A stretch of 64,000 nucleotides of DNA from the IMG/VR virus record IMGVR_UViG_3300047157_000197, positions 186,001 to 250,000 of that record. One strand, given 5' to 3'. The notes beneath the pieces are model-generated. The model did not search any database, was not told the DNA's origin, and was given only the letters and a program-made list of their open reading frames with translations. How positions within the stretch are numbered: position 1 is the stretch's first letter; each line of letters begins with the position of its first letter. Shown here in pieces: positions 1-64,000 of this stretch. The translations under genes and the position numbers were made by a program.

Positions 1-50
1 ATCAGAATTGGCTTATATAAATGCTTTAAATGAAAATTTATCATAAATAA

Positions 51-82
51 TTTGGAAATACCAAATAAATTTCGTATATTTG
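51..82 (+). promoter_or_regulatory. Bacteroidota sigma70-type (early/middle) promoter
   Basis: TTTG (51-54), 20-nt spacer, TATATTTG (75-82), matching the -33 TTTG / -7 TAnnTTTG consensus; 54-95 is an exact 42-bp copy of 13358-13399. Confidence 0.8.
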
Positions 83-103
83 TATAACAAATAAATAAAC
101 TAT

Positions 104-346
104 ATGGCAAACATTAAATTTGTACATCAAGAAGAAAAACAAATTAAAATAAAGGGAACTCCTAAAGTTCCATTTACTAAGAGCAAAAAATTAACTAGTA
201 TGACTGGTGGTAACCCGTTATATTATATTGATATTGAAGAAGCATTTAAATTAAAATTAGATTCTGTCTGTAATTTCACTCAAAAACATCCTCAAGACGA
301 GAATTATGCTCTTATCACTATTCCAATAAATCGAGAAGAAAATTAA
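104..346 (+). CDS. hypothetical protein
   Basis: 80-aa ORF directly after the promoter, A-rich leader. Confidence 0.6.
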   Translation: MANIKFVHQEEKQIKIKGTPKVPFTKSKKLTSMTGGNPLYYIDIEEAFKLKLDSVCNFTQKHPQDENYALITIPINREEN

Positions 347-357
347 AATATAAATTT

Positions 358-558
358 ATGTCAAAAACCGCATGGTTTTTTAGTAATAGGTTACGAGGGG
401 AATCTCATCCCAGGTCAAAATTAACATCTGAACAAGTAATCCAAATAAGAGAACTTTATTCTAAAGGATTTTCTACTAATGTAATTGCCCGAAACTTCAA
501 AGTATCGGCTTGGAATGTAGAAGAAATTTGTAAAAGAAGAACCTGGACTCATTTATAA
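358..558 (+). CDS. small HTH DNA-binding protein (resembles the C-terminal HTH of phage HNH endonucleases)
   Basis: RGESHPRSKLTSEQVIQIR...IARNFKVSAWNVEEICKRRTW pattern. Confidence 0.6.
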   Translation: MSKTAWFFSNRLRGESHPRSKLTSEQVIQIRELYSKGFSTNVIARNFKVSAWNVEEICKRRTWTHL

Positions 559-571
559 ACAAAATTAAAAT

Positions 572-1270
572 ATGACAGTTATAGAAGCAACTTCACCTGG
601 TGATGCTTGGGTAAAAGTATCAAAACATTTATTAGAACATGGTGTAAGAGTAGGTAATCTTACAGAAGAACTTAATGTGATTACCGAAATCACAGAATTT
701 AAATCAGATGATTGGTTTGATGGACACTTCAGAGAAATTATGGGAGATGATAGAATTGATTTCGCTAAAACAGTAACCTTTCTTAAACCAGAACAAAAGA
801 AATCAGATAACCCATTCTTTGATGAGGGAGAGGGATTAGATTATAAATTTATTAAAGACCATTACCATCAATCCTATTGGGGTAGAATGGTATCTTGGAG
901 AGGTGAATTTAATCAAATAGAAAATGTAATCAAAATTCTATCAACTGGTAAAGCAGTAAAACGATGTGAACTTATTATTTTTGACCCTAAGAAAGATGCA
1001 AGGAATCCATATTCACAACCTTGTATGGTTATGATTGATTTAAAACCAAGAAATGGTAAATTATATCTAACATCAGTACTTCGTTCAAATAGAGTATCTA
1101 AAAGTGGTTATGCAGATTACACAGCATTAACCGAAATGGGACATTTCCTTGCTGAACAAAGTGGATTAGAATTAGGAAAAGTAACTACCCTCGCTTGTTC
1201 GTGTCATATTGGTGATATGGATAATGAAAAAAAGAAAACAAACAAGTTATTAGAAGTATTAAATAGATAG
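572..1270 (+). CDS. thymidylate-synthase-fold protein, dCMP hydroxymethylase-like (atypical active site)
   Basis: YWGR; catalytic PC; RSNRVSKSGYADY aligns with T4 gp42 RSNDVVFGFRNDY; SCH motif near the C-terminus. Confidence 0.75.
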   Translation: MTVIEATSPGDAWVKVSKHLLEHGVRVGNLTEELNVITEITEFKSDDWFDGHFREIMGDDRIDFAKTVTFLKPEQKKSDNPFFDEGEGLDYKFIKDHYHQSYWGRMVSWRGEFNQIENVIKILSTGKAVKRCELIIFDPKKDARNPYSQPCMVMIDLKPRNGKLYLTSVLRSNRVSKSGYADYTALTEMGHFLAEQSGLELGKVTTLACSCHIGDMDNEKKKTNKLLEVLNR

Positions 1271-1271
1271 T

Positions 1272-2777
1272 ATGTGTGGAATCGTGGCAACAATTGGATA
1301 TTCTCGTAATGAGGTAGACGATATGTTAGAAGTTATTTCTCATCGAGGTAAAGATAATAGAGGAATAGAAGAATTTGATTATAATGGTAAAAAAGTATGC
1401 TTAGGACATAATCGTTTATCTATTAATGATATATCTCCTTTAGGCAACCAACCAATGAGTTTTGAAAATACTCACTTAATTGTAAATGGTGAGATTTGGA
1501 ACTACCCACAACTTAGAAAAGAATATGAAGAACGAGGATATATTTTTAAATCATCATCAGATTCGGAAATTATATTATACCTTTATAAAGAAAATGAATT
1601 ACAGAGATTAGATGGAATGTTTTCCTTTGTTATATATGATGATAACAAATTAATATTATCTCGTGATTGGGTTGGTAAAATACCTCTTTACATCTATAAT
1701 ACAAACAAATATATTGTTGCTAGTGAATTAAAATCTATACTTGGATATAATGAAACATCAGATATTAGATTCGTTCCAAAAAACTCATTAGTAGAGATTG
1801 ATTTAGATACTGATGAATTTAAAGTAACTAGCGATTTTTATTTTAAATGGTCATCGGATGTAACAAAACCAAAATCAAGTAAAGAAGTTGGTGAAACCAC
1901 ATTTAAATTATTAGAAAGAGCAGTAGATAAACGATTATTATCAGATGTTCCAATTGCAACATCATTAAGTGGAGGTATTGATTCTGCTATTATAACTTAC
2001 TTACTTAAACAAAGAATACCAAGTATCAAAGCATATACAATTGCATTTGACCAAGATTCAAAAGATTTACAAAAAGCAAGAGTTTGTGCAAAAAGTATTG
2101 ATGTAGAACTTGTTGAGGTATTTGTACCAAAAGATGAAAAAATTATTAAACAGAGATTTTTTGATTCAATTAATGTTATTGAATACCCATCAACTGTACA
2201 AATGGAAGTTGGTATATTACAATCATTTATTGCAGAGGAAATGGTTAAAGATGGAATCAAAGTTGCTTTTAGTGGAGAGGGTTCTGATGAATCATACGGT
2301 TCATATGGAACGTTTAGAATGTTCAGTAAGAAACCAGATTGGAGTGATGTTAGAAAAAACTTATTTGAAAAACAACACTATGGTAATTTATTAAGAGGTA
2401 ATACAATCTTTATGAATTATGGAACAATTGAATTAAGGTGTCCATTCTTTGATACAGAGTTTCTACAATATACAACAAATCTACAAGATGAATTTTTATC
2501 AGATAAAGTACAATGGAAAAAACCACTTGCTGATGCATTTAGAGGAAAGTTACCAGATGAAATATTAGACCAAGAGAAAAGGGCTTTTCAAAAAGGTACA
2601 AACTTTAAAGAATATATCGAAGATATTATTTTGAATGATTCTGAAATAAATTTTAAAAATAGAAAAAAAATGTTTCACGTCATTTGTGATAACTTTGAAA
2701 AAATAAATGGGTTTTCTCACAAAAAACTTAGACAACCAATTACAAATAATAATATAGGAATCTACAAATGGGTATAA
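1272..2777 (+). CDS. asparagine synthetase B-like glutamine amidotransferase
   Basis: N-terminal MCGI Ntn nucleophile, HRG, HNRLSI, NGEIWN, SGGIDS PP-loop, GEGSDE, ELRCPFFD. Confidence 0.9.
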   Translation: MCGIVATIGYSRNEVDDMLEVISHRGKDNRGIEEFDYNGKKVCLGHNRLSINDISPLGNQPMSFENTHLIVNGEIWNYPQLRKEYEERGYIFKSSSDSEIILYLYKENELQRLDGMFSFVIYDDNKLILSRDWVGKIPLYIYNTNKYIVASELKSILGYNETSDIRFVPKNSLVEIDLDTDEFKVTSDFYFKWSSDVTKPKSSKEVGETTFKLLERAVDKRLLSDVPIATSLSGGIDSAIITYLLKQRIPSIKAYTIAFDQDSKDLQKARVCAKSIDVELVEVFVPKDEKIIKQRFFDSINVIEYPSTVQMEVGILQSFIAEEMVKDGIKVAFSGEGSDESYGSYGTFRMFSKKPDWSDVRKNLFEKQHYGNLLRGNTIFMNYGTIELRCPFFDTEFLQYTTNLQDEFLSDKVQWKKPLADAFRGKLPDEILDQEKRAFQKGTNFKEYIEDIILNDSEINFKNRKKMFHVICDNFEKINGFSHKKLRQPITNNNIGIYKWV

Positions 2778-3613
2778 TACAAACACCAATAGAAGAATAT
2801 CAACTTAAAGGTAAAACTGTTTATGTCAAACGAGATGATTTGGTTGGTGATGGTGTAAACTATCCACGATGGGCAAAGGTTGAAGGTATAAGAAAGATTA
2901 TAGAATCAGATTATATTGATAAATCAAAACCACTCACACACCTTTCAGTATATGGAAGTTGGACAGGTTGGACATTATCTAAAATGTGTAAAGAATATGG
3001 TATTGAGTTTATTTCATCATACCCAGATTCTAAAACATATCCACCAGAACTATTAGAAATTATTAAAAGTAATGGGGCAACATTGAATCCAATGAAACCA
3101 AATATGATGAAACTGCTTGAGAATAAATTAGGTGGTATCGCAAAAAAGAATGGTTGGCAACAACTACCATATGCTTTTAATCATCCTACTTACATAAATT
3201 ATATGCAAAATAGAATGAAAGATGTATTAGCAGAACAAGATTTTGACCACCTTGTTGTATCAATTGGTAGTGGTGTAACTGCATCTGGTTTAATTCGAGA
3301 ATTTTTACAATATAAAGATTGGAAAGATATTCTTAATAACAAAAGAAAAGTTCATACAATTACAATGTCTGCAATACATTCTACTCAAAAGATTCTCAAT
3401 GAAAATAAAGCAGGAGATTTAAACAATATTAATATTTACAAATCCCCATTTGAGTTTAATGATTTAATGGAAGATTATTCTGTTCCATTTGATTGTAATG
3501 AATTTTGGGATAAGAAAATGTGGTTTTGGTTAGAAGAAAATATTGAATCACTAGATGGTAAAATACTATTTTGGAACATTGGTGGTTCTTATCAAACATC
3601 ATTAGGATTATGA
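2768..3613 (+). CDS. fold-type II PLP-dependent enzyme (ACC deaminase/D-cysteine desulfhydrase-like)
   Basis: TPIEE...VYVKRDDL...WAK (likely PLP lysine), VVSIGSGVTASGL phosphate loop, C-terminal FWNIGG. Confidence 0.75.
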   Translation: MGIIQTPIEEYQLKGKTVYVKRDDLVGDGVNYPRWAKVEGIRKIIESDYIDKSKPLTHLSVYGSWTGWTLSKMCKEYGIEFISSYPDSKTYPPELLEIIKSNGATLNPMKPNMMKLLENKLGGIAKKNGWQQLPYAFNHPTYINYMQNRMKDVLAEQDFDHLVVSIGSGVTASGLIREFLQYKDWKDILNNKRKVHTITMSAIHSTQKILNENKAGDLNNINIYKSPFEFNDLMEDYSVPFDCNEFWDKKMWFWLEENIESLDGKILFWNIGGSYQTSLGL

Positions 3614-4842
3614 CAAACGGCGAAGATATATTAGCAAAATATAGGAAGGATATATTTGAAGGAGATTTTCCAACAATTTCAGAAAATGATTGGGAAACTT
3701 TAAAAGAATCATATCCAAAAGACCAAGTAAAAGAAATGTTGGCTGAACTTTTTATGGAATATCCAATACCCTATGCAGAAATTAGTGAAGAAAATGCTTA
3801 CAATGATTACCTTAAACTAAAAGCTTTTCGCTGGATAGAATATCTAAAGGAAGGTGAGTGGTTCCCAAGAAAAGCAGCTGAATCAAAATATCCATTAACA
3901 TATAATGGAAAACAACAATTCTTTTCTCGTATTAATACAGGTAATAGGGCATCTAATTACTTTCAACAGCACAACAGATGGTCAGTAGATGGTTCAGTTT
4001 CTCCAGGTCCAAAAAGGACATGGGAAACCAAAGCATTTATGAAATCACTAATGGGTTCAGCTTATTCTTTAAAATTACCACAAGTTGGTAAAAAAGAATT
4101 AAGAACAATGATTGGGTTACGCAAGTACATATGTGCTCAGTTCAAGCCAAATGTAGCCAAGATGTTTTATGATATGAATAATGCCAAGACCGTACTTGAT
4201 TTTTCAATGGGCTGGGGAGATAGGTTAGCAGGGGCTTTCTCAAGCGAAACTGTTGAACATTATGTAGGACTAGACCCTCGTAAAGAGAATCACCCTATCT
4301 ATGAACAACAAAGAGATTTCTATACCAAACATACATCTTTCTTCGAGAACCCAACTAAAACAACGTTCTATGAATCACCAGCAGAAGATTTTGATTACTC
4401 TGAATATAATGAGTACTTTGATATAGTATTTACATCACCTCCATATTTCTCAGTAGAAAGATATTCACATGATGATACTCAAAGTTGGGTAAGATATAAA
4501 AACATTGATGTGTGGAATGAACATTTCTTACATAAGGCACTTGGAAAGATTATACCAACGGTAAAAAAAGGTGGGATAATTGCAGTAAACATAGCTGATG
4601 TATATGCAAGTTCTAAAGGAGGAAAAGATTGGTTAGAAATATGTAATCCAATGATTGATTTCCTAACATCACAAGGATTAACTTACAAAGGTTGTATTGG
4701 TATGGAAATGGCAAAGAGACCTAATAGTGGTGGAGCAGGAACTGCTAAAGATGATGGACAGTATTCAGAGGAAAGTTTAAAATTAGCAGAAGAAACACAA
4801 AATCAAACTTTTTGTGAACCAATTTGGATAATTCAGAAATAA
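3610..4842 (+). CDS. SAM-dependent amino-methyltransferase-like DNA modification enzyme (SPPY type)
   Basis: VLDFSMGWGDR motif I, YVGLDP, FTSPPYF motif IV; ATG at 3610 overlaps the upstream TGA, so it is preferred over the 3571 start. Confidence 0.8.
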   Translation: MTNGEDILAKYRKDIFEGDFPTISENDWETLKESYPKDQVKEMLAELFMEYPIPYAEISEENAYNDYLKLKAFRWIEYLKEGEWFPRKAAESKYPLTYNGKQQFFSRINTGNRASNYFQQHNRWSVDGSVSPGPKRTWETKAFMKSLMGSAYSLKLPQVGKKELRTMIGLRKYICAQFKPNVAKMFYDMNNAKTVLDFSMGWGDRLAGAFSSETVEHYVGLDPRKENHPIYEQQRDFYTKHTSFFENPTKTTFYESPAEDFDYSEYNEYFDIVFTSPPYFSVERYSHDDTQSWVRYKNIDVWNEHFLHKALGKIIPTVKKGGIIAVNIADVYASSKGGKDWLEICNPMIDFLTSQGLTYKGCIGMEMAKRPNSGGAGTAKDDGQYSEESLKLAEETQNQTFCEPIWIIQK

Positions 4843-4854
4843 TTCGTATATTTG
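4823..4854 (+). promoter_or_regulatory. Bacteroidota-type promoter for DNA polymerase
   Basis: TTTG 4823-4826, N20, TATATTTG 4847-4854. Confidence 0.75.
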
Positions 4855-4878
4855 TATAAATAAATAAAACAGAACAGA

Positions 4879-7395
4879 TTGTATCAAAACATTTATTACC
4901 AGAGAGAAAGAAATTTAATCCATTTATGGGATGACCAGAGAGGATATTCTGCATTTCCATATACAAGATATGCGTATGAGAAATCTTTAAGAGGTGAGTA
5001 TAAATCTATTTATGGAGATACACTAACCAAAATTTATAAATTCAAAGGAGATAATCCTGATTTATTTGAATCTGATGTACCCGAAACTACAAGGGCTTTA
5101 GTAGATTTATATTCTGAATCTGATGAACCATCAGAAGGTCATGTTATTCTTACTTATGATATTGAGTGTGAAATGTTAAGTGGATTGCCAGACCCACAAG
5201 AAGCTAAAAACGAATTAACTTCAATTGCACTTCATGATTCAGCAACAAACCAATATTGGGTATTAGTTGTTGATAAGGAAGGTGGTATGAAAGAAAAAAC
5301 TACCGATAAATGTATCGTATTTCCATTTCAAGATGAACGAGATATGTTAATGAAGTATTTGGAATTATATGAAATGATTAATCCATCAATCGTTACAGGT
5401 TGGAATATTGATTATTTCGATACACCAATGTTATACAACAGAATCAAAAGATTATTAGGAGAAAAACATGCTAATAGATTATCACCAATCGGTAAATGTT
5501 TCTGGTCACCATATCGTAAGAGATATTTTATGGCAGGTGTATCTTATTTAGATTATATTGAACTTTATAAGAAATACAACTATGGTGAACTTCCAAACTA
5601 TCGATTAGATACAGTTGCACAAATAGAATTAGGTAGAGGTAAGATTGAATATCAAGGAAACTTAGACCAATTATTCAGAGATGATATTGAAAAGTTCATT
5701 GAGTATAACTTAGTGGATGTTGAATTGGTTGTAGGATTTGAAGAAAAACTTGAATTTATAGATTTATGTAGAGGTATTGCACATGCAGGTCATGTACCTT
5801 ATGAAGATTTTGTATATTCATCAAAGTATCTTGAAGGAGCAATGTTAACATATCTACGAAGAAAAGGATTAGTTGCACCAAACAAACCAGCAGATAGACG
5901 TGAAAGAATGGAAGCTCTTAAAGAATCTGGTTCTGAAAAGTTTATAGGAGCTTATGTAAAAGCACCAATCGTTGGTAAGTATGATTGGATATATGATTTA
6001 GATTTAACATCTCTATATCCATCTATTATTATGACTCTAAATATATCACCAGAAGCAAAAGTTGGAAAAGTTCAAGATTGGGATGCAAATAAGTTTGTTA
6101 AAGGTGAAGTTGATACTTATCGTATTGGTGAAGATACTATCACAAAAGAAAATTTAAAGAAATATTTAGAACAATCTAAATTTTCAATAGCATCAAATGG
6201 TGTACTTTACCGAACAGATAAAGTAGGTTGTATTCCAGGTATTCTAAACTTATGGTTTGATAAAAGGGTAGAATATAAAAACGAAATGAAAAAATATGGA
6301 AAAGCAGGAAACAAAGCAAAATATGCCTTCTTTCACAAACGTCAGTTGGTTCAGAAAATTTTACTTAACTCTTTATATGGTGTGCTTGGGCTTCCTGCCT
6401 TTAGGTTCTATGATGTTGATAATGCTACCGCTGTTACCACGACAGGACAGACAGTTATTAAATCAACTGCGGATATGGCTAATATCAAGTACAACAAGGA
6501 GCTTAATACTCCTGATGCTGACTCTAATATATACATTGATACTGATTCAGTATTTTTCTCAGCAGTTCCTTTAATGGATAAAAGATTTCCTAATTGGAAA
6601 GATGAAGAACAAGATACAATTGCTGGTTATGTAAATGATATTGCAGAAGAAATGCAAGATTATTTAAATGATTTCTATGATATACTTTCAAAAAAAGTTT
6701 TAAATGTAGATAAAGATAAACATAGATTAGAGATTAAAAAAGAATATGTTGCAAAAGCAGGATTGTGGATTGCAAAGAAAAGATATGCACAATGGATTAT
6801 ATCAGATAATGGTGTACCAGTTGATAAGTTAGATGTAAAAGGTTTAGATGTTAAACGAAGTTCGTTTCCAAAAGCATTCCAAGAATGTATGGGTACAGTT
6901 TTGATTGATATTCTAAAAGGTAAATCAGAAGAAGAAATTTCAGATTATGTTTTAGATTTTAAAAAGAAAATGGTAAACAGACCTACATCTGAGATTGCAA
7001 AGAACTCAGCGGTAAAGAATCTTAAAAAATATATGCCGAAAGGTAAGAGAGAACCGTTTACAATGATGAAAGGAACACCTGCCCATGTTAAAGCAGCAAT
7101 CTTATATAATGATTGTTTGAAACATTTCAATGCACCTTTCAAATATGAACCAATGAAAAATGGTGATAAGGTAAAATGGGTATATCTTAAAGATAATCCA
7201 CTAGGAATCGATGGATTAGCATTTAGTGGATATAACGACCCAAAAGAGATAGAAGAATTTATTGCAACATATATTGACTATAATAAAATCTTTGAAAGAG
7301 AATTAAAAGGTAAACTACAAGATTTCTTCGATGCTATTGGTTGGGGAGATGTTGTAAGTGAACAACGAACTGCAGAAAAGTTCTTCAGTTTTTAA
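4879..7395 (+). CDS. family B DNA polymerase (T4 gp43-like)
   Basis: exonuclease YDIE and GWNIDYFD; polymerase DLDLTSLYPS, KILLNSLYG, YIDTDS, KKRY; TTG start. Confidence 0.97.
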   Translation: MYQNIYYQRERNLIHLWDDQRGYSAFPYTRYAYEKSLRGEYKSIYGDTLTKIYKFKGDNPDLFESDVPETTRALVDLYSESDEPSEGHVILTYDIECEMLSGLPDPQEAKNELTSIALHDSATNQYWVLVVDKEGGMKEKTTDKCIVFPFQDERDMLMKYLELYEMINPSIVTGWNIDYFDTPMLYNRIKRLLGEKHANRLSPIGKCFWSPYRKRYFMAGVSYLDYIELYKKYNYGELPNYRLDTVAQIELGRGKIEYQGNLDQLFRDDIEKFIEYNLVDVELVVGFEEKLEFIDLCRGIAHAGHVPYEDFVYSSKYLEGAMLTYLRRKGLVAPNKPADRRERMEALKESGSEKFIGAYVKAPIVGKYDWIYDLDLTSLYPSIIMTLNISPEAKVGKVQDWDANKFVKGEVDTYRIGEDTITKENLKKYLEQSKFSIASNGVLYRTDKVGCIPGILNLWFDKRVEYKNEMKKYGKAGNKAKYAFFHKRQLVQKILLNSLYGVLGLPAFRFYDVDNATAVTTTGQTVIKSTADMANIKYNKELNTPDADSNIYIDTDSVFFSAVPLMDKRFPNWKDEEQDTIAGYVNDIAEEMQDYLNDFYDILSKKVLNVDKDKHRLEIKKEYVAKAGLWIAKKRYAQWIISDNGVPVDKLDVKGLDVKRSSFPKAFQECMGTVLIDILKGKSEEEISDYVLDFKKKMVNRPTSEIAKNSAVKNLKKYMPKGKREPFTMMKGTPAHVKAAILYNDCLKHFNAPFKYEPMKNGDKVKWVYLKDNPLGIDGLAFSGYNDPKEIEEFIATYIDYNKIFERELKGKLQDFFDAIGWGDVVSEQRTAEKFFSF

Positions 7396-7412
7396 AAATA
7401 TATACGAAAAAA

Positions 7413-7444
7413 TTTGTTAATCACAAATAATTTTCGTATATTTG
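7413..7444 (+). promoter_or_regulatory. Bacteroidota-type promoter, embedded in an inverted repeat
   Basis: TTTG 7413-7416, N20, TATATTTG 7437-7444. Confidence 0.75.
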
Positions 7445-7477
7445 TACAAATATAAATTATAATTAAGTAAATAAACA

Positions 7478-8191
7478 ATGGAAAAACAATCATTAAACAG
7501 GTTTGTATCAAAATACAACCTCGCAGGTTTAGTAGAATCTGTAAAGTGGGAATCAAAAGATGGTTCTCTAACTACTTCTTTTATTTCTGATGATAAATCA
7601 GTATTAGGAAGTGTAAGTATGAAAGAGTTTGATACTTCAGATGCATCTTTTGGTGTATATGATACTTCAAAACTTACAAAAATGTTATCAGTTCTTGGTA
7701 ACGATGTAGATTTCTCAATCAATGATATTGATGGGAAACCAGTTTCTTTGAAATTCAAAGATGGTTCAACAAATGTAAATTATATGTTAGCTGATTTATC
7801 AGTTATCCCTAATGTACCAGATTTGAAACAATTACCACCATTCAATGTGGAAATTAAATTAGATGCAAACTTTATCTCAAAGTTTATTAAAGCAAAAGGT
7901 GCTTTAGCTGATGAGAATAACTTTACATTTACTTGTAAAGATGGTGCTGGTCAAATTATTTTAGGTTATTCAAATATTAACACAAACAGAATTAACATAG
8001 ATGTTGACTGTACTTGTGAAAAAGATGTTGACCCAATTTCTTTTTCGGCAACATACTTAAAAGAGATACTAGTTGCAAACAAAGAGGCTACTGATGCAAT
8101 TTTAAAGATTTCATCTCAAGGATTATCACATATCTCTTTTTCAATCGATAACTACGAATCAAATTATTATTTAGTAGAAATACAAGCTTAA
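7478..8191 (+). CDS. sliding clamp (gp45/PCNA-like)
   Basis: 237 aa, FGVYDTSKL and YMLAD resemble T4-like gp45; adjacent to the polymerase. Confidence 0.8.
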   Translation: MEKQSLNRFVSKYNLAGLVESVKWESKDGSLTTSFISDDKSVLGSVSMKEFDTSDASFGVYDTSKLTKMLSVLGNDVDFSINDIDGKPVSLKFKDGSTNVNYMLADLSVIPNVPDLKQLPPFNVEIKLDANFISKFIKAKGALADENNFTFTCKDGAGQIILGYSNINTNRINIDVDCTCEKDVDPISFSATYLKEILVANKEATDAILKISSQGLSHISFSIDNYESNYYLVEIQA

Positions 8192-9828
8192 TGAGTGATA
8201 AACACTTTTACGAAAGAAGTAAGTTTTCCGAGTTTAAATCCAATACTACTTATCATCAGTTGTTAGAAATGACTGATGATGAGTTTGTGGTATGGGCTCG
8301 TTTACTCCGTAAAGAGGTTACTACACAATGGGATGAAAGAGGAACTCCACCAGTAATTGGTAGAGATGAAGATGGTATTATTGAAAAGTTTAAGAAACTT
8401 AAATCTAATCCATCTAATTATTGGATTAAAGATGTAACTGATGATACAGAATCATTGGGTATCATTAAAAACTTTAATAAAGATGCATCAGTTGTAAATC
8501 AGTTTTTTCCTACAATGTTAAAAACTAAGATATCAACAGGTAAATCTGCAGATGGTGGTTTATCTATTTATGACCATTTTTCAGACCCTACGTTAGAAGA
8601 TAAGTTTGTTAAAATAATGAAACGAGCAGTTAAAAGAGATTCAATGTACTCTTGGTCTCGTTCAATTGTTGATAAGAAAGATGAAAATCCTTTTTGGACT
8701 GGACAAAATATAGTTCAATTTGTAAAAGATGTTCATAATGATAAAGTTTTTAAAGGAAAATATAAAAATTTAAGTATTGTTCTTGCAAAGGCTAAATCAT
8801 CTACATTAGAAAATTATGGTACATTCAATGAAGAGTTTGTTGGATATGGTAATTTGTATATGTCTGCAGATGAAGTGAATAAATTAGTTGATGAGGGGTA
8901 TTTAAATACAACTCAAACTTCTAATTTAGGTGAGATAGTTGATTCAACAACATCTGATGCAGGAACTGTTACTACTTATAAATATTTAATTCGTTGGTAT
9001 GATAAAACAGATGGTATCTTTCCAAAAATATTACAAGTATTTAGATTAAGTTGTGGACAACCAGCAGTAAACTTCCCAGCATTAACTGCTAAATGGATTT
9101 ATGAAAACTATACTAAACATATAGATGATGATGAACCATTACATATTTATGATTCATCAAGTGGTTGGGGTGGTAGAATCTTAGGAGCAATGAGTTCTCG
9201 TAAGAAAATTCACTATGTTGGTACAGACCCTAATCCTGATAACTTCTTAAATGAAGAAGGTATTTCTCGTTATGAGTACATGGCTAAGTTTTATAATGAT
9301 AATTGTGTAGATGATTATTCAGATAAACTTACATCATTCTTTGATGTAACACCACAAGGTAACACCTATGAGTTATTTCAAAATGGTTCAGAATTAATCT
9401 CAAACAATCCTAAGTTTCAAAAGTATAAAGGTAAATTAGATATTTCATTTACTTCACCTCCTTACTTTAATAGAGAACAATATTCACAAGATGAGAATCA
9501 ATCGTTCAAAGCTTATGGTGAATATGAAGATTGGAGAGATAACTTTTTAAGACCTACTCTAACAACAATCTATGAATATCTTAAAAACGATAGATATATA
9601 CTATGGAATATTGCAGATATTAAAATCGGTAAATCAATTTACTATCCATTAGAACAAGATTCAATTGATATCTTAAATGAATTAGGTTGTGAATATAAAG
9701 GTAAACTTAAAATGTTAATGACACGAATGGTTGGATTAGACCCATCTAAGAGTGGAATAAAAAATTCAGTTCAATACGAAGGAAAGGCATATAAATTTGA
9801 ACCAATCTTCGTTTTTTATAAACCTTAA
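8191..9828 (+). CDS. second SPPY-type methyltransferase-like DNA modification enzyme
   Basis: NFPALTAK, YDSSSGWGGR, YVGTDP, FTSPPYFNREQYS; paralogue of 3610-4842 including the C-terminal EPIF/EPIW. Confidence 0.8.
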   Translation: MSDKHFYERSKFSEFKSNTTYHQLLEMTDDEFVVWARLLRKEVTTQWDERGTPPVIGRDEDGIIEKFKKLKSNPSNYWIKDVTDDTESLGIIKNFNKDASVVNQFFPTMLKTKISTGKSADGGLSIYDHFSDPTLEDKFVKIMKRAVKRDSMYSWSRSIVDKKDENPFWTGQNIVQFVKDVHNDKVFKGKYKNLSIVLAKAKSSTLENYGTFNEEFVGYGNLYMSADEVNKLVDEGYLNTTQTSNLGEIVDSTTSDAGTVTTYKYLIRWYDKTDGIFPKILQVFRLSCGQPAVNFPALTAKWIYENYTKHIDDDEPLHIYDSSSGWGGRILGAMSSRKKIHYVGTDPNPDNFLNEEGISRYEYMAKFYNDNCVDDYSDKLTSFFDVTPQGNTYELFQNGSELISNNPKFQKYKGKLDISFTSPPYFNREQYSQDENQSFKAYGEYEDWRDNFLRPTLTTIYEYLKNDRYILWNIADIKIGKSIYYPLEQDSIDILNELGCEYKGKLKMLMTRMVGLDPSKSGIKNSVQYEGKAYKFEPIFVFYKP

Positions 9829-9842
9829 ATACTTATACAAAG

Positions 9843-9980
9843 ATGAGTGAAACTTATATTATAAATTTTACAAATTACAAAGATAACAACTATTTTACAA
9901 ACTCTACAGCAACCGCTGATAGAGTAACTTTCTATAAAACAGATACTATTAATTTTAATAAAAACGAATGTCCTTCTTAG
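9843..9980 (+). CDS. possible 45-aa leader ORF upstream of the TonB receptor
   Basis: MSETYIINFTNYKDNNYF...NECPS*, follows a TACTTATA motif at 9830. Confidence 0.3.
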   Translation: MSETYIINFTNYKDNNYFTNSTATADRVTFYKTDTINFNKNECPS

Positions 9981-10019
9981 TAACAGGACATAAAATACCT
10001 AATAGGTATAGGTTACTAA
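9968..10019 (+). promoter_or_regulatory. candidate structured RNA leader (two hairpins plus pseudoknot)
   Basis: ATGTCCT/AGGACAT stem; ATACCT/AGGTAT stem; loop TTAGTAAC complementary to GTTACTAA at 10012-10019. Confidence 0.45.
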
Positions 10020-10050
10020 AATTTAACTTAATTAATTAAAAACAATTATT

Positions 10051-12759
10051 ATGAGAAAACTATTATTAGTTGGATTGATGCTCTTAATGAGTATCACTAC
10101 TTTTGCACAAATTAGTGGAAAAGTAATTGACAGCGAAACTAATGACCCTCTACCAGGAGCAACCATTATCGTTCAAGGAACGGCGGATGGAACTGTAACT
10201 GGTTTTGATGGAACATTTAGTATCGATGTTGAAGAAGGAACAATTCTTATTGTTTCTTACTTGGGTTATGAAACTGCTGAAATTTCAGCTGGTATTGATT
10301 CGGATATTATAGGATTATATCCTGATTTGAATCAACTAGGTGAAGTAGTAGTAACTTCTGGTGTAATTGATATTGCAAAGGTAAGAACAACTCCGGTTGC
10401 TGTATCTACAATTTCACCTGCAGAAATTGCTTTAAAAGTAGGTAACCAAGAGTTTCCTGAAATCATGAACAAAACTCCAGGAGTTTACGCTACCAAACAA
10501 GGTGGTGGTTATGGTGATTCAAGAATCTCTTTAAGAGGATTCGACCAAAGAAACACATCATTCCTTATCAATGGGCAACCAGTAAATGATATGGAAAATG
10601 GATGGGTATATTGGTCTAACTGGCAAGGTTTAACAGATGTTGCGAGTGGAATCCAATTACAAAGAGGCCTTGGTGCTTCAAGATTAGCAGTACCATCAGT
10701 AGGTGGTACTGTTTCTATTTTTACAAAGGCTGCAGAAGCTAAAAAGGGCTCATCTATACAACAATCAGTTGGTAACGATGGATACTTTAAAACTACTGCA
10801 GCAGTATCAACAGGATTAAATGATAATGGGTGGGCTACATCTGTGTTACTTTCTAAGTGGCAAGGTGATGGTTATATCTATAACACAAAAGGAGAGGGTT
10901 ACACTTACTTCTTTGCGTTAGGATATGCACCTGAAGATTCAGACCATTCTGTTAACTTTTCTTTCTTAGGTGCTGGACAATGGCATCATCAAAGAGATGT
11001 ATGGGTTTCTATTAGAGATTACCAAAACTTTGGTAGTGAAGGAATCGATAGAAGATGGAATTCCAATGGTGGTGTTTTAAATGGTGAAGAATTCTCAATG
11101 AGAAGAAACTTCTATAACAAACCATTAGCAACATTAAATTGGGATTGGGAAATCAACGATAACCTTAAACTAGCTACATCATTATATGGTTCAGCTGGTA
11201 GAGGTGGTGGAACAGGACCAAGAGGTAGAAATTACTACAACTCGGAAACTGATATCTTACCTTTCAGAAAAGACCTTACAGAACACTACTTAGAAAATGG
11301 TAGAGGTTCAAGAACTCCTGAAGGATTTATTGATTTTGATGCAGTTGTTGCATTTAACCAATCAAACACAGACCCATATAGTGGTGATTTACCATTTGCT
11401 GGTCAGTTAATTGGTTCTAATGGATTCCAAGATGATGGTGTTAATAGAAGTGCACTTGTAAGAAGAGCATCTATGAACTCTCATGACTGGGTTGGAGCAA
11501 TTTCTAACTTAGAATATGAAAGTGGTGATTGGAAATACTCAATAGGAGTAGATTTAAGAAACTACACAGGTTATCATTATAGAACTATAAATAACCTAAT
11601 GGGATTAGATGGATATTACTCAACGGGTAATAAGAATTCTGCTGGTCAGATTATCAACACTACAATCGAAGCTTCTCCGTTCAATGATACAGGTATCAGA
11701 GGACCGAAGATAGATTATTATAATGTTGGTAAAGTTGGATGGCAAGGATTAAATGGTTTAGTTGAATATAACAACGAAACTATTTCAGCTGTATTACAAG
11801 TAGGTGGTTCTAATCAATCTTTCCAAAGAATTGATTACTTTGACCAACCAGGTAATCCAGAATCAGATACTAAGAATGTAGATGGTGGATACATCAAAGG
11901 TGGTGCAAACTACAATATTGATGAGAAACAAAACGTATTCTTTAATGCTGGTGTGATTTCAAGACAACCACAATTCGGTGCTGTATTCCCTAACTATGGA
12001 AATGCAATCAACGAAGATTTACAAAACGAAGAAATTAAATCATTCGAATTAGGATATGGTTTCATTGGTAGTAACTTTAAAGTTAATGTTAATGCATATT
12101 CAACAGTATGGGGTAATAGATTCGTTCAAAGAAGTTTATCTAACCAACAAGGTGTAGATGGTTCAGCTCAATTTAAAGATATCGATGTATCACACAAAGG
12201 TATTGAAATTGAAACTTCTTATAACCCAACAGATAAGTTGAGATTAAAAGGTATGTTATCAATCGGTGATTGGAAATATACTAAAGATTTCGATGCAGAA
12301 TTATTTGATGATAATCAACAATCAATCGGTACAGGTACATTATACCTAAAAGATGCTAAGGTAGGAGATGCTGCTCAGTTCACATCTTACTTCGAGGCGG
12401 ATTACCAAGTATTCGATAAACTAAGAGTTGATTTAGGATATAGATTTGTTGATGGATTATATGCTGATTATTCAATTACAGATTCAGAATTTACTCAACC
12501 TGGTAACAAGGGAGCTTTAAAATTACCATCTTATGGATTGGCTGATTTAGGAGCAACTTACAGATTTGATTTATTCGGAAATAGTAGTTCGTTTAGAGTT
12601 AATGTAAATAACTTGTTTGATACTTACTACATAGCAGAATCTAATACTAATATTCATGCTGGAGATGCTTCAGAAACATGGAATGGTGTAGATACAAGAA
12701 ACTCAGTATGGTTCGGATTCGGACGTACTTTCAATGCTTCTCTAAAAGTAAGATTCTAA
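10051..12759 (+). CDS. TonB-dependent outer-membrane receptor
   Basis: signal peptide ending TFA-Q; CarboxypepD_reg-like N-domain (ISGKVIDSETNDPLPGATI); plug (EVVVT, SLRGF, LINGQP); barrel with NNLFD..Y and terminal Phe. Confidence 0.93.
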   Translation: MRKLLLVGLMLLMSITTFAQISGKVIDSETNDPLPGATIIVQGTADGTVTGFDGTFSIDVEEGTILIVSYLGYETAEISAGIDSDIIGLYPDLNQLGEVVVTSGVIDIAKVRTTPVAVSTISPAEIALKVGNQEFPEIMNKTPGVYATKQGGGYGDSRISLRGFDQRNTSFLINGQPVNDMENGWVYWSNWQGLTDVASGIQLQRGLGASRLAVPSVGGTVSIFTKAAEAKKGSSIQQSVGNDGYFKTTAAVSTGLNDNGWATSVLLSKWQGDGYIYNTKGEGYTYFFALGYAPEDSDHSVNFSFLGAGQWHHQRDVWVSIRDYQNFGSEGIDRRWNSNGGVLNGEEFSMRRNFYNKPLATLNWDWEINDNLKLATSLYGSAGRGGGTGPRGRNYYNSETDILPFRKDLTEHYLENGRGSRTPEGFIDFDAVVAFNQSNTDPYSGDLPFAGQLIGSNGFQDDGVNRSALVRRASMNSHDWVGAISNLEYESGDWKYSIGVDLRNYTGYHYRTINNLMGLDGYYSTGNKNSAGQIINTTIEASPFNDTGIRGPKIDYYNVGKVGWQGLNGLVEYNNETISAVLQVGGSNQSFQRIDYFDQPGNPESDTKNVDGGYIKGGANYNIDEKQNVFFNAGVISRQPQFGAVFPNYGNAINEDLQNEEIKSFELGYGFIGSNFKVNVNAYSTVWGNRFVQRSLSNQQGVDGSAQFKDIDVSHKGIEIETSYNPTDKLRLKGMLSIGDWKYTKDFDAELFDDNQQSIGTGTLYLKDAKVGDAAQFTSYFEADYQVFDKLRVDLGYRFVDGLYADYSITDSEFTQPGNKGALKLPSYGLADLGATYRFDLFGNSSSFRVNVNNLFDTYYIAESNTNIHAGDASETWNGVDTRNSVWFGFGRTFNASLKVRF

Positions 12760-12771
12760 AACTTATAAAAT

Positions 12772-12800
12772 AAGGGGGATTAATTTCCCCCTTTTTTATT
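12772..12800 (+). terminator. rho-independent terminator
   Basis: AAGGGGGA-ttaatt-TCCCCCTT followed by a T run. Confidence 0.85.
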
Positions 12801-12826
12801 ATCACAAGTTTCATAAAAATTAAAAA

Positions 12827-13372
12827 ATGAGTAAATTAATAAACCTCTTCGGTGGACCTGGTATTGGGAAATCCTCAATAGCAAATGGTATCACTTACAA
12901 ACTCAAAAAGAAACATATAAGTTGTAACAATCCTTATGAATTCCCAAAGAAATTAGCTTGGGACCAAAACATACCAGCAATATCAGACCAACTTTATGTA
13001 TTTGCAAACCAACATAGAGGAATAGCAGAATGTTATGGTAAAGTAGATTATATAGTGATTGATTCACCAATTATGTTTTCTACAATTTATCATAGATATT
13101 ATACAAAAGGATATCCTGCTGAATTTTATGGAGAACCTTTCCATAATTTAGTTATTGATTTACATAGAAAATATGATAGTATCAATATCTTATTAGAACG
13201 AGGTGAAACAATACACAATGATGATGAACGATTCCAAGATTATCAGCAATCACTAGAAATTGATAAATTGTGTAAAAAAATATTAGAAGAAAACAAAATT
13301 CCTTACCATACAATTAAGGTTGATGGTAAAACAGTAAAAAAAGTTATGAAATTATTAGGAAATACCAAATAA
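12827..13372 (+). CDS. P-loop kinase/ATPase (NadR/AAA_28-like), possible nucleotide kinase
   Basis: INLFGGPGIGKS Walker A, YIVIDSP, ERFQ. Confidence 0.7.
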   Translation: MSKLINLFGGPGIGKSSIANGITYKLKKKHISCNNPYEFPKKLAWDQNIPAISDQLYVFANQHRGIAECYGKVDYIVIDSPIMFSTIYHRYYTKGYPAEFYGEPFHNLVIDLHRKYDSINILLERGETIHNDDERFQDYQQSLEIDKLCKKILEENKIPYHTIKVDGKTVKKVMKLLGNTK

Positions 13373-13386
13373 ATTTCGTATATTTG
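13355..13386 (+). promoter_or_regulatory. Bacteroidota-type promoter
   Basis: TTAG-N20-TATATTTG; 42-bp identity with the promoter at 54-95. Confidence 0.8.
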
Positions 13387-13409
13387 TATAACAAATAAAA
13401 ATAGATAAA

Positions 13410-13625
13410 ATGGCAAACTTACAAGAAATCGCAAAAAAGTTTAGAATCTCAGATAATTTTCTAAATTCAAAAGAAGATGGGTTACTAATAGTAGCATCAT
13501 CATTACAAGACATTATAGGAGAAATGAACTCTGGTCAAATAGACAGAAACAAGAAAGAATCTCTAATAGAAAAATTAGAAAGATTAACATCATTTTGTAA
13601 AGAAGTAAAAAACTCTACATTCTAA
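13410..13625 (+). CDS. hypothetical protein
   Basis: 71-aa ORF after promoter. Confidence 0.6.
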   Translation: MANLQEIAKKFRISDNFLNSKEDGLLIVASSLQDIIGEMNSGQIDRNKKESLIEKLERLTSFCKEVKNSTF

Positions 13626-13626
13626 A

Positions 13627-14577
13627 ATGGCATTTTTCGAGGATAATAACACAACTAAGAAGGTAAACAACTCTCTATGGGTAGAGAAGTATAGACCGTC
13701 TAAACTAACAGAATACGTTGGTAATGAACATTTAAAGGATAAGGTAAAGGATTATCTTGAAAGTGGAGAAATCCCTCATCTTTTATTCTTCGGTAAAGCT
13801 GGAACAGGTAAAACAACTCTAGCTAAGTTAATTGTAAATTCAATTGATTGTGACCATATCATTATAAATGCATCTGATGAAAACAATGTAGATACAGTTC
13901 GTAATAAAGTAAAGGGATTTGCTTCAACTGTTGGTTTCAAAGATATGAAAATAATCATACTTGATGAGTTTGATTATATGACACCAAACGCACAGGCAAT
14001 CCTAAGAAACTTAATGGAAACGTTTTCAAGACATTGTAGATTTATCCTAACTTGTAATTATGTTGAGAAAGTAATCTCACCAATTAGAAGTAGAACACAA
14101 GAGTTTCAGATTGTACCTCCAACTAAAAAAGATGTTGCAATCCAAATCTCACAGATTTTAGGTAAAGAAGTTGTAAGTTTTCAACCAAAAGACCTTGTAC
14201 CTATCATTGATAGTTCATATCCTGATATTAGAAAGATTATTAATACTTGTCAGTTAAATTCATCTAAAGGACAGCTAAAACTTGATACAACCTCTGTAAT
14301 TGATTCTGATTTAAAATCAAAGGTAGTTGAGATTATTAAGGGAAATGATTCCAAACCTAACAAGTGGAAAAATATTAGACAAGCAGTTGCTGATTCTCGT
14401 ACACAAGATTTCACAGAACTTTATACATTCTTATATGAAAAGGTAGATGAGTATGGTGGTTCAAATACATCTAATATAATATTAATCTTATCAGAATCAC
14501 AACACAAAGATGCATTAGTAGTAGATAAAGAAATTACTTTTATGTCTTGTATAATTCAAATAATAGGAATACTGTAA
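13627..14577 (+). CDS. clamp loader AAA+ subunit (gp44/RFC-like)
   Basis: LWVEKYRP, GKAGTGKT, INASD, IILDEFD, SR sensor. Confidence 0.95.
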   Translation: MAFFEDNNTTKKVNNSLWVEKYRPSKLTEYVGNEHLKDKVKDYLESGEIPHLLFFGKAGTGKTTLAKLIVNSIDCDHIIINASDENNVDTVRNKVKGFASTVGFKDMKIIILDEFDYMTPNAQAILRNLMETFSRHCRFILTCNYVEKVISPIRSRTQEFQIVPPTKKDVAIQISQILGKEVVSFQPKDLVPIIDSSYPDIRKIINTCQLNSSKGQLKLDTTSVIDSDLKSKVVEIIKGNDSKPNKWKNIRQAVADSRTQDFTELYTFLYEKVDEYGGSNTSNIILILSESQHKDALVVDKEITFMSCIIQIIGIL

Positions 14578-14588
14578 CTATATAAATT

Positions 14589-14807
14589 ATGAAGTACGAC
14601 CATGATAATCCACTTACTGAAGAAGCATTAGAAATATTAGGAAAAGAAGATTTCGATTCTTTTCTTGAATATCTTGATGGAATGTCAGAGTATAAGAAAA
14701 GAAAAAAAAATCCAAGAGTACAAGAACATAAAGAAAAAAAACGAGAAGTTCTTAGAAAAACTGGTATAACAAAAATTAAAACAAATCGTGACCAATGGTT
14801 CGATTAA
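14589..14807 (+). CDS. hypothetical protein
   Basis: 72-aa ORF within the operon. Confidence 0.55.
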   Translation: MKYDHDNPLTEEALEILGKEDFDSFLEYLDGMSEYKKRKKNPRVQEHKEKKREVLRKTGITKIKTNRDQWFD

Positions 14808-14818
14808 ATAAATAAATT

Positions 14819-15085
14819 ATGGCAAAAATAGTAGGAATGAATGGTGGTAATCAACCACATCAACAACCAAAAGTAGACTTAAAACAAGCTAAAGAAATGG
14901 TTTGTACAAGTGGTGAATGTGATGGAAGTGTATTCATACAAGGAACTAAATTTCTGAAGTTATCAAAGATAGCAACAGGACAACCTAAAGATGCAATCAT
15001 ACCAGTAGAATTATATCTATGTGGGGATTGTGGTGAAATAAACTCAGATTTATTACCTGATGAGTTAAAACCAATTATATCATAA
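14819..15085 (+). CDS. small zinc-ribbon protein
   Basis: CTSGEC...CGDC. Confidence 0.55.
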   Translation: MAKIVGMNGGNQPHQQPKVDLKQAKEMVCTSGECDGSVFIQGTKFLKLSKIATGQPKDAIIPVELYLCGDCGEINSDLLPDELKPIIS

Positions 15086-15086
15086 A

Positions 15087-15536
15087 ATGGCTAAATCTTT
15101 ATTTGACCACATAAAGGCAGTAACACAATTTCAAGACCCAAAGTATTGGGATAAACTTGAAGATAGTGATAAGAAAACTTGGAGTAACTATATGGTACAT
15201 CGTTTTCTTTCTATGAATTCCGATTGGATACAAGTTCTTTCTGAGATACAACCATATACTCAAACATTAGAACCTAAGCAGTTATATCTTGCCTTAATTG
15301 GATTAATTCCAAAAGGTAGGTATTATTTAAAATATACTAAAGGAAAGCGAGAAACTAAATATGAAAGTTTTTTATTAGAACTGATTATTCAAGATTTTCA
15401 ATGTTCTTCATTAGAAGCGTTTGATTATTGTGAAATCCTTTATTCAACAAAAGAAGGTAGAGAAAATATCAAATATATGTGTGAGAAATATGGTATTGAT
15501 AAAAAACAAATTACAAAATTAAAATTAAAGGTATGA
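15087..15536 (+). CDS. clamp loader small subunit (gp62-like)
   Basis: LFDHIKAV...NYMVHRFLSM...IPKGRYYLKY pattern; near the gp44-like gene. Confidence 0.7.
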   Translation: MAKSLFDHIKAVTQFQDPKYWDKLEDSDKKTWSNYMVHRFLSMNSDWIQVLSEIQPYTQTLEPKQLYLALIGLIPKGRYYLKYTKGKRETKYESFLLELIIQDFQCSSLEAFDYCEILYSTKEGRENIKYMCEKYGIDKKQITKLKLKV

Positions 15537-16780
15537 GTTCAACCTATTGTAAGTTACCTTTTTTACATTTATACTCTCAACCAGATGGTGAATTAAAACC
15601 TTGTTGTATTGCAGGAGGTTTTGAAGAATCAGTTAATCTGAAAAAAATGAGTATAGAATCTGCTTTTAACTCATCTCAAATGAAAGAGTTAAGAAAAGAT
15701 ATGATAAATGGTAAACGAAACAAAGTTTGTGATGTATGTTATAAAAGAGAAGATAGTACAGGTCATTCCCCAAGAATAGATTTTAATAATAATCCACTTT
15801 GGATACAACCAAAATTAGAAGAAGATTATTCAGTTCCTTCCGATTTTCAACACATTGATATTAGATTTTCTAATTTATGTAATTTTAAATGTAGAATGTG
15901 TAATCATGATTTTTCATCTAATTGGTATGATGATTTTAAAAAATTAAAACCAAATGATGGTATTGAAAAAAAATCAAGAGTACTAAAAGTTACCGAAACC
16001 ATTGTTGAAGATTTAATCCCTCATTTAAGTAACATTAAAAGTTTCTACTTTGCAGGTGGAGAACCTCTAATAATGCCAGAACATTATAAGATTTTAAGAC
16101 ATCTATATGATACAATGAAACCGTATCAGATGTTAATTAATGGGAAACAAAAGAAAGTAAGAAATTTATCAATACATTATAATACTAATTTATCAGTAAT
16201 AAAATACGATGAACAAAGTTTAATTGATTTGTGGCAAGGATTTAGTAGAGTTTATTTATCTATATCATGTGATGGTGTTAATGAGGTAGGAGAATATCAG
16301 AGAACGGGTTTTAATACTAAAAGGTTTGATGATAATTTAGAAATAATAAAAAAGTATGCAGAACCAAAAGCTGTTTACAAAGGTGGAGTGGGTTTAATGT
16401 ATGGGTTTCAATATACAACTACTATAATGAATGTATATCATATATTTGATTTTATAGATTATATGTTAGAAAAAAACCACATAACTTCACCAGAACAAAT
16501 TGATTTCTATTACGCATGGTCTCCACTAGAATTTTCATTATCTCAAATATCAGATGAGGAAAAAGAAAAAATCACAACTTTTATAAATAAAAATAAAGAA
16601 AAATATACTGAAAAAACTCAAAATGAACTAAATGGAATCATAGAATTTATGAGTTCAAATATGGTAGTAAATGATGCAGAGGTATCTGAGTTAATGAGGT
16701 ATGATTATATAAAAGGAATTGAAGAATTACAAGGTGGTAACTTTGAAGATATATCTCCTGTAAAAATAACCTCACAATAA
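15533..16780 (+). CDS. radical SAM protein with N-terminal SPASM/twitch-like domain
   Basis: CKLPF...PCC; CNFKCRMC; FAGGEP; YNTN. Confidence 0.88.
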   Translation: MSSTYCKLPFLHLYSQPDGELKPCCIAGGFEESVNLKKMSIESAFNSSQMKELRKDMINGKRNKVCDVCYKREDSTGHSPRIDFNNNPLWIQPKLEEDYSVPSDFQHIDIRFSNLCNFKCRMCNHDFSSNWYDDFKKLKPNDGIEKKSRVLKVTETIVEDLIPHLSNIKSFYFAGGEPLIMPEHYKILRHLYDTMKPYQMLINGKQKKVRNLSIHYNTNLSVIKYDEQSLIDLWQGFSRVYLSISCDGVNEVGEYQRTGFNTKRFDDNLEIIKKYAEPKAVYKGGVGLMYGFQYTTTIMNVYHIFDFIDYMLEKNHITSPEQIDFYYAWSPLEFSLSQISDEEKEKITTFINKNKEKYTEKTQNELNGIIEFMSSNMVVNDAEVSELMRYDYIKGIEELQGGNFEDISPVKITSQ

Positions 16781-16812
16781 TTAGGATTTCTCATTTATTT
16801 TTCGTATATTTA
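16781..16812 (+). promoter_or_regulatory. Bacteroidota-type promoter variant
   Basis: TTAG-N20-TATATTTA. Confidence 0.65.
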
Positions 16813-16835
16813 CATAGTAAATAAAACATAAAAGT

Positions 16836-17693
16836 ATGGCAAGAGTAAGTTATTCACAGTATGGTATGTATAGTTCATGCCAACAACAATACAAATTAAA
16901 TTATATAGATAAGTTGGGTATTAGTAATGCTAATATTCATCTTATTTTTGGTTCTGCAATGCACGAAGTAGTACAACATTTCTTAGATGTAATGTATAAT
17001 GTTACTAAAAAACAGGCATTACAACTAAACCTAGAAGAGATGTTACATTCTAAACTTGTAGAACATTTCATGAAGTACAAAGATAAGATGGGTGAAGATG
17101 ACCCATGTACCCAAGCAGAACTTGGTGAGTTCTTTGAAGATGGTAAGAAAATCTTAAAATACTTCACAAGTAAATTAGATAAGTTATACACTAAAAGTGG
17201 ATTTGAACTCATAGCAATAGAACAGAGATTGAATGCTGAGATTAAACCTGGTGTTAACTTCATTGGTTTTATTGATGTACTTTTAAAAGATAAAGTTAAA
17301 GATGAATACATTATCATTGATTTAAAAACTGCTACAAGAGGTTGGAGTAAGTATCAAAAGAATGATAAGGTTAAAACATCACAGATGTTACTATATAAGA
17401 AGTTCTATTCTGAAAAGTATAACATACCTTTAAACAAAATTAAAGTAGAATATCAGATACTTAAACGAAAGATTGCAGAAGGATTGGATTATCCAATACC
17501 AAGAATATCTAAGTTCGTTCCTGCAAATGGTACTCCATCTATGAATATGGCTTGGAAAAACTTTATGGGATTTGTTGATTCTGTATTTGGTGAGAATGGT
17601 GAGATAATACAAACCGAGTTTCCTACTAATAAAGGTAAACCTTGTGATTGGTGTGAGTTCAAACAACGAGGATTGTGTTCTGCATGGACTTAA
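16836..17693 (+). CDS. PD-(D/E)XK exonuclease (AddB/Cas4-like, Fe-S)
   Basis: SYSQ..C, FGSAMH, GFIDV, IIDLKT, QMLLY, C-terminal CDWC...C. Confidence 0.88.
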   Translation: MARVSYSQYGMYSSCQQQYKLNYIDKLGISNANIHLIFGSAMHEVVQHFLDVMYNVTKKQALQLNLEEMLHSKLVEHFMKYKDKMGEDDPCTQAELGEFFEDGKKILKYFTSKLDKLYTKSGFELIAIEQRLNAEIKPGVNFIGFIDVLLKDKVKDEYIIIDLKTATRGWSKYQKNDKVKTSQMLLYKKFYSEKYNIPLNKIKVEYQILKRKIAEGLDYPIPRISKFVPANGTPSMNMAWKNFMGFVDSVFGENGEIIQTEFPTNKGKPCDWCEFKQRGLCSAWT

Positions 17694-17703
17694 AATAAAA
17701 TAG

Positions 17704-18267
17704 ATGTTACATCAAAAGGTTTTATTTACTAAAGAAGAGATTCACAAAATTCGTGGATATGTTACTAAACTAGAAGATAGAGTTATTGGTACATATCATC
17801 CTGATATAAATGATGGAAAACATAATCCAAATGGAGGTCATAATTTAGCAGAACATCTATCTTGGAATTCTTCAAACAACTATGATTGGATAAATAAAAG
17901 AATATTAAATTGGGTTACTGAGTTAAATTTACCGATTGTAAATTTAGGTTGGGAGTTTATTGTTCAAAAATATCCAAAAGGATTTGAATTTAAACCACAT
18001 ATAGATGATGTTACAAAAGGAGATGGTACTGAATTTGCTAGAAAGCGATATTATACAATTTTAATACAATTTGGCTCACTTGATGAATATAGTGGTGGTG
18101 AATTATGGGTTAATGATGAAAAGGATATATTTATTAATCAAGAAATTGGTAATGTATCTATTTTCGGAAATGCTCAAGTACATTGGGTTACTCCAATAGA
18201 ATCAGGTGAAAGGTGGAGTTGTACTATATTTTTAGAAAAAGATGCATTGAAAAAAAGTATCATCTAA
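17704..18267 (+). CDS. 2OG-Fe(II) oxygenase
   Basis: HID, GGEL, HWVTPIESGERWS. Confidence 0.85.
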   Translation: MLHQKVLFTKEEIHKIRGYVTKLEDRVIGTYHPDINDGKHNPNGGHNLAEHLSWNSSNNYDWINKRILNWVTELNLPIVNLGWEFIVQKYPKGFEFKPHIDDVTKGDGTEFARKRYYTILIQFGSLDEYSGGELWVNDEKDIFINQEIGNVSIFGNAQVHWVTPIESGERWSCTIFLEKDALKKSII

Positions 18268-18324
18268 CTCCTGTTTTATATATATTCATATATTTATATG
18301 TAATAACAATTAAAAAGGAGAGTT

Positions 18325-18519
18325 ATGGCAAATACAAAATTAACAACAGTAAAAATTATTAAAGATATTTATTCAAAGTTTAAAAGAATTTCATTCGATT
18401 CGAACATTACATTACAAAAATTAGTAAATCGTTCAGTAGATAAATACATTGAAGATGATTCATTTAGAGCAGAGATTAATGATTATCAAAATTTAAAAGA
18501 AAGCGGTTCCGCTTTCTAA
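18325..18519 (+). CDS. ribbon-helix-helix-like DNA-binding protein
   Basis: KLTTVKI strand followed by two predicted helices (TLQKLVNRSV). Confidence 0.5.
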   Translation: MANTKLTTVKIIKDIYSKFKRISFDSNITLQKLVNRSVDKYIEDDSFRAEINDYQNLKESGSAF

Positions 18520-18536
18520 AAAAAGAAAAAAACAAA

Positions 18537-18671
18537 ATGAGTTCAAATGCAAGTGGTCCACAATTAAATTCACTGAGAAACAATTTCAATGAGTTAGTTT
18601 CTAAAAAGAAAATGGTGGGTAGTACAAAAAGAGTTATCTGGCAATCTAAGAGAAGATTCGGAAACATCTAA
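18537..18671 (+). CDS. small basic hypothetical protein (44 aa, not in ORF track)
   Basis: MSSNASGPQLNSLRNNFNELVSKKKMVGSTKRVIWQSKRRFGNI* fills the intergenic gap. Confidence 0.45.
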   Translation: MSSNASGPQLNSLRNNFNELVSKKKMVGSTKRVIWQSKRRFGNI

Positions 18672-18691
18672 AATTTTTAAAATAAAGGTTA

Positions 18692-20074
18692 ATGACAAAA
18701 AAGAAAACAATTCTACTATTATCTGATGATTTAAGAATGTCATCAGGTATTGCAACAGTTTCTAAAGAAATAGTATTAGGAACATTAGATAAGTTTCATT
18801 GGGTTCAATTAGGAGCCGCAGTAAACCACCCTGAAAAAGGTAAAGAAATAGATTTAGGAAACGATGTTCGTAAAACAACAGGCATCAAAGATGCTTCTCT
18901 TAAAATCATTCCTTGGACTGGGTATGGAGATGCTAATATTCTAAGAGAGTTGATAATGAGACACCAACCTGATGCAATATTACACTTCACAGACCCAAGA
19001 TATTGGAGATGGTTGTATGATATGGAGGCAGAAGTTAGACAAAATATTCCAATCTTATTTTATCATATATGGGATGATTTACCAGACCCTGATTACAACA
19101 GAAATTACTACGAAAGTTGTGATTGGTTAGGTTGTATCTCAAGACAAACTTATGGTATCGTAAGTAGAGTTGGTAATATAGAATCAGAAACAATAAAAAC
19201 TCTTGAAGATTGGCAAGTTGATTATGTACCACATGGAATCAATTCTAATACATACAAACCAACAGAAGTTCCAAGTGATTTTAGAAAACAAGTTACAGGT
19301 GGTAAAGATTATAAGTTTGTTCTATTTTGGATGAATAGAAATATCAAACGAAAACAACCATCAGATGTTATTTGGGCATTCAAGAAATTTGTTGATGGAT
19401 TACCAGAAGAAGATAAAAATGAAGTTTGTTTAATAATGCATACTGCACCTAAAGATAAAAATGGAACAGATTTGTTTGCAGTAGCTGATAAAATAGCACC
19501 TGGTTTAGATATTAAATTTTCAACAGAAAGAATAAATCAAAAAGAACTTAATTACATTTATAATATTGCAGATTGTACAATAAATATTGCAGGTAACGAA
19601 GGATTTGGATTAGTAACTGCTGAATCAGTAATGGCAGGAACCCCAAGTATCGTAAACGTTACAGGTGGATTACAAGACCAATGTGGATTCAAGGTAGATG
19701 GTAAATATCTAACTGCAGAAGATTATAAGGAAATTGGTTCACTTCACAATTATAGAGATTGGGAAGATAAAGTAACTCATGGTGAGTGGGTAAAACCAGT
19801 TTGGCCAAGAGTTCAAACTATGGTTGGTTCTATTCCAACTCCATATATCATAGATGATAAAGTAGATGTGTATGATGTTGCAGATGCAATTAAATATTGG
19901 TATGATAAAACACCTAAAGAAAGAACTAAAGCTGGATTAAAAGGTAGAAAAGAATTTTTAGGTGAAATGGGATTAAATGCTAAAAACCAAAATAAACAAA
20001 TGGCAGATGGTATTTTAAAAACAATCAAAAATTTCAAACCAAAGAAAAAGTTTAACGTTTATAAACTTAGGTAA
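18692..20074 (+). CDS. GT-B (GT4-like) glycosyltransferase
   Basis: SGIATV, VPHGI, NRNIKRK, NEGFGLVTAES. Confidence 0.88.
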   Translation: MTKKKTILLLSDDLRMSSGIATVSKEIVLGTLDKFHWVQLGAAVNHPEKGKEIDLGNDVRKTTGIKDASLKIIPWTGYGDANILRELIMRHQPDAILHFTDPRYWRWLYDMEAEVRQNIPILFYHIWDDLPDPDYNRNYYESCDWLGCISRQTYGIVSRVGNIESETIKTLEDWQVDYVPHGINSNTYKPTEVPSDFRKQVTGGKDYKFVLFWMNRNIKRKQPSDVIWAFKKFVDGLPEEDKNEVCLIMHTAPKDKNGTDLFAVADKIAPGLDIKFSTERINQKELNYIYNIADCTINIAGNEGFGLVTAESVMAGTPSIVNVTGGLQDQCGFKVDGKYLTAEDYKEIGSLHNYRDWEDKVTHGEWVKPVWPRVQTMVGSIPTPYIIDDKVDVYDVADAIKYWYDKTPKERTKAGLKGRKEFLGEMGLNAKNQNKQMADGILKTIKNFKPKKKFNVYKLR

Positions 20075-20352
20075 TGAGTAAACCAATCTTTATAGTTAGA
20101 TTACCAGGTTATTGGAATCCTAAACAATTTGATATATCAAGAAAAGCAATTTACGATAGAAAAGAACTATCAACGGATTATCATGTATTGGTATTATCTG
20201 ATAACGAAATTGAAACTATAAGATTTGAATGCTATAACTCACCCCATGAATCAGAAAAGTTAGAAGAAATAACAAAACTAACTCAAATATCAATCGAAAG
20301 ATGTTTGAGAAACGAAGAAGAAAACCGATTAAGAGAATTAGACAATGAATAA
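20074..20352 (+). CDS. hypothetical protein
   Basis: translationally coupled ORF. Confidence 0.55.
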   Translation: MSKPIFIVRLPGYWNPKQFDISRKAIYDRKELSTDYHVLVLSDNEIETIRFECYNSPHESEKLEEITKLTQISIERCLRNEEENRLRELDNE

Positions 20353-21616
20353 ACCAATATTAGTATTTCAGGCACCAATAGCAACTAGAAGTGGTTATGG
20401 TGACCATTCAAGAGATATCTTGAAATCATTATTTGAATTAGATAAGTACGATGTTAAAGTTGTACCAACACGATGGGGAAATACCCCACAAGACCAAATC
20501 AATCCACAAACTGAGTTTGGACAAAAGATATTACAAAATATCGTAACTCAATTAAATACACAACCAGATATTTTTATACAAGTATCAGTTGCTAATGAAT
20601 TTAAAAAAGTTGGTAAATATAATATTGGAATTACTGCAGGAGTAGAAACAACATTAGCTCCTCAAGAATTTTTACAAGGTTCAAATCAAATGGATTTGAT
20701 AATTACTCCATCTGAATTTACAAAAGAGGTATTGATTAGAACTTCTTATACACAAATGGATAAAAATACTAACCAAAAAGTAGGAGAATTAAAAGTACAA
20801 AAGCCAGTTGAAGTTTTATTCGAAGGAGTAAATATCGAAATTTTTAATAGTGATACTAAAGGTACGGATATTCTTGAATCTGTTGATACAGATTTTAATT
20901 TCTTATATGTTGGTCATTGGTTACAAGGAGATTTAGGTCATGATAGAAAAGATACAGGTATGATGATTAAAACATTTTGTACAGTTTTTAAATCATTACC
21001 AAAAAATCAACAACCTGGTCTTATACTAAAAACCTCATCAGCAGGATTTTCCGTAATGGATAGAGAAGAAATTTCTAAAAAGATTAAAGATATAACAAAA
21101 GAGTTTGGTGATAAATGCCCTCCTATTCATTTAGTATTTGGAGATTTATCCGAATCAGAACTAAACTCACTATACCATAGTAAAAAAGTAAATGCAATGA
21201 TAATGTTTACCAAGGGAGAAGGATATGGTAGACCACTTGCAGAATTTGCTACAACAGGTAAACCAATAGTAGTTTCTAATTGGAGTGGATTTAAGGATTT
21301 CTTACCTAAAGAACATACAGTTTACTTAGAGGGTGAACTAAAAGAGGTTCATCAATCAGCACAAAATAAATTTTTACTAAAAGATTCGAAATGGTTTTAT
21401 GTAGATTATTCAAAAGCTGCAAGTAAGATTTTTGATGTATATAAAAATTATAAAAAATATCTAAAACAATCAGAAGGATTGAAAACAAATATTAATAAGA
21501 ATTTCACATTAAATAAAATGACAAGTAAATTAGGTGAAATACTTGATAAATATGTTAAGATTCAACCACAACCAAAGCATGTTGAATTAAAATTACCAAC
21601 TATTAAAAAACTATAA
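20345..21616 (+). CDS. GT-B (GT4-like) glycosyltransferase
   Basis: SGYG, DRK, GEGYGRPLAEF. Confidence 0.88.
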   Translation: MNKPILVFQAPIATRSGYGDHSRDILKSLFELDKYDVKVVPTRWGNTPQDQINPQTEFGQKILQNIVTQLNTQPDIFIQVSVANEFKKVGKYNIGITAGVETTLAPQEFLQGSNQMDLIITPSEFTKEVLIRTSYTQMDKNTNQKVGELKVQKPVEVLFEGVNIEIFNSDTKGTDILESVDTDFNFLYVGHWLQGDLGHDRKDTGMMIKTFCTVFKSLPKNQQPGLILKTSSAGFSVMDREEISKKIKDITKEFGDKCPPIHLVFGDLSESELNSLYHSKKVNAMIMFTKGEGYGRPLAEFATTGKPIVVSNWSGFKDFLPKEHTVYLEGELKEVHQSAQNKFLLKDSKWFYVDYSKAASKIFDVYKNYKKYLKQSEGLKTNINKNFTLNKMTSKLGEILDKYVKIQPQPKHVELKLPTIKKL

Positions 21617-22149
21617 TGGCAAATTTTACAAGACAATATACTAAATTTTTAAAACCTGAGAGAAGAATACCTCGTAGTGAGATTAGACCAAGGAATATCT
21701 ATCGTATAACTACATATAAAGGTGGTAATCCTCCAACTAAATCAGCTGAGGAATCACGATATGTTTTTGTAATAGGAATTCTTGATAAAAAAATACATTG
21801 TATAAAAATAAATCCAATCAATCCACTACACTTTACACAATTGATTGGTAAATTAAGAGATAAAAGATTACCACTAAGTTCAGATTTACGATTAGAATTA
21901 ATGTTAAAGAAATTTGATAGAACTGGTAATTCACTTTTTGATGGATATATTAAAAATAATAAGAATGTGTATCGTAAAGACTTTAATAATTACAGAACTT
22001 ATTTTTTAGATAAAATACAGAATGTATATGAAATTAGATTTGAACAAGATATATTAGAAAATCTTTTTGGAGAAAAAACAACTACATCTGAAAAAAGAGA
22101 AATATTAAAAGAAGAACAATCAGAAATAGATTCACCGAATGACAATTAG
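21616..22149 (+). CDS. hypothetical protein, weakly reminiscent of T4 gp2 DNA end protector
   Basis: basic protein with VFVIG...CIKIN...YRTY pattern; similarity by eye only. Confidence 0.3.
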   Translation: MANFTRQYTKFLKPERRIPRSEIRPRNIYRITTYKGGNPPTKSAEESRYVFVIGILDKKIHCIKINPINPLHFTQLIGKLRDKRLPLSSDLRLELMLKKFDRTGNSLFDGYIKNNKNVYRKDFNNYRTYFLDKIQNVYEIRFEQDILENLFGEKTTTSEKREILKEEQSEIDSPNDN

Positions 22150-22762
22150 TTACGCAATTACAGTTTGTAATGAATTAGAAGAAATAACAAAGTTATTAAA
22201 CTTTTTACAAACTAATATTAGAAAGGAAGATGAGATAGTAATTCAATATGATGAATCATCTGTTACAGATGGAGTTATGGATTACTTAAAGTTAATGAAT
22301 TCAATGCATGAAAATCATAAAGTAATTGGATTCCCACTTAATAAAGATTTTGCAACATTTAAAAATAATCTTAAATCTCATTGTAGTAAAGATTATATCT
22401 TTCAAATAGATGCCGATGAAATTCCACATGAATTTTTAGTAGAATATGTAGGACAAGTACTTGATGAAAACCCAGTCGATATTGTATTCGTACCAAGAGT
22501 AAATACGGTAAAAGGGTTAACACAACCACATATTGATAAATGGAAATGGAATGTAAATGAAAAGGGTTGGGTAAATTTTCCTGATTATCAAACAAGAATT
22601 TACAAAAACACACCAGATGTAACTTGGATGAACAAAGTACATGAAACAATTACAGGATATAATACATTTTCTAATTTTCCTGCAGAGGAACAATGGAGTT
22701 TGTATCATCACAAACAAATAAATAAACAAGAAAAACAAAACGAATTTTATGAAACAATTTAA
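22139..22762 (+). CDS. GT2-family glycosyltransferase
   Basis: ISYAITVCNE, YIFQIDADE (DxD), FPDYQTR. Confidence 0.85.
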   Translation: MTISYAITVCNELEEITKLLNFLQTNIRKEDEIVIQYDESSVTDGVMDYLKLMNSMHENHKVIGFPLNKDFATFKNNLKSHCSKDYIFQIDADEIPHEFLVEYVGQVLDENPVDIVFVPRVNTVKGLTQPHIDKWKWNVNEKGWVNFPDYQTRIYKNTPDVTWMNKVHETITGYNTFSNFPAEEQWSLYHHKQINKQEKQNEFYETI

Positions 22763-23048
22763 ACCATTAGGGGATAGAGTTTTAATTAAACCTATCAAAC
22801 AAGAAGAAACTAAAACAAAAAGTGGTATCATTATTTCCGAATCAATGACACAATCACAAAAAGTGAATGGTGAAGTTATAGAAATTGGTACAGGTATATT
22901 TTCTCAAAGTGGAGAGCGAATCCCTATGACAGTAAAAAAAGGTGATATTGTATTGTATGAAAAAGGACAAGGTACAAATGAAATTAAAATAGATGATGAA
23001 AAATATCTTCTATTTAATGAACATCAACTAATAGGAATAGTAAAATGA
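22749..23048 (+). CDS. groES: co-chaperonin GroES
   Basis: KPLGDRVLIK, TKSGII, VKKGDIVL. Confidence 0.92.
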   Translation: MKQFKPLGDRVLIKPIKQEETKTKSGIIISESMTQSQKVNGEVIEIGTGIFSQSGERIPMTVKKGDIVLYEKGQGTNEIKIDDEKYLLFNEHQLIGIVK

Positions 23049-23899
23049 AAAAGATATTAGTAACTGGAGGAGCTGGTTTTATAGGAACCAACCTTATAAA
23101 AAGATTATTATCAGAGGGACATCGTGTTGTCTCTTTAGATAATTATGAAACAGGTACAAAAGATAATCATGTTGAAGGGTTTGTTAAATATATAAATGCA
23201 GATATTGAAACTATTGAATACATTTCAGGAGATTTTGATTTAGTGTATCATTTAGCTGCATTAAGTAGAATACAACCTTCATTTGAAAATCCAACAGAAA
23301 CATTCAGAGTTAATGCAAAGGGAACTGAGGCAGTATGTGAATGGGCAAGAGCAAAAGGAATTAAAGTAGTATATGCGGGTTCATCTTCAAAATGGCATGA
23401 CCCATCTATCTCACCTTATGCTATGTACAAATATTTAGGTGAAGAAGTTTGTAAATTATATAGAAAAACTTATAAGTTAGATGTAGAGATATGTAGATTT
23501 TATAATGTATATGGACCAAATGAAGTAATAGAAGGAGATTGGGCTGCAGTAATTGGTATATGGAGAAGACAAGTAAGAGATAGTGAAAAGATTACAATTG
23601 TAGGTGATGGTGAACAGAGAAGAGATTTTACTCATGTTACGGATATTGTTGATGGATTATATAAGGTAGGTTTTGGAAATGAAAAACATGAAGATGCATG
23701 GGAACTTGGTTGTGGTGTAAACTATTCAATCAATGAAATGTTCGAGATGTTCCAAACAAAATTTACAGAAATAGAATCAACTTATTTACCAGACCAATTG
23801 GGTAATTATCGAAAAACTCTTAGAGAAAATAATGATACATTGTCAAGATTAAATTGGAAACCAGAAGATAGATTAAATGATTATATTCAATCTTTATGA
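23045..23899 (+). CDS. NAD-dependent nucleotide-sugar epimerase/dehydratase
   Basis: GGAGFIG, YAMYK (YxxxK), RFYNVYGP, RDFTHV. Confidence 0.92.
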   Translation: MKKILVTGGAGFIGTNLIKRLLSEGHRVVSLDNYETGTKDNHVEGFVKYINADIETIEYISGDFDLVYHLAALSRIQPSFENPTETFRVNAKGTEAVCEWARAKGIKVVYAGSSSKWHDPSISPYAMYKYLGEEVCKLYRKTYKLDVEICRFYNVYGPNEVIEGDWAAVIGIWRRQVRDSEKITIVGDGEQRRDFTHVTDIVDGLYKVGFGNEKHEDAWELGCGVNYSINEMFEMFQTKFTEIESTYLPDQLGNYRKTLRENNDTLSRLNWKPEDRLNDYIQSL

Positions 23900-24729
23900 T
23901 AGGAATAATAGGACAGGGTTTTGTTGGTAATGCAGTTTATCAAAAGTTTAAAAAGTATTATGATGTTGTAACAAATGATTTAGATGAAACTAAATCTACT
24001 GCAACCTTAAGTAATTTGGTAATGATTTGTGATACTATATTTTTATGTTTACCAACTCCTATGAAAAAGAGTGGTGAGTGTGATTTATCTATATGTGAAA
24101 ATGTATTGAGTGAAATAGATTTACTTGTAGATAATTTAGAACAATTAAGAACGATAGTAATCAAATCAACGATTCCACCAGGTACAACTGATAATTGGAA
24201 TCAAAAATACGATTCACTTAATATTGTATTTAATCCAGAGTTCTTAACTGAGAGAAATGCAGTAGAAGATTTTGAAAATCAAGATAGAATTATTTTAGGT
24301 GGTCCAAGACCAACAACAACTGAATTAAAACAATTATTTTCAAAAGTATTCCCATCGGCACATATAATCAAAACAGATTCAACTCATGCAGAGATGGTAA
24401 AGTATTTAACTAACGCATTTTTATCTACCAAAGTATCGTTTGCTAATGAAATTTATCAGATATGTAAAGTAGTAGGTGCTGATTACGATAAAGTAATTGA
24501 ATATGCAACTCAAGATGAAAGATTGGGAACATCTCATTGGAATGTACCAGGTCATGATGGAGATTTTGGATTTGGTGGACATTGTTTTCCAAAAGATTTA
24601 TCTGCACTTTTACATTTATCTGAAAAGTTTGGAACAACTAATAATGTATTATGTGCAACACAAGAAACTAACAACAATGTTAGAAAAAATAGAGATTGGG
24701 AACAAATGAAAGGAAGAGCAGTATCATGA
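23896..24729 (+). CDS. UDP-glucose/GDP-mannose dehydrogenase family protein (short, lacks C-terminal domain)
   Basis: GQGFVG, IKSTIPPG, FNPEFL, AEMVKY..N, FGGHCFPKD. Confidence 0.88.
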   Translation: MIGIIGQGFVGNAVYQKFKKYYDVVTNDLDETKSTATLSNLVMICDTIFLCLPTPMKKSGECDLSICENVLSEIDLLVDNLEQLRTIVIKSTIPPGTTDNWNQKYDSLNIVFNPEFLTERNAVEDFENQDRIILGGPRPTTTELKQLFSKVFPSAHIIKTDSTHAEMVKYLTNAFLSTKVSFANEIYQICKVVGADYDKVIEYATQDERLGTSHWNVPGHDGDFGFGGHCFPKDLSALLHLSEKFGTTNNVLCATQETNNNVRKNRDWEQMKGRAVS

Positions 24730-25616
24730 AAGTAACATTTATATATGCATACGAAAACGAAGAATGGTCAACACCACTTGCACTTGCAACTGAATTTGGT
24801 TCATTGGGTTGGGAAGTAGAAATAGTTTCCATTGGTTCTAATAGATTAAGAAATTGGAATGATACTCAAATAAAGAAATGGTTATCAGAACAACCTGATA
24901 CTGATATAGTTTTATTTATGGATTGGGGAAGATTTGATTCACCTCTATTAGATAAGGTGCATCTACCAAATACATTTTGGGTACAAGAAAGTGGAGATGA
25001 CCCACAAAACTTTGATAGAAACTTTCCTAAATCAGAAAGATTTCATATAACTCTTTCACCTGATTTTGAATCAACAACAGAATATAGAAAAAGAAATCAA
25101 GATGCAGATTGGTGGACACATTTTGCAGATACACGAGTTCAATTTCCTATGGATATACCAGCTGAATATGTTGCAGTAACCACACGAGGAATGGGTAGTT
25201 CGGAATTTTTAGATACATTAACGAATCATAGTGATGGTCAAGTTGGAAATCAAAATGGATTTGATTCCAAACAACATACTGAGTTTCTTAACAAAGGATT
25301 GATGGTTATTCAGAATTCAAGATGGGGTGAAGTAACTCGTAGAATTTTTGAATCAATGGCTTGTGGTAAAATGGTTCTATGTGATAGATTACATGAAAAC
25401 AAAAAACTACACGAATTATTTATTGAGGGAGAAGATATAGTTTATTATGATGATATAGTAGATTGTATTAACAAAATGAATAAGTACCATGAAGATGGAG
25501 TTGAAAGAGAACGTATTGCAAAAAATGGATATAATAAGGTTTTAGAAAATCACACTCAAAAACAAAGAGTAGAATTTTTAATAGAAAAATATAACGAATG
25601 GAAAAACTCCCATTAA
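24726..25616 (+). CDS. glycosyltransferase (CgeB/Glyco_trans_1_2-like)
   Basis: TRRIFESMACG, RIAKNGY.KV..HT; start at ATG 24726 overlapping the upstream stop. Confidence 0.75.
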   Translation: MKVTFIYAYENEEWSTPLALATEFGSLGWEVEIVSIGSNRLRNWNDTQIKKWLSEQPDTDIVLFMDWGRFDSPLLDKVHLPNTFWVQESGDDPQNFDRNFPKSERFHITLSPDFESTTEYRKRNQDADWWTHFADTRVQFPMDIPAEYVAVTTRGMGSSEFLDTLTNHSDGQVGNQNGFDSKQHTEFLNKGLMVIQNSRWGEVTRRIFESMACGKMVLCDRLHENKKLHELFIEGEDIVYYDDIVDCINKMNKYHEDGVERERIAKNGYNKVLENHTQKQRVEFLIEKYNEWKNSH

Positions 25617-26338
25617 GTATTGGTATATTATCTTGGAAAAGTGGACAAACTTTAGTTAACACTTTACAAACTTACTTTGATAGAAAATTTCTTCATCAAG
25701 TAAATGATGTATGTATTTTATTTCAAGAAGTTTCAGAACAAGATAAACAAATAGCAGAACATTTTAATATTCCTTACATTGGATTAAATGATAATATAGG
25801 AATAGGACAGGGATTTATACAATTAACTGAACAAGCTAAAACTGATAATGTAATGGTTTTAGAACACGATTGGAAATTAATTGAAGATGCTCAAATAACA
25901 ATAGATAGAATAAAGAGTGGAATTGAGTTATTGGATAATGGATATTCTTGTATCAGATATAGACACAGAGCTAATCCTGGTCATCCACATTTTTCATTTC
26001 AATATCAAGGTAGAGAGTTAGATTATTACGATAGAGAAATAGAATGTACATCACCACATCTTTTAGATTCAGTTCATTGGTGTGATTCATTTGAAAAGTT
26101 TCCCCAACATATTGGAAAAGAAGGTGAGTACTTTACTACAACATCTCGTTATGGTAATTGGACAAACAATCCTTGTTTATATAAAAAAGATTTTTATTTA
26201 GAAACAGTAAAACAATTCGCAGGTGAGGGGATTGCATTAGAAGGTAACATCTCAAAGTGGTGGGCTAAACAAACTTACAAAGTTGCACATGGTGAGGGAT
26301 TATTCAAACATATAGATGAGGGTAAACATGGCAGATAA
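25598..26338 (+). CDS. GT-A-fold glycosyltransferase-like protein
   Basis: NIGIGQG, VMVLEHDW, WTNNP. Confidence 0.6.
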   Translation: MEKLPLSIGILSWKSGQTLVNTLQTYFDRKFLHQVNDVCILFQEVSEQDKQIAEHFNIPYIGLNDNIGIGQGFIQLTEQAKTDNVMVLEHDWKLIEDAQITIDRIKSGIELLDNGYSCIRYRHRANPGHPHFSFQYQGRELDYYDREIECTSPHLLDSVHWCDSFEKFPQHIGKEGEYFTTTSRYGNWTNNPCLYKKDFYLETVKQFAGEGIALEGNISKWWAKQTYKVAHGEGLFKHIDEGKHGR

Positions 26339-27698
26339 AATTAAATTAGTTATATTCGATTTAGATGGGGTTCTTGTAGAAGCAAAGAACATTCATTATG
26401 ATGCACTTAATGATGCATTGGGTAAGGAATATGCAATTAGTTGGAACGAACACTTATCTACTTACGATGGATTAAAAACCAATCAGAAGTTAGATATGTT
26501 AACCGAAAGAAAAGGATTACCTACATCATCTCATACAGATATTTGGATTCATAAACAAAAACTAACTTTAGAAAAACTAAAACAATTAGAACCAAGTGAT
26601 GTTCTTATTGAATTAATGGATAGTTTAGTTGAACGAGGATATAAAATAGCAGTATGTTCAAACTCAATTAGAAAAACAGTTCTAACTGTACTTTCAAAGT
26701 TGGGTATTATGGAATTTATGGATTACATTATTTCAAACGAAGATGTTGAAAATAGTAAACCACATCCTGAAATGTATTGGAATGCAATATCAAAGATGAA
26801 ATGTTTACCAGAGGAAACTTTGATAGTAGAAGATTCACCTTATGGATTACTTGCAGCAGCTCGTTCTAAATCACACATACTTAGAGTTAAGAATACAAAA
26901 CAAACTAATTTAAAAAACATAAATAACAAATTAAAACAAATAGAAATGGGAGAACAACAATCAACACCAGCATGGAGAGATGAAACTTTAAATGTTTTAA
27001 TTCCAATGGCAGGAGCAGGAAGTAGATTCCAACAAGCAGGATATACTTTTCCAAAACCACTTATTGAAGTAAAAGGAAAACCTATGATTCAAGTAGTGGT
27101 AGAAAATCTAAATATCAAAGCAAACTTTATCTATGTAGTACAGAAAGAACATAGAGAAAAATATAACTTAGATACTTTGTTAAATTTAATCACACCAAAT
27201 TGTAAAATTGTTGAAGTAGATGGTATTACAGAGGGTGCAGCTTGTACTGCATTACTTGCTAAAGAATATATAGATTCGGAAAATCCTTTATTCTTCGCTA
27301 ACTCAGACCAGTTCGTAGAATGGGATTCAAATGAGTTCTTATATAAAATGAACGAAACAAATGCAGATGGTGGGATTGTATCATTTAGAGCAACACACCC
27401 AAAGTGGAGTTTTGCTAAGATAGATGAACAAGGATTAGTAACTGAAGTTGCTGAAAAGAATCCTATATCAGATATTGCAACAGTTGGATATTACTATTGG
27501 AAGAATGGTTCTGATTTTGTAAAGTATGCAGAAGAAATGATTGAAAAGATGTTCAGAGTAAATGGAGAATTCTATGTTTGTCCTGTTTTCAATCAAGCAA
27601 TTGAAGATGGAAAAGAGATTCGTACATTTGATATTCCTAAGATGTGGGGATTGGGAACACCAGAAGATTTGAAAGAATATTTGGAAAATTATAAATAA
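26328..27698 (+). CDS. HAD phosphatase fused to sugar-phosphate nucleotidyltransferase
   Basis: N-half FDLDGVL, KPHP, VEDS; C-half IPMAGAGSRF, PKPLI, NSDQ, LGTPEDL. Confidence 0.88.
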   Translation: MADKIKLVIFDLDGVLVEAKNIHYDALNDALGKEYAISWNEHLSTYDGLKTNQKLDMLTERKGLPTSSHTDIWIHKQKLTLEKLKQLEPSDVLIELMDSLVERGYKIAVCSNSIRKTVLTVLSKLGIMEFMDYIISNEDVENSKPHPEMYWNAISKMKCLPEETLIVEDSPYGLLAAARSKSHILRVKNTKQTNLKNINNKLKQIEMGEQQSTPAWRDETLNVLIPMAGAGSRFQQAGYTFPKPLIEVKGKPMIQVVVENLNIKANFIYVVQKEHREKYNLDTLLNLITPNCKIVEVDGITEGAACTALLAKEYIDSENPLFFANSDQFVEWDSNEFLYKMNETNADGGIVSFRATHPKWSFAKIDEQGLVTEVAEKNPISDIATVGYYYWKNGSDFVKYAEEMIEKMFRVNGEFYVCPVFNQAIEDGKEIRTFDIPKMWGLGTPEDLKEYLENYK

Positions 27699-27711
27699 TT
27701 TCGTATATTTG
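27680..27711 (+). promoter_or_regulatory. Bacteroidota-type promoter
   Basis: TTTG-N20-TATATTTG. Confidence 0.7.
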
Positions 27712-27720
27712 TAAGTAGAT

Positions 27721-28173
27721 ATGATATTAATAGCACATAGAGGAAATATAAATGGTAAGGTTGAGAAGTTTGAAAACACTCCAAGTTACATAGATTCTGC
27801 TATTGAACAAGGTTACGATGTTGAAGTAGATTTACGATATCATCAACATGAATTTTGGTTAGGACATGATTATGCAAAATATGAAATTAATTTAAAATGG
27901 TTAACTGATAGAAAAGATTCTTTATGGATACATTGTAAAGATTTAATAACAATTGATATGTTAAGAGAATTACAGATTCATAACAAAGTTGATTTACATT
28001 ATTTTTTCCATAATGATGATGATTGTACGATAACTTCAAAAGGAGATTTGTGGGTTTATCCAGGAAAACAACCAGTAAAAAATAGTATAGCAGTAATTCC
28101 AGAATGGCATCGAGATGATGTTAGTTTATGTAAAGGAATCTGTTCAGATAATATAATAAATTTTAAAGAATGA
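27721..28173 (+). CDS. glycerophosphodiester phosphodiesterase-like (PLC-like) protein
   Basis: IAHRGN, ENT, VEVD, LGHD, WIHCK, GICSD. Confidence 0.75.
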   Translation: MILIAHRGNINGKVEKFENTPSYIDSAIEQGYDVEVDLRYHQHEFWLGHDYAKYEINLKWLTDRKDSLWIHCKDLITIDMLRELQIHNKVDLHYFFHNDDDCTITSKGDLWVYPGKQPVKNSIAVIPEWHRDDVSLCKGICSDNIINFKE

Positions 28174-28604
28174 GTAAAATAGGATTTACAGCAGGTAACT
28201 TTGATTTACTACATCCTGGTTACATTTATACTTTTGAAGAAGCAAAGAAACATTGTGATAAGTTTTTTGTATTTCTACACGCAGACCCATCTGAATATAG
28301 AAATAATAAATACAAACCAGTAGTTCCTTTATATGAAAGGTATAAAACTCTAATGGCTATTAAATACATTGATGCAGTTTATACTTACAAAACAGAGGAA
28401 GAATTATTAGATTTAATTATACATTGGAAACCTGATATAAGAATATTAGGTGAAGATTATATTGGGAAATCATTTACAGGAGATGAATTACCTATTGAAG
28501 TTATTTACACTACTCGTTCACACGAATGGTCAACAACTAAAATTAAAAATCTAATTACAAAACAAACAATTAAACAAAATCCTGATATACTAAAAGATGA
28601 ATAA
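28170..28604 (+). CDS. cytidylyltransferase (TagD/RfaE-like)
   Basis: GNFDLLHPGY (HxGH-like), GEDY, STTKIK. Confidence 0.85.
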   Translation: MSKIGFTAGNFDLLHPGYIYTFEEAKKHCDKFFVFLHADPSEYRNNKYKPVVPLYERYKTLMAIKYIDAVYTYKTEEELLDLIIHWKPDIRILGEDYIGKSFTGDELPIEVIYTTRSHEWSTTKIKNLITKQTIKQNPDILKDE

Positions 28605-29799
28605 ACCAGAACAATCAATTCCATTATTTAAAGTTTACATGAACCCATCAGCAAAAGATGCGGCATGTGAAGTATTAGATAGTGGATATATAGGACAAGG
28701 ACCAAAAGTAGATGAATTTGAAAAACAAATTGGAAATTACTTTGGTAATAAAAAAGTAGTAACTACAAATGCAGGAACATCAGCATTACATTTAGCATTA
28801 CATCTTTTGAAGAAACCTAAAGAAGATTGGAATGAAGATGTATTTCAAGGAATTGCATTTGTATCTCACAACTGGCCAGGTATTCAAGATGGTGATGAAG
28901 TTTTAGCAACTGCTCTAACTTGTACTGCTTCAAATTGGCCAATCGTAGCGAATAACCTTAAAATCAAATGGGTAGATATAGACCCAAAAACTCTTAATAT
29001 GGATTTGGAAGATTTAGAAAGAAAATTAACTCCAAAAACAAAAGTTATTATGGGAGTTCATTGGGGTGGGTATCCATTAGATTTGGAAAAAATAAGAGAC
29101 ATCAGAGTTAGATTTAGAAAAGAACATGGGTGGGCTCCTGCTTTGATAGAAGATGGTGCACATTCAATTGGTACAAAATACAAAGGAGAGTATTTAGGTA
29201 ATCATGGAAACTTCGTAATGAACTCATTACAAGCAATTAAACACATCACATCAGTAGATGGTGGTATATTATATTGTCCACATGAAGAATTATACGAAAG
29301 AGCTAAATTACTTAGATGGTATGGTATTGATAGAAGTCCAAAAGGAAGAACTGATTTCAGATGTGAGGCAGATATAGAAGAATGGGGATTCAAGTTCCAC
29401 ATGAATGATTTGTGTGCAGCAATTGGTATGGAAAACTTTAAATCAGTAGATACCATAATTTCTAAACACAAAGATAATGCACAATATTATGATGATAATC
29501 TAAAAGATGTAAATGGAGTTACCTTATTGGAAAGAGAAGAAGGATTTGAATCTGCATTTTGGATTTATACAATGTTGGTAGATGATAGACCATCTTTCTA
29601 TGAGTATATGAAAGAGTGTAACATTACAGTATCTCAAGTACACGAAAGAAATGATAAACATAGTTGTATGGCTGAATTTAAATCAGAACTACCTAACTTG
29701 GATAAAACAATTGGTAAGATAGTATCTATACCTGTTGGTTGGTGGGTTACCAATGAAGAAAGAGAATATATTGTAGATTGTATTAAAAAATGGAAGTAA
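28597..29799 (+). CDS. DegT/DnrJ/EryC1/StrS sugar aminotransferase
   Basis: GTSALHLAL, VHWGG, IEDGAH, SLQAIKH..DGG. Confidence 0.92.
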   Translation: MNKPEQSIPLFKVYMNPSAKDAACEVLDSGYIGQGPKVDEFEKQIGNYFGNKKVVTTNAGTSALHLALHLLKKPKEDWNEDVFQGIAFVSHNWPGIQDGDEVLATALTCTASNWPIVANNLKIKWVDIDPKTLNMDLEDLERKLTPKTKVIMGVHWGGYPLDLEKIRDIRVRFRKEHGWAPALIEDGAHSIGTKYKGEYLGNHGNFVMNSLQAIKHITSVDGGILYCPHEELYERAKLLRWYGIDRSPKGRTDFRCEADIEEWGFKFHMNDLCAAIGMENFKSVDTIISKHKDNAQYYDDNLKDVNGVTLLEREEGFESAFWIYTMLVDDRPSFYEYMKECNITVSQVHERNDKHSCMAEFKSELPNLDKTIGKIVSIPVGWWVTNEEREYIVDCIKKWK

Positions 29800-30212
29800 C
29801 CTTATTATCATTATTGGAAAGTGATTTGCCATTTTTAATTGAAGTTAGAAATGATGAATCAACTCGTTCTCAATTAGGAAATGATTCTTTATTTACATTA
29901 GAAGATTCTACACAATGGTTTAAAAAAGAACAACCAGAGTGGTTACTTATTATAAACCATAATTTAACTAGAATCGGATACATGAGAATAGATGGTGATA
30001 CAATTGGTATTGATATTCATCCTAATTTTCGTAGAAAAGGATATGCAAGATTGGCATATCAAAAATATTTAGAAGATACTGATTATGCAGACCTTTGGGT
30101 TTTTGAAGATAATCATGCTAAGAAACTATATGAAGAATTAGGATTTGTAGAAACAGGTGAATACGAAACGTTAAGAGATAGAAAGTATTTGAAAATGATA
30201 TACGAAAAATGA
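29790..30212 (+). CDS. GNAT N-acetyltransferase (PseH-like)
   Basis: IHPNFRRKGYA, N.AKKLYEELGF. Confidence 0.8.
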   Translation: MEVTLLSLLESDLPFLIEVRNDESTRSQLGNDSLFTLEDSTQWFKKEQPEWLLIINHNLTRIGYMRIDGDTIGIDIHPNFRRKGYARLAYQKYLEDTDYADLWVFEDNHAKKLYEELGFVETGEYETLRDRKYLKMIYEK

Positions 30213-30919
30213 AAGTAGCATTAATGTTGACAGGACTTGCTAGAAAAGTTCAAGAAGGATATGATGGTTTTTGGAAATATATTATTGATAATAATGATGT
30301 GGATTTATATCTTCATGCTTGGGAATCTAAACCAGATGAAGTAACTAATAATGAAGATAGTGATATTGTACATCAAGTTTATCCAAATGCAACTTATGTT
30401 AATATTGAGAAACCTTTTAAGTTCACAAAATACAGAGAAGGTATAAAAACACCAAGAGATGATAAATCAAGACCTCTTACAGATTTTGATGTATTCAGTA
30501 ATTTTAGAAGTTTTCCTATGTATTATTCTTGGCAATCTACTTATGAAAATATCAAATCTTCAAACATTGATTATGATTGTATTATAAGAAGTAGATACGA
30601 TATTGGTGGAGATAATTTAAATATATCTGAGTTTGATTTAAATAAAATATTCACATCAAATCATCATTGGAAAAACAGTCATGTTCACGATGATAATTTT
30701 TACATATCAAATCAAAGTAATTCTGATAAAGTATTTCCTACTATATTTGAAAACATAGTTGAATTTAATAGAAGTAAAGGTATGATGGATAGTGCAGAAG
30801 AAAATCTAACTAAGTACTTAGAAAGAATAGGATTAATAAATATCTCAGAAAAATCAGATAAAATAAAATTTGATTTATTAAGAGATAATAAAGTTTGGTG
30901 GCCAAAAGATATAAAATGA
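30209..30919 (+). CDS. putative glycosyltransferase-like protein
   Basis: KVALMLTGLAR, DLYLHAW, YDCIIRSRYD. Confidence 0.55.
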   Translation: MKVALMLTGLARKVQEGYDGFWKYIIDNNDVDLYLHAWESKPDEVTNNEDSDIVHQVYPNATYVNIEKPFKFTKYREGIKTPRDDKSRPLTDFDVFSNFRSFPMYYSWQSTYENIKSSNIDYDCIIRSRYDIGGDNLNISEFDLNKIFTSNHHWKNSHVHDDNFYISNQSNSDKVFPTIFENIVEFNRSKGMMDSAEENLTKYLERIGLINISEKSDKIKFDLLRDNKVWWPKDIK

Positions 30920-31590
30920 AAATAGGAATTAACTTAGTAGGAGTATCTTATAACAATGCAATAACTGGTGGACGTTTACGAAACTATGAAGATGCAATAG
31001 AAAACTTTCATACTTACATTGTAGAACCATTTAGAGAAAAGGGATATAATGTCCAATTTTATTTATATAGTTACGAAAATGAAAAACAAGATAAGATAAT
31101 AAACGATTACAGACCTTGTATGAAATCGCAATTCGTAAAACCAGATTATAATAAATTAGGTGGTGGGACAAAAGTTTCTGAAGGATACAAAGTTATGTCA
31201 GTTAGTTATCTAAATAGTTTAGAACAATTAAAGAATCAAGATTTAGATTTAATTATATCAACTAGATACGATATTAAGTTTCTTAAAAATCCATTTGAAG
31301 AATATAATTTTGATTTTGATAAAATGAATTTCTTATGGAGAGAACCAGAACTTAAAGATTTACCATTAGTTAATGATACTTTTTTGGTATTTCCATATAA
31401 AATGTTAGATAATGTTGTTGATTCTATAATTGAAATGGAAGAAAATCCACCACAAGGTAAAAATATAGCAATGCATAATTGGTATTTACCCATGGTAAAT
31501 CAAGTTGGAGAAGATAAAGTACAATGGGTTGACGATGAATTCAGAACCGCAATACAGAATGAGTTATACATATTAACAAGAAAGACATAA
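30916..31590 (+). CDS. putative glycosyltransferase-like protein (paralogue-like of upstream gene)
   Basis: MKIGINLVG, DLIISTRYD, VNDTF; likely start at MKIG. Confidence 0.5.
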   Translation: MKIGINLVGVSYNNAITGGRLRNYEDAIENFHTYIVEPFREKGYNVQFYLYSYENEKQDKIINDYRPCMKSQFVKPDYNKLGGGTKVSEGYKVMSVSYLNSLEQLKNQDLDLIISTRYDIKFLKNPFEEYNFDFDKMNFLWREPELKDLPLVNDTFLVFPYKMLDNVVDSIIEMEENPPQGKNIAMHNWYLPMVNQVGEDKVQWVDDEFRTAIQNELYILTRKT

Positions 31591-31593
31591 TAT

Positions 31594-32352
31594 ATGAATA
31601 AATTAATAAGTGGATATTGGTGGGCATGGAAAGAGATAGAAGCAGGAAAGAAATCTATGCAAACTCTAAGAAAGTATTATCCTGATGCTGATTTGTTTAT
31701 TAATGTAGATTATGAAGGTGATGTAGATGGTTATACCAAAGTAGGTAAAGAACTAAATGCAACAGTTACTCGTAATAATTTTCAGTTAGGATATTGTGGA
31801 AACTTTGGTGATAGAGATATAGGATATGATTATTGGTCAAAAGAAAAAGCAGTAGAATGGTTAAGAGGAGTATATGATGCTTGTACTAAAACTGATTCAA
31901 AGTATATGATGTTGTTTGAAGAAGATGATTTTGTATTAAAGAACATCTCAATCTTAGATACAGATTTTTCAATAGCAATTCATCCAACTGCACCATCACC
32001 AGTTAGAATGAGACCAAATCTAATACCAAAACAGTTTTTAGATTATTCTAAAGAGATTGGTGGTATTGGAGATTGTCCTGGTTATGCAAGTGGTGGGGGA
32101 ACTATTTTTAATAGAGAACATTATATGGATAGTTACGAAAGAATATTAGATAAGTTTACAGATGTATATGATGATTTCTGTAAAATAAATAAAATATTTG
32201 GTTGGGAAGATTTTTTATTCCAATACATTTTTATGTTAGGTGGATATGAAGTTACACAAAATCATGATTTATGTGAACTATGGGAAGTACCAAACTTTGA
32301 GGGATTTGAAATATTAACTGGTTGTAAAGACCCAAACTTAATTACACTATAA
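31594..32352 (+). CDS. putative GT-A glycosyltransferase
   Basis: YMMLFEEDD, GGGTIFN, GWED. Confidence 0.55.
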   Translation: MNKLISGYWWAWKEIEAGKKSMQTLRKYYPDADLFINVDYEGDVDGYTKVGKELNATVTRNNFQLGYCGNFGDRDIGYDYWSKEKAVEWLRGVYDACTKTDSKYMMLFEEDDFVLKNISILDTDFSIAIHPTAPSPVRMRPNLIPKQFLDYSKEIGGIGDCPGYASGGGTIFNREHYMDSYERILDKFTDVYDDFCKINKIFGWEDFLFQYIFMLGGYEVTQNHDLCELWEVPNFEGFEILTGCKDPNLITL

Positions 32353-33161
32353 TGGATGATGATACTTACACAATACTAGGTTGTATTACAAAATATAAGG
32401 CAGATGATATAAGACCTTATGTAGAATCAATTGAACAGACAGGTTTTAAAGGTAGAAAAGTAATGTTGGTATATGATGTACCACAAGAAACTATTGATTA
32501 TCTTAAATCAAAAGGATGGGATTTGTTTGGAGGAGAACTTCAACAACATATAATCTTACAGAGGTTTAGAGATTTATATAAACTATTAGGTTCAGAAATA
32601 AAAGGTACAGTTATTTGGACTGATGTTAAGGATGTGATATTTCAAAAAGACCCAACTGATTGGATTGAGCATAATATGGAAGATGATATATTATCATTCT
32701 CAGAATGTATCACATTTAAAAATGACCCTTGGGCGTGTGTAAATGCAGGAACTTCTTTTCCTATGGAGTGGGAATGGTTACAAAATAAAACATCTTATTG
32801 TGCAGGAACTATCGTTGGTGATGCTTGTTATCTTAGAGATTTATTCATCGATATTTACAGATGGAGTATGACAAGTTCAAACCCAGGCCAGTTATCAGAC
32901 CAAGCAGCTTATAATGTGTTAATTAACTTACATCATATTAGTGATTGTGTTCAAACAGTAAAACAGGAAGAGGGATTTGTTACCCAATTAGGAACTGTGT
33001 TGGTAAAGAAAGATGAGTTTAAAGATGTTCTATTAGAACCAACACCAATCGTAGATGAAAACTATATAGTAAAGAATCAAAATGGAGAACCTTTCTGTTT
33101 AGTACATCAGTACGATAGAATACCAGCATTTAAAGAATTTATTTATAACAAATACAAATAA
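32352..33161 (+). CDS. putative GT-A glycosyltransferase
   Basis: WTDVKDVIFQ, CAGTIVG, DQAAYN, VHQYDR. Confidence 0.6.
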   Translation: MDDDTYTILGCITKYKADDIRPYVESIEQTGFKGRKVMLVYDVPQETIDYLKSKGWDLFGGELQQHIILQRFRDLYKLLGSEIKGTVIWTDVKDVIFQKDPTDWIEHNMEDDILSFSECITFKNDPWACVNAGTSFPMEWEWLQNKTSYCAGTIVGDACYLRDLFIDIYRWSMTSSNPGQLSDQAAYNVLINLHHISDCVQTVKQEEGFVTQLGTVLVKKDEFKDVLLEPTPIVDENYIVKNQNGEPFCLVHQYDRIPAFKEFIYNKYK

Positions 33162-34054
33162 TGAAAGTAGTAATATCAATTTTCTGTTTACCATATGAGA
33201 TAGATGATTTGGAAAATACACTAAATCAACTAAAGAAGGCATCTTATTATATAGATAAAAAAATAGATTGGTGTTTAGATGTAACGATGTGTTTGGCAGA
33301 TGATATGGTAAATTGGAATAAATCATCTTTACCAAAGAAGTTTTTTGAAGATAAATTATTAAAATTATTATCAATAACAGATTGGTGTACGAAGAATATT
33401 CAAACTTCAACAGAAATAAAAGGATGTGTATCTCAGAGAAGATATTCTTTAGAAAAACATAGAGAAGCAGATTACTTTATTTGGTTAGATACAGATATTA
33501 TATTTGATGAAAGAACGTTGTTCTATATCGAACAAAGTATAAAAGGTACAAATAAAGATTATTTACAAACAATCATTACACCAGAAATTGTTAGAGTTTG
33601 GGATAATACTTGGGATTGTATTGTAAATGAACAATTCTTAGATAAACCACTTGAATATCAAAAAACAAATGACCCTTATAAAGATAGTGGTATCAAAGGA
33701 GATATTAGTATTGTACCTGTAAATAATTCAAACTCCCCTCAATCAAGATTTAAATTTGCAGGAGGATGGTTCACTTGTATAAGTGGAAAACTTCTAAATA
33801 GAATTGGAATACCAGATTCATTTGCTCACTATGGTTATGAAGATACCTTTTTAATGGTGGGTAGTGAAAAACTCGTTAGAGAACAAAATGAAGAAATTCA
33901 TCAATTCAAAATAAAAAACCTAGTAGTTTGTGAAAACTACAAATATAGAGGACATTATCATTACCTAAATTCTCTCTCAGTTTACGATAGAAGAGAGGAA
34001 TTTAAAAAAATATCCCATGATAATTTCATATCAGAAGTAAAAATAATACAATAA
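33161..34054 (+). CDS. GT2/GT7-like glycosyltransferase
   Basis: FIWLDTD (DxD), GGWF, YGYED. Confidence 0.6.
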   Translation: MKVVISIFCLPYEIDDLENTLNQLKKASYYIDKKIDWCLDVTMCLADDMVNWNKSSLPKKFFEDKLLKLLSITDWCTKNIQTSTEIKGCVSQRRYSLEKHREADYFIWLDTDIIFDERTLFYIEQSIKGTNKDYLQTIITPEIVRVWDNTWDCIVNEQFLDKPLEYQKTNDPYKDSGIKGDISIVPVNNSNSPQSRFKFAGGWFTCISGKLLNRIGIPDSFAHYGYEDTFLMVGSEKLVREQNEEIHQFKIKNLVVCENYKYRGHYHYLNSLSVYDRREEFKKISHDNFISEVKIIQ

Positions 34055-34125
34055 ACCTACCCTTTAGAATCTAATACCTATATTTATTGTTGTAAGAAAT
34101 TACTTACATAAAACAAGTTATACCC

Positions 34126-34182
34126 AACATTCCCCCAAAAAGGGCAGTTCTACTTAACAATCCCCATAGAGGGCAGTTCTAC
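34126..34182 (+). repeat. tandem imperfect ~28-bp direct repeat in the leader of the exported-protein cluster
   Basis: AACATTCCCCCAAAAAGGGCAGTTCTAC / AACAATCCCCATAGAGGGCAGTTCTAC. Confidence 0.8.
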
Positions 34183-34254
34183 AAATAAGAGTAGTTTTAG
34201 TAAATCGTTTTTTAAATTAGTTACAGTAATCTATTAATAATATAGGAGATTACT

Positions 34255-34764
34255 TTGAAGTACGCTACATTAAATGTATTTAAAATATTCATTTTATGTA
34301 TCTTTGTTTTATTACCGACAGGTTCTAATGAGATACATACAAGTGATGACAACCTCATTAAAGTCGGTGAAGTGACCAACGAAATCCGAATGGGACAGTT
34401 TGCAGGTAACCGAAACCTAGCAGTTGGTGTCAAGAATATCCTCGAAGAATTATTAATGGATTTAGATTATGATTTATCAGACCAAGCATCTACGCAAATA
34501 AATGTAAGATTGGTCTTTTTTGATATAAAAAATATTGGAACATCGGTTGCGGTGTTTCATAAAGATGTTTCATTAACGCAAATTATTGCGATTGGTGAAT
34601 TAGAAGTCAAGGGAAAAGTTAAAAAACGTACTACTCAAAAAGGAACGAGTAAAACAATTTCTACTAGTACTCTTGTAGTTGCACAAGACGGAACATTTAA
34701 CCAACAAACAGCCTCAATTGCTTTAAAGAAAGTATGTGAGGCAATTATTAAGGATTTATTATGA
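34255..34764 (+). CDS. exported CsgG-like protein (short paralogue of 37825)
   Basis: hydrophobic N-terminus; NLAVGVKNILEELL vs RVGLGVTNMVIEYL; FNQQTASIALKKVCE vs FRQSAIGVTTRKALE; TTG start after AGGAG. Confidence 0.5.
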   Translation: MKYATLNVFKIFILCIFVLLPTGSNEIHTSDDNLIKVGEVTNEIRMGQFAGNRNLAVGVKNILEELLMDLDYDLSDQASTQINVRLVFFDIKNIGTSVAVFHKDVSLTQIIAIGELEVKGKVKKRTTQKGTSKTISTSTLVVAQDGTFNQQTASIALKKVCEAIIKDLL

Positions 34765-36410
34765 AAAAAATTTTATTATTATTAATTAGTGTATTTTTTA
34801 CACTATCTGTATCTGGTCAGAATGACCCCGCTGAGATAAATTATAGTCCAGTAAATACAGTAACAAAAGTAGGGGATACTTTAGTTATGAAGTTCCAATA
34901 CAACAAACAAGATGGAGGAGATTTGACATTAGCTCAATTCGATTTCGAATATAACAACAAATTGTTATCTTACATCTCAAGTACCTCACAAGCACCAACA
35001 GGTGCATCATTTGCTAGAAACAATTGGACAGGGTATAAGTTTGTACCTAAAGCAAATACATCAGAAGATGATATGGATGTACAATACACTTGGTGGAAAG
35101 ATGAAGCAGGAAATGCTTCCTATTCTACTTCTGCTGATTGGAGTGTAGAGAGAACTACAATCCAAACCTCAGCTGCATACGAAGATGGTGGAGAATTTGT
35201 AAAGTATAGCTTCAAAATAAAGGATAAGTTTGGTAGTGGGTATGATAACTACAACAATATCATTAAAGTGAATTGGGCAAACTACCAAAAAGCAGATGGA
35301 ACAAAAATTCAAACTATTAAATCACCATCTACACAATCACTAAGTGGTATCGAGGGTGGTAATGCTGGTGCATTTACTATTAACCTTAAAACTGCAAATT
35401 CAACTAAAACAGATTATTCTTATACTATTAAGAATGGTGCAGGTGAATCAGTTGCAACTGGTACTTTTGATGAAAGTGGACAAGCATCTGTAAGTGGTTT
35501 AGAAAACAACGTAACTTATACTGCTGAAGCAAACTTAGCCGAAGATGCAACTTACTTAGATGAAGTAGTTACTGTATCTGATTTGGCATTAGTATTCGCT
35601 GAAGCAATTGGAGCAGGTTCTGGTCCAAGTGGTGGTTCAACTACATTTGATTATTTCATACAAGATATAATGGGTGATGTTGTTGGTAGTGATAATGGAG
35701 TAGATTTCCAAGATTCATATGAGATACTTGCTTACCTACAAGGTGTAACAAGTGGTAATACAAACTTAATCACACAAGATGGACAAACGGAAGATTATAG
35801 TGGTATTGAATCTACATATGGTGCAGTTACTAATAATACAGTAACCTTCGCTAAATCATTCACACCAATTGATTCAGATGCTACTTCTAAAACAATTGAT
35901 TTAGCTCATGGTTTAAGAGGTGATGTAAATTTCTCTCACTCATGGGAGCCGAGTGTATCAAGTGGTGAAAAAGCAACATCAGCTCAAACATCATCATTTA
36001 GAATATCATCGGCAGCTGGTTCTAAATATAGTCAAACAGAAACAGCAAATATCGATTTAATATCTGAAATAAATGATGATGGAAGAGTAGTATTTTCAAT
36101 TAATTCTGAGATTGAAGATATGGTTGGTTCTCAGTTTAATATCGTATATGACCCTAACATATTATCTTTAGAAAATGTAATATTTGATACTGGTAATGAA
36201 ATGACTAACTTTTCAAACGTAATCGAAGCAGGGTATGTAAGAGTTGGTTCATTTGACCAAAATGTTAGTTCAACAGTTAAAGCAGGAACACCATATCAAT
36301 TAATATTTGTTCCAGTTGAAGATATATCAAATGCATCAGGTTTAATTTCGTTTAGAGTTAAAGAAGGTGTAAAAGCAGATGGAACACAAATTAATTTTAT
36401 AATACAATAA
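34761..36410 (+). CDS. secreted cohesin / dockerin-like / cohesin protein
   Basis: signal ending VSG-Q; QFDFEYNNKLL and QFNIVYDPNIL cohesin-like strands; VTVSD...GDV..NGVDFQD...GDVNFSHS dockerin-like module. Confidence 0.6.
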   Translation: MKKILLLLISVFFTLSVSGQNDPAEINYSPVNTVTKVGDTLVMKFQYNKQDGGDLTLAQFDFEYNNKLLSYISSTSQAPTGASFARNNWTGYKFVPKANTSEDDMDVQYTWWKDEAGNASYSTSADWSVERTTIQTSAAYEDGGEFVKYSFKIKDKFGSGYDNYNNIIKVNWANYQKADGTKIQTIKSPSTQSLSGIEGGNAGAFTINLKTANSTKTDYSYTIKNGAGESVATGTFDESGQASVSGLENNVTYTAEANLAEDATYLDEVVTVSDLALVFAEAIGAGSGPSGGSTTFDYFIQDIMGDVVGSDNGVDFQDSYEILAYLQGVTSGNTNLITQDGQTEDYSGIESTYGAVTNNTVTFAKSFTPIDSDATSKTIDLAHGLRGDVNFSHSWEPSVSSGEKATSAQTSSFRISSAAGSKYSQTETANIDLISEINDDGRVVFSINSEIEDMVGSQFNIVYDPNILSLENVIFDTGNEMTNFSNVIEAGYVRVGSFDQNVSSTVKAGTPYQLIFVPVEDISNASGLISFRVKEGVKADGTQINFIIQ

Positions 36411-36428
36411 TAAAAAGGAAACAGAAAA

Positions 36429-36806
36429 ATGAAAAAAATATTAACATTACTTAGTTTGGTTTTAATAATGGGTTGTTACCAAGATGATGATTTAGTAACA
36501 CTTTATCCAGACCAAGAAGTACCACAATCTTTACAGATTAAAGATTTGATTGGTATTAAATTAGAAAACACTATCGTAACTGATAGAGTTGCGATGAATG
36601 TAAAATTACCACTTGATGGTAAATATAGAATAAAGATTAGACATGGTATGACCAATGAACTAATCTCACAAGAGATGATAACTGCTGGTGAGGGTGATAA
36701 CCTTCTTAAAGTGTATGTTGCATCTTTAGAGAAAAGTGGTTATGTGATTCAATTAACAGATGAATTTCATAATATATTAGGAAATCAGTCTTTCGTAGTA
36801 AATTAA
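36429..36806 (+). CDS. small lipoprotein with T9SS-CTD-like Ig fold
   Basis: lipobox LIMG-C; G.N...Y..SLEKSGYVIQL pattern. Confidence 0.55.
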   Translation: MKKILTLLSLVLIMGCYQDDDLVTLYPDQEVPQSLQIKDLIGIKLENTIVTDRVAMNVKLPLDGKYRIKIRHGMTNELISQEMITAGEGDNLLKVYVASLEKSGYVIQLTDEFHNILGNQSFVVN

Positions 36807-36807
36807 A

Positions 36808-36945
36808 ATGTTAAATAGTATATTTTTAGTGTCAGTTGGATTTATTACAATGTGGTTAGTATGTAAGTACGAAATAACAAAATGTAAAATTGGTAAATCA
36901 TGTGATTGTAAAGAATGTAGAGAAAAAAGGAGAGCAAAATTATGA
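36808..36945 (+). CDS. small membrane protein with Cys-rich tail (45 aa, not in track)
   Basis: MLNSIFLVSVGFITMWLVCKYEITKCKIGKSCDCKECREKRRAKL*. Confidence 0.4.
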   Translation: MLNSIFLVSVGFITMWLVCKYEITKCKIGKSCDCKECREKRRAKL

Positions 36946-37244
36946 GTGAAAAAAAAGAAGGATTCTTTGCACAAATAAAGAATCAAGTAATAGCTGGGGT
37001 TGGTATAGTACTAACTACATTGGGTGGTGTTTTTATAGATGAGGTTAAATCATTTGTAGGAATAGAAGATGATTCAGAACCACAAACTGAGGTTGTACAA
37101 GAAAACAATCAATCAGTAAATGTAGAAGGACCTACTATCGTAGTAAACATACCAGAACAACAGGTAAAAGAAAAAGTAATTATCAAGGAAGTTAAAGTTC
37201 CTGTTAAGAAGAAAAAAGAAAAAGAACAAGAAATTGATTGGTAA
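36942..37244 (+). CDS. single-TM membrane protein
   Basis: VIAGVGIVLTTLGGVF helix; AGGAG upstream. Confidence 0.6.
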   Translation: MSEKKEGFFAQIKNQVIAGVGIVLTTLGGVFIDEVKSFVGIEDDSEPQTEVVQENNQSVNVEGPTIVVNIPEQQVKEKVIIKEVKVPVKKKKEKEQEIDW

Positions 37245-37262
37245 TTTAAATAAAGGAGAAAA

Positions 37263-37490
37263 ATGAGTAGTTTCAAAAAATGGTGGAAAGTAAATGGACA
37301 AGGTATCGGATTTATAGCTGGTATAGTGTTTCTAAATGCTTACTTTTTAATATTAGGTGATTTAATGAACAAACACGAATGGTTAGCTGGTGTTTGGTTA
37401 TTATGTTTCTTTGGATTTGCAGGATGGTATTCTTGGCAAATGAAGATTCATGGTTGGAGATTGCCTAAGGATATAAAAGATACCCACTAA
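37263..37490 (+). CDS. small two-TM membrane protein
   Basis: two hydrophobic segments; AAGGAG upstream. Confidence 0.55.
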   Translation: MSSFKKWWKVNGQGIGFIAGIVFLNAYFLILGDLMNKHEWLAGVWLLCFFGFAGWYSWQMKIHGWRLPKDIKDTH

Positions 37491-37526
37491 CGTTTAATAT
37501 TAATACATGGAGAACAATGATAAACA

Positions 37527-37721
37527 ATGGAAGTAATAAAACAAATTTTCGGAGATAAAATGTCAGACTATAAAATAGTTGATATTATGTTGAAAATATG
37601 GGTTGCTGGTTTATTATCTATGGTTGTACTTGGTTTAGTTGCTGTGATTAGTCACATCATCATGAACCCATCATCAGTAGATAACGCAACATTTGGTGTA
37701 TTTGATACACTAGGGAGTTAA
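37527..37721 (+). CDS. small membrane protein
   Basis: IWVAGLLSMVVLGLVAVISHII helix. Confidence 0.55.
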   Translation: MEVIKQIFGDKMSDYKIVDIMLKIWVAGLLSMVVLGLVAVISHIIMNPSSVDNATFGVFDTLGS

Positions 37722-37824
37722 ATATGAAAAGAATTATAGAATTAATAATCAAGATAGATGATTGGGTAATGAAATCATTATATGATATATATCCAGAATT
37801 AACCAAACATCAGAAAGATAAAAA

Positions 37825-38544
37825 ATGAGAAATATATTTATTTTAATTTTATGTGTATTATTCACACAAAATACTATTGCACAAACTGTTGGTAAAATCA
37901 AGGCAGAAACATATCAAGCTGAATTTGAAAAAAAGAAATCAATTGATGATGTATCTGATTACGATGGTCCATATATTCCTATAGCTTTACTTAATATATC
38001 TGCTAGTGATGGGGTTTACGAAATGTGGCCTGAGTTAAAGGATGCTAGAGTAGGTTTAGGTGTAACAAACATGGTAATAGAGTACTTGGATTGGACAAAC
38101 AGATTCGAGTTCGTAGAGGAGAAGTCAGAGATTAAGGATAGAATGAAAAATCAATGGGTTGCATCAAGAAAGGGTGTTTCTCAAAATGAAGTTTATGGAA
38201 TGGGTAAAGTAATGTTGGCGAATTATTTCGTTACAATAGAGATTTACGATTTCTCAGTTTCAGAAGATGAGGTTTTATCTTTAAAAGATGGTTCTAAACA
38301 AACACAAACAACTCGTTTAGGGTTGCAAGTTCGTTTTACTAATGCCGAGAATGGTACTTACTTTGTAGGTTCTGGTCTAGGTGAAGCAAATACAGTTAAG
38401 ACTCAAGAGGGTTTGCTGGGATTAGATTTGGAGGAAATAAACTTCAGACAATCAGCAATTGGGGTAACTACCAGAAAAGCATTAGAAACGGCTTCAGCAA
38501 GAATAGTAGCAAGAATGATTAGAAAAAAAATATTTCCAAACTAA
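37825..38544 (+). CDS. CsgG/HfaB-family (curli secretion pore-like) exported protein
   Basis: signal ending TIA-Q; LGVTNMVIEYL..TNRFEFVE, ANYFVTIEIYDF, QVRFTNAENG match the CsgG-like fold pattern. Confidence 0.7.
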   Translation: MRNIFILILCVLFTQNTIAQTVGKIKAETYQAEFEKKKSIDDVSDYDGPYIPIALLNISASDGVYEMWPELKDARVGLGVTNMVIEYLDWTNRFEFVEEKSEIKDRMKNQWVASRKGVSQNEVYGMGKVMLANYFVTIEIYDFSVSEDEVLSLKDGSKQTQTTRLGLQVRFTNAENGTYFVGSGLGEANTVKTQEGLLGLDLEEINFRQSAIGVTTRKALETASARIVARMIRKKIFPN

Positions 38545-38547
38545 TGA

Positions 38548-40323
38548 ATGAGAAAACTACTATCGATACTTGCATTTTGGTTCATAACTAATCTTAGTTA
38601 TGGACAAACATTCACACAGACATTTGTAGATAGATGTACTGGTGAAGTACAAGTTGTTACCGCTAATTTTACAAGTGGTTCTGCTATCGTATCCTTTTAC
38701 AACGAAGCTAAATTATTCACATACACACAATATACTAATGGTGAACTCCAACAATGGTTAGTTCAGAAATATGCATGGTGGGCTGCACTATCCCCATGTT
38801 CATCTGCGAGTAACGCAACCAACAACGCTAATAATACTGCAAACAACGCAACCAATAATACCAATTCAGGTTCAAGTGGTTCTAGTGGTGGTGGAGATAG
38901 TGGTTCAAGTGGTTCATCAGGTGGTAGTGGAGATAGTGGTGGTGGAAGTGGAGATTCAGGCGGTGGAGGTTCTGATGGTGGAAGTGGAGATTCTGGTGGC
39001 GGTGGTTCTGATGGCTCTGATGGTGGTGGTGGAGATTCTGATGGAGGAGGAGGCGATTCCGATGGCGGGGGTGGTGATTCCGATGGTGGCGGTGATTCCG
39101 ATGGTGGAGATAGTGATGGTGGGTCTGGTGATTCCGATTCTGATGGTGGAGATAGTGATGGTGGAGATAGTGATTCTGATTCTGATGGTGGAGATAGTGA
39201 TTCCGATTCCGATAGTGATTCTGATTCCGATAGTGATTCTGATTCCGATAGTGATTCTGATTCTGACTCTGATGGCGATAGTGATGATGATTCTGATTCT
39301 GACTCTGATGGCGATAGTGATGATGATTCTGATGGGGATTCTGATGATGATTCCGATGGAGATAGTGATGATGAATCTGATGATGATTCCGATAGTGATG
39401 AAGATTCTGATGAATCTGATGAAGATAGTGAAGAAAGTGATGAGGAAGATAGTGAAGAAGAATCCGATGAAGAAGAAAAGGAAGAGGAAGAAGAAAGTGA
39501 TGAAGAAGAGGAAGAAGAAGAAAAAGAGGAAGAAGAGGAAGAAGACGATGAAGAAGAAGATGAGGAAGAAGAAGATGAGGAAGATGAGGAAGATGAGGAA
39601 GACGAAAAAGATGAAGAAGATGAGGAAGAAGAAGAAGAAAAGAAAAAGAAATTTATGCCAATAGTATTGAAGGCAGATGTAATGTCAATGCAAGCTCTAA
39701 CAAGAGAATACAACCAAGTTCTTGCAATTGGAGCATCACAAGCATCAATCTATGGTGATATAACAAATACAGCAACTTTACAAGTATATGATAACTTAAA
39801 ACAAGTTGGGTTATCATTGGGTAGAAGTAAAGTAAGTTTGAATGAAAATTATCAAGTAACTTGGGTAGATGGAGCAAACGTATCTTATATGAGAAATTAT
39901 CAGATGAACTCAACTACATTATCTCTCAGTAGAATGAAACCAATGGGTAAGTATGGAACTGTTGGATTGGGTGTTAGTTATTCATTTATGTTTGGTAAAG
40001 ATGCTCTTGGAAATACAATGCCAAAAATGGGTACTATGGGATATAATGTTCTTTATACAAATATGGTAAAAATAAATGATAGAATAATGTACACACCAGC
40101 ATTGATTGGTGCACAAAACCCATTATCTTATACAGAAAAAGTTGAGGGGTTCGATGCCTTTTCATCAACATCAAAAGATTTTATAGGAATCCTTGCAAAT
40201 TCCTTTACAATACAATTAACAAAAAGTTTTTCGTTTAATGCAGGTTGGACGATAATTTATAGTAGTAATGAGTTTGTTCCAATTATGAATTCGTTTATGA
40301 TAGGAGCAAAGTTACCCTTTTAA
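38548..40323 (+). CDS. secreted protein: small N-domain, Gly/Ser/Asp/Glu low-complexity stalk, C-terminal outer-membrane beta-barrel
   Basis: signal ending SYG-Q; ~280-aa GS/SD/DE tract; amphipathic strands ending in ...GAKLPF. Confidence 0.7.
   Translation: MRKLLSILAFWFITNLSYGQTFTQTFVDRCTGEVQVVTANFTSGSAIVSFYNEAKLFTYTQYTNGELQQWLVQKYAWWAALSPCSSASNATNNANNTANNATNNTNSGSSGSSGGGDSGSSGSSGGSGDSGGGSGDSGGGGSDGGSGDSGGGGSDGSDGGGGDSDGGGGDSDGGGGDSDGGGDSDGGDSDGGSGDSDSDGGDSDGGDSDSDSDGGDSDSDSDSDSDSDSDSDSDSDSDSDSDGDSDDDSDSDSDGDSDDDSDGDSDDDSDGDSDDESDDDSDSDEDSDESDEDSEESDEEDSEEESDEEEKEEEEESDEEEEEEEKEEEEEEDDEEEDEEEEDEEDEEDEEDEKDEEDEEEEEEKKKKFMPIVLKADVMSMQALTREYNQVLAIGASQASIYGDITNTATLQVYDNLKQVGLSLGRSKVSLNENYQVTWVDGANVSYMRNYQMNSTTLSLSRMKPMGKYGTVGLGVSYSFMFGKDALGNTMPKMGTMGYNVLYTNMVKINDRIMYTPALIGAQNPLSYTEKVEGFDAFSSTSKDFIGILANSFTIQLTKSFSFNAGWTIIYSSNEFVPIMNSFMIGAKLPF
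38810..39650 (+). repeat. coding low-complexity tandem repeat (GGDSD, DS, DDSD, EEED)
   Basis: degenerate GATTCY/GATAGT/GAAGAA codon repeats. Confidence 0.9.
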
Positions 40324-40332
40324 GGAGATAAT

Positions 40333-40863
40333 ATGAGAAAAATAGATTTTAAATTAGTAGTAATAGGTATATTGATAGGAGTATCAGTATGGCAATTTTT
40401 AAACCCAACAATACAAGAAGTAGAAAAGATTAAAGAAATCGAAGTACTTCAGACTGTAATTGATAGTATCTATGTTGAAAAACTGATAGAGAAGAAAGTT
40501 TTTGTACCAAAGTATATTACAAAAATAAAAAGAGATACTATAATCAAAGAAGTAATTGTAGAAAAAATTAAAACTAAAATCAAAAAGGTTTATATAGATA
40601 AACCATATGAAGTAATCGTACCGAAGTATGAATTACCAGAATCAAAGTGGTATGCTGGATTTGCATATCAATGGGATATGGAAAATTACTTTAGTGGAGC
40701 AAATGTACAAGTTTTACATAAATTCAAAAATGATAAAATGTTTAGTATAGATGTTGGATTTAGAAACGATTTAATAGATTTAGAAAATAATCTTGGAAAA
40801 TTAAGACCTTATGTTGGAGGAACAATATATTTCAGATTAGATAAACCAAAAGATAATTTTTAA
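40333..40863 (+). CDS. membrane-anchored protein with C-terminal beta strands (possible spanin-like)
   Basis: N-terminal TM; IDSIYVEK/RDTIIKEV extended segment; aromatic beta strands. Confidence 0.4.
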   Translation: MRKIDFKLVVIGILIGVSVWQFLNPTIQEVEKIKEIEVLQTVIDSIYVEKLIEKKVFVPKYITKIKRDTIIKEVIVEKIKTKIKKVYIDKPYEVIVPKYELPESKWYAGFAYQWDMENYFSGANVQVLHKFKNDKMFSIDVGFRNDLIDLENNLGKLRPYVGGTIYFRLDKPKDNF

Positions 40864-42956
40864 TGAAGAAACTTCTTTTCATATTATTACTGTTACCAAC
40901 TTTAGTATTTGGTCAGACCGGTGCTGGTTATACTCCAAGTGGTGAAGGAAAAATAAATTATAAATCCTACAAAACTCACTCTGGTAATGGTGCAGCATCA
41001 TCTTATAATAGTGTATCATATAGTGGTGGAGCAGGTTCAACTGCTGAGTTTGATGCAATGGTTGATACAAACCAACCAGGTACAACATTAACTCATGTTG
41101 GTGAAGCAACACCATGGAGTTCAGGTGGTTTAAATGGAGGACACCCACCGAGATGGGGTAATTCGTATTTTGCAATAGTTTATTCAGGTTGGTTCAAACC
41201 AAATAAAAATGGAACTTATAATTTCAAAACTTATGCAGATGATTCATCAGAAACTAGATATAGAGAAGTAGGAACTACTACTTGGCAAACAATTACATTT
41301 CAATGGGGTTGTTGTTCTAATCGATATGGTACTGCAAATTTAGATAATACTAAATGGTATGAATTTGAATTTAGATACCAAGAATATGGTGGAGGGGATT
41401 ATTACTATTTTGGTTATTCAATACCAGCAAATTCAAGTTCACCAAATTACAATTGGATAAGTTCCAATCATCAATTTGGAACTTGGACAAATGTAGACCC
41501 AAGTGGTGGAACAACTACTACAACAGAACCCGAAGTTGATTTAGATTTAGAATTCCATTCTCAATTAGCACCAGAACAATATAGATTTGGTGTGTATTAT
41601 GATGCATCAAATGAACAAGATGGTTCAACATATTTCAATACTTCTACAATGAATTCAAAATATTATTTAGATGATGATGGAAGTAAAGATATAACTGATT
41701 ATCTAAATTTGGTTAAGATGACTGATGGTTTGAAAGCAACCACAGAAAGTGGAAGTGTAGAGTGGGTAGTTTTATATCCATATGATTCTACAAACGATAG
41801 ACATCGAATACTGATTGATGGTAGAGAATTTACTGCTACTAATCCTGATACAGACCCAAATGATTTAAAATCATTACAATTACTTGATTTATATGATGGA
41901 ACAATTACTGTTCATAGTGTAAGTGAGGGTTCGGGTGGTTGGCAACAATATTACATACCAGGTAATCTAACAACTGCTATATCTAATAGTTCATATGGAA
42001 GTGGTGTGATTAGAAATGCTGGTAGTTATTTTGGTATTAGAGCAGAGTTCTCATTTGAAGATGTTGAAATATATAAAGGACATAAAATAGTTGTTAATAA
42101 TCCATCTGATAATATAGAAGGGTGGACAGCTGAAGAATTTATGGATGATTACATTACAGTTGCAGATGTAGTTGCAGGATTTAATGAATTAGCAGGTGGT
42201 GGAATATTCGGTGGATATAAAGGAGATTTGAATGGAGTTCAATTACAAAACTCAGATGTTAATCAAGATGGTGAGTTTGATTTTCAAGATAGTCAAATAG
42301 GATTGGCTTTCTTAAATGGTGATGATACTCCTTTTAATGGTTACCTACAAGAGATAATGAGAATAGTTCCTAAATCAGAATACGATAATACTACAACTAC
42401 TAATTGGAAAACACAAACAAATAAATCACCATCAACAAATTTTACCTTTAGTATTATAGATACGATACAAACCTTAGAATATAAAGTTTCATTTATAGGT
42501 GATGTAAATCTTTCACATTCTGCACCACAATCAACAAGTTCACCTGGTACTCAATCAACATCAGTCAGAAATTCATCTTCTCAAAAATCAAGTGAATTAG
42601 AAGTGTTGTTAGATATTGGTATGGAAGAAGATAAACTTGTGGTAACATTAGATGTACCACAAAACAATCATAACATTGTAGGTTCTGAATTTAGAATAGG
42701 ATATGATAACACTAGAGTGGAGTTTGATAGAATAGAAACTACTTCTAACTTACAATCATTTTCAGCTGAAAGAACAAACTACATAAAGTTAGGTTCTATA
42801 TCTACTGATGGTTCTCAAAATTTAAATGGTGGTGTACAATATAAGATTTACTTTTCACCACAACAAACTTTTGAATCTATATTAGGATTACTATCAGTTA
42901 CAAAATCAGAATTAGTAAAACAAAATGGGGGTGGAATAGACCATAAAATAAAATGA
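40863..42956 (+). CDS. secreted PA14 / dockerin-like / cohesin protein
   Basis: signal ending VFG-Q; PA14 pattern (FAIVYSGWF..GTYNFKTYADDS..YQEYGGG); DVNQDGEFDFQD EF-like loop; GDVNLSHS; EFRIGYDNTRV cohesin-like. Confidence 0.65.
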   Translation: MKKLLFILLLLPTLVFGQTGAGYTPSGEGKINYKSYKTHSGNGAASSYNSVSYSGGAGSTAEFDAMVDTNQPGTTLTHVGEATPWSSGGLNGGHPPRWGNSYFAIVYSGWFKPNKNGTYNFKTYADDSSETRYREVGTTTWQTITFQWGCCSNRYGTANLDNTKWYEFEFRYQEYGGGDYYYFGYSIPANSSSPNYNWISSNHQFGTWTNVDPSGGTTTTTEPEVDLDLEFHSQLAPEQYRFGVYYDASNEQDGSTYFNTSTMNSKYYLDDDGSKDITDYLNLVKMTDGLKATTESGSVEWVVLYPYDSTNDRHRILIDGREFTATNPDTDPNDLKSLQLLDLYDGTITVHSVSEGSGGWQQYYIPGNLTTAISNSSYGSGVIRNAGSYFGIRAEFSFEDVEIYKGHKIVVNNPSDNIEGWTAEEFMDDYITVADVVAGFNELAGGGIFGGYKGDLNGVQLQNSDVNQDGEFDFQDSQIGLAFLNGDDTPFNGYLQEIMRIVPKSEYDNTTTTNWKTQTNKSPSTNFTFSIIDTIQTLEYKVSFIGDVNLSHSAPQSTSSPGTQSTSVRNSSSQKSSELEVLLDIGMEEDKLVVTLDVPQNNHNIVGSEFRIGYDNTRVEFDRIETTSNLQSFSAERTNYIKLGSISTDGSQNLNGGVQYKIYFSPQQTFESILGLLSVTKSELVKQNGGGIDHKIK

Positions 42957-43291
42957 GAAAGTATATAGTATTAATATTGTTCGTTATACTATCTTGTCAA
43001 CCAGAAGAGTTGATGATTGTAGAACCACTACCACAATACGAAATGATATTTGAAGAATCTGAATCATCAGTAACAGATGGACAAGAATTTTCTTTTGAAA
43101 TAATATCAGAAGAAGAACATCATTTAGTTATATCAAAAGATGGTTCTGTTATTACAAAAGAATCATTTTTACCTACACTTGAATTGAATACAAGAAAGAT
43201 TTATACTAAATCACTTCCTACTGATTTGTTACAATTGGAACTAATTAACTCTAATGGTGTTATAAAATCAACTTTTATACAAATATATTAA
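42953..43291 (+). CDS. small lipoprotein, paralogue of 36429
   Basis: lipobox VILS-C; ITKESF...NTRKIYTKSLP..LQLEL. Confidence 0.55.
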   Translation: MRKYIVLILFVILSCQPEELMIVEPLPQYEMIFEESESSVTDGQEFSFEIISEEEHHLVISKDGSVITKESFLPTLELNTRKIYTKSLPTDLLQLELINSNGVIKSTFIQIY

Positions 43292-43425
43292 TATTTATAC
43301 AAAATGACTAACCTCATAACTCTACTTAAAATAATTGGAATATTGGTTATATTCTACATTATGGCAAATCGGTTTTTCAATTGGTTAGATAAGTAACATA
43401 AATTAAAGGAATATTATATAATACA

Positions 43426-43638
43426 ATGTCAACAAAATTAAAACCAAGTTCTAAAGAATATCTTAGAGTTAACAACAAACTAACAAACAAATTTGTAATT
43501 AAACATTATACACCATCAGGTACATCAACTGAAGAATTGAAAAAACTTTACAATTCAGATTCATATAAAAGAAAAAAAGAATTAATTAGAAAAGAATTAG
43601 TGAAACGAGGAGCATGGGAAAACTTAAAGAAAAAATAA
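43426..43638 (+). CDS. basic hypothetical protein
   Basis: 70-aa Lys-rich ORF. Confidence 0.55.
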   Translation: MSTKLKPSSKEYLRVNNKLTNKFVIKHYTPSGTSTEELKKLYNSDSYKRKKELIRKELVKRGAWENLKKK

Positions 43639-43799
43639 TTGAAAAAGGAAGTGGTTTAGTTGCTAAATCAAAAACTAAAAAACAATTAGAAAAAGTATTA
43701 CCAAAACCTTTGGCCAAACAAATATCAAAAAAAGTTGGTAAAGGGGTAGAATCAATTACATCTAAGGCAATTGATTTGTGGAATAAATTTAGTAAATAA
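43614..43799 (+). CDS. basic hypothetical protein
   Basis: 61-aa Lys-rich ORF. Confidence 0.45.
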   Translation: MGKLKEKIIEKGSGLVAKSKTKKQLEKVLPKPLAKQISKKVGKGVESITSKAIDLWNKFSK

Positions 43800-43823
43800 A
43801 CATAACTATATATTTATAGTAGT

Positions 43824-44471
43824 ATGTTCATATTCACAGAAGAAAATATAAAAGATATTAAGAATGCCGTTTACACAACAGATGGTATAAAGGATAAGCA
43901 TGTGAAAAAGATTGAAGGAATCAAAGATGGTTTGTTCAAAGATTTTAATTACTCTAAATACAAAGTAAAAAATCCCCCTAAAAATAATTCAATGGTAGTT
44001 TATAATGAACTACAATTCTTAAAAGATTTACCAGAAGATGATGCATATGTTGAAGAACATGATGATATTGAAAAAGTATTTGAGCAAGTTTGTAAAGAAA
44101 ACAACGTAGAATATCCAAAGGAACTCGTAGAGAGTTTAATCAAATCAGCCGCTGGTATTATATTAGATTTAAAATATCACTATAATAGACCAAGACCATT
44201 TCAACTTTCTAGCCATTATAATATTAAATTAGGTGAAAAAGTATTGGAATCAATGAAAACACCATCATACCCATCAGGACATTCAGCACAAGGTATTTTA
44301 GTAGGGAAGGTACTACAAACTAAATTACCAATCAATACAGATGCCTTTTTGGAAGCAGGAAAACGAATATCATATAGTAGAAATATAGGAAGAGCACACT
44401 ATCCATCTGATTCAAGAATGGGTGAGATTATTGGTGATGTTATGTTTAACCATATAAAGCACAAGATTTAA
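43824..44471 (+). CDS. PAP2/vanadium-haloperoxidase-superfamily phosphatase
   Basis: KYHYNRPRP, SYPSGH, SRNIGRAHYPSD. Confidence 0.88.
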   Translation: MFIFTEENIKDIKNAVYTTDGIKDKHVKKIEGIKDGLFKDFNYSKYKVKNPPKNNSMVVYNELQFLKDLPEDDAYVEEHDDIEKVFEQVCKENNVEYPKELVESLIKSAAGIILDLKYHYNRPRPFQLSSHYNIKLGEKVLESMKTPSYPSGHSAQGILVGKVLQTKLPINTDAFLEAGKRISYSRNIGRAHYPSDSRMGEIIGDVMFNHIKHKI

Positions 44472-44527
44472 ATAATTATTTACAAATACTTTTATACTTA
44501 TATAGTATAGAACATTAAGGAATTAAT

Positions 44528-45133
44528 ATGAAATTATCAGAATTTAAAGAAGCAGTTAAAAATGTACTTAGAGAAAGAAGTATAAATGCTATCTCAAAAC
44601 TACAACAAAGAAATATTGAGAATATTGCATCTGCATTAGAGTTCTACAAAAAGAACAAACATACCGATAAAAAAGAACCATTTATCAAATTACTTAAAAA
44701 ACTAGGTAAAGAGAAAGCAGCTCTAGCAAAAGAACTTGATATGAAAGTTAGTGGTATGTACAAAAACGCAGAGTATAAAGGAGAATCAGTAAACGAAGGA
44801 AGTGATATATACATTAACAACAGAATTCAAATTACTAAATTTTCTGGTGGTAAAGACGGTAAACTGATTCAAATTAACGCACCAAAAATACAAGGTTCTG
44901 GTGACCATATTATTATGAAGATAGATGATTTTAAAAAAATGTTAAAAAAATCATCTAACTTATTAAAACAAGTACAAGAATCAGTAAACGAAGGACCATC
45001 TTCTGAAGAAAAAAGAATTGCAATGTTAGCAGTTAAGAAACAAGCTAAATACAGAAATGTAAGTTTATCTCAAGCAATTCAAGACCAAATAAATGCATTA
45101 GAAGAATTAAAAAGACAATATAAAGGAAAGTAG
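44528..45133 (+). CDS. putative virion internal (head) protein
   Basis: MKLSEFKEAVKNVLRE leader; two internal ESVNEG motifs. Confidence 0.5.
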   Translation: MKLSEFKEAVKNVLRERSINAISKLQQRNIENIASALEFYKKNKHTDKKEPFIKLLKKLGKEKAALAKELDMKVSGMYKNAEYKGESVNEGSDIYINNRIQITKFSGGKDGKLIQINAPKIQGSGDHIIMKIDDFKKMLKKSSNLLKQVQESVNEGPSSEEKRIAMLAVKKQAKYRNVSLSQAIQDQINALEELKRQYKGK

Positions 45134-45465
45134 TGATTAAACTAAAAAACATATTATCTGAAAGTAAAGTAGAATTAGGTAAAGTTTATTCTAATCCTTA
45201 TGCAACTGCATTCAAACCACAAAATACGATTAAAGAAGAAGAGATAAAAGAAGATGACCATGAAGTAGGTATGGGATTATCATCCTTAAAATCATCTGTT
45301 CGTTCCGCTAAAATCATATATACTAATATCAAAAAACGTAACATTGAAGATTTAGATGGTTGGGTTCAAGAGAAAATGACCTTAGCATCCGATTATCTTA
45401 AGAGTGTTGCTGATTACATGGAAGATTTAGACGAATACGATAAAGATGGAACAAATACTAACTAA
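45133..45465 (+). CDS. putative virion internal protein
   Basis: MIKLKNILSE leader; DHEVGM...WVQEKMTLASDYL. Confidence 0.5.
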   Translation: MIKLKNILSESKVELGKVYSNPYATAFKPQNTIKEEEIKEDDHEVGMGLSSLKSSVRSAKIIYTNIKKRNIEDLDGWVQEKMTLASDYLKSVADYMEDLDEYDKDGTNTN

Positions 45466-46083
45466 TCATAATCACATAATGGAATTATTAGGAGCATTTT
45501 TAACCGGTGTAGTGGGACCAGTATTATATTTACTAATTAGTAGATATTTACAGAAACAAAAAGAAAAGACTAGAGATATCGTAAAAGAAAATATTCAAGT
45601 GTTTCCTTAATTTCAAATGAACTTGAAGAAATCAGAGAAGAATTCAAAGGAGATAGAGTTTGGATTGCTCAGTTTCATAATGGTGGTAACTTCTACCCCA
45701 CAGGTAAATCAATCCAAAAATTCTCAATATTCTATGAAGTAACCAAAATTGGTATATCTTCGGTATCTCATACCTTTAATAATATACCTTGTTCACTTTA
45801 CCCTAAAACATTTGAACATACAATGGATGGAAATAATATTTATATTCCAGATTTCAAAGACCCTAAAATTGCAACCTATGGATTAAAAGGAGCAGCAGAA
45901 TCTGTTGGTACAAAATCTACATACTTAGTACCACTATTTACCTTAGATGATAAGTACATCGGAAACATAGGAATTGATTATGTTAGTAAGAAAAAGAAAA
46001 TGACCAAAGATGATTGGGAACATTTCCAAATCAAAGCTGGTAGAATAGCAGGATATATTTCAAACCACTTATCTGCTAACTAA
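45446..46083 (+). CDS. holin-like protein (one TM plus GAF-like domain, T4 gpT architecture), frameshifted near 45595
   Basis: MELLGAFLTGVVGPVLYLLI TM, then frame switch into ...DRVWIAQFHNGGNFYPTGKSIQKFS...LVPLF...IGNIGIDY; adding one base restores a single ORF. Confidence 0.55.
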
Positions 46084-46133
46084 AATACCCTTATTTATAC
46101 TCATTATAAACTACAAAAATAATCCACTTTTTA

Positions 46134-46165
46134 TTAGGTTTTCTCGTTTATTTTCACTATATTTA
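46134..46165 (+). promoter_or_regulatory. Bacteroidota-type promoter variant
   Basis: TTAG-N20-TATATTTA; 46146-46177 identical to 61575-61606. Confidence 0.7.
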
Positions 46166-46185
46166 CTATGTAAATAATCTAAAGT

Positions 46186-46575
46186 ATGACTGAGAAAGAA
46201 GTCCAAAAAATAATCAACGAAGTTTATCCAAAGATAGAGAAACATTATGGTTACTCTAAATTTATATCAGAGTGTACTCCTTATGTAGAAACTCATTATA
46301 ATATCTATGCTAGATATAGTGGTGAACCTGAAGCTAGAGGTGAACAAGATGATTGTCATGCTGAATTTGATAGAACTGATAATAGTATTGTTATCTATTG
46401 GCCTAATATGAAAAATAGAAAACATATAATTCAAACTTTAGTTCACGAATACCAACATTACCTACAATCACCATCTTGGTTCAAAAGATATTATGATATG
46501 GGATATGATTATGGTAATCATCCTTACGAAGTTCAAGCGTATGGTGAAGAAAAGAATTGGGTTCTTTTTAAATAA
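46186..46575 (+). CDS. zincin-like metallopeptidase
   Basis: TLVHEYQHYLQ (HExxH), HPYEVQA third-ligand motif. Confidence 0.7.
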   Translation: MTEKEVQKIINEVYPKIEKHYGYSKFISECTPYVETHYNIYARYSGEPEARGEQDDCHAEFDRTDNSIVIYWPNMKNRKHIIQTLVHEYQHYLQSPSWFKRYYDMGYDYGNHPYEVQAYGEEKNWVLFK

Positions 46576-46603
46576 TATATTTATACACAAATAGGAGAAC
46601 ATT

Positions 46604-46930
46604 ATGATAACATTAAAATCAATATTAGAAGATGCTAAAATCAATACAAAGATTGATGAAGCAAACGATACATACTTTAAATCTTTTACAGATGCAGTAG
46701 AATTCGCTAGAAAAGCTACTGAAAAAAGAGGATTCACAATCGATGAAGATGATTGGCAATCTCAAATTGCTTTTGGTGGTAAGTATTCTCGTTCAAGGCC
46801 TTCTAAAGGTAAAACGAATTCATTTACAGTAGGGTTACTTAAAAAAGGTAAACCACAAAGAAAATCATTACAAATCTCTGTATTTGGTATGGATAGTGGT
46901 TCTTATGAATTAACCCACTACATTAACTAA
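46604..46930 (+). CDS. putative virion internal protein
   Basis: MITLKSILED leader, IDE motif; TATTTATA and AGGAG upstream. Confidence 0.5.
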   Translation: MITLKSILEDAKINTKIDEANDTYFKSFTDAVEFARKATEKRGFTIDEDDWQSQIAFGGKYSRSRPSKGKTNSFTVGLLKKGKPQRKSLQISVFGMDSGSYELTHYIN

Positions 46931-47476
46931 TGATTAAATTAAAAGATATGATAAGTAGAAGTTTATTTGTTGAATCAAAGAAACTCAGAGTTTTTGACTT
47001 TGATGATACTTTGGTTAAAACAACTTCGTTTATTTATATTACTAATGGTGATAAGAAAAAGAAACTTACACCAGGTCAATATGCAGTTTACAATGAGAAG
47101 CCTGGTGATGAATTTGATTTCTCAGATTTCCAAAAAGTACAAGACCCAAAAGAAATTAAAAAGATAACTAAACGTTTTTCGTAGAATCGTAAAAAGTAGT
47201 GGTGGTGATGGAGTTCACATCCTAACTGCCAGAGCAGCATACAAACCGATAAGACAATATCTAAAAGATATCGGTATTAACATGAGTAAAATATATGTAA
47301 CCGCATTAGCATCTAACAATCCAAAAGATAAAGCAGATTGGATTGAAGATAAGATTGATAATGAAGGATATGATGATGTATATTTTGCTGATGATTCCAA
47401 AAAGAACGTTGAAGCAACTAAAAAAATGTTAAGAAAAAAAAATATTAAGTTTAGAGTTCAACTGATAAAACATTAA
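46930..47476 (+). CDS. HAD-family phosphatase (polynucleotide-phosphatase-like), frameshifted near 47178
   Basis: FDFDDTL in the first frame; ILTAR, K and FADDS..N in the second; removing one T from CGTTTTTCG joins them. Confidence 0.7.
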
Positions 47477-47526
47477 GTTCGGTATGATTATTGAACTATA
47501 TACTAAATAAATCTATATTTATAAAT

Positions 47527-48465
47527 ATGAGACACCTAATATACATACTGTGGGTGTTGTTACTTACATCTTGTGGTACAACATACCAACTATCAACAAT
47601 CAATCACGACCCAATCTATACATCTGATGGAACAGAAATCCAATTTGATGTAGTAGATAACGAATTTCAATTAGCAAGAAAGTTCAGAACAGATGATAAA
47701 TTCCGATGGGATTTTGCACAATTTGCAATGAAACAAGACCTAAGATGGAACTATGATTTCTATTTCAATAATAGAATGTACAGAAGTCCATATGCATCAC
47801 CATTTGATTTCTATTGGAACTCACATAACTATTGGTGGAATTGGGCAACTAATTCACATTTCAATATGGGATTCAATCATTGGGATAGATTTGGATTCTA
47901 TGGATATGGTAGTTCTTTTGGATATTATGGATTCAATAGATATGGTTGGAACAATGGTTACTATGGTAATGGTTGGGGATACAGACAGAGAATGAATGAT
48001 TATGCATGGAGAAATAGAAATAGAACAAATACAGCTTATGTAGTTGGTAGAAGAAGTTCAAACAATGTTGTAGTTGGTAATAGAACTAACGTAATAAAAG
48101 ATAGAGTTATTATTAATAGAAACAAACCTAGACTGGTTGTTGATAAGGATGTAGTTATTGATAGAGCAATTATCAAACTTAAACGAAATAACAACAACAT
48201 CAGAGTTTACGAAAACCCTAATAACGTTCCTAATAAAATTATAATAAGAAATAATAACAACAGTAAACCTGTTAGAAATTATAATAGACCAGAGAACAAT
48301 AGAAATAACTTTAACAGAAATAATAATACAAGACCAAGTAGAACTTACACACCTCCATCAAGAAGTTCTTCACCACCTGTGATTAGTAGACCTCCAACAA
48401 GAAGTTCTAATCCACCTGTGATTAGTAGAGGTAGTGGTGGTAGTAGAGGTTCTGTAAAGAATTAG
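47527..48465 (+). CDS. lipoprotein with aromatic/Gly-rich core and Asn/Arg/Pro/Ser-rich disordered tail
   Basis: lipobox LLTS-C after ATG 47527; repeated SS.PPVISR at the C-terminus. Confidence 0.65.
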   Translation: MRHLIYILWVLLLTSCGTTYQLSTINHDPIYTSDGTEIQFDVVDNEFQLARKFRTDDKFRWDFAQFAMKQDLRWNYDFYFNNRMYRSPYASPFDFYWNSHNYWWNWATNSHFNMGFNHWDRFGFYGYGSSFGYYGFNRYGWNNGYYGNGWGYRQRMNDYAWRNRNRTNTAYVVGRRSSNNVVVGNRTNVIKDRVIINRNKPRLVVDKDVVIDRAIIKLKRNNNNIRVYENPNNVPNKIIIRNNNNSKPVRNYNRPENNRNNFNRNNNTRPSRTYTPPSRSSSPPVISRPPTRSSNPPVISRGSGGSRGSVKN

Positions 48466-48510
48466 TTAATATTAATTTCTTTATATTTATATAGGTAAAG
48501 GAAATACCAT

Positions 48511-49977
48511 ATGTCAAGATTAAAAAAAGAAATCCTAAATAAACTTAAAGAGTATGCCGGTAAGATGGGTAAAGACCATCTAGGTGGTGATGATATTGAA
48601 TCCCCAAAAAAAGGTGGGTTAAGAGATTTTGATGGATACGATAACGTAGACTACAATCAAGATATGCCAATGGATGAAATGCAGGTTGTAAACAAAGCAA
48701 CAGGTAAAGATATTACCAAGCACGTTTTAGCTTTATTATCGGGTAAAATTGATAAGAAAAAGTTTGAAAAACTTACTGGTCTAAAAAAAGAATCAGTAAA
48801 CGAAGTTGGAGTAAATGTTTGGTATTTTTACAAAAAAGCTAACAAAAATAAGAATAAGTTTTTTAAGATGTTATCTGATTTTCGTAAAAAACATAGTGAT
48901 ACTGCATGGATAAAGATGTTAAATTATGCTCTTGAGGATTTTAATGAAAATCCAAAGAAGTATAAAACAATTGATGATAAACAAAATATATTATTTAAAA
49001 ACCTTCAAAACAATAAAAAAGTATATGAGGGTATGATGTCTACAATAGACCAAATCAGACAAGATTCAAAAGATGTTAGAGATTTCGTAAAGAACGTATT
49101 TAAGGATAGAGAATTTAAAAAGATGAGTAATGATAAAGATTTCATTAAGTATCTTAAATCTATCTATGAAGGTACTACAAATGAAGATGGTCATCCACAA
49201 AATTGGATGAGTGGTAGAACTTCTGATTACCATACTGCACTAAGAGGTAAGAATAAAGATTATAGTGGTGGTACTAACTTTAAAAAAAAGAATCATGGTC
49301 AACCAGATGTTGAAGAAGATGATGAGGACCAAGAAACTAACCATCTGAGTAATAAACAAACTCATATAAAATCTCCATTAAAAATGGCAGAGAGTGGAAA
49401 AAAAAAATCCGATAAGAACTACAAAGATTGGAAAAGTAGTAGATTAAGAAAAGAAATATCTAAAAAACTTAAAGAATACGGTCAAAGATTAGATTTATCA
49501 TTTATAGAAGATGAAGAAGCTAAGTTAGATGGAACATATCCATCAACTGATGCAATTGATAGAGATATTGATGAAACTGCTAAAAGAGATTACAAAGATG
49601 AGTACAAGAAATTTCAATCATCAAAGAAATCAAAGAAATACAGAGCGGAATTAAATAAGTACAATAGACAAAAGGGTACTTATGGTAATGGTGATGGTAA
49701 AGATGCTTCACATAAAGGTGGGAAGATAGTAGGTTTTGAATCTGCATCTAAAAATCGTGGCAGAAAAGAAAAGAGTAGGTTAAAGAAAGAATCAATTACA
49801 CTAGATGAAATCGGTATATTTCCTGTAAACAATTACCTTAAAGGTATGATTCCACGAAACATGATGGATACTACAACAAGACAGAAAAAAGAAAGATTAA
49901 AATCAACTATAAATGATTTGAAAAGTACGTTAAATCATTTTTGGAAATCACATGATATACCATATAGGATAAAATAA
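48511..49977 (+). CDS. modular putative virion internal protein with a C-terminal HNH-like module
   Basis: segments separated by ESVNE/VYEG/IYEG/IDE/ESITLDE; RDYKDEY...GDGKDASH...NR. Confidence 0.5.
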   Translation: MSRLKKEILNKLKEYAGKMGKDHLGGDDIESPKKGGLRDFDGYDNVDYNQDMPMDEMQVVNKATGKDITKHVLALLSGKIDKKKFEKLTGLKKESVNEVGVNVWYFYKKANKNKNKFFKMLSDFRKKHSDTAWIKMLNYALEDFNENPKKYKTIDDKQNILFKNLQNNKKVYEGMMSTIDQIRQDSKDVRDFVKNVFKDREFKKMSNDKDFIKYLKSIYEGTTNEDGHPQNWMSGRTSDYHTALRGKNKDYSGGTNFKKKNHGQPDVEEDDEDQETNHLSNKQTHIKSPLKMAESGKKKSDKNYKDWKSSRLRKEISKKLKEYGQRLDLSFIEDEEAKLDGTYPSTDAIDRDIDETAKRDYKDEYKKFQSSKKSKKYRAELNKYNRQKGTYGNGDGKDASHKGGKIVGFESASKNRGRKEKSRLKKESITLDEIGIFPVNNYLKGMIPRNMMDTTTRQKKERLKSTINDLKSTLNHFWKSHDIPYRIK

Positions 49978-49979
49978 TA

Positions 49980-50300
49980 ATGATAAAACTTACATCTATA
50001 CTTAACGAAGGAAAGATATTATTACAATCTAAAGATAAGAATGCTGAATTACCATCAGTATTTCCTGATTTTTTAGTACACGCTAAAGAACATAATGTAA
50101 TACAATTTATTCCAAGAAAATCAGTTGATTTAGATAAAATAGACCAATTGGGTAATATATCAAAAGATGATATCACTAAACAATTAGCTAGTTGGGCTGA
50201 AAAGAAAACAAAAATCAAATATAAACCATTTAACGATTTCCAAGGAGCAGGATATGGAATTCGTATAGATATGGATTACATTGGAAAAAAACTTAAATAA
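49980..50300 (+). CDS. putative virion internal protein
   Basis: MIKLTSILNE leader. Confidence 0.5.
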   Translation: MIKLTSILNEGKILLQSKDKNAELPSVFPDFLVHAKEHNVIQFIPRKSVDLDKIDQLGNISKDDITKQLASWAEKKTKIKYKPFNDFQGAGYGIRIDMDYIGKKLK

Positions 50301-50310
50301 GGAGAATCAA

Positions 50311-50799
50311 ATGGCAATAGTACCAAAAGGAATCGTAGTACATAGTATGGGTGAGTATCTTCAATGGGAAGGTGAATGGATAACAGCTCATGAATTTTTA
50401 AAAGAATTGAAACTCTCAGTTCATGGATTTATACATCCTGATGGTAAATATGAAAAGATGATTTCATCACCTGGTAAAGCATCTCATGCTGGTAAATCAG
50501 AATGGAATGGATTACAACATTTAAACTCACATTATTTAGGATTTGAATTGTTAGTACCTGGTAAACAAACGTATGGTTCGTTTTTAAAGGCAATAGAACA
50601 AGAAGGTACTTATACTGAAGAACAATTTAAATCATCAGTAGATACAGTAAAATGGTGGATGAAAGAATATAATATCCCTGCAGAAAATGTAGTAAGACAT
50701 TCTGATTGTAGTGGAGACCATGTAAGAGGAAGTGGAAAAGGAAAAGTAGACCCTGGCTCTGCATTTGATTGGGAACGATTTAAGAAAGAAATTTCATAA
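50311..50799 (+). CDS. N-acetylmuramoyl-L-alanine amidase (Amidase_2), likely endolysin
   Basis: IVVH, SVHGFI, ASHAG, N...LGFE, VVRHSD, KVDPG..FDW; start at ATG 50311 after AAGGAG. Confidence 0.88.
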   Translation: MAIVPKGIVVHSMGEYLQWEGEWITAHEFLKELKLSVHGFIHPDGKYEKMISSPGKASHAGKSEWNGLQHLNSHYLGFELLVPGKQTYGSFLKAIEQEGTYTEEQFKSSVDTVKWWMKEYNIPAENVVRHSDCSGDHVRGSGKGKVDPGSAFDWERFKKEIS

Positions 50800-50856
50800 A
50801 TTTTTATATATATAAGTAATAAAGGTTACAACTCACATTTAAGGAGGAGTAATACA

Positions 50857-51187
50857 ATGATTGATAAAGAATTAGAGAAAGCAAATACCAGTCATCCAGC
50901 AGATACAAACGGTGATGGTAAAGTATCTAAAGAAGAACACGATATGTATCTTGAATTCAAGAGAAAAGAACTTGAAGATAAAGATGCTATGAGAGATGCA
51001 CAACGTAGAATGGCATGGTTTGCCTTAATTGGTATGTTACTATATCCATTCGCAGTTGTAATCGCTTCAGTAAGTGGTGTGGAACAAGCATCAACTATAC
51101 TTGGTGATATGGCAAGCTACATATTTTGTTTCAGTTGCAGCAATAGTTGCAGCATTCTTTGGTACACAAGCGTACTCAAGTAAATAA
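50857..51187 (+). CDS. EF-hand-loop membrane protein, frameshifted near 51114
   Basis: DTNGDGKVSKEE loop plus a TM helix; removing one A gives a second TM (ATYFVSVAAIVAAFFGTQAYSSK*). Confidence 0.6.
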
Positions 51188-51206
51188 AGTTATAAAATTA
51201 TAAAAA

Positions 51207-51977
51207 TTGGATAGATTTAAAAAAATACCACCTCTTGATATGAGTGAGTGGTTTGTTACAGAAAAAGAAAAGGACACCTTTCATCCTAATGATTGGAATA
51301 TGCCAGTGCCTTGGATATCCTCATTTATTTTTACACATATAAAATCTGAATTTTGGGGTTATGGAAACGACCAAGAATGGGATTATAAGCATAGACCAAA
51401 AGTTTTACAAATTGGTTGTGCTCAAGGATGGGATGCCATTGAAAATGCCAAAATACTTAAATTGCCTTCAATAAATGGAGAGCTTCATATTATTGACTGG
51501 TTCAAAGGTAATTTAACTGTTGATACAGAAGAAGAATGGTATTATAATGAAAATAACCCACCAGAATGGAAATCCCACTTATGGAGTGAGGCAAAAAAAT
51601 TCAAAGTAGATGATATTATAACAGTATTTGAAGGCGATTCAAGAAAAATGATTCATAATGTTATGGATAATTGGTATGATATTATTTTTATTGACGGTGG
51701 TCATGAATATGATATCGTAAAATCAGATGTTGAAAATGGTTATAGAAAATTAAAAAAAGGTGGTATTATGGTTTTTGATGATTTTTCAGGAGATGAAACT
51801 ACCTATGATGAATTAAATATCAAAGATGCATCTGAAGAAATGTTAGAAAAAGATACTTGGGAATTTGAATCACATGGTTTGGTTCATGTTGGTGTTATAA
51901 AAGCAGTACATGAATTTTTAAAAGGAGATTATATTTCTGTTCCATGTCATCATAAATGCTATCACATTAAAAAATAA
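51207..51977 (+). CDS. class I SAM methyltransferase (Methyltransf_24-like)
   Basis: VLQIGCAQG, IIDWF, DIIFIDGGHEY, GGIMVFDD. Confidence 0.85.
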   Translation: MDRFKKIPPLDMSEWFVTEKEKDTFHPNDWNMPVPWISSFIFTHIKSEFWGYGNDQEWDYKHRPKVLQIGCAQGWDAIENAKILKLPSINGELHIIDWFKGNLTVDTEEEWYYNENNPPEWKSHLWSEAKKFKVDDIITVFEGDSRKMIHNVMDNWYDIIFIDGGHEYDIVKSDVENGYRKLKKGGIMVFDDFSGDETTYDELNIKDASEEMLEKDTWEFESHGLVHVGVIKAVHEFLKGDYISVPCHHKCYHIKK

Positions 51978-51986
51978 AATAAAGTT

Positions 51987-52460
51987 ATGATATATTGGTT
52001 CACAGGACAACCTGCAGCAGGAAAAACTATTTTAGGTAAAAAATTAATTGAGTTTCTTAAAACAGAAAAGAGAAATTGGAGAAGAACAGTCTTTCATTTA
52101 GATGGAGATGATTTAAGAGAACTAACTGTTAATAAAGATTATACCCCAAAGGGTAGAGAAATCAATATAAGAAATGCTCAGATGATTACAGAATTTCTTC
52201 ATAAGAATGGGTGTGATGTAGTTGTTTCACTTGTAGCACCTCCAAGATGGTTACGAGAAGAATTCAAAGAAAGAATAGGTTTAGAAAACTTTCAAGAATT
52301 TTATGTACATTGTTCAGACCCTCGTGAAAGAGACCACTTTCATAGTAAGAATTACGAAGCACCTCAAGATAACTTCATCGATGTTGATACAACAAAACAT
52401 TCACCCGAAAAATCATTTTCAAAGATTATAAATACGCTGAAAAAGTTAAATAGATTATAA
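51987..52460 (+). CDS. cysC: adenylylsulfate (APS) kinase-like protein
   Basis: IYWFTGQPAAGKT, LDGDDLR, YEAP; lid region appears shortened. Confidence 0.75.
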   Translation: MIYWFTGQPAAGKTILGKKLIEFLKTEKRNWRRTVFHLDGDDLRELTVNKDYTPKGREINIRNAQMITEFLHKNGCDVVVSLVAPPRWLREEFKERIGLENFQEFYVHCSDPRERDHFHSKNYEAPQDNFIDVDTTKHSPEKSFSKIINTLKKLNRL

Positions 52461-53503
52461 TGATTGATAAAAAAGAATATATCTGTTCAATGCCGTTTCA
52501 ATATACAGAGGTATTTGATGACAGACAATATCTTTGTTGTCCCTCTTGGTTAGATGTGGATGTGTGGGATGGAAAATCAATAAAATCTAGTTTTAATAGT
52601 GATAAGTCAAAAGAAGTTAGAGAATCTATTTTAGATGGTTCTTACAAATATTGCAATGAAACACAATGTCCATATTTATCAGGTCTAAAAAATAATAACT
52701 TATCAAAGAAATTTATAAAAAAAGATAAAAAAATTATAAACAACCTAAGAAGTAACGTTGAAATAAAAACAGTTAATTTTTGTTTTGATAGAAGTTGTAA
52801 TTTTCAATGTCCATCTTGTAGAAATGAATTAATAAACTACTATGGAAAAGATAGAGAACAAGTTGAAGTAAAACTTAAAGAAATTACAGATGAGATATCA
52901 TCAACTGTAAAAATATTATATCTCACAGGAACTGCAGACCCATTTTACTCTAAATCATTTAGAGAGTTTTTAGAAAAATTAGATTCTACCAAATTTAAAA
53001 AATTAGAATCAATTCATTTACATACTAATGGAAGTTTATGGAATGAAAAAATGTGGAATAGATTAAGTGCAATACATCCTTATGTAAAAACTTGTGAAAT
53101 ATCAATAGATGCTGGAACAAAAAAAACCTATGAAACTAAAACAAGAATCGGTGGTAAGTGGGATGTGTTGTTAGAAAATTTAAAGTTTATCACCACAATA
53201 GATACTATACAATTCTTTAGTTTTTCATTTGTAGTACAAGACAGTAATTTTAGAGAAATGAAACTATTCTATGATATAATAACTAATTGTATGAAAGGAA
53301 GTAAATCTAAATTTGATGTATTTTATAATTCAATAACAAATTGGGGTACTTATAGTGAAGAAGAATATAATGAAAAAAATGTTACAAATTCAAATCATAA
53401 AGACCATAGCGAGTTTTTGGAAGTATTAAAAACAATGAAAGATTTACCTTTCTTTACAAATAATTTTAATCACTTATATGAAAAAACAATAAGTTTAATA
53501 TAA
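52460..53503 (+). CDS. radical SAM protein with N-terminal SPASM/twitch-like domain
   Basis: CSMPF...CCP; CNFQCPSC; HTNG; ISIDAG. Confidence 0.88.
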   Translation: MIDKKEYICSMPFQYTEVFDDRQYLCCPSWLDVDVWDGKSIKSSFNSDKSKEVRESILDGSYKYCNETQCPYLSGLKNNNLSKKFIKKDKKIINNLRSNVEIKTVNFCFDRSCNFQCPSCRNELINYYGKDREQVEVKLKEITDEISSTVKILYLTGTADPFYSKSFREFLEKLDSTKFKKLESIHLHTNGSLWNEKMWNRLSAIHPYVKTCEISIDAGTKKTYETKTRIGGKWDVLLENLKFITTIDTIQFFSFSFVVQDSNFREMKLFYDIITNCMKGSKSKFDVFYNSITNWGTYSEEEYNEKNVTNSNHKDHSEFLEVLKTMKDLPFFTNNFNHLYEKTISLI

Positions 53504-53904
53504 TGGCAAATATAAAAACAAAAGCAGATAAAGAATCTTCCTCATCAGAAGTAAAGTATTCATTCTTTGCAGGTAGATGGCAACCACTTCACAAGGGGCA
53601 TCTATGGTTAATTAATGAAAGATTAAAAGAAGGATATAAAGTATGGTTAGGTATCAGAGATGTAGAACCAGATGAAAAGAATCCTTGGACTGCAGAAGAA
53701 ATTCTAAAAATGGTTCATGAAGGTGAGTTAAAAGAACTCATCTTAGAGGGTAAGGTAATTGCAACCATTATACCTGATATCGAATCTATCAACTATGGTA
53801 GAGGAGTAGGATATGATATCATAGAGCACGTACCACCAAAAGAGATTGGGGATATTTCAGCAACATCTATTCGTAATCAAATGAAAAAAGATGGTAAGCT
53901 ATGA
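53503..53904 (+). CDS. HIGH-family nucleotidyltransferase
   Basis: GRWQPLHKGH, NPW, ISATSIR. Confidence 0.8.
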   Translation: MANIKTKADKESSSSEVKYSFFAGRWQPLHKGHLWLINERLKEGYKVWLGIRDVEPDEKNPWTAEEILKMVHEGELKELILEGKVIATIIPDIESINYGRGVGYDIIEHVPPKEIGDISATSIRNQMKKDGKL

Positions 53905-54389
53905 TTTTGTTTCAAGAAAAACTTATAGATGATATAGAAATAAAATACCTTCTTAATCTTTGGGATACTAATTTAGTTCAAGATAATACTAAATTTTTAG
54001 ATGAATATAAAGCACTAGCAATGGAATGGGTTGATGTAATTAAAAATAAGTTAGATATAAGTAGCTTGCACAACGGAGGGTTTCATAATAAAAATTTTGA
54101 AAAAATAAGAATACAACATTATCACGAATCCATTGGTAATATAGAAACATACCATGGTCATGTCAATATTCATAATTATATTATATTTTTGAATGATGAT
54201 TTTAAAGGTGGCGAATTAGAATTTGAAAATGGAATAATCATTAAACCATCAAAGGGAAGTTTAGTATATTTCAATAATAATGAAAGACATAGAGTTCTAC
54301 CTTGTATCGGAAGTAGATATGTATTTACTGCATTAGGAAATACAGAAGCAAATATAGAATTTAAATCTAAAGAAAAAAGTATTATATAA
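53901..54389 (+). CDS. 2OG-Fe(II) oxygenase-like protein
   Basis: IFLNDDFKGGELEF, HRVLPC.GSRY. Confidence 0.75.
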   Translation: MILFQEKLIDDIEIKYLLNLWDTNLVQDNTKFLDEYKALAMEWVDVIKNKLDISSLHNGGFHNKNFEKIRIQHYHESIGNIETYHGHVNIHNYIIFLNDDFKGGELEFENGIIIKPSKGSLVYFNNNERHRVLPCIGSRYVFTALGNTEANIEFKSKEKSII

Positions 54390-54390
54390 T

Positions 54391-54585
54391 ATGGCATCAA
54401 TAAAAGAAACTTTTATCAAAACTATTATTTGGAGAGTAATTGCTACTTCAATAACATTTTTAGTTAGTTGGGTTATAAGCGGTAACTTAGAGTTTGGATT
54501 AATGATAGGTGGTATAGATACAATAATAAAAACAATCGGGTATTTTACATATGAAAGATTATGGAATACTAAAAAAACAAAATAA
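54391..54585 (+). CDS. DUF2061-like small membrane protein
   Basis: KTIIWRVIATSIT...K..YF.YERLW. Confidence 0.8.
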   Translation: MASIKETFIKTIIWRVIATSITFLVSWVISGNLEFGLMIGGIDTIIKTIGYFTYERLWNTKKTK

Positions 54586-54586
54586 A

Positions 54587-55615
54587 ATGATAAAACCAAA
54601 TGTAAAAAATGAATGGGGTGATTTAAAAGAAATCATTGTAGGAAGTGCAATAAATGCACAAGTACCAACTGTTGGGGATAAATGTTTACATAATATTGAT
54701 TATGCACACCTATCTGATGAAGAATTTAAAAACAGACCAAGTGGATTATATCCTCAAAAACTGATAGATGAAACTGAAGAAGATTTAGATGGAATTTCAG
54801 ACCAACTTAGAGAACTTGGAGTAAAGGTTCACAGACCATTAGAAAGAGATTTTTCACAACCTATAAAAACAGATAATTGGGAAGTTGATGGTTATTATAA
54901 CTATTGCCCAAGAGATTCTATGTTAGTTATCAACGATAAAGTTATTGCAACACCAATGACTCTTAGACATAGAAGTAATGAAGCAGAAACTTGTAAACCA
55001 TTATTTGACCCAACACATTGGGTAGATGCTCCAAAACCAAAATTATTAGATTCAATCTATCAAAGAGAAGATTTATCTATTCCAACGTTACTTGATGGTG
55101 AACCTGTTTTTGATGCAGCAAATGTTATTAAACATAATAATGATTTACTATATTTAGTTTCTAATACAGGTAATAAGACTGGTGCAGAGTGGTTAGAAAG
55201 ATATTGTAAAGAAAACTTTGGTGAAGAATATAATGTACATTTAGCACAAGGTGTTTATGCATACATTCATATTGATACAACTTTTGTATTTGTAGGAGAA
55301 GGTAAGGTACTTTTAAATCCAACAAGAGTTAATGAATTCAATATACCAGAATTTTTAAAACCTTTTGATAAGATATGGGCACCCGAACCATTTCCTACTC
55401 AAGTACTTGATAATTGGTGTCCTGCTTCACCATGGTTGGGAATGAATATTTTACCAATCAATGATAAGTTAATAATGGTTGAAGAACACCAAACTCTACT
55501 AATGAAAGAATTAAAAAGATTTGGAATAGATACAATACCTGTAAGAATGAGACATGCTAGAACTTTTAGTGGTGGACCTCATTGTGTAACCTTAGATGTA
55601 GTTAGAGGTGAGTAA
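54587..55615 (+). CDS. amidinotransferase (glycine/inosamine-phosphate amidinotransferase family)
   Basis: NEWGDLKEIIVG, CPRD, FDAAN, HIDTT, GGPHCVTLD; likely start ATG 54587. Confidence 0.9.
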   Translation: MIKPNVKNEWGDLKEIIVGSAINAQVPTVGDKCLHNIDYAHLSDEEFKNRPSGLYPQKLIDETEEDLDGISDQLRELGVKVHRPLERDFSQPIKTDNWEVDGYYNYCPRDSMLVINDKVIATPMTLRHRSNEAETCKPLFDPTHWVDAPKPKLLDSIYQREDLSIPTLLDGEPVFDAANVIKHNNDLLYLVSNTGNKTGAEWLERYCKENFGEEYNVHLAQGVYAYIHIDTTFVFVGEGKVLLNPTRVNEFNIPEFLKPFDKIWAPEPFPTQVLDNWCPASPWLGMNILPINDKLIMVEEHQTLLMKELKRFGIDTIPVRMRHARTFSGGPHCVTLDVVRGE

Positions 55616-56693
55616 GCGTATATTAGATTTTCATCACCAAGCTAATAGATTATTTGGAAGATTTCTTGATATCAACGATTATAGAGATTCAGCCAATGGT
55701 GTTTATGATGCTATAATTGCACATAGACAAATTGAAGAAGATGGTGAAATTGAAGAACTTATTAAATATTGTAAAAAAACTACAAGAGTAATAGTAGATA
55801 TAACAACCGAATCTGGTCAAATAGAACTTTTTATTGATAGATTTAATAAAATTATAAATAAACATCCATATAAATTCATTTTAATTTCAGATGTACCTAT
55901 TAATAAAGTAGTAAATTGTAAAGTGATAGATGATTATTCACTTGCATTTACATCTCATTTAAATGATTCAATGGTTGGTAGAGTATATCATCATCCAACA
56001 GGTGCAAAATTGCAACATGGACTTGATAGTTATAATGGTTCTTTAAGAATACAAAGATTATGGTTAAATTACTTTTTTATTACAAAATTCAGAAGAGATG
56101 TATTACCATTGAACGTTGAGTTTAATCATTATGTAAATTTAGGCGAAGGTCCACAATTTTATCAAGAACAATTTGAAAATTTACTTAAAGAATTACCCAC
56201 AACTGAAAGAAATGAAATACTTCATAATAAACAATATATAAACCCACCTGGAAAAGATATTGATATTGCACATTTCAATGATTTAAAACACCATTGTAAC
56301 ACCGTAAACGTTGTAAGTGAAAACACAATAGGTAATGATATGAATAAAAACGATGATTCCTTTCATATAACTTTCACAGAAAAAACAATTAAACCATTTG
56401 TAAGAGGACAGATACCGTTAATACATAGTTATGTAGGATTGCAATCTAAATTAAGAGAATTAGGATTTGATTTATACGATGAATTTGTAAACCATTCATA
56501 TGAAAATGAATCAGATTCAGTAAAAAGACTTGAAATGATTGTAGATGAGGGTAAACGATTAATGTACTTAGATACTGAAAATTATTTAAGAGAAAATCAA
56601 AGTAGAGTTTACAAGAATAAAAAATTATGTGAGTATTTGGTATGGCAAGGTAAAACCATGGTACATGATATAATAGATAATATTAATATTTAA
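55608..56693 (+). CDS. hypothetical protein, glycosyltransferase-like C-terminus
   Basis: VVSE...TEKTIKPF...LRELGFD...HSYE. Confidence 0.5.
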   Translation: MSKRILDFHHQANRLFGRFLDINDYRDSANGVYDAIIAHRQIEEDGEIEELIKYCKKTTRVIVDITTESGQIELFIDRFNKIINKHPYKFILISDVPINKVVNCKVIDDYSLAFTSHLNDSMVGRVYHHPTGAKLQHGLDSYNGSLRIQRLWLNYFFITKFRRDVLPLNVEFNHYVNLGEGPQFYQEQFENLLKELPTTERNEILHNKQYINPPGKDIDIAHFNDLKHHCNTVNVVSENTIGNDMNKNDDSFHITFTEKTIKPFVRGQIPLIHSYVGLQSKLRELGFDLYDEFVNHSYENESDSVKRLEMIVDEGKRLMYLDTENYLRENQSRVYKNKKLCEYLVWQGKTMVHDIIDNINI

Positions 56694-56753
56694 AAATTAG
56701 AAAAGCCTATCAAAAAATTTTAATATACTATACTTATATTAAAGAGGATTACT

Positions 56754-57317
56754 ATGGAAAATAAAAAAGAAAAAATATTCCCTAATTATGACCCAACTCA
56801 AGATTTATCTTTAGCTGGTAAAAATCGAAGAATGAAACGAGGATTAGGTGCAAAACCACTTCTCGAATCAGAGATAAAGGAAGTTCAAAAGAAAGCTCGT
56901 TCAGCAATGGAAGCAGCTAGATTATTGGGAGTATCTTACAACACTTATAAAAAATACGCAAGAAAATATGGTATCTTTGAAGATTTAAAGAACCCTGATG
57001 GAACTGGTATTCGTAAAGGATATAATATCAAACGAGGAAAATACTCTTTAGATGATATTTTAAAAGGGAAATATCCTGATTACCCTGTTTGGAAACTTAA
57101 ACAAAGATTACTCAATAATGGTTATATGTTAGAAAAATGTAACAAATGTGGATTTGAAGAAAGAAGAATCACAGACCATAAAGTTCCACTTGTTTTAGAT
57201 TTTCTTGATGGAGATAGAAAGAATCATAATTATGAAAATTTAAGAATGTTATGTTTTAATTGTTCCTTTCTAATTAATGGAAATTTATCAGGCCCTAAAA
57301 AAGAATACGAATATTAG
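56754..57317 (+). CDS. HTH plus HNH-like zinc-binding protein (catalytic His apparently absent)
   Basis: EAARLLGVSYNTY; CNKC...LDFLDGDRKNHNYENLRMLCFNC. Confidence 0.7.
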   Translation: MENKKEKIFPNYDPTQDLSLAGKNRRMKRGLGAKPLLESEIKEVQKKARSAMEAARLLGVSYNTYKKYARKYGIFEDLKNPDGTGIRKGYNIKRGKYSLDDILKGKYPDYPVWKLKQRLLNNGYMLEKCNKCGFEERRITDHKVPLVLDFLDGDRKNHNYENLRMLCFNCSFLINGNLSGPKKEYEY

Positions 57318-57345
57318 GATAATTAAATAATTTTTTGTATATTTG
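57314..57345 (+). promoter_or_regulatory. Bacteroidota-type promoter
   Basis: TTAG-N20-TATATTTG. Confidence 0.7.
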
Positions 57346-57360
57346 TAGAAATAAATAAAT

Positions 57361-57684
57361 ATGAGTTACATAATCGGTGATAAGTGTGTAAGTGTATGTG
57401 ATACTGCATGTGTTAAAGTATGTCCTGTTAATTGCATACATGGTCCTATTGATATTGAGGGAGCAGGAAATGAAGTTGATAATATGTCACCTGAGGAATT
57501 AAAAGGAAAACAACTATATATTAATCCAGAAGAATGTATTTTATGTGGTGCATGCGTACCTGAATGTCCTCCAGATGCTATTTACTATGATGAAGATGAT
57601 ACAATTAAAGCAGAAGGTAATGCTGAATCTGTGAAAAAAAACTATGAATTTTTTGGATTCGAATTTGGAAAAGATAAATTTTAA
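57361..57684 (+). CDS. dicluster ferredoxin
   Basis: CVSVCDTACVKVCP and CILCGACVPECP. Confidence 0.9.
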   Translation: MSYIIGDKCVSVCDTACVKVCPVNCIHGPIDIEGAGNEVDNMSPEELKGKQLYINPEECILCGACVPECPPDAIYYDEDDTIKAEGNAESVKKNYEFFGFEFGKDKF

Positions 57685-57690
57685 AAAAAA

Positions 57691-57722
57691 TTAGGAAATT
57701 AAACAAATTTTTCGTATCTTTA
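57691..57722 (+). promoter_or_regulatory. Bacteroidota-type promoter variant
   Basis: TTAG-N20-TATCTTTA. Confidence 0.6.
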
Positions 57723-57760
57723 TACGATAAATACATATATATAAATATAAAACAGAAATT

Positions 57761-57973
57761 ATGAGTAAATTTTTCGAAGTTACAGTAGAAGTGGTTGTTG
57801 CCACACTTAAAAATGGTAAAGACAAAAAAGTAAAAGAAATCTACTTAGTAGATGCACAATCAGTAACAGAAGCTGAAGCAAGAACCGTAAAGGATTTTGA
57901 ACAAAGTGGAGTTCAGATTGACTACAAAGTAAGTGGAGCAAAAGAAAGTAGAGTACTAAGAGTAATTGAGTAA
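57761..57973 (+). CDS. DUF4494-like protein (Bacteroidota family)
   Basis: FFEV.V...GKDKKVKEIYLVDAQSVTEAEAR. Confidence 0.7.
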   Translation: MSKFFEVTVEVVVATLKNGKDKKVKEIYLVDAQSVTEAEARTVKDFEQSGVQIDYKVSGAKESRVLRVIE

Positions 57974-58239
57974 TGAGTAAAGAACCTCAAATACAAAAAG
58001 AAGAAGTTAAAACAAAAGTTGCAAAGAGAGTACCACCTGGAGATAGGTGGACTCCTCTTTCCAACTCTACCGTAATGTTGGATTCTTTAACTGATGTACT
58101 TGAATTTATTTATCAAGATACAGGTAAAACACAATTTTATATGGATGCTAAAGAAGGATTTGTATATGTTGTTGATACTGAAGAAGTGGTGATAGAACCA
58201 GAACCAACAAAAAGATGGAGTTTATACGGTGAAGAATAG
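57973..58239 (+). CDS. hypothetical protein
   Basis: translationally coupled ORF. Confidence 0.6.
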   Translation: MSKEPQIQKEEVKTKVAKRVPPGDRWTPLSNSTVMLDSLTDVLEFIYQDTGKTQFYMDAKEGFVYVVDTEEVVIEPEPTKRWSLYGEE

Positions 58240-58439
58240 AACAAAAAAATTTATACTAAAGTTAGTGTTTTTATATGCTACATTATTTCCCTCATCAGGT
58301 CTTATAACAGAACTACATGATTATAGTTCTAAAAAAGCAGAAGATACCGATGAGCATATGTTTATTTAAAAGTACTATATTTATAGTAGTGATGTAATAT
58401 ATCACAAAATCAATTAATTAATTAAAAAATAAAAAAATC

Positions 58440-58751
58440 ATGCAAAACATTTTAATTATTTTAGCTATCCTTGCAATAGGAGCTGCAGTTTATTATTTCG
58501 GATTCTACAAACAAGGTAAAATCAACGATAGAGATGGGGATTTTATTCCTGATGAAATCGAAGATGCAGTAGAAGATGTAAAGAAAGTTGCTAAAACTGT
58601 AAAAAGAAGAGCTAAAAGAGTAAAAGAAGAACTTGGTGATGTTGCAGATGCAATTAAAGAGGTTGGTAAACAATCTAAAGATGTTGTAAAAGCAGCAAAA
58701 GGAAAACCAAGAGCAGGTAGAAAACCTAGAGCTTCTAAGAAAAAGAAATAA
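58440..58751 (+). CDS. membrane-anchored protein with DxDxD loop and basic tail
   Basis: N-terminal TM, DRDGDFIPD, Lys/Arg-rich C-terminus. Confidence 0.6.
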   Translation: MQNILIILAILAIGAAVYYFGFYKQGKINDRDGDFIPDEIEDAVEDVKKVAKTVKRRAKRVKEELGDVADAIKEVGKQSKDVVKAAKGKPRAGRKPRASKKKK

Positions 58752-58763
58752 GGAGTACTATTT

Positions 58764-59582
58764 ATGAGTTTAAAATCATTGATTACCGAAACAGTATTAA
58801 TTGATTCAATGTATGACATCGAATCTGAATTACTGAATATAAAAGAAGCTTTATTAGAACAAATGATTATCGAGGGCGTTGATGACCCTGGAATACTTAA
58901 ATGTGTTTTCATGGCAGGAGGACCTGGTTCAGGTAAATCCTATACTGCCATGGAGATTTTCGGTATTGATAAAAGATTAAAACAATCCTTTGCAATGACT
59001 GGTCTTAAATCAGTTAATTCAGATTCAGCATTTGAAAAAGGATTAAAGGATAATGGTATTGACCCAAAGAACTTAGCAAAAATTGAAAAAGAAGATGCTG
59101 AACTTTGGGATAAAATTTCTAATAATGATGACTCTATTAGAAATAATGCAAAACGATTAACTCAACTTCAAAAGAAATTTTATGAAGCTGGTAGATTGGG
59201 TATGATTATCGATGGTACTGGTCATGTATATAGTAAAATTCAAAAGAATAAGAAATATGCAGAATCACTTGGTTACGATACCTACATGATATTTGTAAAT
59301 ACTTCACTTGAAGTAGCACAAGAACGAAACTTAAATAGAGAAAGAGTTTTAGATGCTGACCGATTAGAAAAATCTTGGAAAGATGTTCAGAACAACTTGG
59401 GTAAGTTCCAAAACTTATTCGGTGGTAACTTTAGGATAGTAGATAATACAGTTTATAAACCTATCGGAAAACAAGTACAGAAAGCAGTAAATGCTTTTGT
59501 AAGAAAGAAAGTGTATAATCCAATCGGAAAGAAATGGATTCAAACTGCAAGAGCACTTAAAAACAAAAACTTCATTAAATAA
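58764..59582 (+). CDS. zeta-toxin/AAA_33-like P-loop kinase with N-terminal extension
   Basis: MAGGPGSGKS, VNSD, IIDGTG, FVNTSLEVAQERN..R. Confidence 0.8.
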   Translation: MSLKSLITETVLIDSMYDIESELLNIKEALLEQMIIEGVDDPGILKCVFMAGGPGSGKSYTAMEIFGIDKRLKQSFAMTGLKSVNSDSAFEKGLKDNGIDPKNLAKIEKEDAELWDKISNNDDSIRNNAKRLTQLQKKFYEAGRLGMIIDGTGHVYSKIQKNKKYAESLGYDTYMIFVNTSLEVAQERNLNRERVLDADRLEKSWKDVQNNLGKFQNLFGGNFRIVDNTVYKPIGKQVQKAVNAFVRKKVYNPIGKKWIQTARALKNKNFIK

Positions 59583-59587
59583 ATTAA

Positions 59588-59722
59588 ATGGCATTAACAT
59601 TAGGAAATCTCCTATCATCTCAAAAGAAAAAGAGACCAGGAGTACACGCTAAATCTAAAACTTCTAATAGTAAACAAGCAAAGAATTACAAGAAGAAGTA
59701 TAGAGGACAGGGTAAAATATAA
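59588..59722 (+). CDS. small basic protein (44 aa, not in track)
   Basis: MALTLGNLLSSQKKKRPGVHAKSKTSNSKQAKNYKKKYRGQGKI*. Confidence 0.6.
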   Translation: MALTLGNLLSSQKKKRPGVHAKSKTSNSKQAKNYKKKYRGQGKI

Positions 59723-59735
59723 ATCTAAGCTCGTT

Positions 59736-60737
59736 ATGGAAAATGCAATAATCTTTACAGGGTGTTCTTATACATTCGGAGAAGGGCTTGAATTGTATTC
59801 AGATACACCAAAGTGGATAAATCAAAGAAACTACCAAACCCATGATTTTGAATTAAAACAAATTCATGATTCGGACGGTACTAACTTTAGGTTAAATAAT
59901 AATTTTCCATCTATTGTTAGTAAACATTTTAATACCATACCAATACAATCAAATAAAAATGGTGGTAGTTTCGCATCAAGTCTACGATTTATACGAAAAA
60001 ACCAAGCCACTATTAAAAAAGAAAAGACTAAAAAAATAGTAAGTATTATATTTCAGTTAAGTTCTTTTAGTAGAGAACCTTTTCATTTTGATTATTCTTG
60101 TGAATGTGATTTATGTGAAGGAACTCTTTGGGCATATTGGGGTGAGTTTTATATGCATTTAGAATATCTTAGTGATTTAATTTCAAAAAAAACTAATACA
60201 GAACAAATAATCAGATTTCAAACATCAATAGATGATAAAAATAGAAATGTAATTATTAAATATTTTTCGGGTATAATGAAACTAATTTATAATGATTTTG
60301 ATTATGATTATTTTGTTCAAAAATCATTAGAAAATAAAGAATATTTTTCAACTATAATGGAAACTGTAATGGAAAATATTGATGATATTAAAAATAAACA
60401 AAACAAAGATGTATTAACTTCACTTCAAGCAACAATAGAAAAATTTGAAAGGGAAATTGCACCTGTATATTTTATAGATAGTTGGTGTGAGGATACTTCT
60501 AAATTAATTTTTAATAATGAGTTTTATTATAATAAATTAATACGCTTAAAGGGAGATGATGGTAAGTATTATAAAAAATGGACAGAATGGGAAAAAACTA
60601 TAAAGAATAGATTAGTAAAGGATGATTTTCCAAATACACATAATCATCATCCATCGCTACATTCACATCAACGTATAGGAGAATCTATAATAGATTTTTT
60701 AAATAAAAAACCGTTTTTGGAAATAAAGTATATTTAA
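59736..60737 (+). CDS. SGNH-hydrolase-like hypothetical protein
   Basis: FTGCSYTFG block I and C-terminal HHPS...H. Confidence 0.5.
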   Translation: MENAIIFTGCSYTFGEGLELYSDTPKWINQRNYQTHDFELKQIHDSDGTNFRLNNNFPSIVSKHFNTIPIQSNKNGGSFASSLRFIRKNQATIKKEKTKKIVSIIFQLSSFSREPFHFDYSCECDLCEGTLWAYWGEFYMHLEYLSDLISKKTNTEQIIRFQTSIDDKNRNVIIKYFSGIMKLIYNDFDYDYFVQKSLENKEYFSTIMETVMENIDDIKNKQNKDVLTSLQATIEKFEREIAPVYFIDSWCEDTSKLIFNNEFYYNKLIRLKGDDGKYYKKWTEWEKTIKNRLVKDDFPNTHNHHPSLHSHQRIGESIIDFLNKKPFLEIKYI

Positions 60738-60771
60738 TCAGGTATGCAAAACTTATATTAGATTATATTAT

Positions 60772-60933
60772 ATGATAAACTTATCTGAAGAAATACAAAG
60801 AATTTTAACAGTTCTTGAAGATGCAAGAGATGAAAAAGATTGGGAAATGGTAAATGATACTATTGCTGATTTAGAAAAGGTCTACGAAGAACTTGATAGA
60901 CAAGAAAATGGATTTACTTATGAATATGAATAA
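60772..60933 (+). CDS. small acidic protein (53 aa, not in track)
   Basis: MINLSEEIQRILTVLEDARDEKDWEMV...YEYE*. Confidence 0.5.
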   Translation: MINLSEEIQRILTVLEDARDEKDWEMVNDTIADLEKVYEELDRQENGFTYEYE

Positions 60934-60998
60934 AGTAAGAAAAATAATTTGGGAATATTGGATTAAACCATGGGGTGTATCCATTTAAATAATAAGTT

Positions 60999-61385
60999 AT
61001 GATTATACCAATAGATGTAAAACCACCTAAGAGAGTACAAAAGCTTTGGGGATATGAATTGTGGATTCACAATGATGAAGAATATTGTGGAAAATTATTA
61101 GTTTTCGTAAAAAAGATGGCAAACTTTTCAATGCATTATCATCTTAAGAAAAAAGAAACTTGGTATATTCAACAAGGAAGTTTTCAATTCAATTGGATAG
61201 ATGTTGAAAATGGATTACACGATAGTAGGATTCTAAATGAAGGGGATTCTGTTTTGATAGAAAGAGGTCAACCACATCAATTGGTATCGTTAGAAGAGAA
61301 CTCAATCGTTTTTGAGGTATCTACTGAACACTTTGATGAGGATTCATATAGAATATACAGAGGAACACCAAATGATTTATTATAA
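60999..61385 (+). CDS. cupin (mannose-6-phosphate/sugar isomerase-like)
   Basis: KLWGYE, YCGKLL, SMHYHLKKKETWY, PHQL, EVST.H. Confidence 0.82.
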   Translation: MIIPIDVKPPKRVQKLWGYELWIHNDEEYCGKLLVFVKKMANFSMHYHLKKKETWYIQQGSFQFNWIDVENGLHDSRILNEGDSVLIERGQPHQLVSLEENSIVFEVSTEHFDEDSYRIYRGTPNDLL

Positions 61386-61534
61386 TGTATAACGAAAAAC
61401 ACCCAATTAAAATTACCAAAGAATTTTCTGAAAAGTACAATTCCCCAGCAATGAAGTTAAATCTTCTTGAACAAGGTTGGAAGTATAAAGGAACAAATAA
61501 AGGTAATCCCATCTTTGAATATTATCATTCATAA
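61385..61534 (+). CDS. small hypothetical protein (49 aa, not in track)
   Basis: MYNEKHPIK...FEYYHS*, coupled to the upstream stop. Confidence 0.4.
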   Translation: MYNEKHPIKITKEFSEKYNSPAMKLNLLEQGWKYKGTNKGNPIFEYYHS

Positions 61535-61562
61535 AATTTTAACATAATTTTAACACTTTTTA

Positions 61563-61594
61563 TTAGGAATTGTGGTTTATTTTCACTATATTTA
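61563..61594 (+). promoter_or_regulatory. Bacteroidota-type promoter variant
   Basis: TTAG-N20-TATATTTA. Confidence 0.7.
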
Positions 61595-61613
61595 CTATGT
61601 AAATAAGTGATAT

Positions 61614-61838
61614 ATGATAAAGCAAAAACCACAAACAAACGGAATTGAAATCGATTTAACAGGTCCTCAAGGAAATGCATATTTCCTATTGGGTACTGCT
61701 AAGAAATTTGGTAAACAACTTGGTATGGGTGATTCCTATATTAAAGAAATGTTAGATAAAATGATGAGTGGAGACTATGAAAACTTAGTAAAAGTTTTTG
61801 ATGATGAGTTCGGTTCAGTTGTAACTTTGTACAGATAA
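61614..61838 (+). CDS. conserved-looking small phage protein
   Basis: IDLTGPQGNAYFLLG...MMSGDYENL..VF. Confidence 0.65.
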   Translation: MIKQKPQTNGIEIDLTGPQGNAYFLLGTAKKFGKQLGMGDSYIKEMLDKMMSGDYENLVKVFDDEFGSVVTLYR

Positions 61839-61856
61839 AAAATAAATCAAAAAAAA

Positions 61857-61888
61857 CTTGTGTATGTCAAATATATTTCGTATATTTA
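61857..61888 (+). promoter_or_regulatory. Bacteroidota-type promoter variant
   Basis: CTTG-N20-TATATTTA. Confidence 0.6.
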
Positions 61889-61922
61889 CAAAGTAAATGA
61901 GTGATAATTAAACCTTAAAACT

Positions 61923-64000
61923 ATGAGTAAATACAACAATTCTTCCTTTTGGTATGATGATTTTGAAACAGATGACATCATCGTTAACCAACTTTCCGAT
62001 ACGGAAAGAAAATCCCTAGATTTATATAAGTTGGCTTCTTCTAAAAGAGCAATATCTAACTTTGTTAATATTGTAACCAACGAATCTGTACCTGTTAAGT
62101 TTAAAGAAAGAGGTGATTCTTATACCGATGGTAAATCAGTTGTTATTGGTAGTAGAATTACAGAACCAAAAGATTTTGATGTGGCAGTTGGATTGGCACT
62201 TCACGAGGGTTCTCACATTAAACTTTCTGATTTCAAATTACTTAATGATATATACAATTTAGTTCCAACTCATGTAAAAGATGGGGGCTATTAAAAAAGG
62301 TATTAATAATTCAATTGAGATTATTAAGAATCTTTGGAACTATGTTGAAGATAGAAGAATTGATAACTTCGTATTCAAATCAGCACCTGGTTACAGAGAC
62401 TATTACAGAAAAATGTACGATAAGTACTTCAATGATAAGTTAATCGATAAGGCACTCTTATCTGATGAATATACCGATGAAACGATTGATTCTTATATGT
62501 TCAGAATTATTAACTTACACAACAAAAATACCCAACTTTCTTCTTTGAAGGGATTGAGAGCAATTTATAGATTAGTTGGATTGAATACAATTAGTAGATT
62601 AACCAACTCTAAAGAATCCTTTAATGTTGCACTTGCGATGTTCAATATAATTTTAAAAAACCTTAATCAACCAACTGATATTGATAACCAACAAACCCCA
62701 CAAAATGAAAATGGTGAGGGTTCTTCTTCTGATGAACAAGGTTCTGATGATGGACAAGGTGGTTCTTCTAATGAGGGAATGAGTGATGATGAGTTCAATG
62801 AATTATTAGAATCAATTGGTGAATCTCCAATGGGTGGTGATTCTGATGAATCTCCAACTGGTGGTAATGGAATGGATGTTGGTAACTTACCTGATAACAT
62901 GGAAGGTAAACCAAGTGAAGATAATTCTACTTCAACAAACTCAGTTCAACTTTCAGATAGACAAAAAGATTTACTTAAAAAGAAAATAGAGAAACAAAAG
63001 AAGTTCATGGAAGGTGATATTCAGAAAACTTCACTTAATAAAACAGATTCTAAGAACCTAAACGCTATTGAAGAGAGTGGTTCTGAAATGAAAGAAGTTG
63101 GTAAGGATGTTAAAAAAGGTTACTATGGTAATGAATCTGTTCAATGTATTGTAGTTAAGAAACTTACTAAGGGATTATTTGAATCAACAATGTTTCCAAT
63201 GACATCAACAAACTATTGGAATCAAGATACACCAATGAGAATGGATTATGTAGAAGAGGTTCAGAAAGGAATCAAACTTGGTACAATGTTAGGTAAGAAA
63301 CTTCAAGTGAGAGGTGAAGATAGAACAACAGTTTTCAACAGACAGAAAGTTGGTAGAATTGATAAGAGAATGATTTCATCTTTAGGATTTGGTAATGAAA
63401 ATGTATTCCAATTCTCAGAAATAGATTCTTACAAAAAGGCTAACTTACATATCTCAATAGATGCCAGTTCATCTATGAATGGTGATAAGTGGAGAAATAC
63501 GATGATTAATGTAGTTGCAATGTGTAAGGCAGTTGATATGATTCCTAACTTACAAGTTCAAGTAACTTTCAGATGTACTCAAAATGAGAAACCATATATC
63601 GTTATGGCTTACGATTCTAAAACAGAAAAGTTTTCTAAAGTAAAACAAATGTTCGGTGGTTTAAGACCAAATGGTACAACACCAGAAGGATTATGTTTTG
63701 AAGCAATTATGAAATCTTTTATTCCAATTAATAATGATATGGATTCTTACTTCTTAAATCTTTCAGATGGACAACCTTACTTCGGTGGAAGAGGGTTCTA
63801 CTACGCTGGTGATGCTGCTGAAAGACATACAGGTAAGATGATTAAAATGATTGAGAGTATGGGAATCAAAACCTTATCCTACTTCGTATCAGATTATGGT
63901 GTACAAAGTTACGAAAAAAGAAGTTTCCAAACAATGTATGGAAAAGGAGCTAAGTTTGTAGATGTTACAAATCTTAACCAAATCACGAAAACAATGAACC
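61923..64000 (+). CDS. HEXXH metallopeptidase-like plus vWA (CobT-like) protein; frameshift near 62285; runs off the window
   Basis: LALHEGSH; after removing one G from GGGGG the frame continues with NYVEDRRID, an acidic linker, MIDAS IDASSSM, GTTPEG and LSDGQP. Confidence 0.75.

What the first reader, a model, noticed from the sequence alone, without database searches (positions are those of the whole stretch)
1010..1220. TS-fold enzyme has the dCMP-specifying Asp but has lost conserved folate- and sugar-binding residues
Seen: PC...RSNRVSKSGYADY...SCHIGD. By-eye alignment to E. coli ThyA (RSCDVFLGLPFN...HLY) and T4 gp42 (RSNDVVFGFRNDY...HVY) gives three points. The catalytic Cys is kept. The Asn177-equivalent is Asp, the established cytosine-specificity determinant. 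The near-invariant RSxD Asp that contacts the folate pterin is Arg, and the HxY Tyr that binds the 3'-OH is Gly. Inference: the enzyme activates cytosine C5 but may use a non-folate, anionic co-substrate (for example an aldehyde or keto acid from the adjacent PLP enzyme), or act on a 3'-substituted/polymeric substrate.
Basis: partly seen in the sequence, partly recalled or inferred. Interest (0 to 1): 0.72.

Follow-up and report, generated by a model that had tools for sequence, protein, structure and literature searches.

The report
Remodelled thymidylate-synthase-like enzyme in phage cytosine-modification cassette
A marine jumbo phage encodes a thymidylate-synthase-fold enzyme that keeps the catalytic cysteine and the cytosine-specifying aspartate but has replaced the folate-contacting aspartate by an obligatory arginine, and it always sits in a conserved four-enzyme gene cassette that probably builds a cytosine DNA modification that has not yet been described.

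Summary
ORF 572..1270 (232 aa) is a confident TS fold.

New findings:
- In 89 distinct clade members, Cys, Asp182 and His212 never vary and Asp169 is never present.
- Exactly one Arg sits either at 174 (with a non-Arg at 214; 66 sequences) or at 214 (with Ala at 174; 23 sequences). It switched at least twice on the tree.
- The R21 loop and the folate-closing C-terminal tail are missing, and R127 is not conserved.
- The gene is always followed by a PP-loop amidotransferase or ligase (AsnB-like or a short form). A fold-II PLP enzyme and/or a B12-type radical SAM enzyme comes next; the radical SAM enzyme is fused to the TS domain in one case. One to six SPPY methyltransferase-like genes lie alongside.
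- The genome has a separate canonical ThyA.

The closest solved structures are the flavin-dependent dCMP hydroxylase AfhB and MilA, but their defining residues are not met.

Verdict: this is the entry enzyme of an uncharacterised, widespread phage cytosine hypermodification pathway that probably does not use folate in the canonical way. The chemistry is inferred.

The parts
572..1270 (+). TS-fold enzyme, 232 aa. It belongs to the clade with motif RSx[R/A]xSK[S/A]GY[A/G]D[Y/F].
   Evidence: Pfam PF00303 28.6 bits. AF2 pLDDT 94. Foldseek top hits are AfhB 9iqu/9iqc and MilA. Alignments.
1022..1024 (+). Codon of Cys151, the catalytic nucleophile (E. coli Cys146)
   Evidence: Invariant in 89 clade sequences. 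Aligned to Cys146 of ThyA and Cys148 of gp42.
1091..1093 (+). Codon of Arg174, at the Asp169 position (the folate pterin contact in ThyA)
   Evidence: R in 66 and A in 23 of 89 clade members, never D.
1115..1117 (+). Codon of Asp182, at the Asn177 position (pyrimidine specificity determinant; Asp means cytosine)
   Evidence: Invariant in the clade. The Asn177Asp rule is taken from PMC8670742 and PMC13326640.
1205..1213 (+). His212-Ile-Gly214, equivalent to His207-x-Tyr209. Position 214 carries the Arg in clade members that have Ala174.
1272..2777 (+). AsnB-like glutamine-dependent PP-loop amidotransferase, 501 aa, with N-terminal Cys2 and an SGGIDS PP-loop. It starts 2 nt after the TS-like stop.
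   Evidence: Pfam Asn_synthase and GATase_7. TIGR01536 284 bits against a cut-off of 267. 1ct9 E 3e-39. Syntenic after the TS-like gene in relatives, or swapped for a 290-308 aa PP-loop-only enzyme.
2768..3613 (+). Fold-type II PLP enzyme, 281 aa, a distant relative of ACC deaminase / D-Cys desulfhydrase. Lys37 is the predicted Schiff-base lysine.
   Evidence: PALP 31.3 bits. phrog_7093. Invariant K37 and the GSGVT loop. The profile aligns K37 to the PLP Lys region of 1J0A.
3610..4842 (+). SPPY amino-methyltransferase-like protein A, 410 aa. An N-terminal domain of about 170 aa of unknown function is followed by a Rossmann MTase with motif I LDFSxGWGDR and motif IV FTSPPYF.
   Evidence: Weak N6_N4_Mtase hit. 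Conserved motifs in 14 orthologues. AF2 pLDDT 88. The nearest solved fold is the Trm11 m2G tRNA MTase. Present in 33 of 33 loci with both flanks.
8191..9828 (+). SPPY methyltransferase-like protein B, 545 aa, a paralogue of A. In many relatives it lies immediately upstream of the TS-like gene.
   Evidence: tblastn 29% to MT-like A. 65% to L070:2093-3727, which abuts the TS-like gene there. The MTb-TS-AsnB-PLP order is seen in L078-L094.
12827..13372 (+). Candidate nucleotide kinase, 181 aa. Its membership of the pathway is tentative.
   Evidence: Pfam AAA_28. phrog_2107 'thymidylate kinase'.
4879..7395 (+). Family B DNA polymerase, given as context. The cassette occupies the position that gene 42 holds next to gene 43 in T4.
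   Evidence: ORF list. T4 gene order 42-imm-43. 32% identity to the L066 polymerase.

Best explanation
ORF 572..1270 encodes an active thymidylate-synthase-fold enzyme that acts on a cytosine nucleotide, most likely dCMP. It works by covalent catalysis: Cys151 adds to C6 and Asp182 handles N3/N4. This activates the ring for substitution.

Unlike ThyA, T4 gp42 and MilA, it has given up the canonical folate-binding mode. Asp169 is lost in the whole clade, the C-terminal lid is absent, and pocket residues are replaced by Ser-Lys-Ser-Gly-Tyr. It carries one obligatory arginine whose side chain can come from position 174 or from position 214. I infer that this arginine binds an anionic group, a carboxylate or phosphate, on the second substrate or on the nascent side chain.

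The enzyme is the entry step of a conserved phage cassette. The next gene is always a PP-loop ATPase of the asparagine-synthetase family. I infer that it adenylates and amidates a carboxylate on the product. A fold-II PLP enzyme and/or a B12-type radical SAM enzyme supplies or remodels an amino-acid-like side chain. One or more SPPY amino-methyltransferases N-methylate the product or the DNA. The expected end result is a hypermodified cytosine in phage DNA that protects it from host nucleases.

What is shown: the fold, the register, the residue conservation, the Arg toggle, the cassette synteny, and the separate canonical ThyA. What is inferred: the substrate, the cofactor, the chemistry of each step, and whether the steps happen before or after replication.
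For: Fold and register.

Clade signature:
- C151, D182 and H212 are invariant in 89 distinct sequences.
- Positions (174, 214) are (R, non-R) in 66 sequences and (A, R) in 23. They are never D, never both Arg and never neither.
- At least two coordinated switches are needed on an ML tree whose key node has 97/98 support.
- The nearest outgroup has D174+R214, and more distant short TSs have D174/N182/Y214.
- Asp169 lies within 6 A of C5 of dUMP in ThyA (PMC13326640).

Cassette:
- Of 47 distinct TS-like genes with at least 4.5 kb downstream, 46 have a PP-loop enzyme and 47 have PLP and/or radical SAM.
- 33 of 33 loci with both flanks have the MT-like gene.
- There is a TS::radical-SAM fusion, P0125, 676 aa.
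- AsnB-like and short PP-loop forms are swapped between relatives whose TS-like proteins are 93% identical.
- Stops and starts overlap or abut in the window.
- The same cassette is found in three Ignavibacteria/Kapaibacterium MAG contigs.

Other evidence:
- It is not the phage's dTMP synthase: a canonical ThyA (316 bits) and a dCMP deaminase lie elsewhere in the genome.
- Precedent for Asp169 substitution marking a cofactor switch: PMC13326640 and PDB 9iqu/9iqc.
- Contigs from seawater metatranscriptome libraries bridge the TS/AsnB junction. DNA carry-over is not excluded.
Against: - No biochemical datum exists for any clade member.
- The Arg could have a different role. It could polarise O2 of cytosine, as the RxR arginine does in DNA C5-methyltransferases. 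It could also bind a 3'-phosphate.
- The spatial closeness of residues 174 and 214 is inferred from the covariation and from published TS structures. It was not measured on coordinates.
- No dCTPase (MazG, PRA-PH, NUDIX, dUTPase, dUTPase_2) and no T4 gp1/gp56 homologue was found in this complete genome. A T4-style full pre-replicative replacement is therefore not backed by the gene set.
- The MT-like/PLP/AsnB module also occurs without an adjacent TS-like gene (L066, L068). The module is therefore not strictly dependent on this enzyme.
- The AsnB-like protein scores above the generic asparagine-synthase model cut-off, so it could be a plain asparagine synthetase.
Confidence: 0.45

Rival explanations
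1. It is an ordinary folate-dependent dCMP hydroxymethylase or methylase of the T4 gp42 or MilA type with a drifted pocket. The neighbouring enzymes, or the nearby glycosyltransferases, tailor 5hmC afterwards.
For: - MilA is the best sequence match among solved structures (E 4e-6).
- Asp is present at the Asn177 position.
- A small polar Ser148 sits at the Leu143 position, so water could reach a methylene intermediate.
- The gene sits beside the DNA polymerase, as gene 42 does in T4.
- A candidate nucleotide kinase and two GT4 glycosyltransferases lie within 20 kb.
Against: - Asp169 is absent from all 89 clade members, but gp42, MilA and most other short TS homologues keep it.
- Hydroxymethylases have Asp/Glu at the Leu143 position (PMC13326640); here it is S/G/R/K/L.
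- The Tyr209 and R21 loop equivalents are lost.
- The glycosyltransferases are not part of the cassette in relatives.
Confidence: 0.22
2. It is a flavin-dependent dCMP 5-hydroxylase like RB69 gp48, DLP3 gp80 or HY126 AfhB.
For: - The top Foldseek hits are 9iqu and 9iqc (E 4e-12).
- It is of similar short length.
- Asp169 is lost, Asn177 is Asp and Tyr209 is lost. AfhB has HVF at that place.
Against: - The diagnostic residue of that branch is Asn at position 169 (PMC13326640). Here it is Arg or Ala, with a compensating Arg214.
- Sequence identity is only 17-18%.
- No sugar-nucleotide pathway or DNA glycosyltransferase is linked to the cassette in relatives.
- The PP-loop, PLP and radical SAM partners have no role in that pathway.
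Confidence: 0.1
3. The enzyme works on cytosine in a polymer or on a 3'-phosphorylated nucleotide. The toggling Arg replaces Tyr209 to bind a 3'-phosphate.
For: - The 3'-OH binder Tyr209, the Arg21 loop and Arg127 are lost.
- An Arg sits at or next to the Tyr209 site.
- No dCTPase was detected.
- Arrays of 3-6 MT-like paralogues in some phages suggest sequence-specific steps at the DNA level.
Against: - No TS-fold enzyme is known to act on a polymer. In known TS structures the active site is a closed pocket at the dimer interface.
- The equivalents of Arg166, Ser167 and Lys126 for a 5'-phosphate are invariant.
- The window protein is mildly acidic (pI 6.4).
Confidence: 0.1
4. The Cys-C6 adduct is used for exchange at C4, not for chemistry at C5. 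This would be bisulfite-like transamination that gives an N4-substituted cytosine carrying an amino acid, whose carboxylate is held by the Arg and then amidated.
For: - It needs no one-carbon cofactor, which fits the lost folate site.
- It explains the need for an anion-binding Arg and for a carboxylate-amidating partner.
- The SPPY motif of the MT-like proteins is the type that handles exocyclic amino groups such as N4 of cytosine.
Against: This is purely chemical reasoning with no enzymatic precedent in the TS fold. Tyr102 (=Tyr94, the C5 proton abstraction residue) stays invariant, which argues for C5 chemistry.
Confidence: 0.07
5. It is a decayed or non-catalytic TS paralogue.
For: Several canonical TS residues are missing.
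Against: The catalytic Cys, Arg166, Ser167, Tyr94, His207 and Asp182 equivalents are invariant across sequences down to 35% identity. There is strong purifying selection and strict operon synteny.
Confidence: 0.02

Closest known systems
T4 gp42 deoxycytidylate hydroxymethylase, and MilA CMP hydroxymethylase (PDB 5b6d/5jnh)
   Same: TS fold, catalytic Cys, and Asp at the Asn177 position, which gives cytosine specificity. The Arg166/Ser167 and His207 equivalents are shared. In T4 the gene sits next to the replicative polymerase.
   Different: Both keep Asp169 (RSND / RAND) and Tyr209 (HVY / HIY), have an acidic residue at the Leu143 position, and use methylene-THF. The window protein has Arg174, Gly214 and Ser148, and lacks the R21 loop. 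Identity is about 14-18%.
Flavin-dependent 5-hydroxy-dCMP synthases (RB69 gp48, DLP3 gp80, HY126 AfhB; PDB 9iqu/9iqc; PMC13326640)
   Same: They are short TS-fold enzymes of phages in which loss of Asp169 goes with abandoning folate. Asn177 is Asp and Tyr209 is not Tyr. They are the best structural match.
   Different: Their signature is Asp169Asn; here the position is Arg or Ala together with an Arg at 214. Their partners are dNMP kinase, sugar-nucleotide enzymes and glycosyltransferases, not PP-loop, PLP, radical SAM and SPPY-MTase enzymes.
Archaeal-type short thymidylate synthases (TIGR03283; M. jannaschii MJ0757-like)
   Same: They are the nearest relatives overall. They are about 210-225 aa, have the same N-terminal architecture and lack the long C-terminal tail.
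   Different: They keep Asp169, Asn177, Tyr209 and the Arg126-Arg127 pair. The window protein scores 79.7 bits against a cut-off of 174.6.
Thymidine hypermodification pathways of phages (5-hmdU kinase, amino acid:DNA transferase, PLP decarboxylase, radical SAM isomerase; PMC5889632, PMC8989533)
   Same: The logic is shared: a TS homologue supplies a modified pyrimidine, and PLP and radical SAM enzymes remodel an appended amino acid. Amidotransferases are noted there as uncharacterised associates.
   Different: Those pathways act on uracil/thymine and need a P-loop DNA kinase and an aGPT-Pplase. Neither was seen in this cassette. Here the base is predicted to be cytosine and the TS homologue itself is atypical.
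Diphthamide biosynthesis (Dph2 radical SAM ACP transfer, Dph5 N-methylation, Dph6 PP-loop amidation)
   Same: It uses the same set of enzyme classes: a radical SAM enzyme, a methyltransferase and an ATP-dependent PP-loop amidating enzyme. Together they build an amidated, N-methylated amino-acid side chain on a heterocycle. This is an analogy of logic only.
   Different: The proteins are not homologous beyond the superfamily level. The substrate there is a protein histidine. The comparison comes from established knowledge and was not tested here.

Membership tests
Canonical thymidylate synthase ThyA (EC 2.1.1.45) | TS fold and a Pfam PF00303 match above the gathering score | tested here: met
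   28.6 bits against 24.3. AF2 and Foldseek probability 1.00 to many TS chains.
Canonical thymidylate synthase ThyA (EC 2.1.1.45) | Asn177, which selects dUMP | tested here: not met
   Asp182.
Canonical thymidylate synthase ThyA (EC 2.1.1.45) | Asp169 contacting the folate pterin, and a C-terminal lid over the folate | tested here: not met
   Arg174 is at that position, and the protein ends about 18 residues after His212.
Canonical thymidylate synthase ThyA (EC 2.1.1.45) | A score above the cut-off of the NCBIfam equivalog models | tested here: not met
   NF002495 17.5 bits against 327, and TIGR03283 79.7 against 174.55. The genome has a true ThyA elsewhere (316 bits).
dCMP/CMP hydroxymethylase (T4 gp42, MilA) | Catalytic Cys plus Asp at position 177 | tested here: met
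   C151 and D182.
dCMP/CMP hydroxymethylase (T4 gp42, MilA) | Asp169 retained (folate-dependent) and an acidic residue at the Leu143 position | tested here: not met
   R174 and S148. The clade has R/A at 174 and S/G/R/K/L at 148.
dCMP/CMP hydroxymethylase (T4 gp42, MilA) | Makes 5-hydroxymethyl-(d)CMP from methylene-THF | not testable with these tools
   Needs an enzyme assay.
Flavin-dependent 5-hydroxy-dCMP synthase (AfhB / RB69 gp48) | The Asp169Asn signature | tested here: not met
   Arg (or Ala) in all 89 clade members, never Asn. The signature is taken from PMC13326640.
Flavin-dependent 5-hydroxy-dCMP synthase (AfhB / RB69 gp48) | Closest structural similarity | tested here: met
   9iqu and 9iqc are ranks 1-2, E 4e-12, TM 0.63-0.67.
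Flavin-dependent 5-hydroxy-dCMP synthase (AfhB / RB69 gp48) | Binds FMN/FAD and uses O2 | not tested
A biochemical test is needed.
Phage pyrimidine hypermodification gene cluster (general kind) | A TS homologue co-located with tailoring enzymes, in the replication or nucleotide-metabolism module, conserved across phages | tested here: met
   Cassette tallies of 46/47, 47/47 and 33/33. Gene orders. Flanked by RNR, polymerase, clamp and clamp loader.
Phage pyrimidine hypermodification gene cluster (general kind) | A modified base demonstrated in virion DNA | not testable with these tools
   Only Illumina-derived contigs are available for the runs that hold this phage.

The most novel reading that the evidence does not exclude
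The clade is a third cofactor class of the thymidylate synthase superfamily, after the folate and flavin classes. The Cys-C6 adduct of dCMP is coupled to a carboxylate-bearing, amino-acid-derived unit. The donor would be a PLP-aminoacrylate or a radical-SAM-derived fragment, or the coupling would be by exchange at C4. The toggling Arg holds the carboxylate. The product is then amidated by the PP-loop enzyme and N-methylated, which gives a cationic, diphthamide-like cytosine hypermodification in the DNA of abundant marine and freshwater jumbo phages.
Probability: 0.2. Interest if true: 0.9.

Novelty: new variant of a known kind. Interest (0 to 1): 0.74.

Why it matters
TS homologues are the gateway to most pre-replicative pyrimidine modifications in phages. 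Residue signatures at positions 143, 169 and 177 are now used to predict which modified base a phage makes. This clade has a signature that none of the published rules covers: Asp177, no Asp169, and one arginine at 169 or 209.

The clade is abundant. More than 190 sequence clusters were found, it occurs in Tara and other seawater and lake metagenomes, and it is present in metatranscriptome libraries. It is locked to a distinctive enzyme set (PP-loop amidotransferase, PLP and/or radical SAM enzyme, SPPY methyltransferases).

If characterised, it would probably reveal a new cytosine hypermodification. It might also reveal a new way of using the TS fold without folate. That would have consequences for phage-host arms races, for interpreting viromes, and for enzymatic DNA-labelling tools. 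The Arg toggle gives a simple mutational test.

Tried and rejected
1. Cultured phages. A megablast of 12 kb and a tblastn of the protein against 50,697 phage records found no close relative. The best matches are 25-29% identical 'thymidylate synthase' genes of Enterococcus, Gordonia and Bacillus phages.
2. Complex prediction. TS-like dimer plus PLP enzyme scored 0.23 against a mark of 0.32, which is no answer either way.
3. Arg position versus partner type. I looked for a correlation between the Arg position (174 or 214) and the PLP/radical-SAM or AsnB/short-PP-loop choice. There is none; all combinations occur.
4. The 353-aa protein in the 'TS slot' of the L066 cassette. I tested whether it is a hidden TS homologue. 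hhalign probability is 0.1% and there is no Pfam, PHROG or PDB hit.
5. T4 gp56 dCTPase and gp1 dNMP kinase homologues (tblastn), and the MazG, dUTPase, Tmk, PRA-PH, NUDIX and dUTPase_2 families. None was found. Only an AAA_28 kinase-like ORF turned up.
6. An orthologue of the cassette radical SAM enzyme in this genome. None exists; there are only weak superfamily-level hits and an unrelated rSAM-SPASM gene.
7. Literature searches for this enzyme combination found no description.
8. Raw-read evidence for base modification. All runs that hold the phage are kept as Illumina-derived contigs, so nothing can be read from them.
9. The Glu58 and Trp80/Trp83 equivalents could not be assigned.
Full report
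**What is there**

The window is bases 186001-250000 of a 275,970-bp virus record that CheckV rates as complete. Its G+C content is 30.5%. The finding lies in ORF 572..1270 (+), 232 aa.

- The protein matches Pfam Thymidylat_synt just above the gathering score (28.6 against 24.3 bits, residues 100-215) and two PHROG 'thymidylate synthase' families.
- An AlphaFold2 model built on 84 homologues is confident (mean pLDDT 94, pTM 0.91).
- Foldseek matches it to TS-fold chains with probability 1.00. The first two hits are the phage HY126 dCMP hydroxylase AfhB (9iqu, 9iqc). The next five are chains of the CMP hydroxymethylase MilA.
- Among reviewed proteins, the best matches are the 209-223 aa 'putative thymidylate synthases' of methanogens.
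- The NCBIfam model for that archaeal type scores 79.7 bits, far below its cut-off of 174.55.

**Check of the observation**

- phmmer aligns RSNRVSKSGYADY...SCHIGD to MilA RANDAFRGAVSDV...SVHIYD, to E. faecalis TS RSADVFLGVPFN...DAHL, and to AfhB RSQNCAVVMQLDF...SAHVFE.
- MAFFT with E. coli ThyA and T4 gp42, both taken from public records, gives the same columns.
- The equivalences are C151=Cys146, R171/S172=Arg166/Ser167, R174=Asp169, D182=Asn177, H212=His207 and G214=Tyr209. The codon coordinates are 1022-1024, 1091-1093, 1115-1117 and 1205-1213.

The same alignment shows further changes.

- Lys130-Arg131 stand at Arg126-Arg127.
- Ser148 stands at Leu143, Met152 at His147, Leu170 at Gln165 and Tyr102 at Tyr94.
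- There is a five-residue deletion where ThyA has the Arg21 phosphate loop.
- There is no counterpart of the roughly 45 C-terminal residues of ThyA.
- The N-terminal half aligns inconsistently to the two references, so I do not assign Glu58 or Trp80/83.

In 150 close relatives (70-100% identity, only 29% of columns invariant), C151, R174, D182, H212 and G214 never vary. The unusual residues are therefore maintained by selection.

**The family and the arginine toggle**

An exhaustive HMMER search of 1.84 billion representatives found 415 proteins at E<=0.001 but only 15 at E<=1e-30. A profile search and two scans of IMG/VR added more members.

- The clade that contains the window protein has the motif RSx[R/A]xSK[S/A]GY[A/G]D[Y/F].
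- In 89 distinct sequences, down to about 35% identity, Cys151, Asp182 and His212 are invariant and position 174 is never Asp.
- Positions 174 and 214 are coupled without exception. There are 66 sequences with Arg174 and G/H/A/F/T/K/S at 214, and 23 sequences with Ala174 and Arg214.
- Two identical MAG copies, found afterwards and not in this count, have Arg174/Asp214.
- On a maximum-likelihood tree, the Ala/Arg state occupies a basal group and also a trio nested inside a clade with 97/98 support that is sister to Arg/x sequences. A further Arg/x group lies outside that clade. At least two coordinated double changes are therefore needed.
- The nearest outgroup sequences have Asp174 with Arg214. 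More distant short TSs have Asp174, Asn182 and Tyr214, and roughly 50 of the 64 non-clade sequences in the table keep the Asp.

I read this as one guanidinium that must occupy a fixed place between the cofactor site and the sugar 3'-OH site, and that can be supplied from either neighbouring position. Asp169 is one of twelve residues within 6 A of C5 of dUMP in E. coli ThyA (PMC13326640). That the two side chains can reach the same spot is my inference. I could not read model coordinates.

**Genomic context**

The gene lies in the replication and nucleotide-metabolism module.

- Upstream are gp32-like SSB, RecA/UvsX, a 5'-3' exonuclease, DnaB, and RNR small and large subunits.
- Downstream are a family B polymerase, a clamp-like protein, clamp-loader subunits and more.

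Directly after the TS-like gene, with abutting or overlapping stops and starts, come three genes.

- An AsnB-like amidotransferase (1272..2777). It has N-terminal Cys2 and an SGGIDS PP-loop, scores 284 bits on TIGR01536, and matches 1ct9 at E 3e-39.
- A fold-II PLP enzyme (2768..3613). Its invariant Lys37 and GSGVT loop align to the PLP lysine and phosphate loop of the ACC-deaminase homologue 1J0A.
- A 410-aa protein (3610..4842) with an unknown N-terminal domain and a Rossmann methyltransferase domain. The domain carries conserved motif I (LDFSxGWGDR) and motif IV (FTSPPYF). Its model is nearest to Trm11, an m2G tRNA methyltransferase.

A 545-aa paralogue of this last protein lies at 8191..9828.

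**Conservation of the cassette**

I tabulated neighbours in all fetched loci.

- Among 47 distinct TS-like genes with at least 4.5 kb of downstream sequence, 46 have a PP-loop enzyme next to them. All 47 have the PLP enzyme and/or a B12-type radical SAM enzyme.
- All 33 loci with both flanks have at least one MT-like gene.
- The PP-loop slot holds either the full glutamine-dependent form or a 284-308 aa PP-loop-only form. The two are exchanged even between phages whose TS-like proteins are 93% identical.
- The radical SAM enzyme is nearest to PhpK/ArsL/AprD4-type models. It is fused to the TS-like domain in a 676-aa protein.
- Three loci carry both radical SAM and PLP genes.
- Some jumbo phages carry three to six MT-like paralogues round the cassette.
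- The same order, MT-like, TS-like, short PP-loop, radical SAM, occurs on three contigs of Ignavibacteria/Kapaibacterium-type MAGs. These were the only hits among 185,579 species genomes.
- The MT-like/PLP/AsnB module also exists without an adjacent TS-like gene in a T4-like marine phage group and in another Tara contig. There it is joined by a 2-hydroxyacid dehydrogenase and MazG or an amidohydrolase.

**What it is not**

- The genome has a canonical ThyA (316 bits) and a dCMP deaminase elsewhere. This protein is therefore not the phage's dTMP synthase.
- It fails the defining residues of the hydroxymethylases, which are Asp169, an acidic residue at position 143, and Tyr209.
- It fails the defining residue of the flavin-dependent 5-hydroxy-dCMP synthases, which is Asp169Asn (PMC13326640).
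- It is not a decayed copy.

**Mechanism, with its limits**

The following is shown.

- A TS fold with the nucleophile, the 5'-phosphate pair Arg171/Ser172, Tyr102, His212 and the cytosine-type Asp182 all under strict constraint.
- A pocket in which the folate-contacting Asp is gone and a single Arg is obligatory.
- Strict linkage to a carboxylate-activating PP-loop enzyme, to PLP and/or radical SAM enzymes, and to amino-group methyltransferase-like proteins.

The following is inferred.

- The enzyme forms the Cys-C6 adduct of a cytosine nucleotide and couples the activated ring to a partner other than methylene-THF bound in the canonical way.
- The Arg binds an anionic group of that partner or of the product.
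- The PP-loop enzyme then amidates a carboxylate.
- The PLP and radical SAM enzymes supply or reshape an amino-acid-like side chain.
- The SPPY proteins N-methylate it, or N-methylate the base.

The enzyme classes parallel diphthamide synthesis: radical SAM transfer, methylation and PP-loop amidation. This is an analogy from established knowledge, not a result obtained here.

Other roles for the Arg remain possible. It could polarise O2 of cytosine, as in DNA C5-methyltransferases. It could bind a 3'-phosphate of a polymeric or bisphosphate substrate. It could support exchange at C4.

The absence of any recognisable dCTPase or T4-type dNMP kinase leaves open whether the modification is made before or after replication. 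Only an AAA_28 kinase-like ORF was found. The four window proteins are mildly acidic (pI 5.6-6.4). This fits small-molecule enzymes better than DNA binders, but it decides nothing.

The specific suggestion of an aldehyde or keto acid from the PLP enzyme is not supported.

- The PLP enzyme is dispensable in many relatives with the same active site.
- The Arg position does not follow the partner type.
- The complex prediction was uninformative.

The polymeric-substrate alternative is neither supported nor excluded.

**Distribution and expression**

- The close family alone comprises more than 190 clusters at 90% identity, from JGI, ENA, Logan and Tara assemblies.
- The 4.3-kb cassette is held almost word for word by at least 14 seawater or viral metagenome runs.
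- Six metatranscriptome libraries hold 51-78% of its sampled words.
- Contigs from three of those libraries bridge the TS/AsnB junction. DNA carry-over in RNA libraries cannot be excluded.

**Novelty**

No paper in the searchable library describes this enzyme combination or this residue signature. I rate it a new variant of a known kind: a phage pyrimidine hypermodification cluster seeded by a TS homologue. There is a realistic chance that the TS-fold chemistry itself is new.

Noticed in passing
window 10051-12759 (+): A 902-aa TonB-dependent receptor of SusC type (CarboxypepD_reg, Plug and beta-barrel domains) is encoded inside the phage replication module. It is an unusual auxiliary gene. 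Together with the Ignavibacteria/Kapaibacterium MAG hits, it hints at a host in the Bacteroidota/FCB group.
   Followed up: partly
window 3610-4842; relatives L005, L007, L008: The MT-like gene evolves much faster than its neighbours. In the same loci it is 62-66% identical, against 92-95% for the TS-like protein and 86-88% for the polymerase. Metagenome and metatranscriptome contigs break or diverge at about 3590-3720 and 4276-4620. This suggests diversifying selection or cassette swapping in this gene.
   Followed up: partly
L072-L076, L137 (IMG/VR jumbo phages of 108-375 kb): Three to six tandem paralogues of the SPPY MT-like protein surround the TS-like/PP-loop/PLP core. This resembles an array of enzymes with different specificities.
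   Followed up: no
L013, L015, L018, L024-L035 compared with L005-L012 (PLP gene after the AsnB-like gene): Among close relatives the PLP gene comes in two alleles, about 77-92% and about 44-49% identical to the window's, while the flanking genes stay 78-95% identical. This indicates replacement of the gene by recombination.
   Followed up: no
L066/L067 6598-12533; L068 7085-11504: The MT-like, PLP and AsnB-like genes also occur without an adjacent TS-like gene. In a T4-like marine phage they sit next to the polymerase with a 353-aa protein of unknown fold, a 2-hydroxyacid dehydrogenase and MazG. On a Tara contig they sit with an amidohydrolase and a 2-hydroxyacid dehydrogenase.
   Followed up: partly
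window 15533-21616 (+): A radical SAM-SPASM protein, a PD-(D/E)XK nuclease, a 2OG-Fe(II) oxygenase and two GT4 glycosyltransferases follow the clamp loader. They could belong to a second DNA or surface modification system. They are not linked to the cassette in relatives.
   Followed up: no
L048 10430-11426 (genome 182430-183429, just upstream of the window): A 196-aa class I methyltransferase and a 140-aa SET-domain protein are wedged between the small and large RNR subunit genes.
   Followed up: no
L057 6766-9361 and 13937-16580: In one relative, an IS605-type TnpB gene and an HNH/PvuRts1I-like gene are inserted on either side of the TS-like gene. The nearby RecA gene carries intein-like segments.
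   Followed up: no
L054 1-4259: Four consecutive genes with the ADP-ribosyltransferase exotoxin-type domain (PF03496) lie upstream of the cassette in another phage. They probably act in host takeover like ModA/ModB, but this was not examined.
   Followed up: no
P0152 and Atlas clusters: Many short TS homologues outside this clade are fused to pterin-binding DUF4346 or MtrA-like domains. This suggests that short TSs often receive their pterin cofactor from a separate domain. The window's clade has no such domain.
   Followed up: no
window 358-558 (+): A 66-aa helix-turn-helix ORF lies just upstream of the TS-like gene. It resembles the DNA-binding domains of homing and HNH endonucleases (phrog_20467 and phrog_6156). 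It may be a remnant of a mobile endonuclease or a small regulator.
   Followed up: no

Follow-up and report, generated by a model that had tools for sequence, protein, structure and literature searches.

Known systems for phage base hypermodification
Modified DNA bases let phages escape bacterial nucleases, and several of the enzymes that make them have been characterized. In Synechococcus phage S-B43, the CmoA/CmoX/CmoY system pairs a Cx-SAM synthase (CmoA) and a Dcm-type enzyme (CmoX) with CmoY, an asparagine-synthetase-like AMP-forming ligase; SpCmoY has been shown experimentally to amidate 5-carboxymethylcytosine in DNA (PMC12783734). In phages M6 and ViI, which carry the hypermodified thymidines 5-NedU and 5-NeOmdU, the pyridoxal phosphate (PLP) enzyme gp52 of M6 is a proven decarboxylase of amino-acid adducts on DNA (PMC8989533, PMC5889632). 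A third group comprises the TS homologues that modify dCMP, including the T4 gp42 hydroxymethylase, the RB69/DLP3 5-hydroxy-dCMP synthase and MilA (PMC13326640).

Here, the window is a stretch of 64,000 nucleotides from the viral record IMGVR_UViG_3300047157_000197 (positions 186,001 to 250,000). Next to its DNA polymerase gene are four tightly linked genes that look like a previously undescribed mix of enzymes decorating DNA bases, most likely cytosine, with an amide- or amino-acid-bearing side chain.

Organization of the cassette
The original prediction described four tightly coupled genes downstream of one promoter and immediately before the polymerase, and this observation was confirmed (Table 1). 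Spacing between the genes is a 1-nt gap, a 10-nt overlap and a 4-nt overlap. The last gene was first called from a TTG start at 3571, but the ATG at 3610 is the likelier start, as it forms an ATGA overlap with the PLP stop and as the orthologue in a related locus (L007) starts exactly at the PLP stop. The promoter is a 17-nt promoter-like motif, TTCGTATATTTGTATAA, with 6 matches in the window at up to 2 mismatches against 0.05 expected, and exact copies lie ahead of orf80, PolB and the clamp-loader block. The motif contains TAnnTTTG, the Bacteroidota -7 consensus. One nuance is that two small ORFs lie between the first motif and the TS-like gene, so that the unit holds six genes. The first of these gave no family hit and is present in only some relatives, while the second matched HTH_38 (2e-4), resembles the C-terminal part of HNH endonuclease phrogs and occurs upstream of the TS-like gene in most group-A loci. 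Ribonucleotide reductase and thioredoxin genes lie just upstream.

Table 1. Positions of features in the window.
Position	Strand	Length	Feature
71..87	+	17 nt	Promoter-like motif that opens the unit
104..346	+	80 aa	Small ORF of unknown function, first gene of the unit
358..558	+	66 aa	Small HTH protein, conserved just upstream of the TS-like gene
572..1270	+	232 aa	Divergent TS-fold pyrimidine-C5 enzyme, dCMP-type (predicted)
1272..2777	+	501 aa	Glutamine-dependent AsnB-like AMP-forming amide ligase, CmoY-like, glutamine type (predicted)
2768..3613	+	281 aa	Fold-type II PLP enzyme, homologue of phage M6 gp52
3610..4842	+		SPPY-motif class I methyltransferase-like protein (MT1) with an N-terminal domain of unknown function
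4843..4859	+	17 nt	Second copy of the promoter-like motif, ending the unit and starting the polymerase unit
4879..7395	+		Family-B DNA polymerase (PolB)
7433..7449		17 nt	Promoter-like motif, 1 mismatch
8191..9828	+		MT2, a paralogue of MT1 (same SPPY domain)
13375..13391		17 nt	Promoter-like motif
about 18.7-30.2 kb			GT4, GT2 and GT1 genes, UDP-glucose dehydrogenase, an epimerase, a nucleotidyltransferase, a DegT aminotransferase and an acetyltransferase

Enzymes encoded by the cassette
The TS-like protein passed the Pfam Thymidylat_synt cut-off (28.6 bits against 24.3), whereas its TIGR03283 match (2e-22) was below cut-off, and its best PDB match was MilA, a CMP hydroxymethylase. The catalytic Cys151 is conserved, as are R171-S172, Y102 and H212. 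Asp occupies the N177 position, a change that switches TS enzymes to dCMP (PMC8670742, PMC13326640), while Ser is found at L143 and Arg at D169.

The AsnB-like protein matched Asn_synthase (4.8e-40) and GATase_7 (1.3e-31). Its glutaminase residues and PP-loop are intact, but the aspartate-site TTxR motif and D384 are not conserved, and derived features are shared by all phage AsnB-likes, including gp124 of Streptomyces phage TurkishDelight. The protein is 31% identical over 93% of its length to gp124, which is flanked by a Dcm-like and a CmoA-like gene, and its synthetase domain aligns with SpCmoY (E 1e-7). Sister phages carry a standalone, non-orthologous CmoY-like ligase in its place, and this family (PP308) matched SpCmoY with 97.4% probability in hhalign.

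The PLP protein matched PALP only below cut-off (1.8e-7), but it is a full-length homologue of M6 gp52. A tblastn comparison gave 28% identity at 97% coverage (E 2e-18), and hhalign gave 99.7% probability, with a shared C-terminal PFxCNxF(W/Y)DxKxWxWL...FWNIG signature and K37 aligned to gp52 K36. The Lys is invariant, a GSGVT loop is present, and the AF2 model (pLDDT 92) resembled D-cysteine desulfhydrase and ACC deaminase in Foldseek (TM about 0.7). The only cultured-phage relatives of this protein are gp52-type enzymes, and the family was not found in 185,579 representative bacterial and archaeal genomes.

The methyltransferase-like protein gave only weak hits, to N6_N4_Mtase (2.6e-4, below cut-off) and phrog_12517. 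An F(T/S)SPPYF motif IV is conserved in all paralogues and distant relatives. Foldseek searches with the AF2 model (pLDDT 82) returned only generic class I MTases, with CmoB among the top hits at TM 0.3-0.4 (E about 1e-6).

Conservation across phages
Co-occurrence of the genes in related phages, set beforehand as a test of the prediction, was borne out, and the arrangement is not chance. The order TS, then ligase, then PLP was found in every one of 46 TS-anchored IMG/VR loci with enough flank and in many more PLP-anchored loci. Among 41 distinct PLP-anchored loci with at least 3.5 kb on each side, the ligase accompanies the PLP gene in 38, an MT-like gene in 38 and the TS-like gene in 31, while the other 10 carry a 2-hydroxyacid dehydrogenase instead of the TS-like gene. 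This replacement was seen in one distant lineage (group D). The MT-like gene changes position between relatives and is missing within the sequenced flank of 3 loci, yet it is part of the conserved set even in very distant phages. In fact, the MT-like, PLP and ligase trio persists in T4-like phages whose PolB is only 31% identical. In a sister lineage, MT2 sits immediately upstream of the TS-like gene. The TS-like gene and a CmoY-like ligase are also adjacent in two further lineages (loci L048 and L050), where a B12-type radical SAM enzyme is fused or adjacent instead of the PLP gene. The polymerase itself (DNA_pol_B, 1.1e-38) is 52% identical to the PolB of Microcystis phage Mel-JY01, in which no TS-like, AsnB-like, PLP or MT-like gene was found among the features annotated within 12 kb of polB, nor by tblastn there.

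Proposed mechanism
The interpretation given in the original prediction was partly supported. Homology agrees with a TS-fold enzyme acting on a cytosine nucleotide, with a PLP enzyme that processes an amino-acid-derived group, and with an amidotransferase that turns a carboxylate into an amide, and the prediction was right that no amino-acid:DNA transferase is present in the window, none having been found nearby. It proposed that a SAM enzyme may add a final group, which remains conjectural, as do the order of the steps and the identity of the final base. It also knew of no characterized pathway with this combination, and did not know the closest characterized relative of the AsnB-like enzyme, the CmoA/CmoX/CmoY system.

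The explanation favored here, with moderate confidence, is a phage DNA-hypermodification cassette expressed with the replication genes. Gene order, residues, homology and synteny are what the analysis shows; every reaction below is inferred from these alone, direct demonstration on DNA being confined to the relatives SpCmoY and gp52. First, the TS-fold enzyme would attack C6 of dCMP with Cys151 and place a non-methyl substituent on C5 at the nucleotide level, before replication. The substrate class follows from residues, while the product could be either hydroxymethyl-type or a carboxyl-bearing unit. The neighboring PolB would then incorporate the modified nucleotide. On the DNA, the AsnB-like enzyme would work as a glutamine-dependent CmoY-type ligase, adenylating a carboxylate carried by the modified base and converting it to a carboxamide with ammonia from its own glutaminase domain, while the standalone ligase of sister phages probably joins a different amine. 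The gp52-like enzyme would form an aldimine with a free alpha-amino group of an appended amino-acid moiety and decarboxylate or otherwise trim it, as gp52 is shown to do on DNA. Finally, and least certainly, the SPPY MT-like enzyme would either methylate a base or the new side chain, or transfer a larger SAM-derived group that supplies the handle.

Several findings weigh against this scheme. No CmoA or CmoX homologue was found in the window or any fetched locus, and no 5-hmU DNA kinase or aGPT-Pplase was found either, although only about 72 kb of a 276-kb genome was seen; the delivery of a carboxyl or amino-acid handle to the base, and how the ligase and PLP enzyme share it, is therefore unexplained. 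A primary-amide-forming ligase and a decarboxylase would compete for a single carboxylate. The AsnB-like protein scores above the TIGR01536 cut-off (284 against 267.1) and keeps two of the three residues of the aspartate amino-group pocket. The TS-like gene may not be integral, considering its absence from group-D cassettes.

Alternative explanations
A second, doubtful but conceivable explanation is that the SPPY enzyme installs the handle and is not a methyltransferase. Like CmoX or CmoB, it would transfer a carboxyl-bearing group onto an exocyclic amine (N4 of C or N6 of A) in DNA, either carboxymethyl from host Cx-SAM or 3-amino-3-carboxypropyl from SAM, for tailoring by the CmoY-like ligase and the gp52-like enzyme, while the TS-like enzyme would make a separate or prerequisite C5 modification. 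Conservation of the trio where the TS-like gene is absent, the motif shared by all MT-likes and the appearance of the Cx-SAM enzyme CmoB among the structural hits favor this view, and there is precedent for an MTase homologue repurposed for carboxymethyl transfer (PMC12783734). A SAM-derived aminocarboxypropyl group would also carry both an alpha-amine and a carboxylate. However, the structural similarity is weak and generic, no CmoA was seen, MT1 is variable in position and not always present in the sequenced flank, and its relatives in Bacteroides phages stand alone among unrelated genes. Moreover, the authors of PMC12783734 found no N6/N4 carboxymethyltransferase linked to CmoA.

It is unlikely that these are four unrelated auxiliary genes that merely share an operon, with the TS-like protein supplying dTMP, the AsnB-like protein making asparagine, the PLP enzyme being a cysteine synthase or threonine dehydratase, and the MT-like protein being an orphan anti-restriction DNA methyltransferase. 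JGI does annotate relatives as thymidylate synthase and cysteine synthase, TIGR01536 is passed, ribonucleotide reductase and thioredoxin genes lie just upstream, and several MT paralogues suggest plain methylation. Against this stand the N177D, L143S and D169R changes, the loss of TTxR and D384 and the non-orthologous ligase replacement in the same slot, the restriction of cultured-phage PLP relatives to gp52-type enzymes with none found in cellular genomes, and the translational coupling and conserved order across divergent phages.

Equally unlikely is glycan tailoring, in which the amidotransferase and PLP enzyme would modify a sugar (for example uronic acid to uronamide) attached by the downstream glycosyltransferase cluster to hydroxymethyl- or hydroxy-cytosine made by the TS-like enzyme: the window carries glycosyltransferase and nucleotide-sugar genes at about 18.7-30.2 kb (Table 1), AsnB-like amidotransferases are known to act in polysaccharide pathways and glycosylated cytosines made through TS homologues are known (PMC13326640), but the ligase and PLP genes are coupled to the TS-like and MT-like genes rather than to the sugar cluster 14 kb away, their closest characterized relatives (CmoY and gp52) act directly on DNA bases, and group-D cassettes sit between the clamp loader and other genes with no adjacent sugar cluster.

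Comparison with known systems
As in the S-B43 system, an asparagine-synthetase-like AMP-forming ligase is found next to a cytosine-C5 enzyme, and the ligase of the window resembles the uncharacterized glutamine-amidase cluster of CmoY homologues. The cassette differs in that no Dcm-type CmoX or CmoA was found, in that the C5 enzyme has a TS fold and probably acts on dCMP rather than on DNA, and in the addition of a gp52-like PLP enzyme and SPPY MT-like proteins.

With the M6 and ViI systems, the cassette shares a gp52-family PLP enzyme with the same Lys and C-terminal signature, a TS-fold enzyme that supplies a C5 handle before replication (inferred here), and a location among replication genes. 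It differs in that no 5-hmU DNA kinase, aGPT-Pplase amino-acid:DNA transferase or SPL-like radical SAM isomerase was found, in a TS-like enzyme that is dCMP-type rather than a dUMP hydroxymethylase, and in the presence of a PP-loop ligase instead.

The dCMP-modifying TS homologues share the catalytic Cys, the phosphate-binding Arg-Ser and the Asp at the N177 position, and glycosyltransferase and nucleotide-sugar genes lie elsewhere in the same genome. The TS-like protein is much shorter, however, and nearest to the small archaeal-type TS (TIGR03283), with Ser rather than Asp/Glu at L143 and an Arg at D169 that is neither the folate-type Asp nor the 5hoC-type Asn.

Finally, asparagine synthetase B shares the Ntn glutaminase domain and PP-loop synthetase domain with the AsnB-like protein, in which the TTxR motif and D384 are replaced, the C-terminal region is shortened, and the score falls far below the AsnB equivalog NF006949 (251 against 499).

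Genomic Organization of the Cassette

The window (positions 186001-250000 of a 275,970-bp viral contig from IMG metagenome 3300047157) is AT-rich, with a GC content of about 29%, and nearly all of its long ORFs lie on the + strand. The original prediction described four tightly coupled genes downstream of one promoter and immediately before the DNA polymerase, and this observation is confirmed, with the one nuance that two small ORFs precede the four genes. The gaps and overlaps between them are 1 nt, -10 nt and -4 nt, and the more likely start of the methyltransferase-like (MT-like) gene MT1 overlaps the stop of the PLP-enzyme gene as ATGA. A 17-nt motif, TTCGTATATTTGTATAA, occurs on either side of the unit and also precedes the clamp gene and the clamp-loader block, giving six matches against 0.05 expected. 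The unit is therefore motif, orf80, HTH protein, TS-like, AsnB-like ligase, PLP, MT1, motif and PolB. No tRNA genes were found in the 64 kb.

Features of the window and of related loci
Sequence	Position	Feature
Window	71-87	17-nt motif, first copy
Window	572-1270	TS-like gene
Window	1272-2777	AsnB-like gene
Window	2768-3613	PLP-enzyme gene
Window	from 3571 (TTG, as listed) or, more likely, 3610 (ATG)	MT-like gene (MT1)
Window	4843-4859	17-nt motif, second copy
Window	from 4879	Family-B DNA polymerase
Window	10051-12759	Full-length SusC/RagA-like TonB-dependent receptor (CarboxypepD_reg, Plug and beta-barrel domains), between MT2 and the clamp-loader block
Window	15533-16780	Twitch-domain radical SAM protein (NF033640, 1.6e-93), after the clamp loader
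Window	18692-30212	Sugar cluster: GT4, GT2 and GT1 glycosyltransferases, NAD epimerase/dehydratase, UDP-glucose dehydrogenase, HAD plus nucleotidyltransferase fusion, cytidylyltransferase, DegT aminotransferase and GNAT, with a Cpn10 gene in the middle
Window	38548-40323	591-aa secreted protein with a low-complexity run of roughly 270 residues
Window	51207-54389	Methyltransf_24, APS-kinase-like protein, another radical SAM, cytidylyltransferase-like protein and 2OG-Fe(II) oxygenase
L002 (just upstream of the window)	3859-4858	Small class I methyltransferase (196 aa, 3859-4449) and SET-domain protein, between the two ribonucleotide reductase subunit genes
L030; L045 (relatives)	5371-6861; 13939-15408	GmrSD_N plus HNH protein, between PLP and PolB in L030 and between MT1 and PolB in L045
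L036; L013 (relatives)	11008-12242; 7357-7779	dUTPase-family protein and SAM lyase directly after the PLP gene, or PRA-PH/MazG-like pyrophosphatase just upstream of the HTH gene
L029; L028 (relatives)	6766-7938; 10462-12084	Variable inserts around the cassette: a P-loop plus GNAT acetyltransferase fusion between MT1 and the TS-like gene; a GroEL-type chaperonin, at different positions in different relatives
L059 (Streptomyces phage TurkishDelight)	89500-93518	ParB-like, Dcm-like, glutamine-type AsnB-like and CmoA-like set

The TonB-dependent receptor, together with the TAnnTTTG-containing promoter motif and the 29% GC content, points to a host in the Bacteroidota. The host is probably a low-GC freshwater member of that phylum. 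The sugar cluster may glycosylate DNA or a surface structure. The low-complexity run of the secreted protein grades from Gly/Ser through Asp/Ser to Glu-rich, its C-terminal domain, ending in Phe, looks like an outer-membrane beta-barrel, and the gene explains the local peak in GC and GC skew.

Conservation Among Related Phages

A nucleotide search of the four genes against 50,697 phage records returned nothing. A search of IMG/VR with the TS-like protein gave 46 loci at 73-100% identity, and wherever the flank suffices, the TS-like gene is followed by the ligase and then the PLP gene, with the same coupling. A search with a profile of the PLP family gave 183 related stretches, of which 80 loci were kept, and these fall into several arrangements. 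In group A, the window's own, the order is TS-like, ligase, PLP, MT1 (which sometimes sits upstream of the TS-like gene) and PolB. In group B it is MT2-like, TS-like, ligase and PLP. Two loci (L106 and L108) add a B12-type radical SAM gene. In group D, comprising T4-like phages with PolB only 31% identical, it is clamp, clamp loader, MT-like, PLP, 2-hydroxyacid dehydrogenase and AsnB-like. The window's own twitch-domain radical SAM is unrelated to the B12-type radical SAM that is linked to the TS-like gene elsewhere.

The co-occurrence of these families, which had been set beforehand as a test, was counted among 41 distinct loci with at least 3.5 kb on each side. The ligase was found within 4 kb in 38, an MT-like gene within 8 kb in 38, and the TS-like gene in 31. 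Two of the three apparent misses for the ligase have it just beyond the distance limit, and the 10 loci that lack the TS-like gene are exactly the 10 that carry the dehydrogenase. The conserved set is therefore MT-like, PLP and ligase, with the TS-like gene a lineage-wide but replaceable member. Mel-JY01, the closest cultured phage by PolB, shows no cassette gene within 12 kb of its polB.

A search of 1.84 billion representative proteins showed that the TS-like clade is small, with about 15 full-length clusters at 50% identity. One member, in locus L048, is a TS-like protein fused to a radical SAM domain, and it sits next to an MT-like gene, a standalone PP-loop ligase and an ATP-grasp-like gene. 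Another, in locus L050, sits between the same kind of ligase and a Dam-type methylase plus a radical SAM gene. The pairing of the TS-like gene with the ligase thus recurs in three lineages.

The GmrSD_N plus HNH protein, inserted beside the cassette in some relatives, resembles a type IV modification-dependent nuclease and may act in competition between phages with differently modified DNA. Enzymes such as the dUTPase-family protein, SAM lyase and PRA-PH/MazG-like pyrophosphatase typically accompany replacement of a canonical dNTP.

The TS-Like Protein

The TS-like protein matches Pfam Thymidylat_synt above the gathering score (28.6 bits against 24.3), although the match covers only residues 100-215. 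It is closest to the small methanogen-type TS model (TIGR03283, 2e-22, below cut-off), and among solved structures its best match is MilA, a CMP hydroxymethylase. The catalytic Cys and phosphate-binding Arg-Ser of ThyA (C146 and R166-S167) are represented by P150-C151 and R171-S172, which are invariant or nearly so, and the clade also keeps Y102, a Lys-Arg pair and H212. This points to a nucleoside monophosphate substrate and the usual Cys-C6 chemistry.

Three diagnostic positions differ from those of canonical ThyA. Position N177, which governs dUMP specificity, is Asp, a change that switches TS to dCMP (PMC8670742; PMC13326640). Position L143 is Ser in the window and Gly, Arg or Lys in relatives, and so is neither acidic, as in the L143D/E that accompanies N177D in T4-type dCMP hydroxymethylases, nor bulky and hydrophobic; a bulky residue here correlates with a methyl product (PMC13326640). 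Position D169 is Arg in the window and Arg or Ala in the clade, and is thus neither the folate-type Asp nor the Asn signature of 5-hydroxy-dCMP synthases of the RB69 gp48 type (PMC13326640). More distant small TS proteins keep D169 and N177, so these changes define the phage clade. It was concluded from these residues that the protein is a dCMP-type C5 enzyme with a non-methyl product that cannot be predicted.

The AsnB-Like Protein

The glutamine-site residues (Cys2, R48, N72-G73-E74 and D97), the PP-loop and the SGEGSDE motif of the AsnB-like protein are intact. Its scores against curated models are 284 for TIGR01536 (cut-off 267.1) and 251 for the AsnB equivalog NF006949 (cut-off 499). The TTxR motif (T322, T323 and R325 in E. 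coli numbering), which is assigned to aspartate and ATP binding (PMC5775275), reads V-Q-M-E here. Likewise, E. coli D384, which corresponds to human D400 and is part of the pocket for the aspartate amino group (PMC6748925), is Asn, while E348, D351 and R387 are kept. These changes are shared by every phage AsnB-like protein examined, including those of group B, group D and gp124 of Streptomyces phage TurkishDelight, to which the window's protein is 31% identical over 93% of its length.

TurkishDelight gp124 lies between a Dcm-type C5-cytosine methylase (gp123, which is not related to MT1) and a protein whose best match by far is the Cx-SAM synthase CmoA (2.6e-25), next to ParB-like genes. That is the architecture described in PMC12783734, where CmoA makes Cx-SAM, CmoX carboxymethylates C5 of cytosine in DNA, and CmoY, an asparagine-synthetase homolog, ligates an amine to the carboxylate. 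SpCmoY adds glycine, while a second large cluster of CmoY homologs carries a glutaminase domain and is predicted to use ammonia, but could not be expressed in soluble form. TurkishDelight, a cultured actinophage, is therefore a tractable candidate for making 5-carbamoylmethylcytosine.

In six sister loci of the window's own lineage, the AsnB-like gene is replaced by a 308-aa PP-loop protein (PP308), for which a PDB sequence search found nothing significant. This protein is homologous to the ligases next to the TS-like gene in L048 and L050 and to SpCmoY itself, as seen by tblastn and by hhalign (97.4% probability over 221 columns). The window's synthetase domain also aligns with SpCmoY (BLASTP E 1e-7, window residues 228-473 and SpCmoY residues 19-260). 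Two non-orthologous CmoY-type ligases in the same slot argue strongly against a housekeeping asparagine synthetase. A tblastn search with CmoA and CmoX of phages S-B43 and TurkishDelight gave no hit (E <= 0.01) in the window or any fetched locus, covering only about 72 kb of the 276-kb contig, and the small methyltransferase just upstream, in L002, is not CmoA-like. In the MetaGPA data, GATase_7 is not enriched in cytosine-modified contigs, and Asn_synthase and PALP gave no match in the part of the table that was searched.

The PLP Protein

The Pfam PALP match of the PLP protein falls below its cut-off, and a PDB sequence search found nothing, yet the family has an invariant Lys37 and a GSGVT loop. 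Its AF2 model (pLDDT 92) matches fold-type II enzymes, with a Foldseek TM of about 0.7 to 4d8u and 1j0a. Its only relatives among cultured phages are the gp52 proteins of M6, YuA-like and similar phages. It is 28% identical to M6 gp52 and matches phrog_7093 at 9.5e-24. Profile comparison by hhalign gives 99.7% probability over the whole length, with Lys37 aligned to gp52 Lys36 and a distinctive C-terminal signature shared. M6 gp52 and ViI gp226 are experimentally shown to decarboxylate amino-acid:thymine conjugates in DNA (PMC8989533). A scan of 185,579 representative genomes with the PLP profile found no relative. The partners that gp52 has in M6, namely the 5-hmU kinase (5-HMUDK), the aGPT-Pplase transferase (aGPT-Pplase2) and the SPL-like radical SAM, are absent here, as BLAST found no homolog of M6 gp51, gp53, gp54 or gp55 and no such Pfam family appears in the precomputed annotations.

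The MT-Like Proteins

MT1, MT2 and a third paralog in some relatives share a C-terminal class I domain in which the DFSxGWGD motif, corresponding to the glycine-rich motif I, and the F(T/S)SPPYF motif, corresponding to motif IV, (D/N/S)PP(Y/F), are invariant. SPPY is the amino-methyltransferase type of motif IV. The Pfam N6_N4_Mtase match is below its cut-off (21.4 bits against 26.7), and a PDB sequence search found nothing for MT1. The AF2 model (pLDDT 82) has a Rossmann methyltransferase fold, for which Foldseek returns only generic class I methyltransferases at TM 0.3-0.4, with CmoB among the top hits, which is a lead but not a test. A 52-residue similarity between the radical SAM protein of L050 and the N-terminal domain of MT1 was rejected as spurious, since it spans the CxxxCxxC site, which MT1 lacks. 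Relatives of MT1 occur alone in Bacteroides phages, where that of phage SJC03 lies among unannotated genes and its context is uninformative, while Vibrio phage relatives are annotated as N4-cytosine methylases. MT1 could methylate or transfer a larger group.

Possible Mechanisms

The best-supported reading is a hypermodification cassette, and in this respect the interpretation of the original prediction is partly supported. The synteny, the residue patterns and the homologies were established directly, and the activities of SpCmoY and gp52 are published, whereas the substrates and catalytic activities of the proteins in this phage, including amidation of a carboxylated base, decarboxylation of an amino-acid:base conjugate and methyl transfer to DNA, as well as the order of steps and the final product, are inferred. 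The main unexplained point is the origin of the carboxyl or amino-acid handle. Moreover, an ammonia-using ligase and a decarboxylase cannot both consume a single carboxylate, which could conceivably be resolved by a side chain with two carboxylates, by a PLP enzyme that builds the adduct rather than trimming it, or by a handle supplied by the MT-like enzyme from SAM or Cx-SAM. Two other readings, of unrelated auxiliary genes and of glycan amidation, are less likely.

It is also conceivable, though rather unlikely, that these phages build a carboxamide- or amino-alkyl-bearing base without any of the known handle-installing enzymes (CmoA/CmoX, or 5-hmU kinase plus amino-acid:DNA transferase). 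The short TS-fold enzyme, which has lost the folate-binding Asp, could put a carboxyl-bearing group on dCMP directly. Alternatively, the SPPY MT-like enzyme could be a natural N4/N6 carboxyalkyl or aminocarboxypropyl transferase, although the authors of the CmoX study looked for such an activity associated with CmoA and did not find one. Either route would give a new DNA base, for example a carbamoyl(hydroxy)methyl-cytosine or an N-carbamoylmethyl base.

Significance and Comparison with Known Systems

Phage DNA hypermodifications block restriction enzymes and CRISPR nucleases, and they supply new enzymes for DNA chemistry. The cassette is common in aquatic viromes, where 183 IMG/VR stretches encode the PLP relative and one TS-like cluster alone has 334 member sequences. 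Its resolution could reveal a new cytosine derivative, supply the missing activity of the glutamine-type CmoY cluster, and show a new way of attaching carboxyl or amino-acid groups to DNA.

Both key tailoring enzymes belong to families with a characterized member, so the cassette is not categorically new. The combination was not found in the literature searched, and PMC12783734 mentions neither PLP enzymes nor TS homologs. What differs is the joining of parts from two recently characterized toolkits, the CmoY amide ligase and the gp52 PLP decarboxylase, with an unusual dCMP-type TS-fold enzyme and SPPY MT-like proteins, in the absence of both CmoA/CmoX and the kinase and transferase that install the handle in the known systems.

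Follow-up and report, generated by a model that had tools for sequence, protein, structure and literature searches.

The stretch of DNA analysed here (hereafter the window) comprises 64,000 nucleotides of a 275,970-bp phage genome, and contains on its left-hand side a family B DNA polymerase gene, a processivity-factor-like gene, a clamp-loader unit and a PD-(D/E)XK nuclease gene, followed further downstream by a unit including a DegT aminotransferase gene and by many genes of the putatively late class, among them an HNH endonuclease-like gene. Two classes of intergenic promoter-like motif can be recognised over the genome as a whole. The first, P1, is Bacteroidota-like (ATTwGG-N17-TTTCGTATATTTG/A, 40 copies) and precedes replication genes, namely those for PolB, clamp, clamp loader, primase, an SbcC-like protein, thymidylate synthase and thymidylate kinase, while the second, P2, is a -10-only motif (TATATTTATA, 47 copies) with no information upstream of taTATATTTATAta, and precedes the major head protein (capsid), portal, sheath, adaptor, baseplate and fibre genes, as well as many unknown genes. 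It is in this sense of gene content that the P2 class is called late below, the timing of expression being inferred. Table 1 collects the promoter-like sites and Shine-Dalgarno (SD) sites within the window.

Table 1 Promoter-like sites and SD sites in the window (position 1 is the first nucleotide of the window; scores are those of the position weight matrix for the motif concerned).
Position	Strand	Feature	Downstream gene or start	Remarks
50..83	+	P1 promoter-like site (ATTTGG-N17-TTTCGTATATTTGT)	104	score 42.1; intergenic; gene without SD
4822..4855	+	P1 site	family B DNA polymerase gene	no SD
7412..7445	+	P1 site	processivity-factor-like gene at 7478	no SD
13354..13387	+	P1 site	clamp-loader unit (13410-16780)	no SD
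16780..16813	+	P1 site	PD-(D/E)XK nuclease gene at 16836	no SD
18287..18302	+	P2 site CATATATTTATATGTA (late-type, -10-only)	18325	score 16.0
18315..18320	+	SD AAGGAG	18325	4 nt before the ATG
27679..27712	+	P1 site	unit 27721-34054, including the DegT aminotransferase gene	no SD 4-mer at -18..-4 in the unit; not in the first-pass annotation
34750..34754	+	SD AAGGA	34761	6 nt before the ATG; not in the first-pass annotation
36415..36419	+	SD AAGGA	36429	
36927..36932	+	SD AAGGAG	36942	
37253..37258	+	SD AAGGAG	37263	
40322..40327	+	SD AAGGAG	40333	
43807..43822	+	P2 site	43824	score 16.2; ends 5 nt before the ATG; probably a leaderless or near-leaderless mRNA
44517..44521	+	SD AAGGA	44528	P2 site at 44491-44506
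46133..46166	+	degenerate P1 site with the conserved TTTACTATGTAAATAA leader	46186	score 17.0
46574..46589	+	P2 site	46604	score 15.8
46593..46597	+	SD AGGAG	46604	
47512..47527	+	P2 site	47527	score 16.8; TATATTTATA ends 3 nt before the ATG; probably leaderless
48480..48495	+	P2 site	48511	score 18.8
48498..48502	+	SD AAGGA	48511	
50299..50304	+	SD AAGGAG	50311	
50841..50847	+	SD AAGGAGG(AG)	50857	strongest in the window, -11.1 kcal/mol
56744..56747	+	SD GAGG	56754 (HNH endonuclease-like gene)	P2 site at 56727-56742
57313..57346	+	P1 site	57361	
57690..57723	+	P1 site	57761	
58374..58389	+	P2 site	58440	54 nt before the start; A-rich leader, no SD
58750..58755	+	SD AAGGAG	58764	
61856..61889	+	P1 site	61923	further degenerate P1 copy at 61562-61595

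The first-pass annotation of the window had claimed that 13 putative late genes between 18310 and 58770 carry AGGAG/AAGGA-type sequences, whereas nine genes in units driven by Bacteroidota-type promoters have only A/T-rich leaders, and this observation is confirmed. All 13 listed starts carry AGGAG/AAGGA/GAGG-type motifs 4-9 nt upstream and none of the nine does, although some corrections to the list are necessary: the gene at 572 is an internal gene of a P1 unit rather than promoter-proximal, the start at 34255 (TTG) is uncertain, and six further SD-led genes in the same interval (23045, 24726, 34761, 37527, 43614 and 49980) had been omitted. Of the three exceptions that had been listed (43824, 47527 and 58440), the first two have the P2 motif so close to the ATG as to leave no room for an SD.

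Scoring of SD sites by promoter class over the whole genome, which had been set beforehand as a test of the idea, showed that the dichotomy is not confined to the window. Using starts chosen without reference to SD, AGGA begins at -16..-9 about 6 times more often than expected, and an SD 4-mer or longer at -18..-4 occurs in 9/145 (6%) genes of P1 units but in 56/181 (31%) genes of P2 units (Fisher p=9.7e-9), the transcription units having been assigned from motifs alone. For promoter-proximal genes the corresponding counts are 1/34 and 20/43 (p=1.6e-5), and for downstream genes 8/111 and 36/138 (p=9e-5). Composition does not explain the difference, since internal-ATG controls give 10.1% and 8.2% in the two classes. 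It must be remembered, however, that only about a third of late-unit genes have an SD, so that this is an enrichment and not a rule; five of the six virion genes annotated here do carry one, the exception being the tail-fibre gene, which is an internal gene of its unit.

These motifs have several of the properties expected of SD elements. They are sub-words of AAGGAGG, complementary to the CCUCC core of the 16S 3' tail, with a median duplex energy of -7.3 kcal/mol for the 56 late genes that have them, and the spacer to the start codon peaks at 5-11 nt. For promoter-proximal genes their position is fixed relative to the ATG (8.2±2.1 nt) but not relative to the promoter (24±39 nt). They are also kept in orthologous leaders: the SD before the capsid gene is present at -13..-7 in 41/56 distinct relatives with 53-92% protein identity. 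More broadly, 80 capsid-flank loci in relatives have 43.8% SD (909 genes) whereas 80 polymerase-flank loci have 8.4% (1113 genes; Mann-Whitney p=1e-13), and in one complete relative (G006) the counts are 7/125 against 22/130 (p=0.005), the lower being that of the early class.

As to the host, which was not observed directly, a SusC-like gene in the phage is 63-73% identical to those of marine Flavobacteriales (Polaribacter, Robiginitalea and Flavobacteriaceae), supporting the assumption that it is a member of the Bacteroidota. A Polaribacter MAG sample, taken to represent the putative host clade, has SD on only 1.0% of 199 genes, while host rpsU carries GAAAGGAGGTG and host bS21 has Tyr54. When P1 is compared with the Bacteroidota housekeeping promoter (TTG ... 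TAnnTTTG), TAnnTTTG is exact in 13/40 sites, TAnnTTTA is found in 17/40 and neither in 10/40, while the upstream element is TTTGG or TTTGT in 16 sites and TTAGG in 22, these figures resting on motifs alone without mapped start sites; an extra invariant TTTCG is phage-specific.

The first-pass annotation had suggested that the genome be searched for bS21, on the grounds that some large Bacteroidota phages encode this protein, and one is indeed present, 1.4 kb upstream of the capsid gene, beside the scaffold and capsid genes and behind a P2 motif. It matches PF01165 with 46.8 bits (cut-off 27) and PDB bS21 chains at E=3e-6, the best solved matches being bS21 of the E. coli type. It keeps the rRNA-binding N-terminal part, but at the columns of Tyr54 and Ile55, the two residues that contact the anti-SD tail in Bacteroidia bS21 (Tyr54 by stacking on A1534), it has Arg and Glu; the Arg is found in the phage protein and in all 120 listed family members (121/121 sequences). 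Its C-terminal part is also unlike the short, weakly basic one of Bacteroidia-type bS21, having 56 aa and a net charge of about +12 against 22 aa and +1..+3 in five marine Flavobacteriaceae (the relatives have a median of +7), and in this it resembles bS21 of SD-using bacteria.

A natural contrast is provided by a cultured relative, Flavobacterium phage vB_FspM_immuto (NC_055915.1; 160 kb), which has a 51% identical capsid protein, the same head-gene order, TATTTATA motifs before its late genes and a P1-like TTTCGTATATTT, and which infects a Flavobacterium. It has no bS21 anywhere in its complete genome, and SD on only 2/46 late-region genes.

Several published systems bear upon these findings. 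In Bacteroidota the anti-SD tail is held in a pocket formed by bS21, bS18 and bS6; Tyr54 and Ile55 contact the tail, and the Bacteroidetes C-terminal part is unusually non-basic (PMC7797042). In F. johnsoniae, the bS21 mutation Y54A, C-terminal deletion or depletion raises translation of SD-led reporters (PMC9976891), and loss of bS21 releases the anti-SD tail (PMC13000457). The rpsU autoregulation by bS21-lacking ribosomes in this species involves the same ribosomal pocket and the same logic as would apply here, in that weakening the bS21-tail contacts frees the anti-SD and favours SD-led mRNA, but there a single host gene has an extended 13-bp SD (-19 to -23 kcal/mol as calculated here for marine relatives), whereas here dozens of phage genes have ordinary SDs, and the proposed trigger is a foreign bS21 variant rather than the absence of bS21. 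bS21 exchanges easily between ribosomes, and in Francisella tularensis swapping bS21 variants on the ribosome changes which mRNAs are translated (PMC9578407), although that is a bacterial paralog system in an SD-using host with no sequestered anti-SD involved. The large freshwater Bacteroidetes phages of Chen et al. 2022 (PMC9723584) also have bS21 beside core virion genes, and it was proposed that the protein enters host ribosomes and favours phage mRNAs late in infection. [quoted passage not shown] Lastly, P2 resembles the -10-only TATAAATA promoters of T4-type late transcription in being an AT-rich element with no -35 element, lying before virion genes of a T4-like module, but its sequence is TATATTTATA, which resembles the host -7 element TAnnTTTG, and no gp55/gp33 homologue was identified, with 46 unannotated P1-unit proteins of 110-270 residues remaining outside the scan. 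No report of the SD dichotomy itself was found in the literature searched.

The explanation that seems best able to accommodate these results, though it can be held only tentatively, is that the phage runs two expression programmes. In this view early and replication genes, lying behind P1 and having A-rich, SD-less leaders like those of host genes, would be translated by ordinary host ribosomes. Because bS21 exchanges readily on ribosomes, phage bS21 would then replace host bS21 on part of the 30S pool, whereupon the anti-SD tail would no longer be held in its pocket and these ribosomes would initiate preferentially on SD-led late mRNAs. The interpretation in the first-pass annotation, that the phage may unmask the anti-SD late in infection so as to give a translational early-to-late switch, is partly supported. 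What the analysis itself establishes is the existence of the two motif classes, the enrichment of SD sites together with its spacing and conservation, the lack of SD sites in the host clade, and the bS21 gene with its residue differences; that the phage protein enters host ribosomes, that the tail is released and pairs with the SD sites during initiation, that SD-led mRNAs gain in translation, and when any of this would occur, are all inferences from sequence, the metatranscriptome contigs showing presence only. There are moreover difficulties for a simple form of the idea. Four relatives whose bS21 keeps Tyr at column 54 still have SD-rich late loci (33-69%), so loss of Tyr54 is not required, while other relatives (L113, L138, L178 and LR756508) have an adjacent bS21 but few SDs. 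The raw link between bS21 adjacency and SD fraction (p=0.0013) rests on few independent events, and with the three phylogenetic pairs that were available the test was not significant. Two thirds of late-unit genes have no SD, and as the phage bS21 gene is itself late, the first late mRNAs would meet unmodified ribosomes.

Other explanations must be considered, all of them less likely. It could be that the late SD sites are functional but are read by host ribosomes that lack bS21 for other reasons, for instance because host rpsU expression stops after host shut-off or because a phage factor removes host bS21, in which case phage bS21 would have a different job or be dispensable. Ribosomes lacking bS21 do exist in F. 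johnsoniae and favour SD-led mRNA (PMC9976891, PMC13000457), and this reading would sit well with the relatives having Tyr54-type bS21 and with a further relative, L136, that has 59% SD but no bS21 found in its 48-kb record. It is nevertheless thought unlikely, since in F. johnsoniae such ribosomes work poorly on SD-less mRNAs (PMC9976891), which most late genes here would produce, since the bS21-free phage immuto has so few late SDs, and since the residue changes in bS21 are invariant across the listed family members, which argues for a selected function at that site. Still less probable is that the motifs are neutral leftovers of an ancestral T4-like virion module that evolved in SD-using hosts. 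The module is indeed T4-like (phrog major head, portal and sheath matches, and capsid matches to many T4-like phages), and only a third of late genes keep a motif, but before the capsid gene it stays at fixed spacing while the surrounding intergenic sequence diverges, many late genes with an SD have no known T4 counterpart, and its near-absence from late genes of immuto, which nests inside an SD-rich clade, suggests that it decays when not kept.

Equally improbable is that the purine-rich element acts without the anti-SD, whether as a binding site for a phage translational regulator or for protein bS1, as an mRNA stability element, or as part of the late initially transcribed region. Leaders are certainly very short, with the P2 motif 13-39 nt from the ATG, and in a few genes the element starts 0-5 nt after the promoter element; however, the consensus is exactly the complement of CCUCC, its spacing to the ATG is canonical, its position is tied to the ATG and not to the promoter, and internal genes of late units, which have no promoter nearby, also carry it at 26%. 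That the host is not SD-blind at all, the pattern reflecting only different expression levels in an SD-using host, appears very unlikely. The closest solved bS21 matches are proteobacterial, but against this must be set the identity of the SusC-type receptor, the Bacteroidota-like TAnnTTT(G/A) element of P1, an upstream adenine pattern at -12, -11 and -3 that matches the host-clade sample, the lack of an SD in 94% of early-unit genes, and the fact that the nearest cultured relative infects Flavobacterium.

This genome links three things that were known separately, namely that Bacteroidia ribosomes hide the anti-SD behind bS21, that removing the bS21 contacts makes them respond to SD sites, and that phages carry bS21. 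The link is a sequence signature that can be counted, consisting of SD sites concentrated on late genes together with a phage bS21 without the sequestering residues, and it turns a vague "ribosome hijack" idea into one open to precise test with existing F. johnsoniae reporters, purified ribosomes and cryo-EM, immuto serving as a natural control. The pattern could also improve start-codon calling and temporal-class prediction in Bacteroidota phage genomes. The furthest-reaching possibility, which on present evidence is rather less likely than not, is that a phage-encoded, non-sequestering bS21 converts part of the SD-blind Bacteroidia ribosome pool into SD-reading ribosomes, giving the phage a private translation channel for its late mRNAs; this would be the first concrete function for the most common phage-encoded ribosomal protein, and a natural case of virus-made specialised ribosomes.

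The 275,970-bp virus record from which the window is taken (bases 186,001-250,000) is rated complete by CheckV; it is 30.5% G+C, and 326 of the 327 genes called lie on one strand, no alternative genetic code having been used. A megablast search with an 8-kb part of the window against deposited phages gave no match, but a search with the capsid protein places the phage in a large family of uncultured aquatic T4-like phages, for which the nearest cultured relative is Flavobacterium phage vB_FspM_immuto, with 51% capsid identity. Gene calls and transcription units were obtained using a simple purpose-made caller and motif scans, and the statistics that follow should be read with this in mind. Features of the genome that are located by coordinate in this part of the analysis are collected in the table.

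Coordinates of features in the window and in the remainder of the genome
Feature	Window position	Genome position	Observation
Near-identical direct repeat at the two genome ends		1-2024 and 273,871-275,970	About 2.0 kb, 96.6-99.3% identity; holds several P1-like sites; either a terminal repeat or an assembly overlap of variants
tRNA cluster (small)		15766-17402	Glu-TTC, Ser-TGA, Ala-TGC and one irregular call
PF01165 (bS21) match		116,788-116,946	46.8 bits
Acidic protein between bS21 and the capsid gene		117256-118413	385 aa, extremely acidic (long E/D runs); probably the scaffold; counterpart in phage immuto annotated as 'DNA polymerase phi-like'
SusC-type TonB-dependent receptor	10051-12759		CarboxypepD_reg + Plug + barrel; an unusual host-derived outer-membrane gene in an early unit
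Radical SAM proteins	15533-16780 and 52460-53503	87276-88724	Three in one phage genome, one with a SPASM domain
Sugar-modification cluster	18692-34054		Two GT4 glycosyltransferases, a HAD-nucleotidyltransferase fusion and a DegT-type aminotransferase; split between a P2 unit and a P1 unit
Protein with low-complexity tract	38548-40323		Bacteroidota-type signal peptide, then a graded low-complexity tract of about 300 aa (N-rich, then SG, DS, DE and E runs), then a beta-rich C-terminal domain ending KLPF; explains the G+C 0.39 and skew 0.39 bin and the long ORFs open in other frames
Late promoter element close to the ATG at 43824	43807-43826		5 nt from the ATG; candidate leaderless mRNA
Late promoter element close to the ATG at 47527	47512-47529		3 nt from the ATG; candidate leaderless mRNA
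Sub-family of P1 sites with conserved leader	46133-46185 and 61562-61613	24639, 162416, 172172	Followed by TTTACTATGTAAATAAtTAATAACAc...; may be a shared operator or leader RNA
Metatranscriptome contigs	46000-51900		5,901-base stretch; contigs in four seawater RNA libraries

Counts of intergenic k-mers revealed two motifs that are almost absent from coding sequence. The first, P1, is ATTwGG-N17-TTTCGTATATTTG/A and has 40 copies, all of them intergenic; its 3' half matches the Bacteroidota -7 element as TAnnTTTG in 13 sites and as TAnnTTTA in 17, while its 5' element is TTTGG or TTTGT in 16 sites and TTAGG in 22. The second, P2, is taTATATTTATAta, which has no conserved upstream element and is present in 47 intergenic copies. 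Units behind P1 hold replication and nucleotide genes (family B polymerase, clamp, both clamp-loader subunits, primase, an SbcC-like nuclease, thymidylate synthase and thymidylate kinase), whereas those behind P2 hold virion genes (major head protein, portal, tail sheath, head-tail adaptor, baseplate wedge and tail fibre), and P1 is therefore assigned as the early or replication class and P2 as the late class. However, inside the window most P2 genes have no known function, so that in their case the label “late” rests on the shared motif; the contigs found in RNA libraries show no transcript starts, strand or levels and indicate only that the sequence is present. A late sigma factor of the gp55 type was not found among the ten proteins scanned.

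The observation made in the first-pass annotation, namely that putative late genes carry SD sites while genes behind host-type promoters have only A/T-rich leaders, is confirmed, and every start listed there behaves as described. When gene starts were chosen without reference to SD sites, AGGA was found to begin at -16..-9 about six times more often than expected, and an SD word of four or more bases at -18..-4 occurs in 9/145 P1-unit genes and 56/181 P2-unit genes (Fisher p=9.7e-9). For promoter-proximal genes the corresponding counts are 1/34 and 20/43, and for downstream genes 8/111 and 36/138. The contrast is not compositional, since internal ATGs of the two classes give 10.1% and 8.2% and base composition is the same. 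The spacer peaks at 5-11 nt, and in promoter-proximal genes the SD is fixed relative to the ATG (8.2±2.1 nt) but not relative to the promoter (24±39 nt), implying that it is a start-codon signal rather than part of the promoter. P1 leaders are adenine-rich at -12, -11, -5 and -3, and SD-bearing late genes also keep A at -3 in 82% of cases. Of the exceptions that had been listed, two (43824 and 47527) have the P2 element so close to the start codon that they are probably leaderless.

The same pattern is seen in relatives. In 80 capsid-flank loci 43.8% of 909 genes have an SD, as against 8.4% of 1113 genes in 80 polymerase-flank loci, the per-locus medians being 45% and 8% (p=1e-13). A complete relative designated G006 (252.6 kb, 73-75% identity) has the same P1 and P2 motifs and gives 7/125 against 22/130, while the SD before the capsid gene is kept in 41/56 distinct relatives even though the rest of the leader diverges.

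As regards the host, the SusC-type receptor gene carried by the phage is 63-73% identical to genes of Polaribacter, Robiginitalea and other marine Flavobacteriales. In 240 kb sampled from the best-matching Polaribacter genome, 1.0% of 199 genes have an SD word, and the upstream adenine pattern equals that of the P1 genes of the phage. The rpsU genes of four such genomes (the marine Flavobacteriaceae loci L097-L100) carry the extended SD GAAAGGAGGTG, and their bS21 has Tyr54, which is the published signature of SD-blind Bacteroidia ribosomes (PMC7797042, PMC9976891); one Tenacibaculum genome has extra bS21 copies, of which one (L101) keeps Tyr54 but has no SD. An SD-using host, which had been named in advance as one of the circumstances that would refute the proposal, is therefore not what was found.

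A search of the full genome for bS21, as the proposal called for, did find such a gene. It lies at genome 116764-117072, encodes 102 aa and sits behind a P2-like site between head genes, 1.4 kb upstream of the capsid gene and separated from it by an acidic scaffold-like gene, and its product belongs to a family of more than 300 metagenomic proteins. A tblastn search with this bS21 against the collection of deposited phages gave no match, so no cultured phage carries this bS21 family. When aligned with host-type bS21, the phage protein and all 120 listed relatives have Arg at the Tyr54 column and mostly Glu at the Ile55 column, these being the two bS21 residues that contact the 16S 3' tail in the F. 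johnsoniae ribosome (PMC7797042). In the phage protein the corresponding residues are R59 and E60. The C-terminal part is 56 aa with a net charge of about +12, whereas in the hosts it is 22 aa with +1 to +3; a weakly basic C-terminal part is the other Bacteroidetes-specific trait (PMC7797042). The best solved matches are E. coli-type bS21, the F. johnsoniae chain scoring lower. The other two pocket proteins, bS18 and bS6, are not encoded by the phage. When it was asked whether phage bS21 genes themselves avoid SD sites, the start codons of many relatives could not be fixed.

A natural contrast is provided by phage immuto, which has the same head-gene order and TATTTATA motifs before its late genes, but has no bS21 in its complete genome and an SD on only 2/46 late-region genes; on the capsid tree it nests inside an SD-rich, bS21-bearing clade. 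Similarly, a ten-member clade for which no bS21 was found in the records, each of which covers only about a tenth to a third of a genome, mostly has few SDs. Across 40 relatives the raw late SD fraction is 50% where a bS21 gene is adjacent and 23% where it is not (p=0.0013), but no reliance is placed on this figure, because adjacency is not the same as presence (G006 has its bS21 about 100 kb from the capsid gene), because the negatives are fragments that are only 11-30% complete, and because just three independent pairs exist on the capsid tree, so that a test on independent pairs has no power. The wider tree shows two or three concordant contrasts and several discordant rows. The relatives L113, L138, L178 and LR756508 have bS21 but few SDs (although for LR756508, at 484 kb and 41% GC, this is weak evidence, as the codon model used called only 10 genes, none with an SD), while L136 is the reverse, with 59% SD and no bS21 found in its 48-kb record. 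It might be supposed that Arg54 is the key change, but this is rejected as a general rule, since four relatives keep Tyr54 and are nevertheless SD-rich; the feature that all phage bS21 in the group share is a basic C-terminal part, with a median net charge of +7. The comparative link is therefore suggestive only.

The interpretation put forward in the first-pass annotation, that the phage may unmask the anti-SD late in infection, is partly supported: its key prediction, of a phage ribosomal factor acting on the anti-SD pocket, is borne out by sequence. A distinction must be kept between the difference in SD sites between the two promoter classes and the presence and residue differences of the phage bS21, which the sequences themselves show, and the mechanism, for which entry of the phage protein into host ribosomes, release of the tail, any gain to SD-led mRNAs and the timing of expression are all inferred. 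Phage bS21 and specialised ribosomes in Bacteroidia were each known already. Chen et al. (2022) proposed a late-stage ribosome takeover by phage bS21, but concluded that their proteins, which unlike the present one keep an aromatic residue at position 54, act like host bS21, and they did not analyse phage leaders, while McNutt et al. (2023) speculated about phage bS21 exchange; no report of an SD dichotomy in Bacteroidota phages was found in the literature searched.

The reasons for suggesting such a mechanism are as follows. In F. johnsoniae, the bS21 mutation Y54A, loss of the C-terminal helix, or depletion of the protein raises translation of SD-led reporters, and loss of bS21 frees the tail (PMC9976891, PMC13000457). 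In other bacteria the SD-anti-SD helix runs between the two bS21 helices (PMC13000457), and bS21 exchanges easily on assembled ribosomes (PMC9578407). The late SDs of the phage are ordinary in strength (median -7.3 kcal/mol), whereas host rpsU has -19 to -23 by the same calculation, and on this view they should therefore be too weak to compete with an intact pocket. By inference, a phage bS21 that fills the bS21 site without holding the tail would make such SDs usable while keeping the mRNA channel intact.
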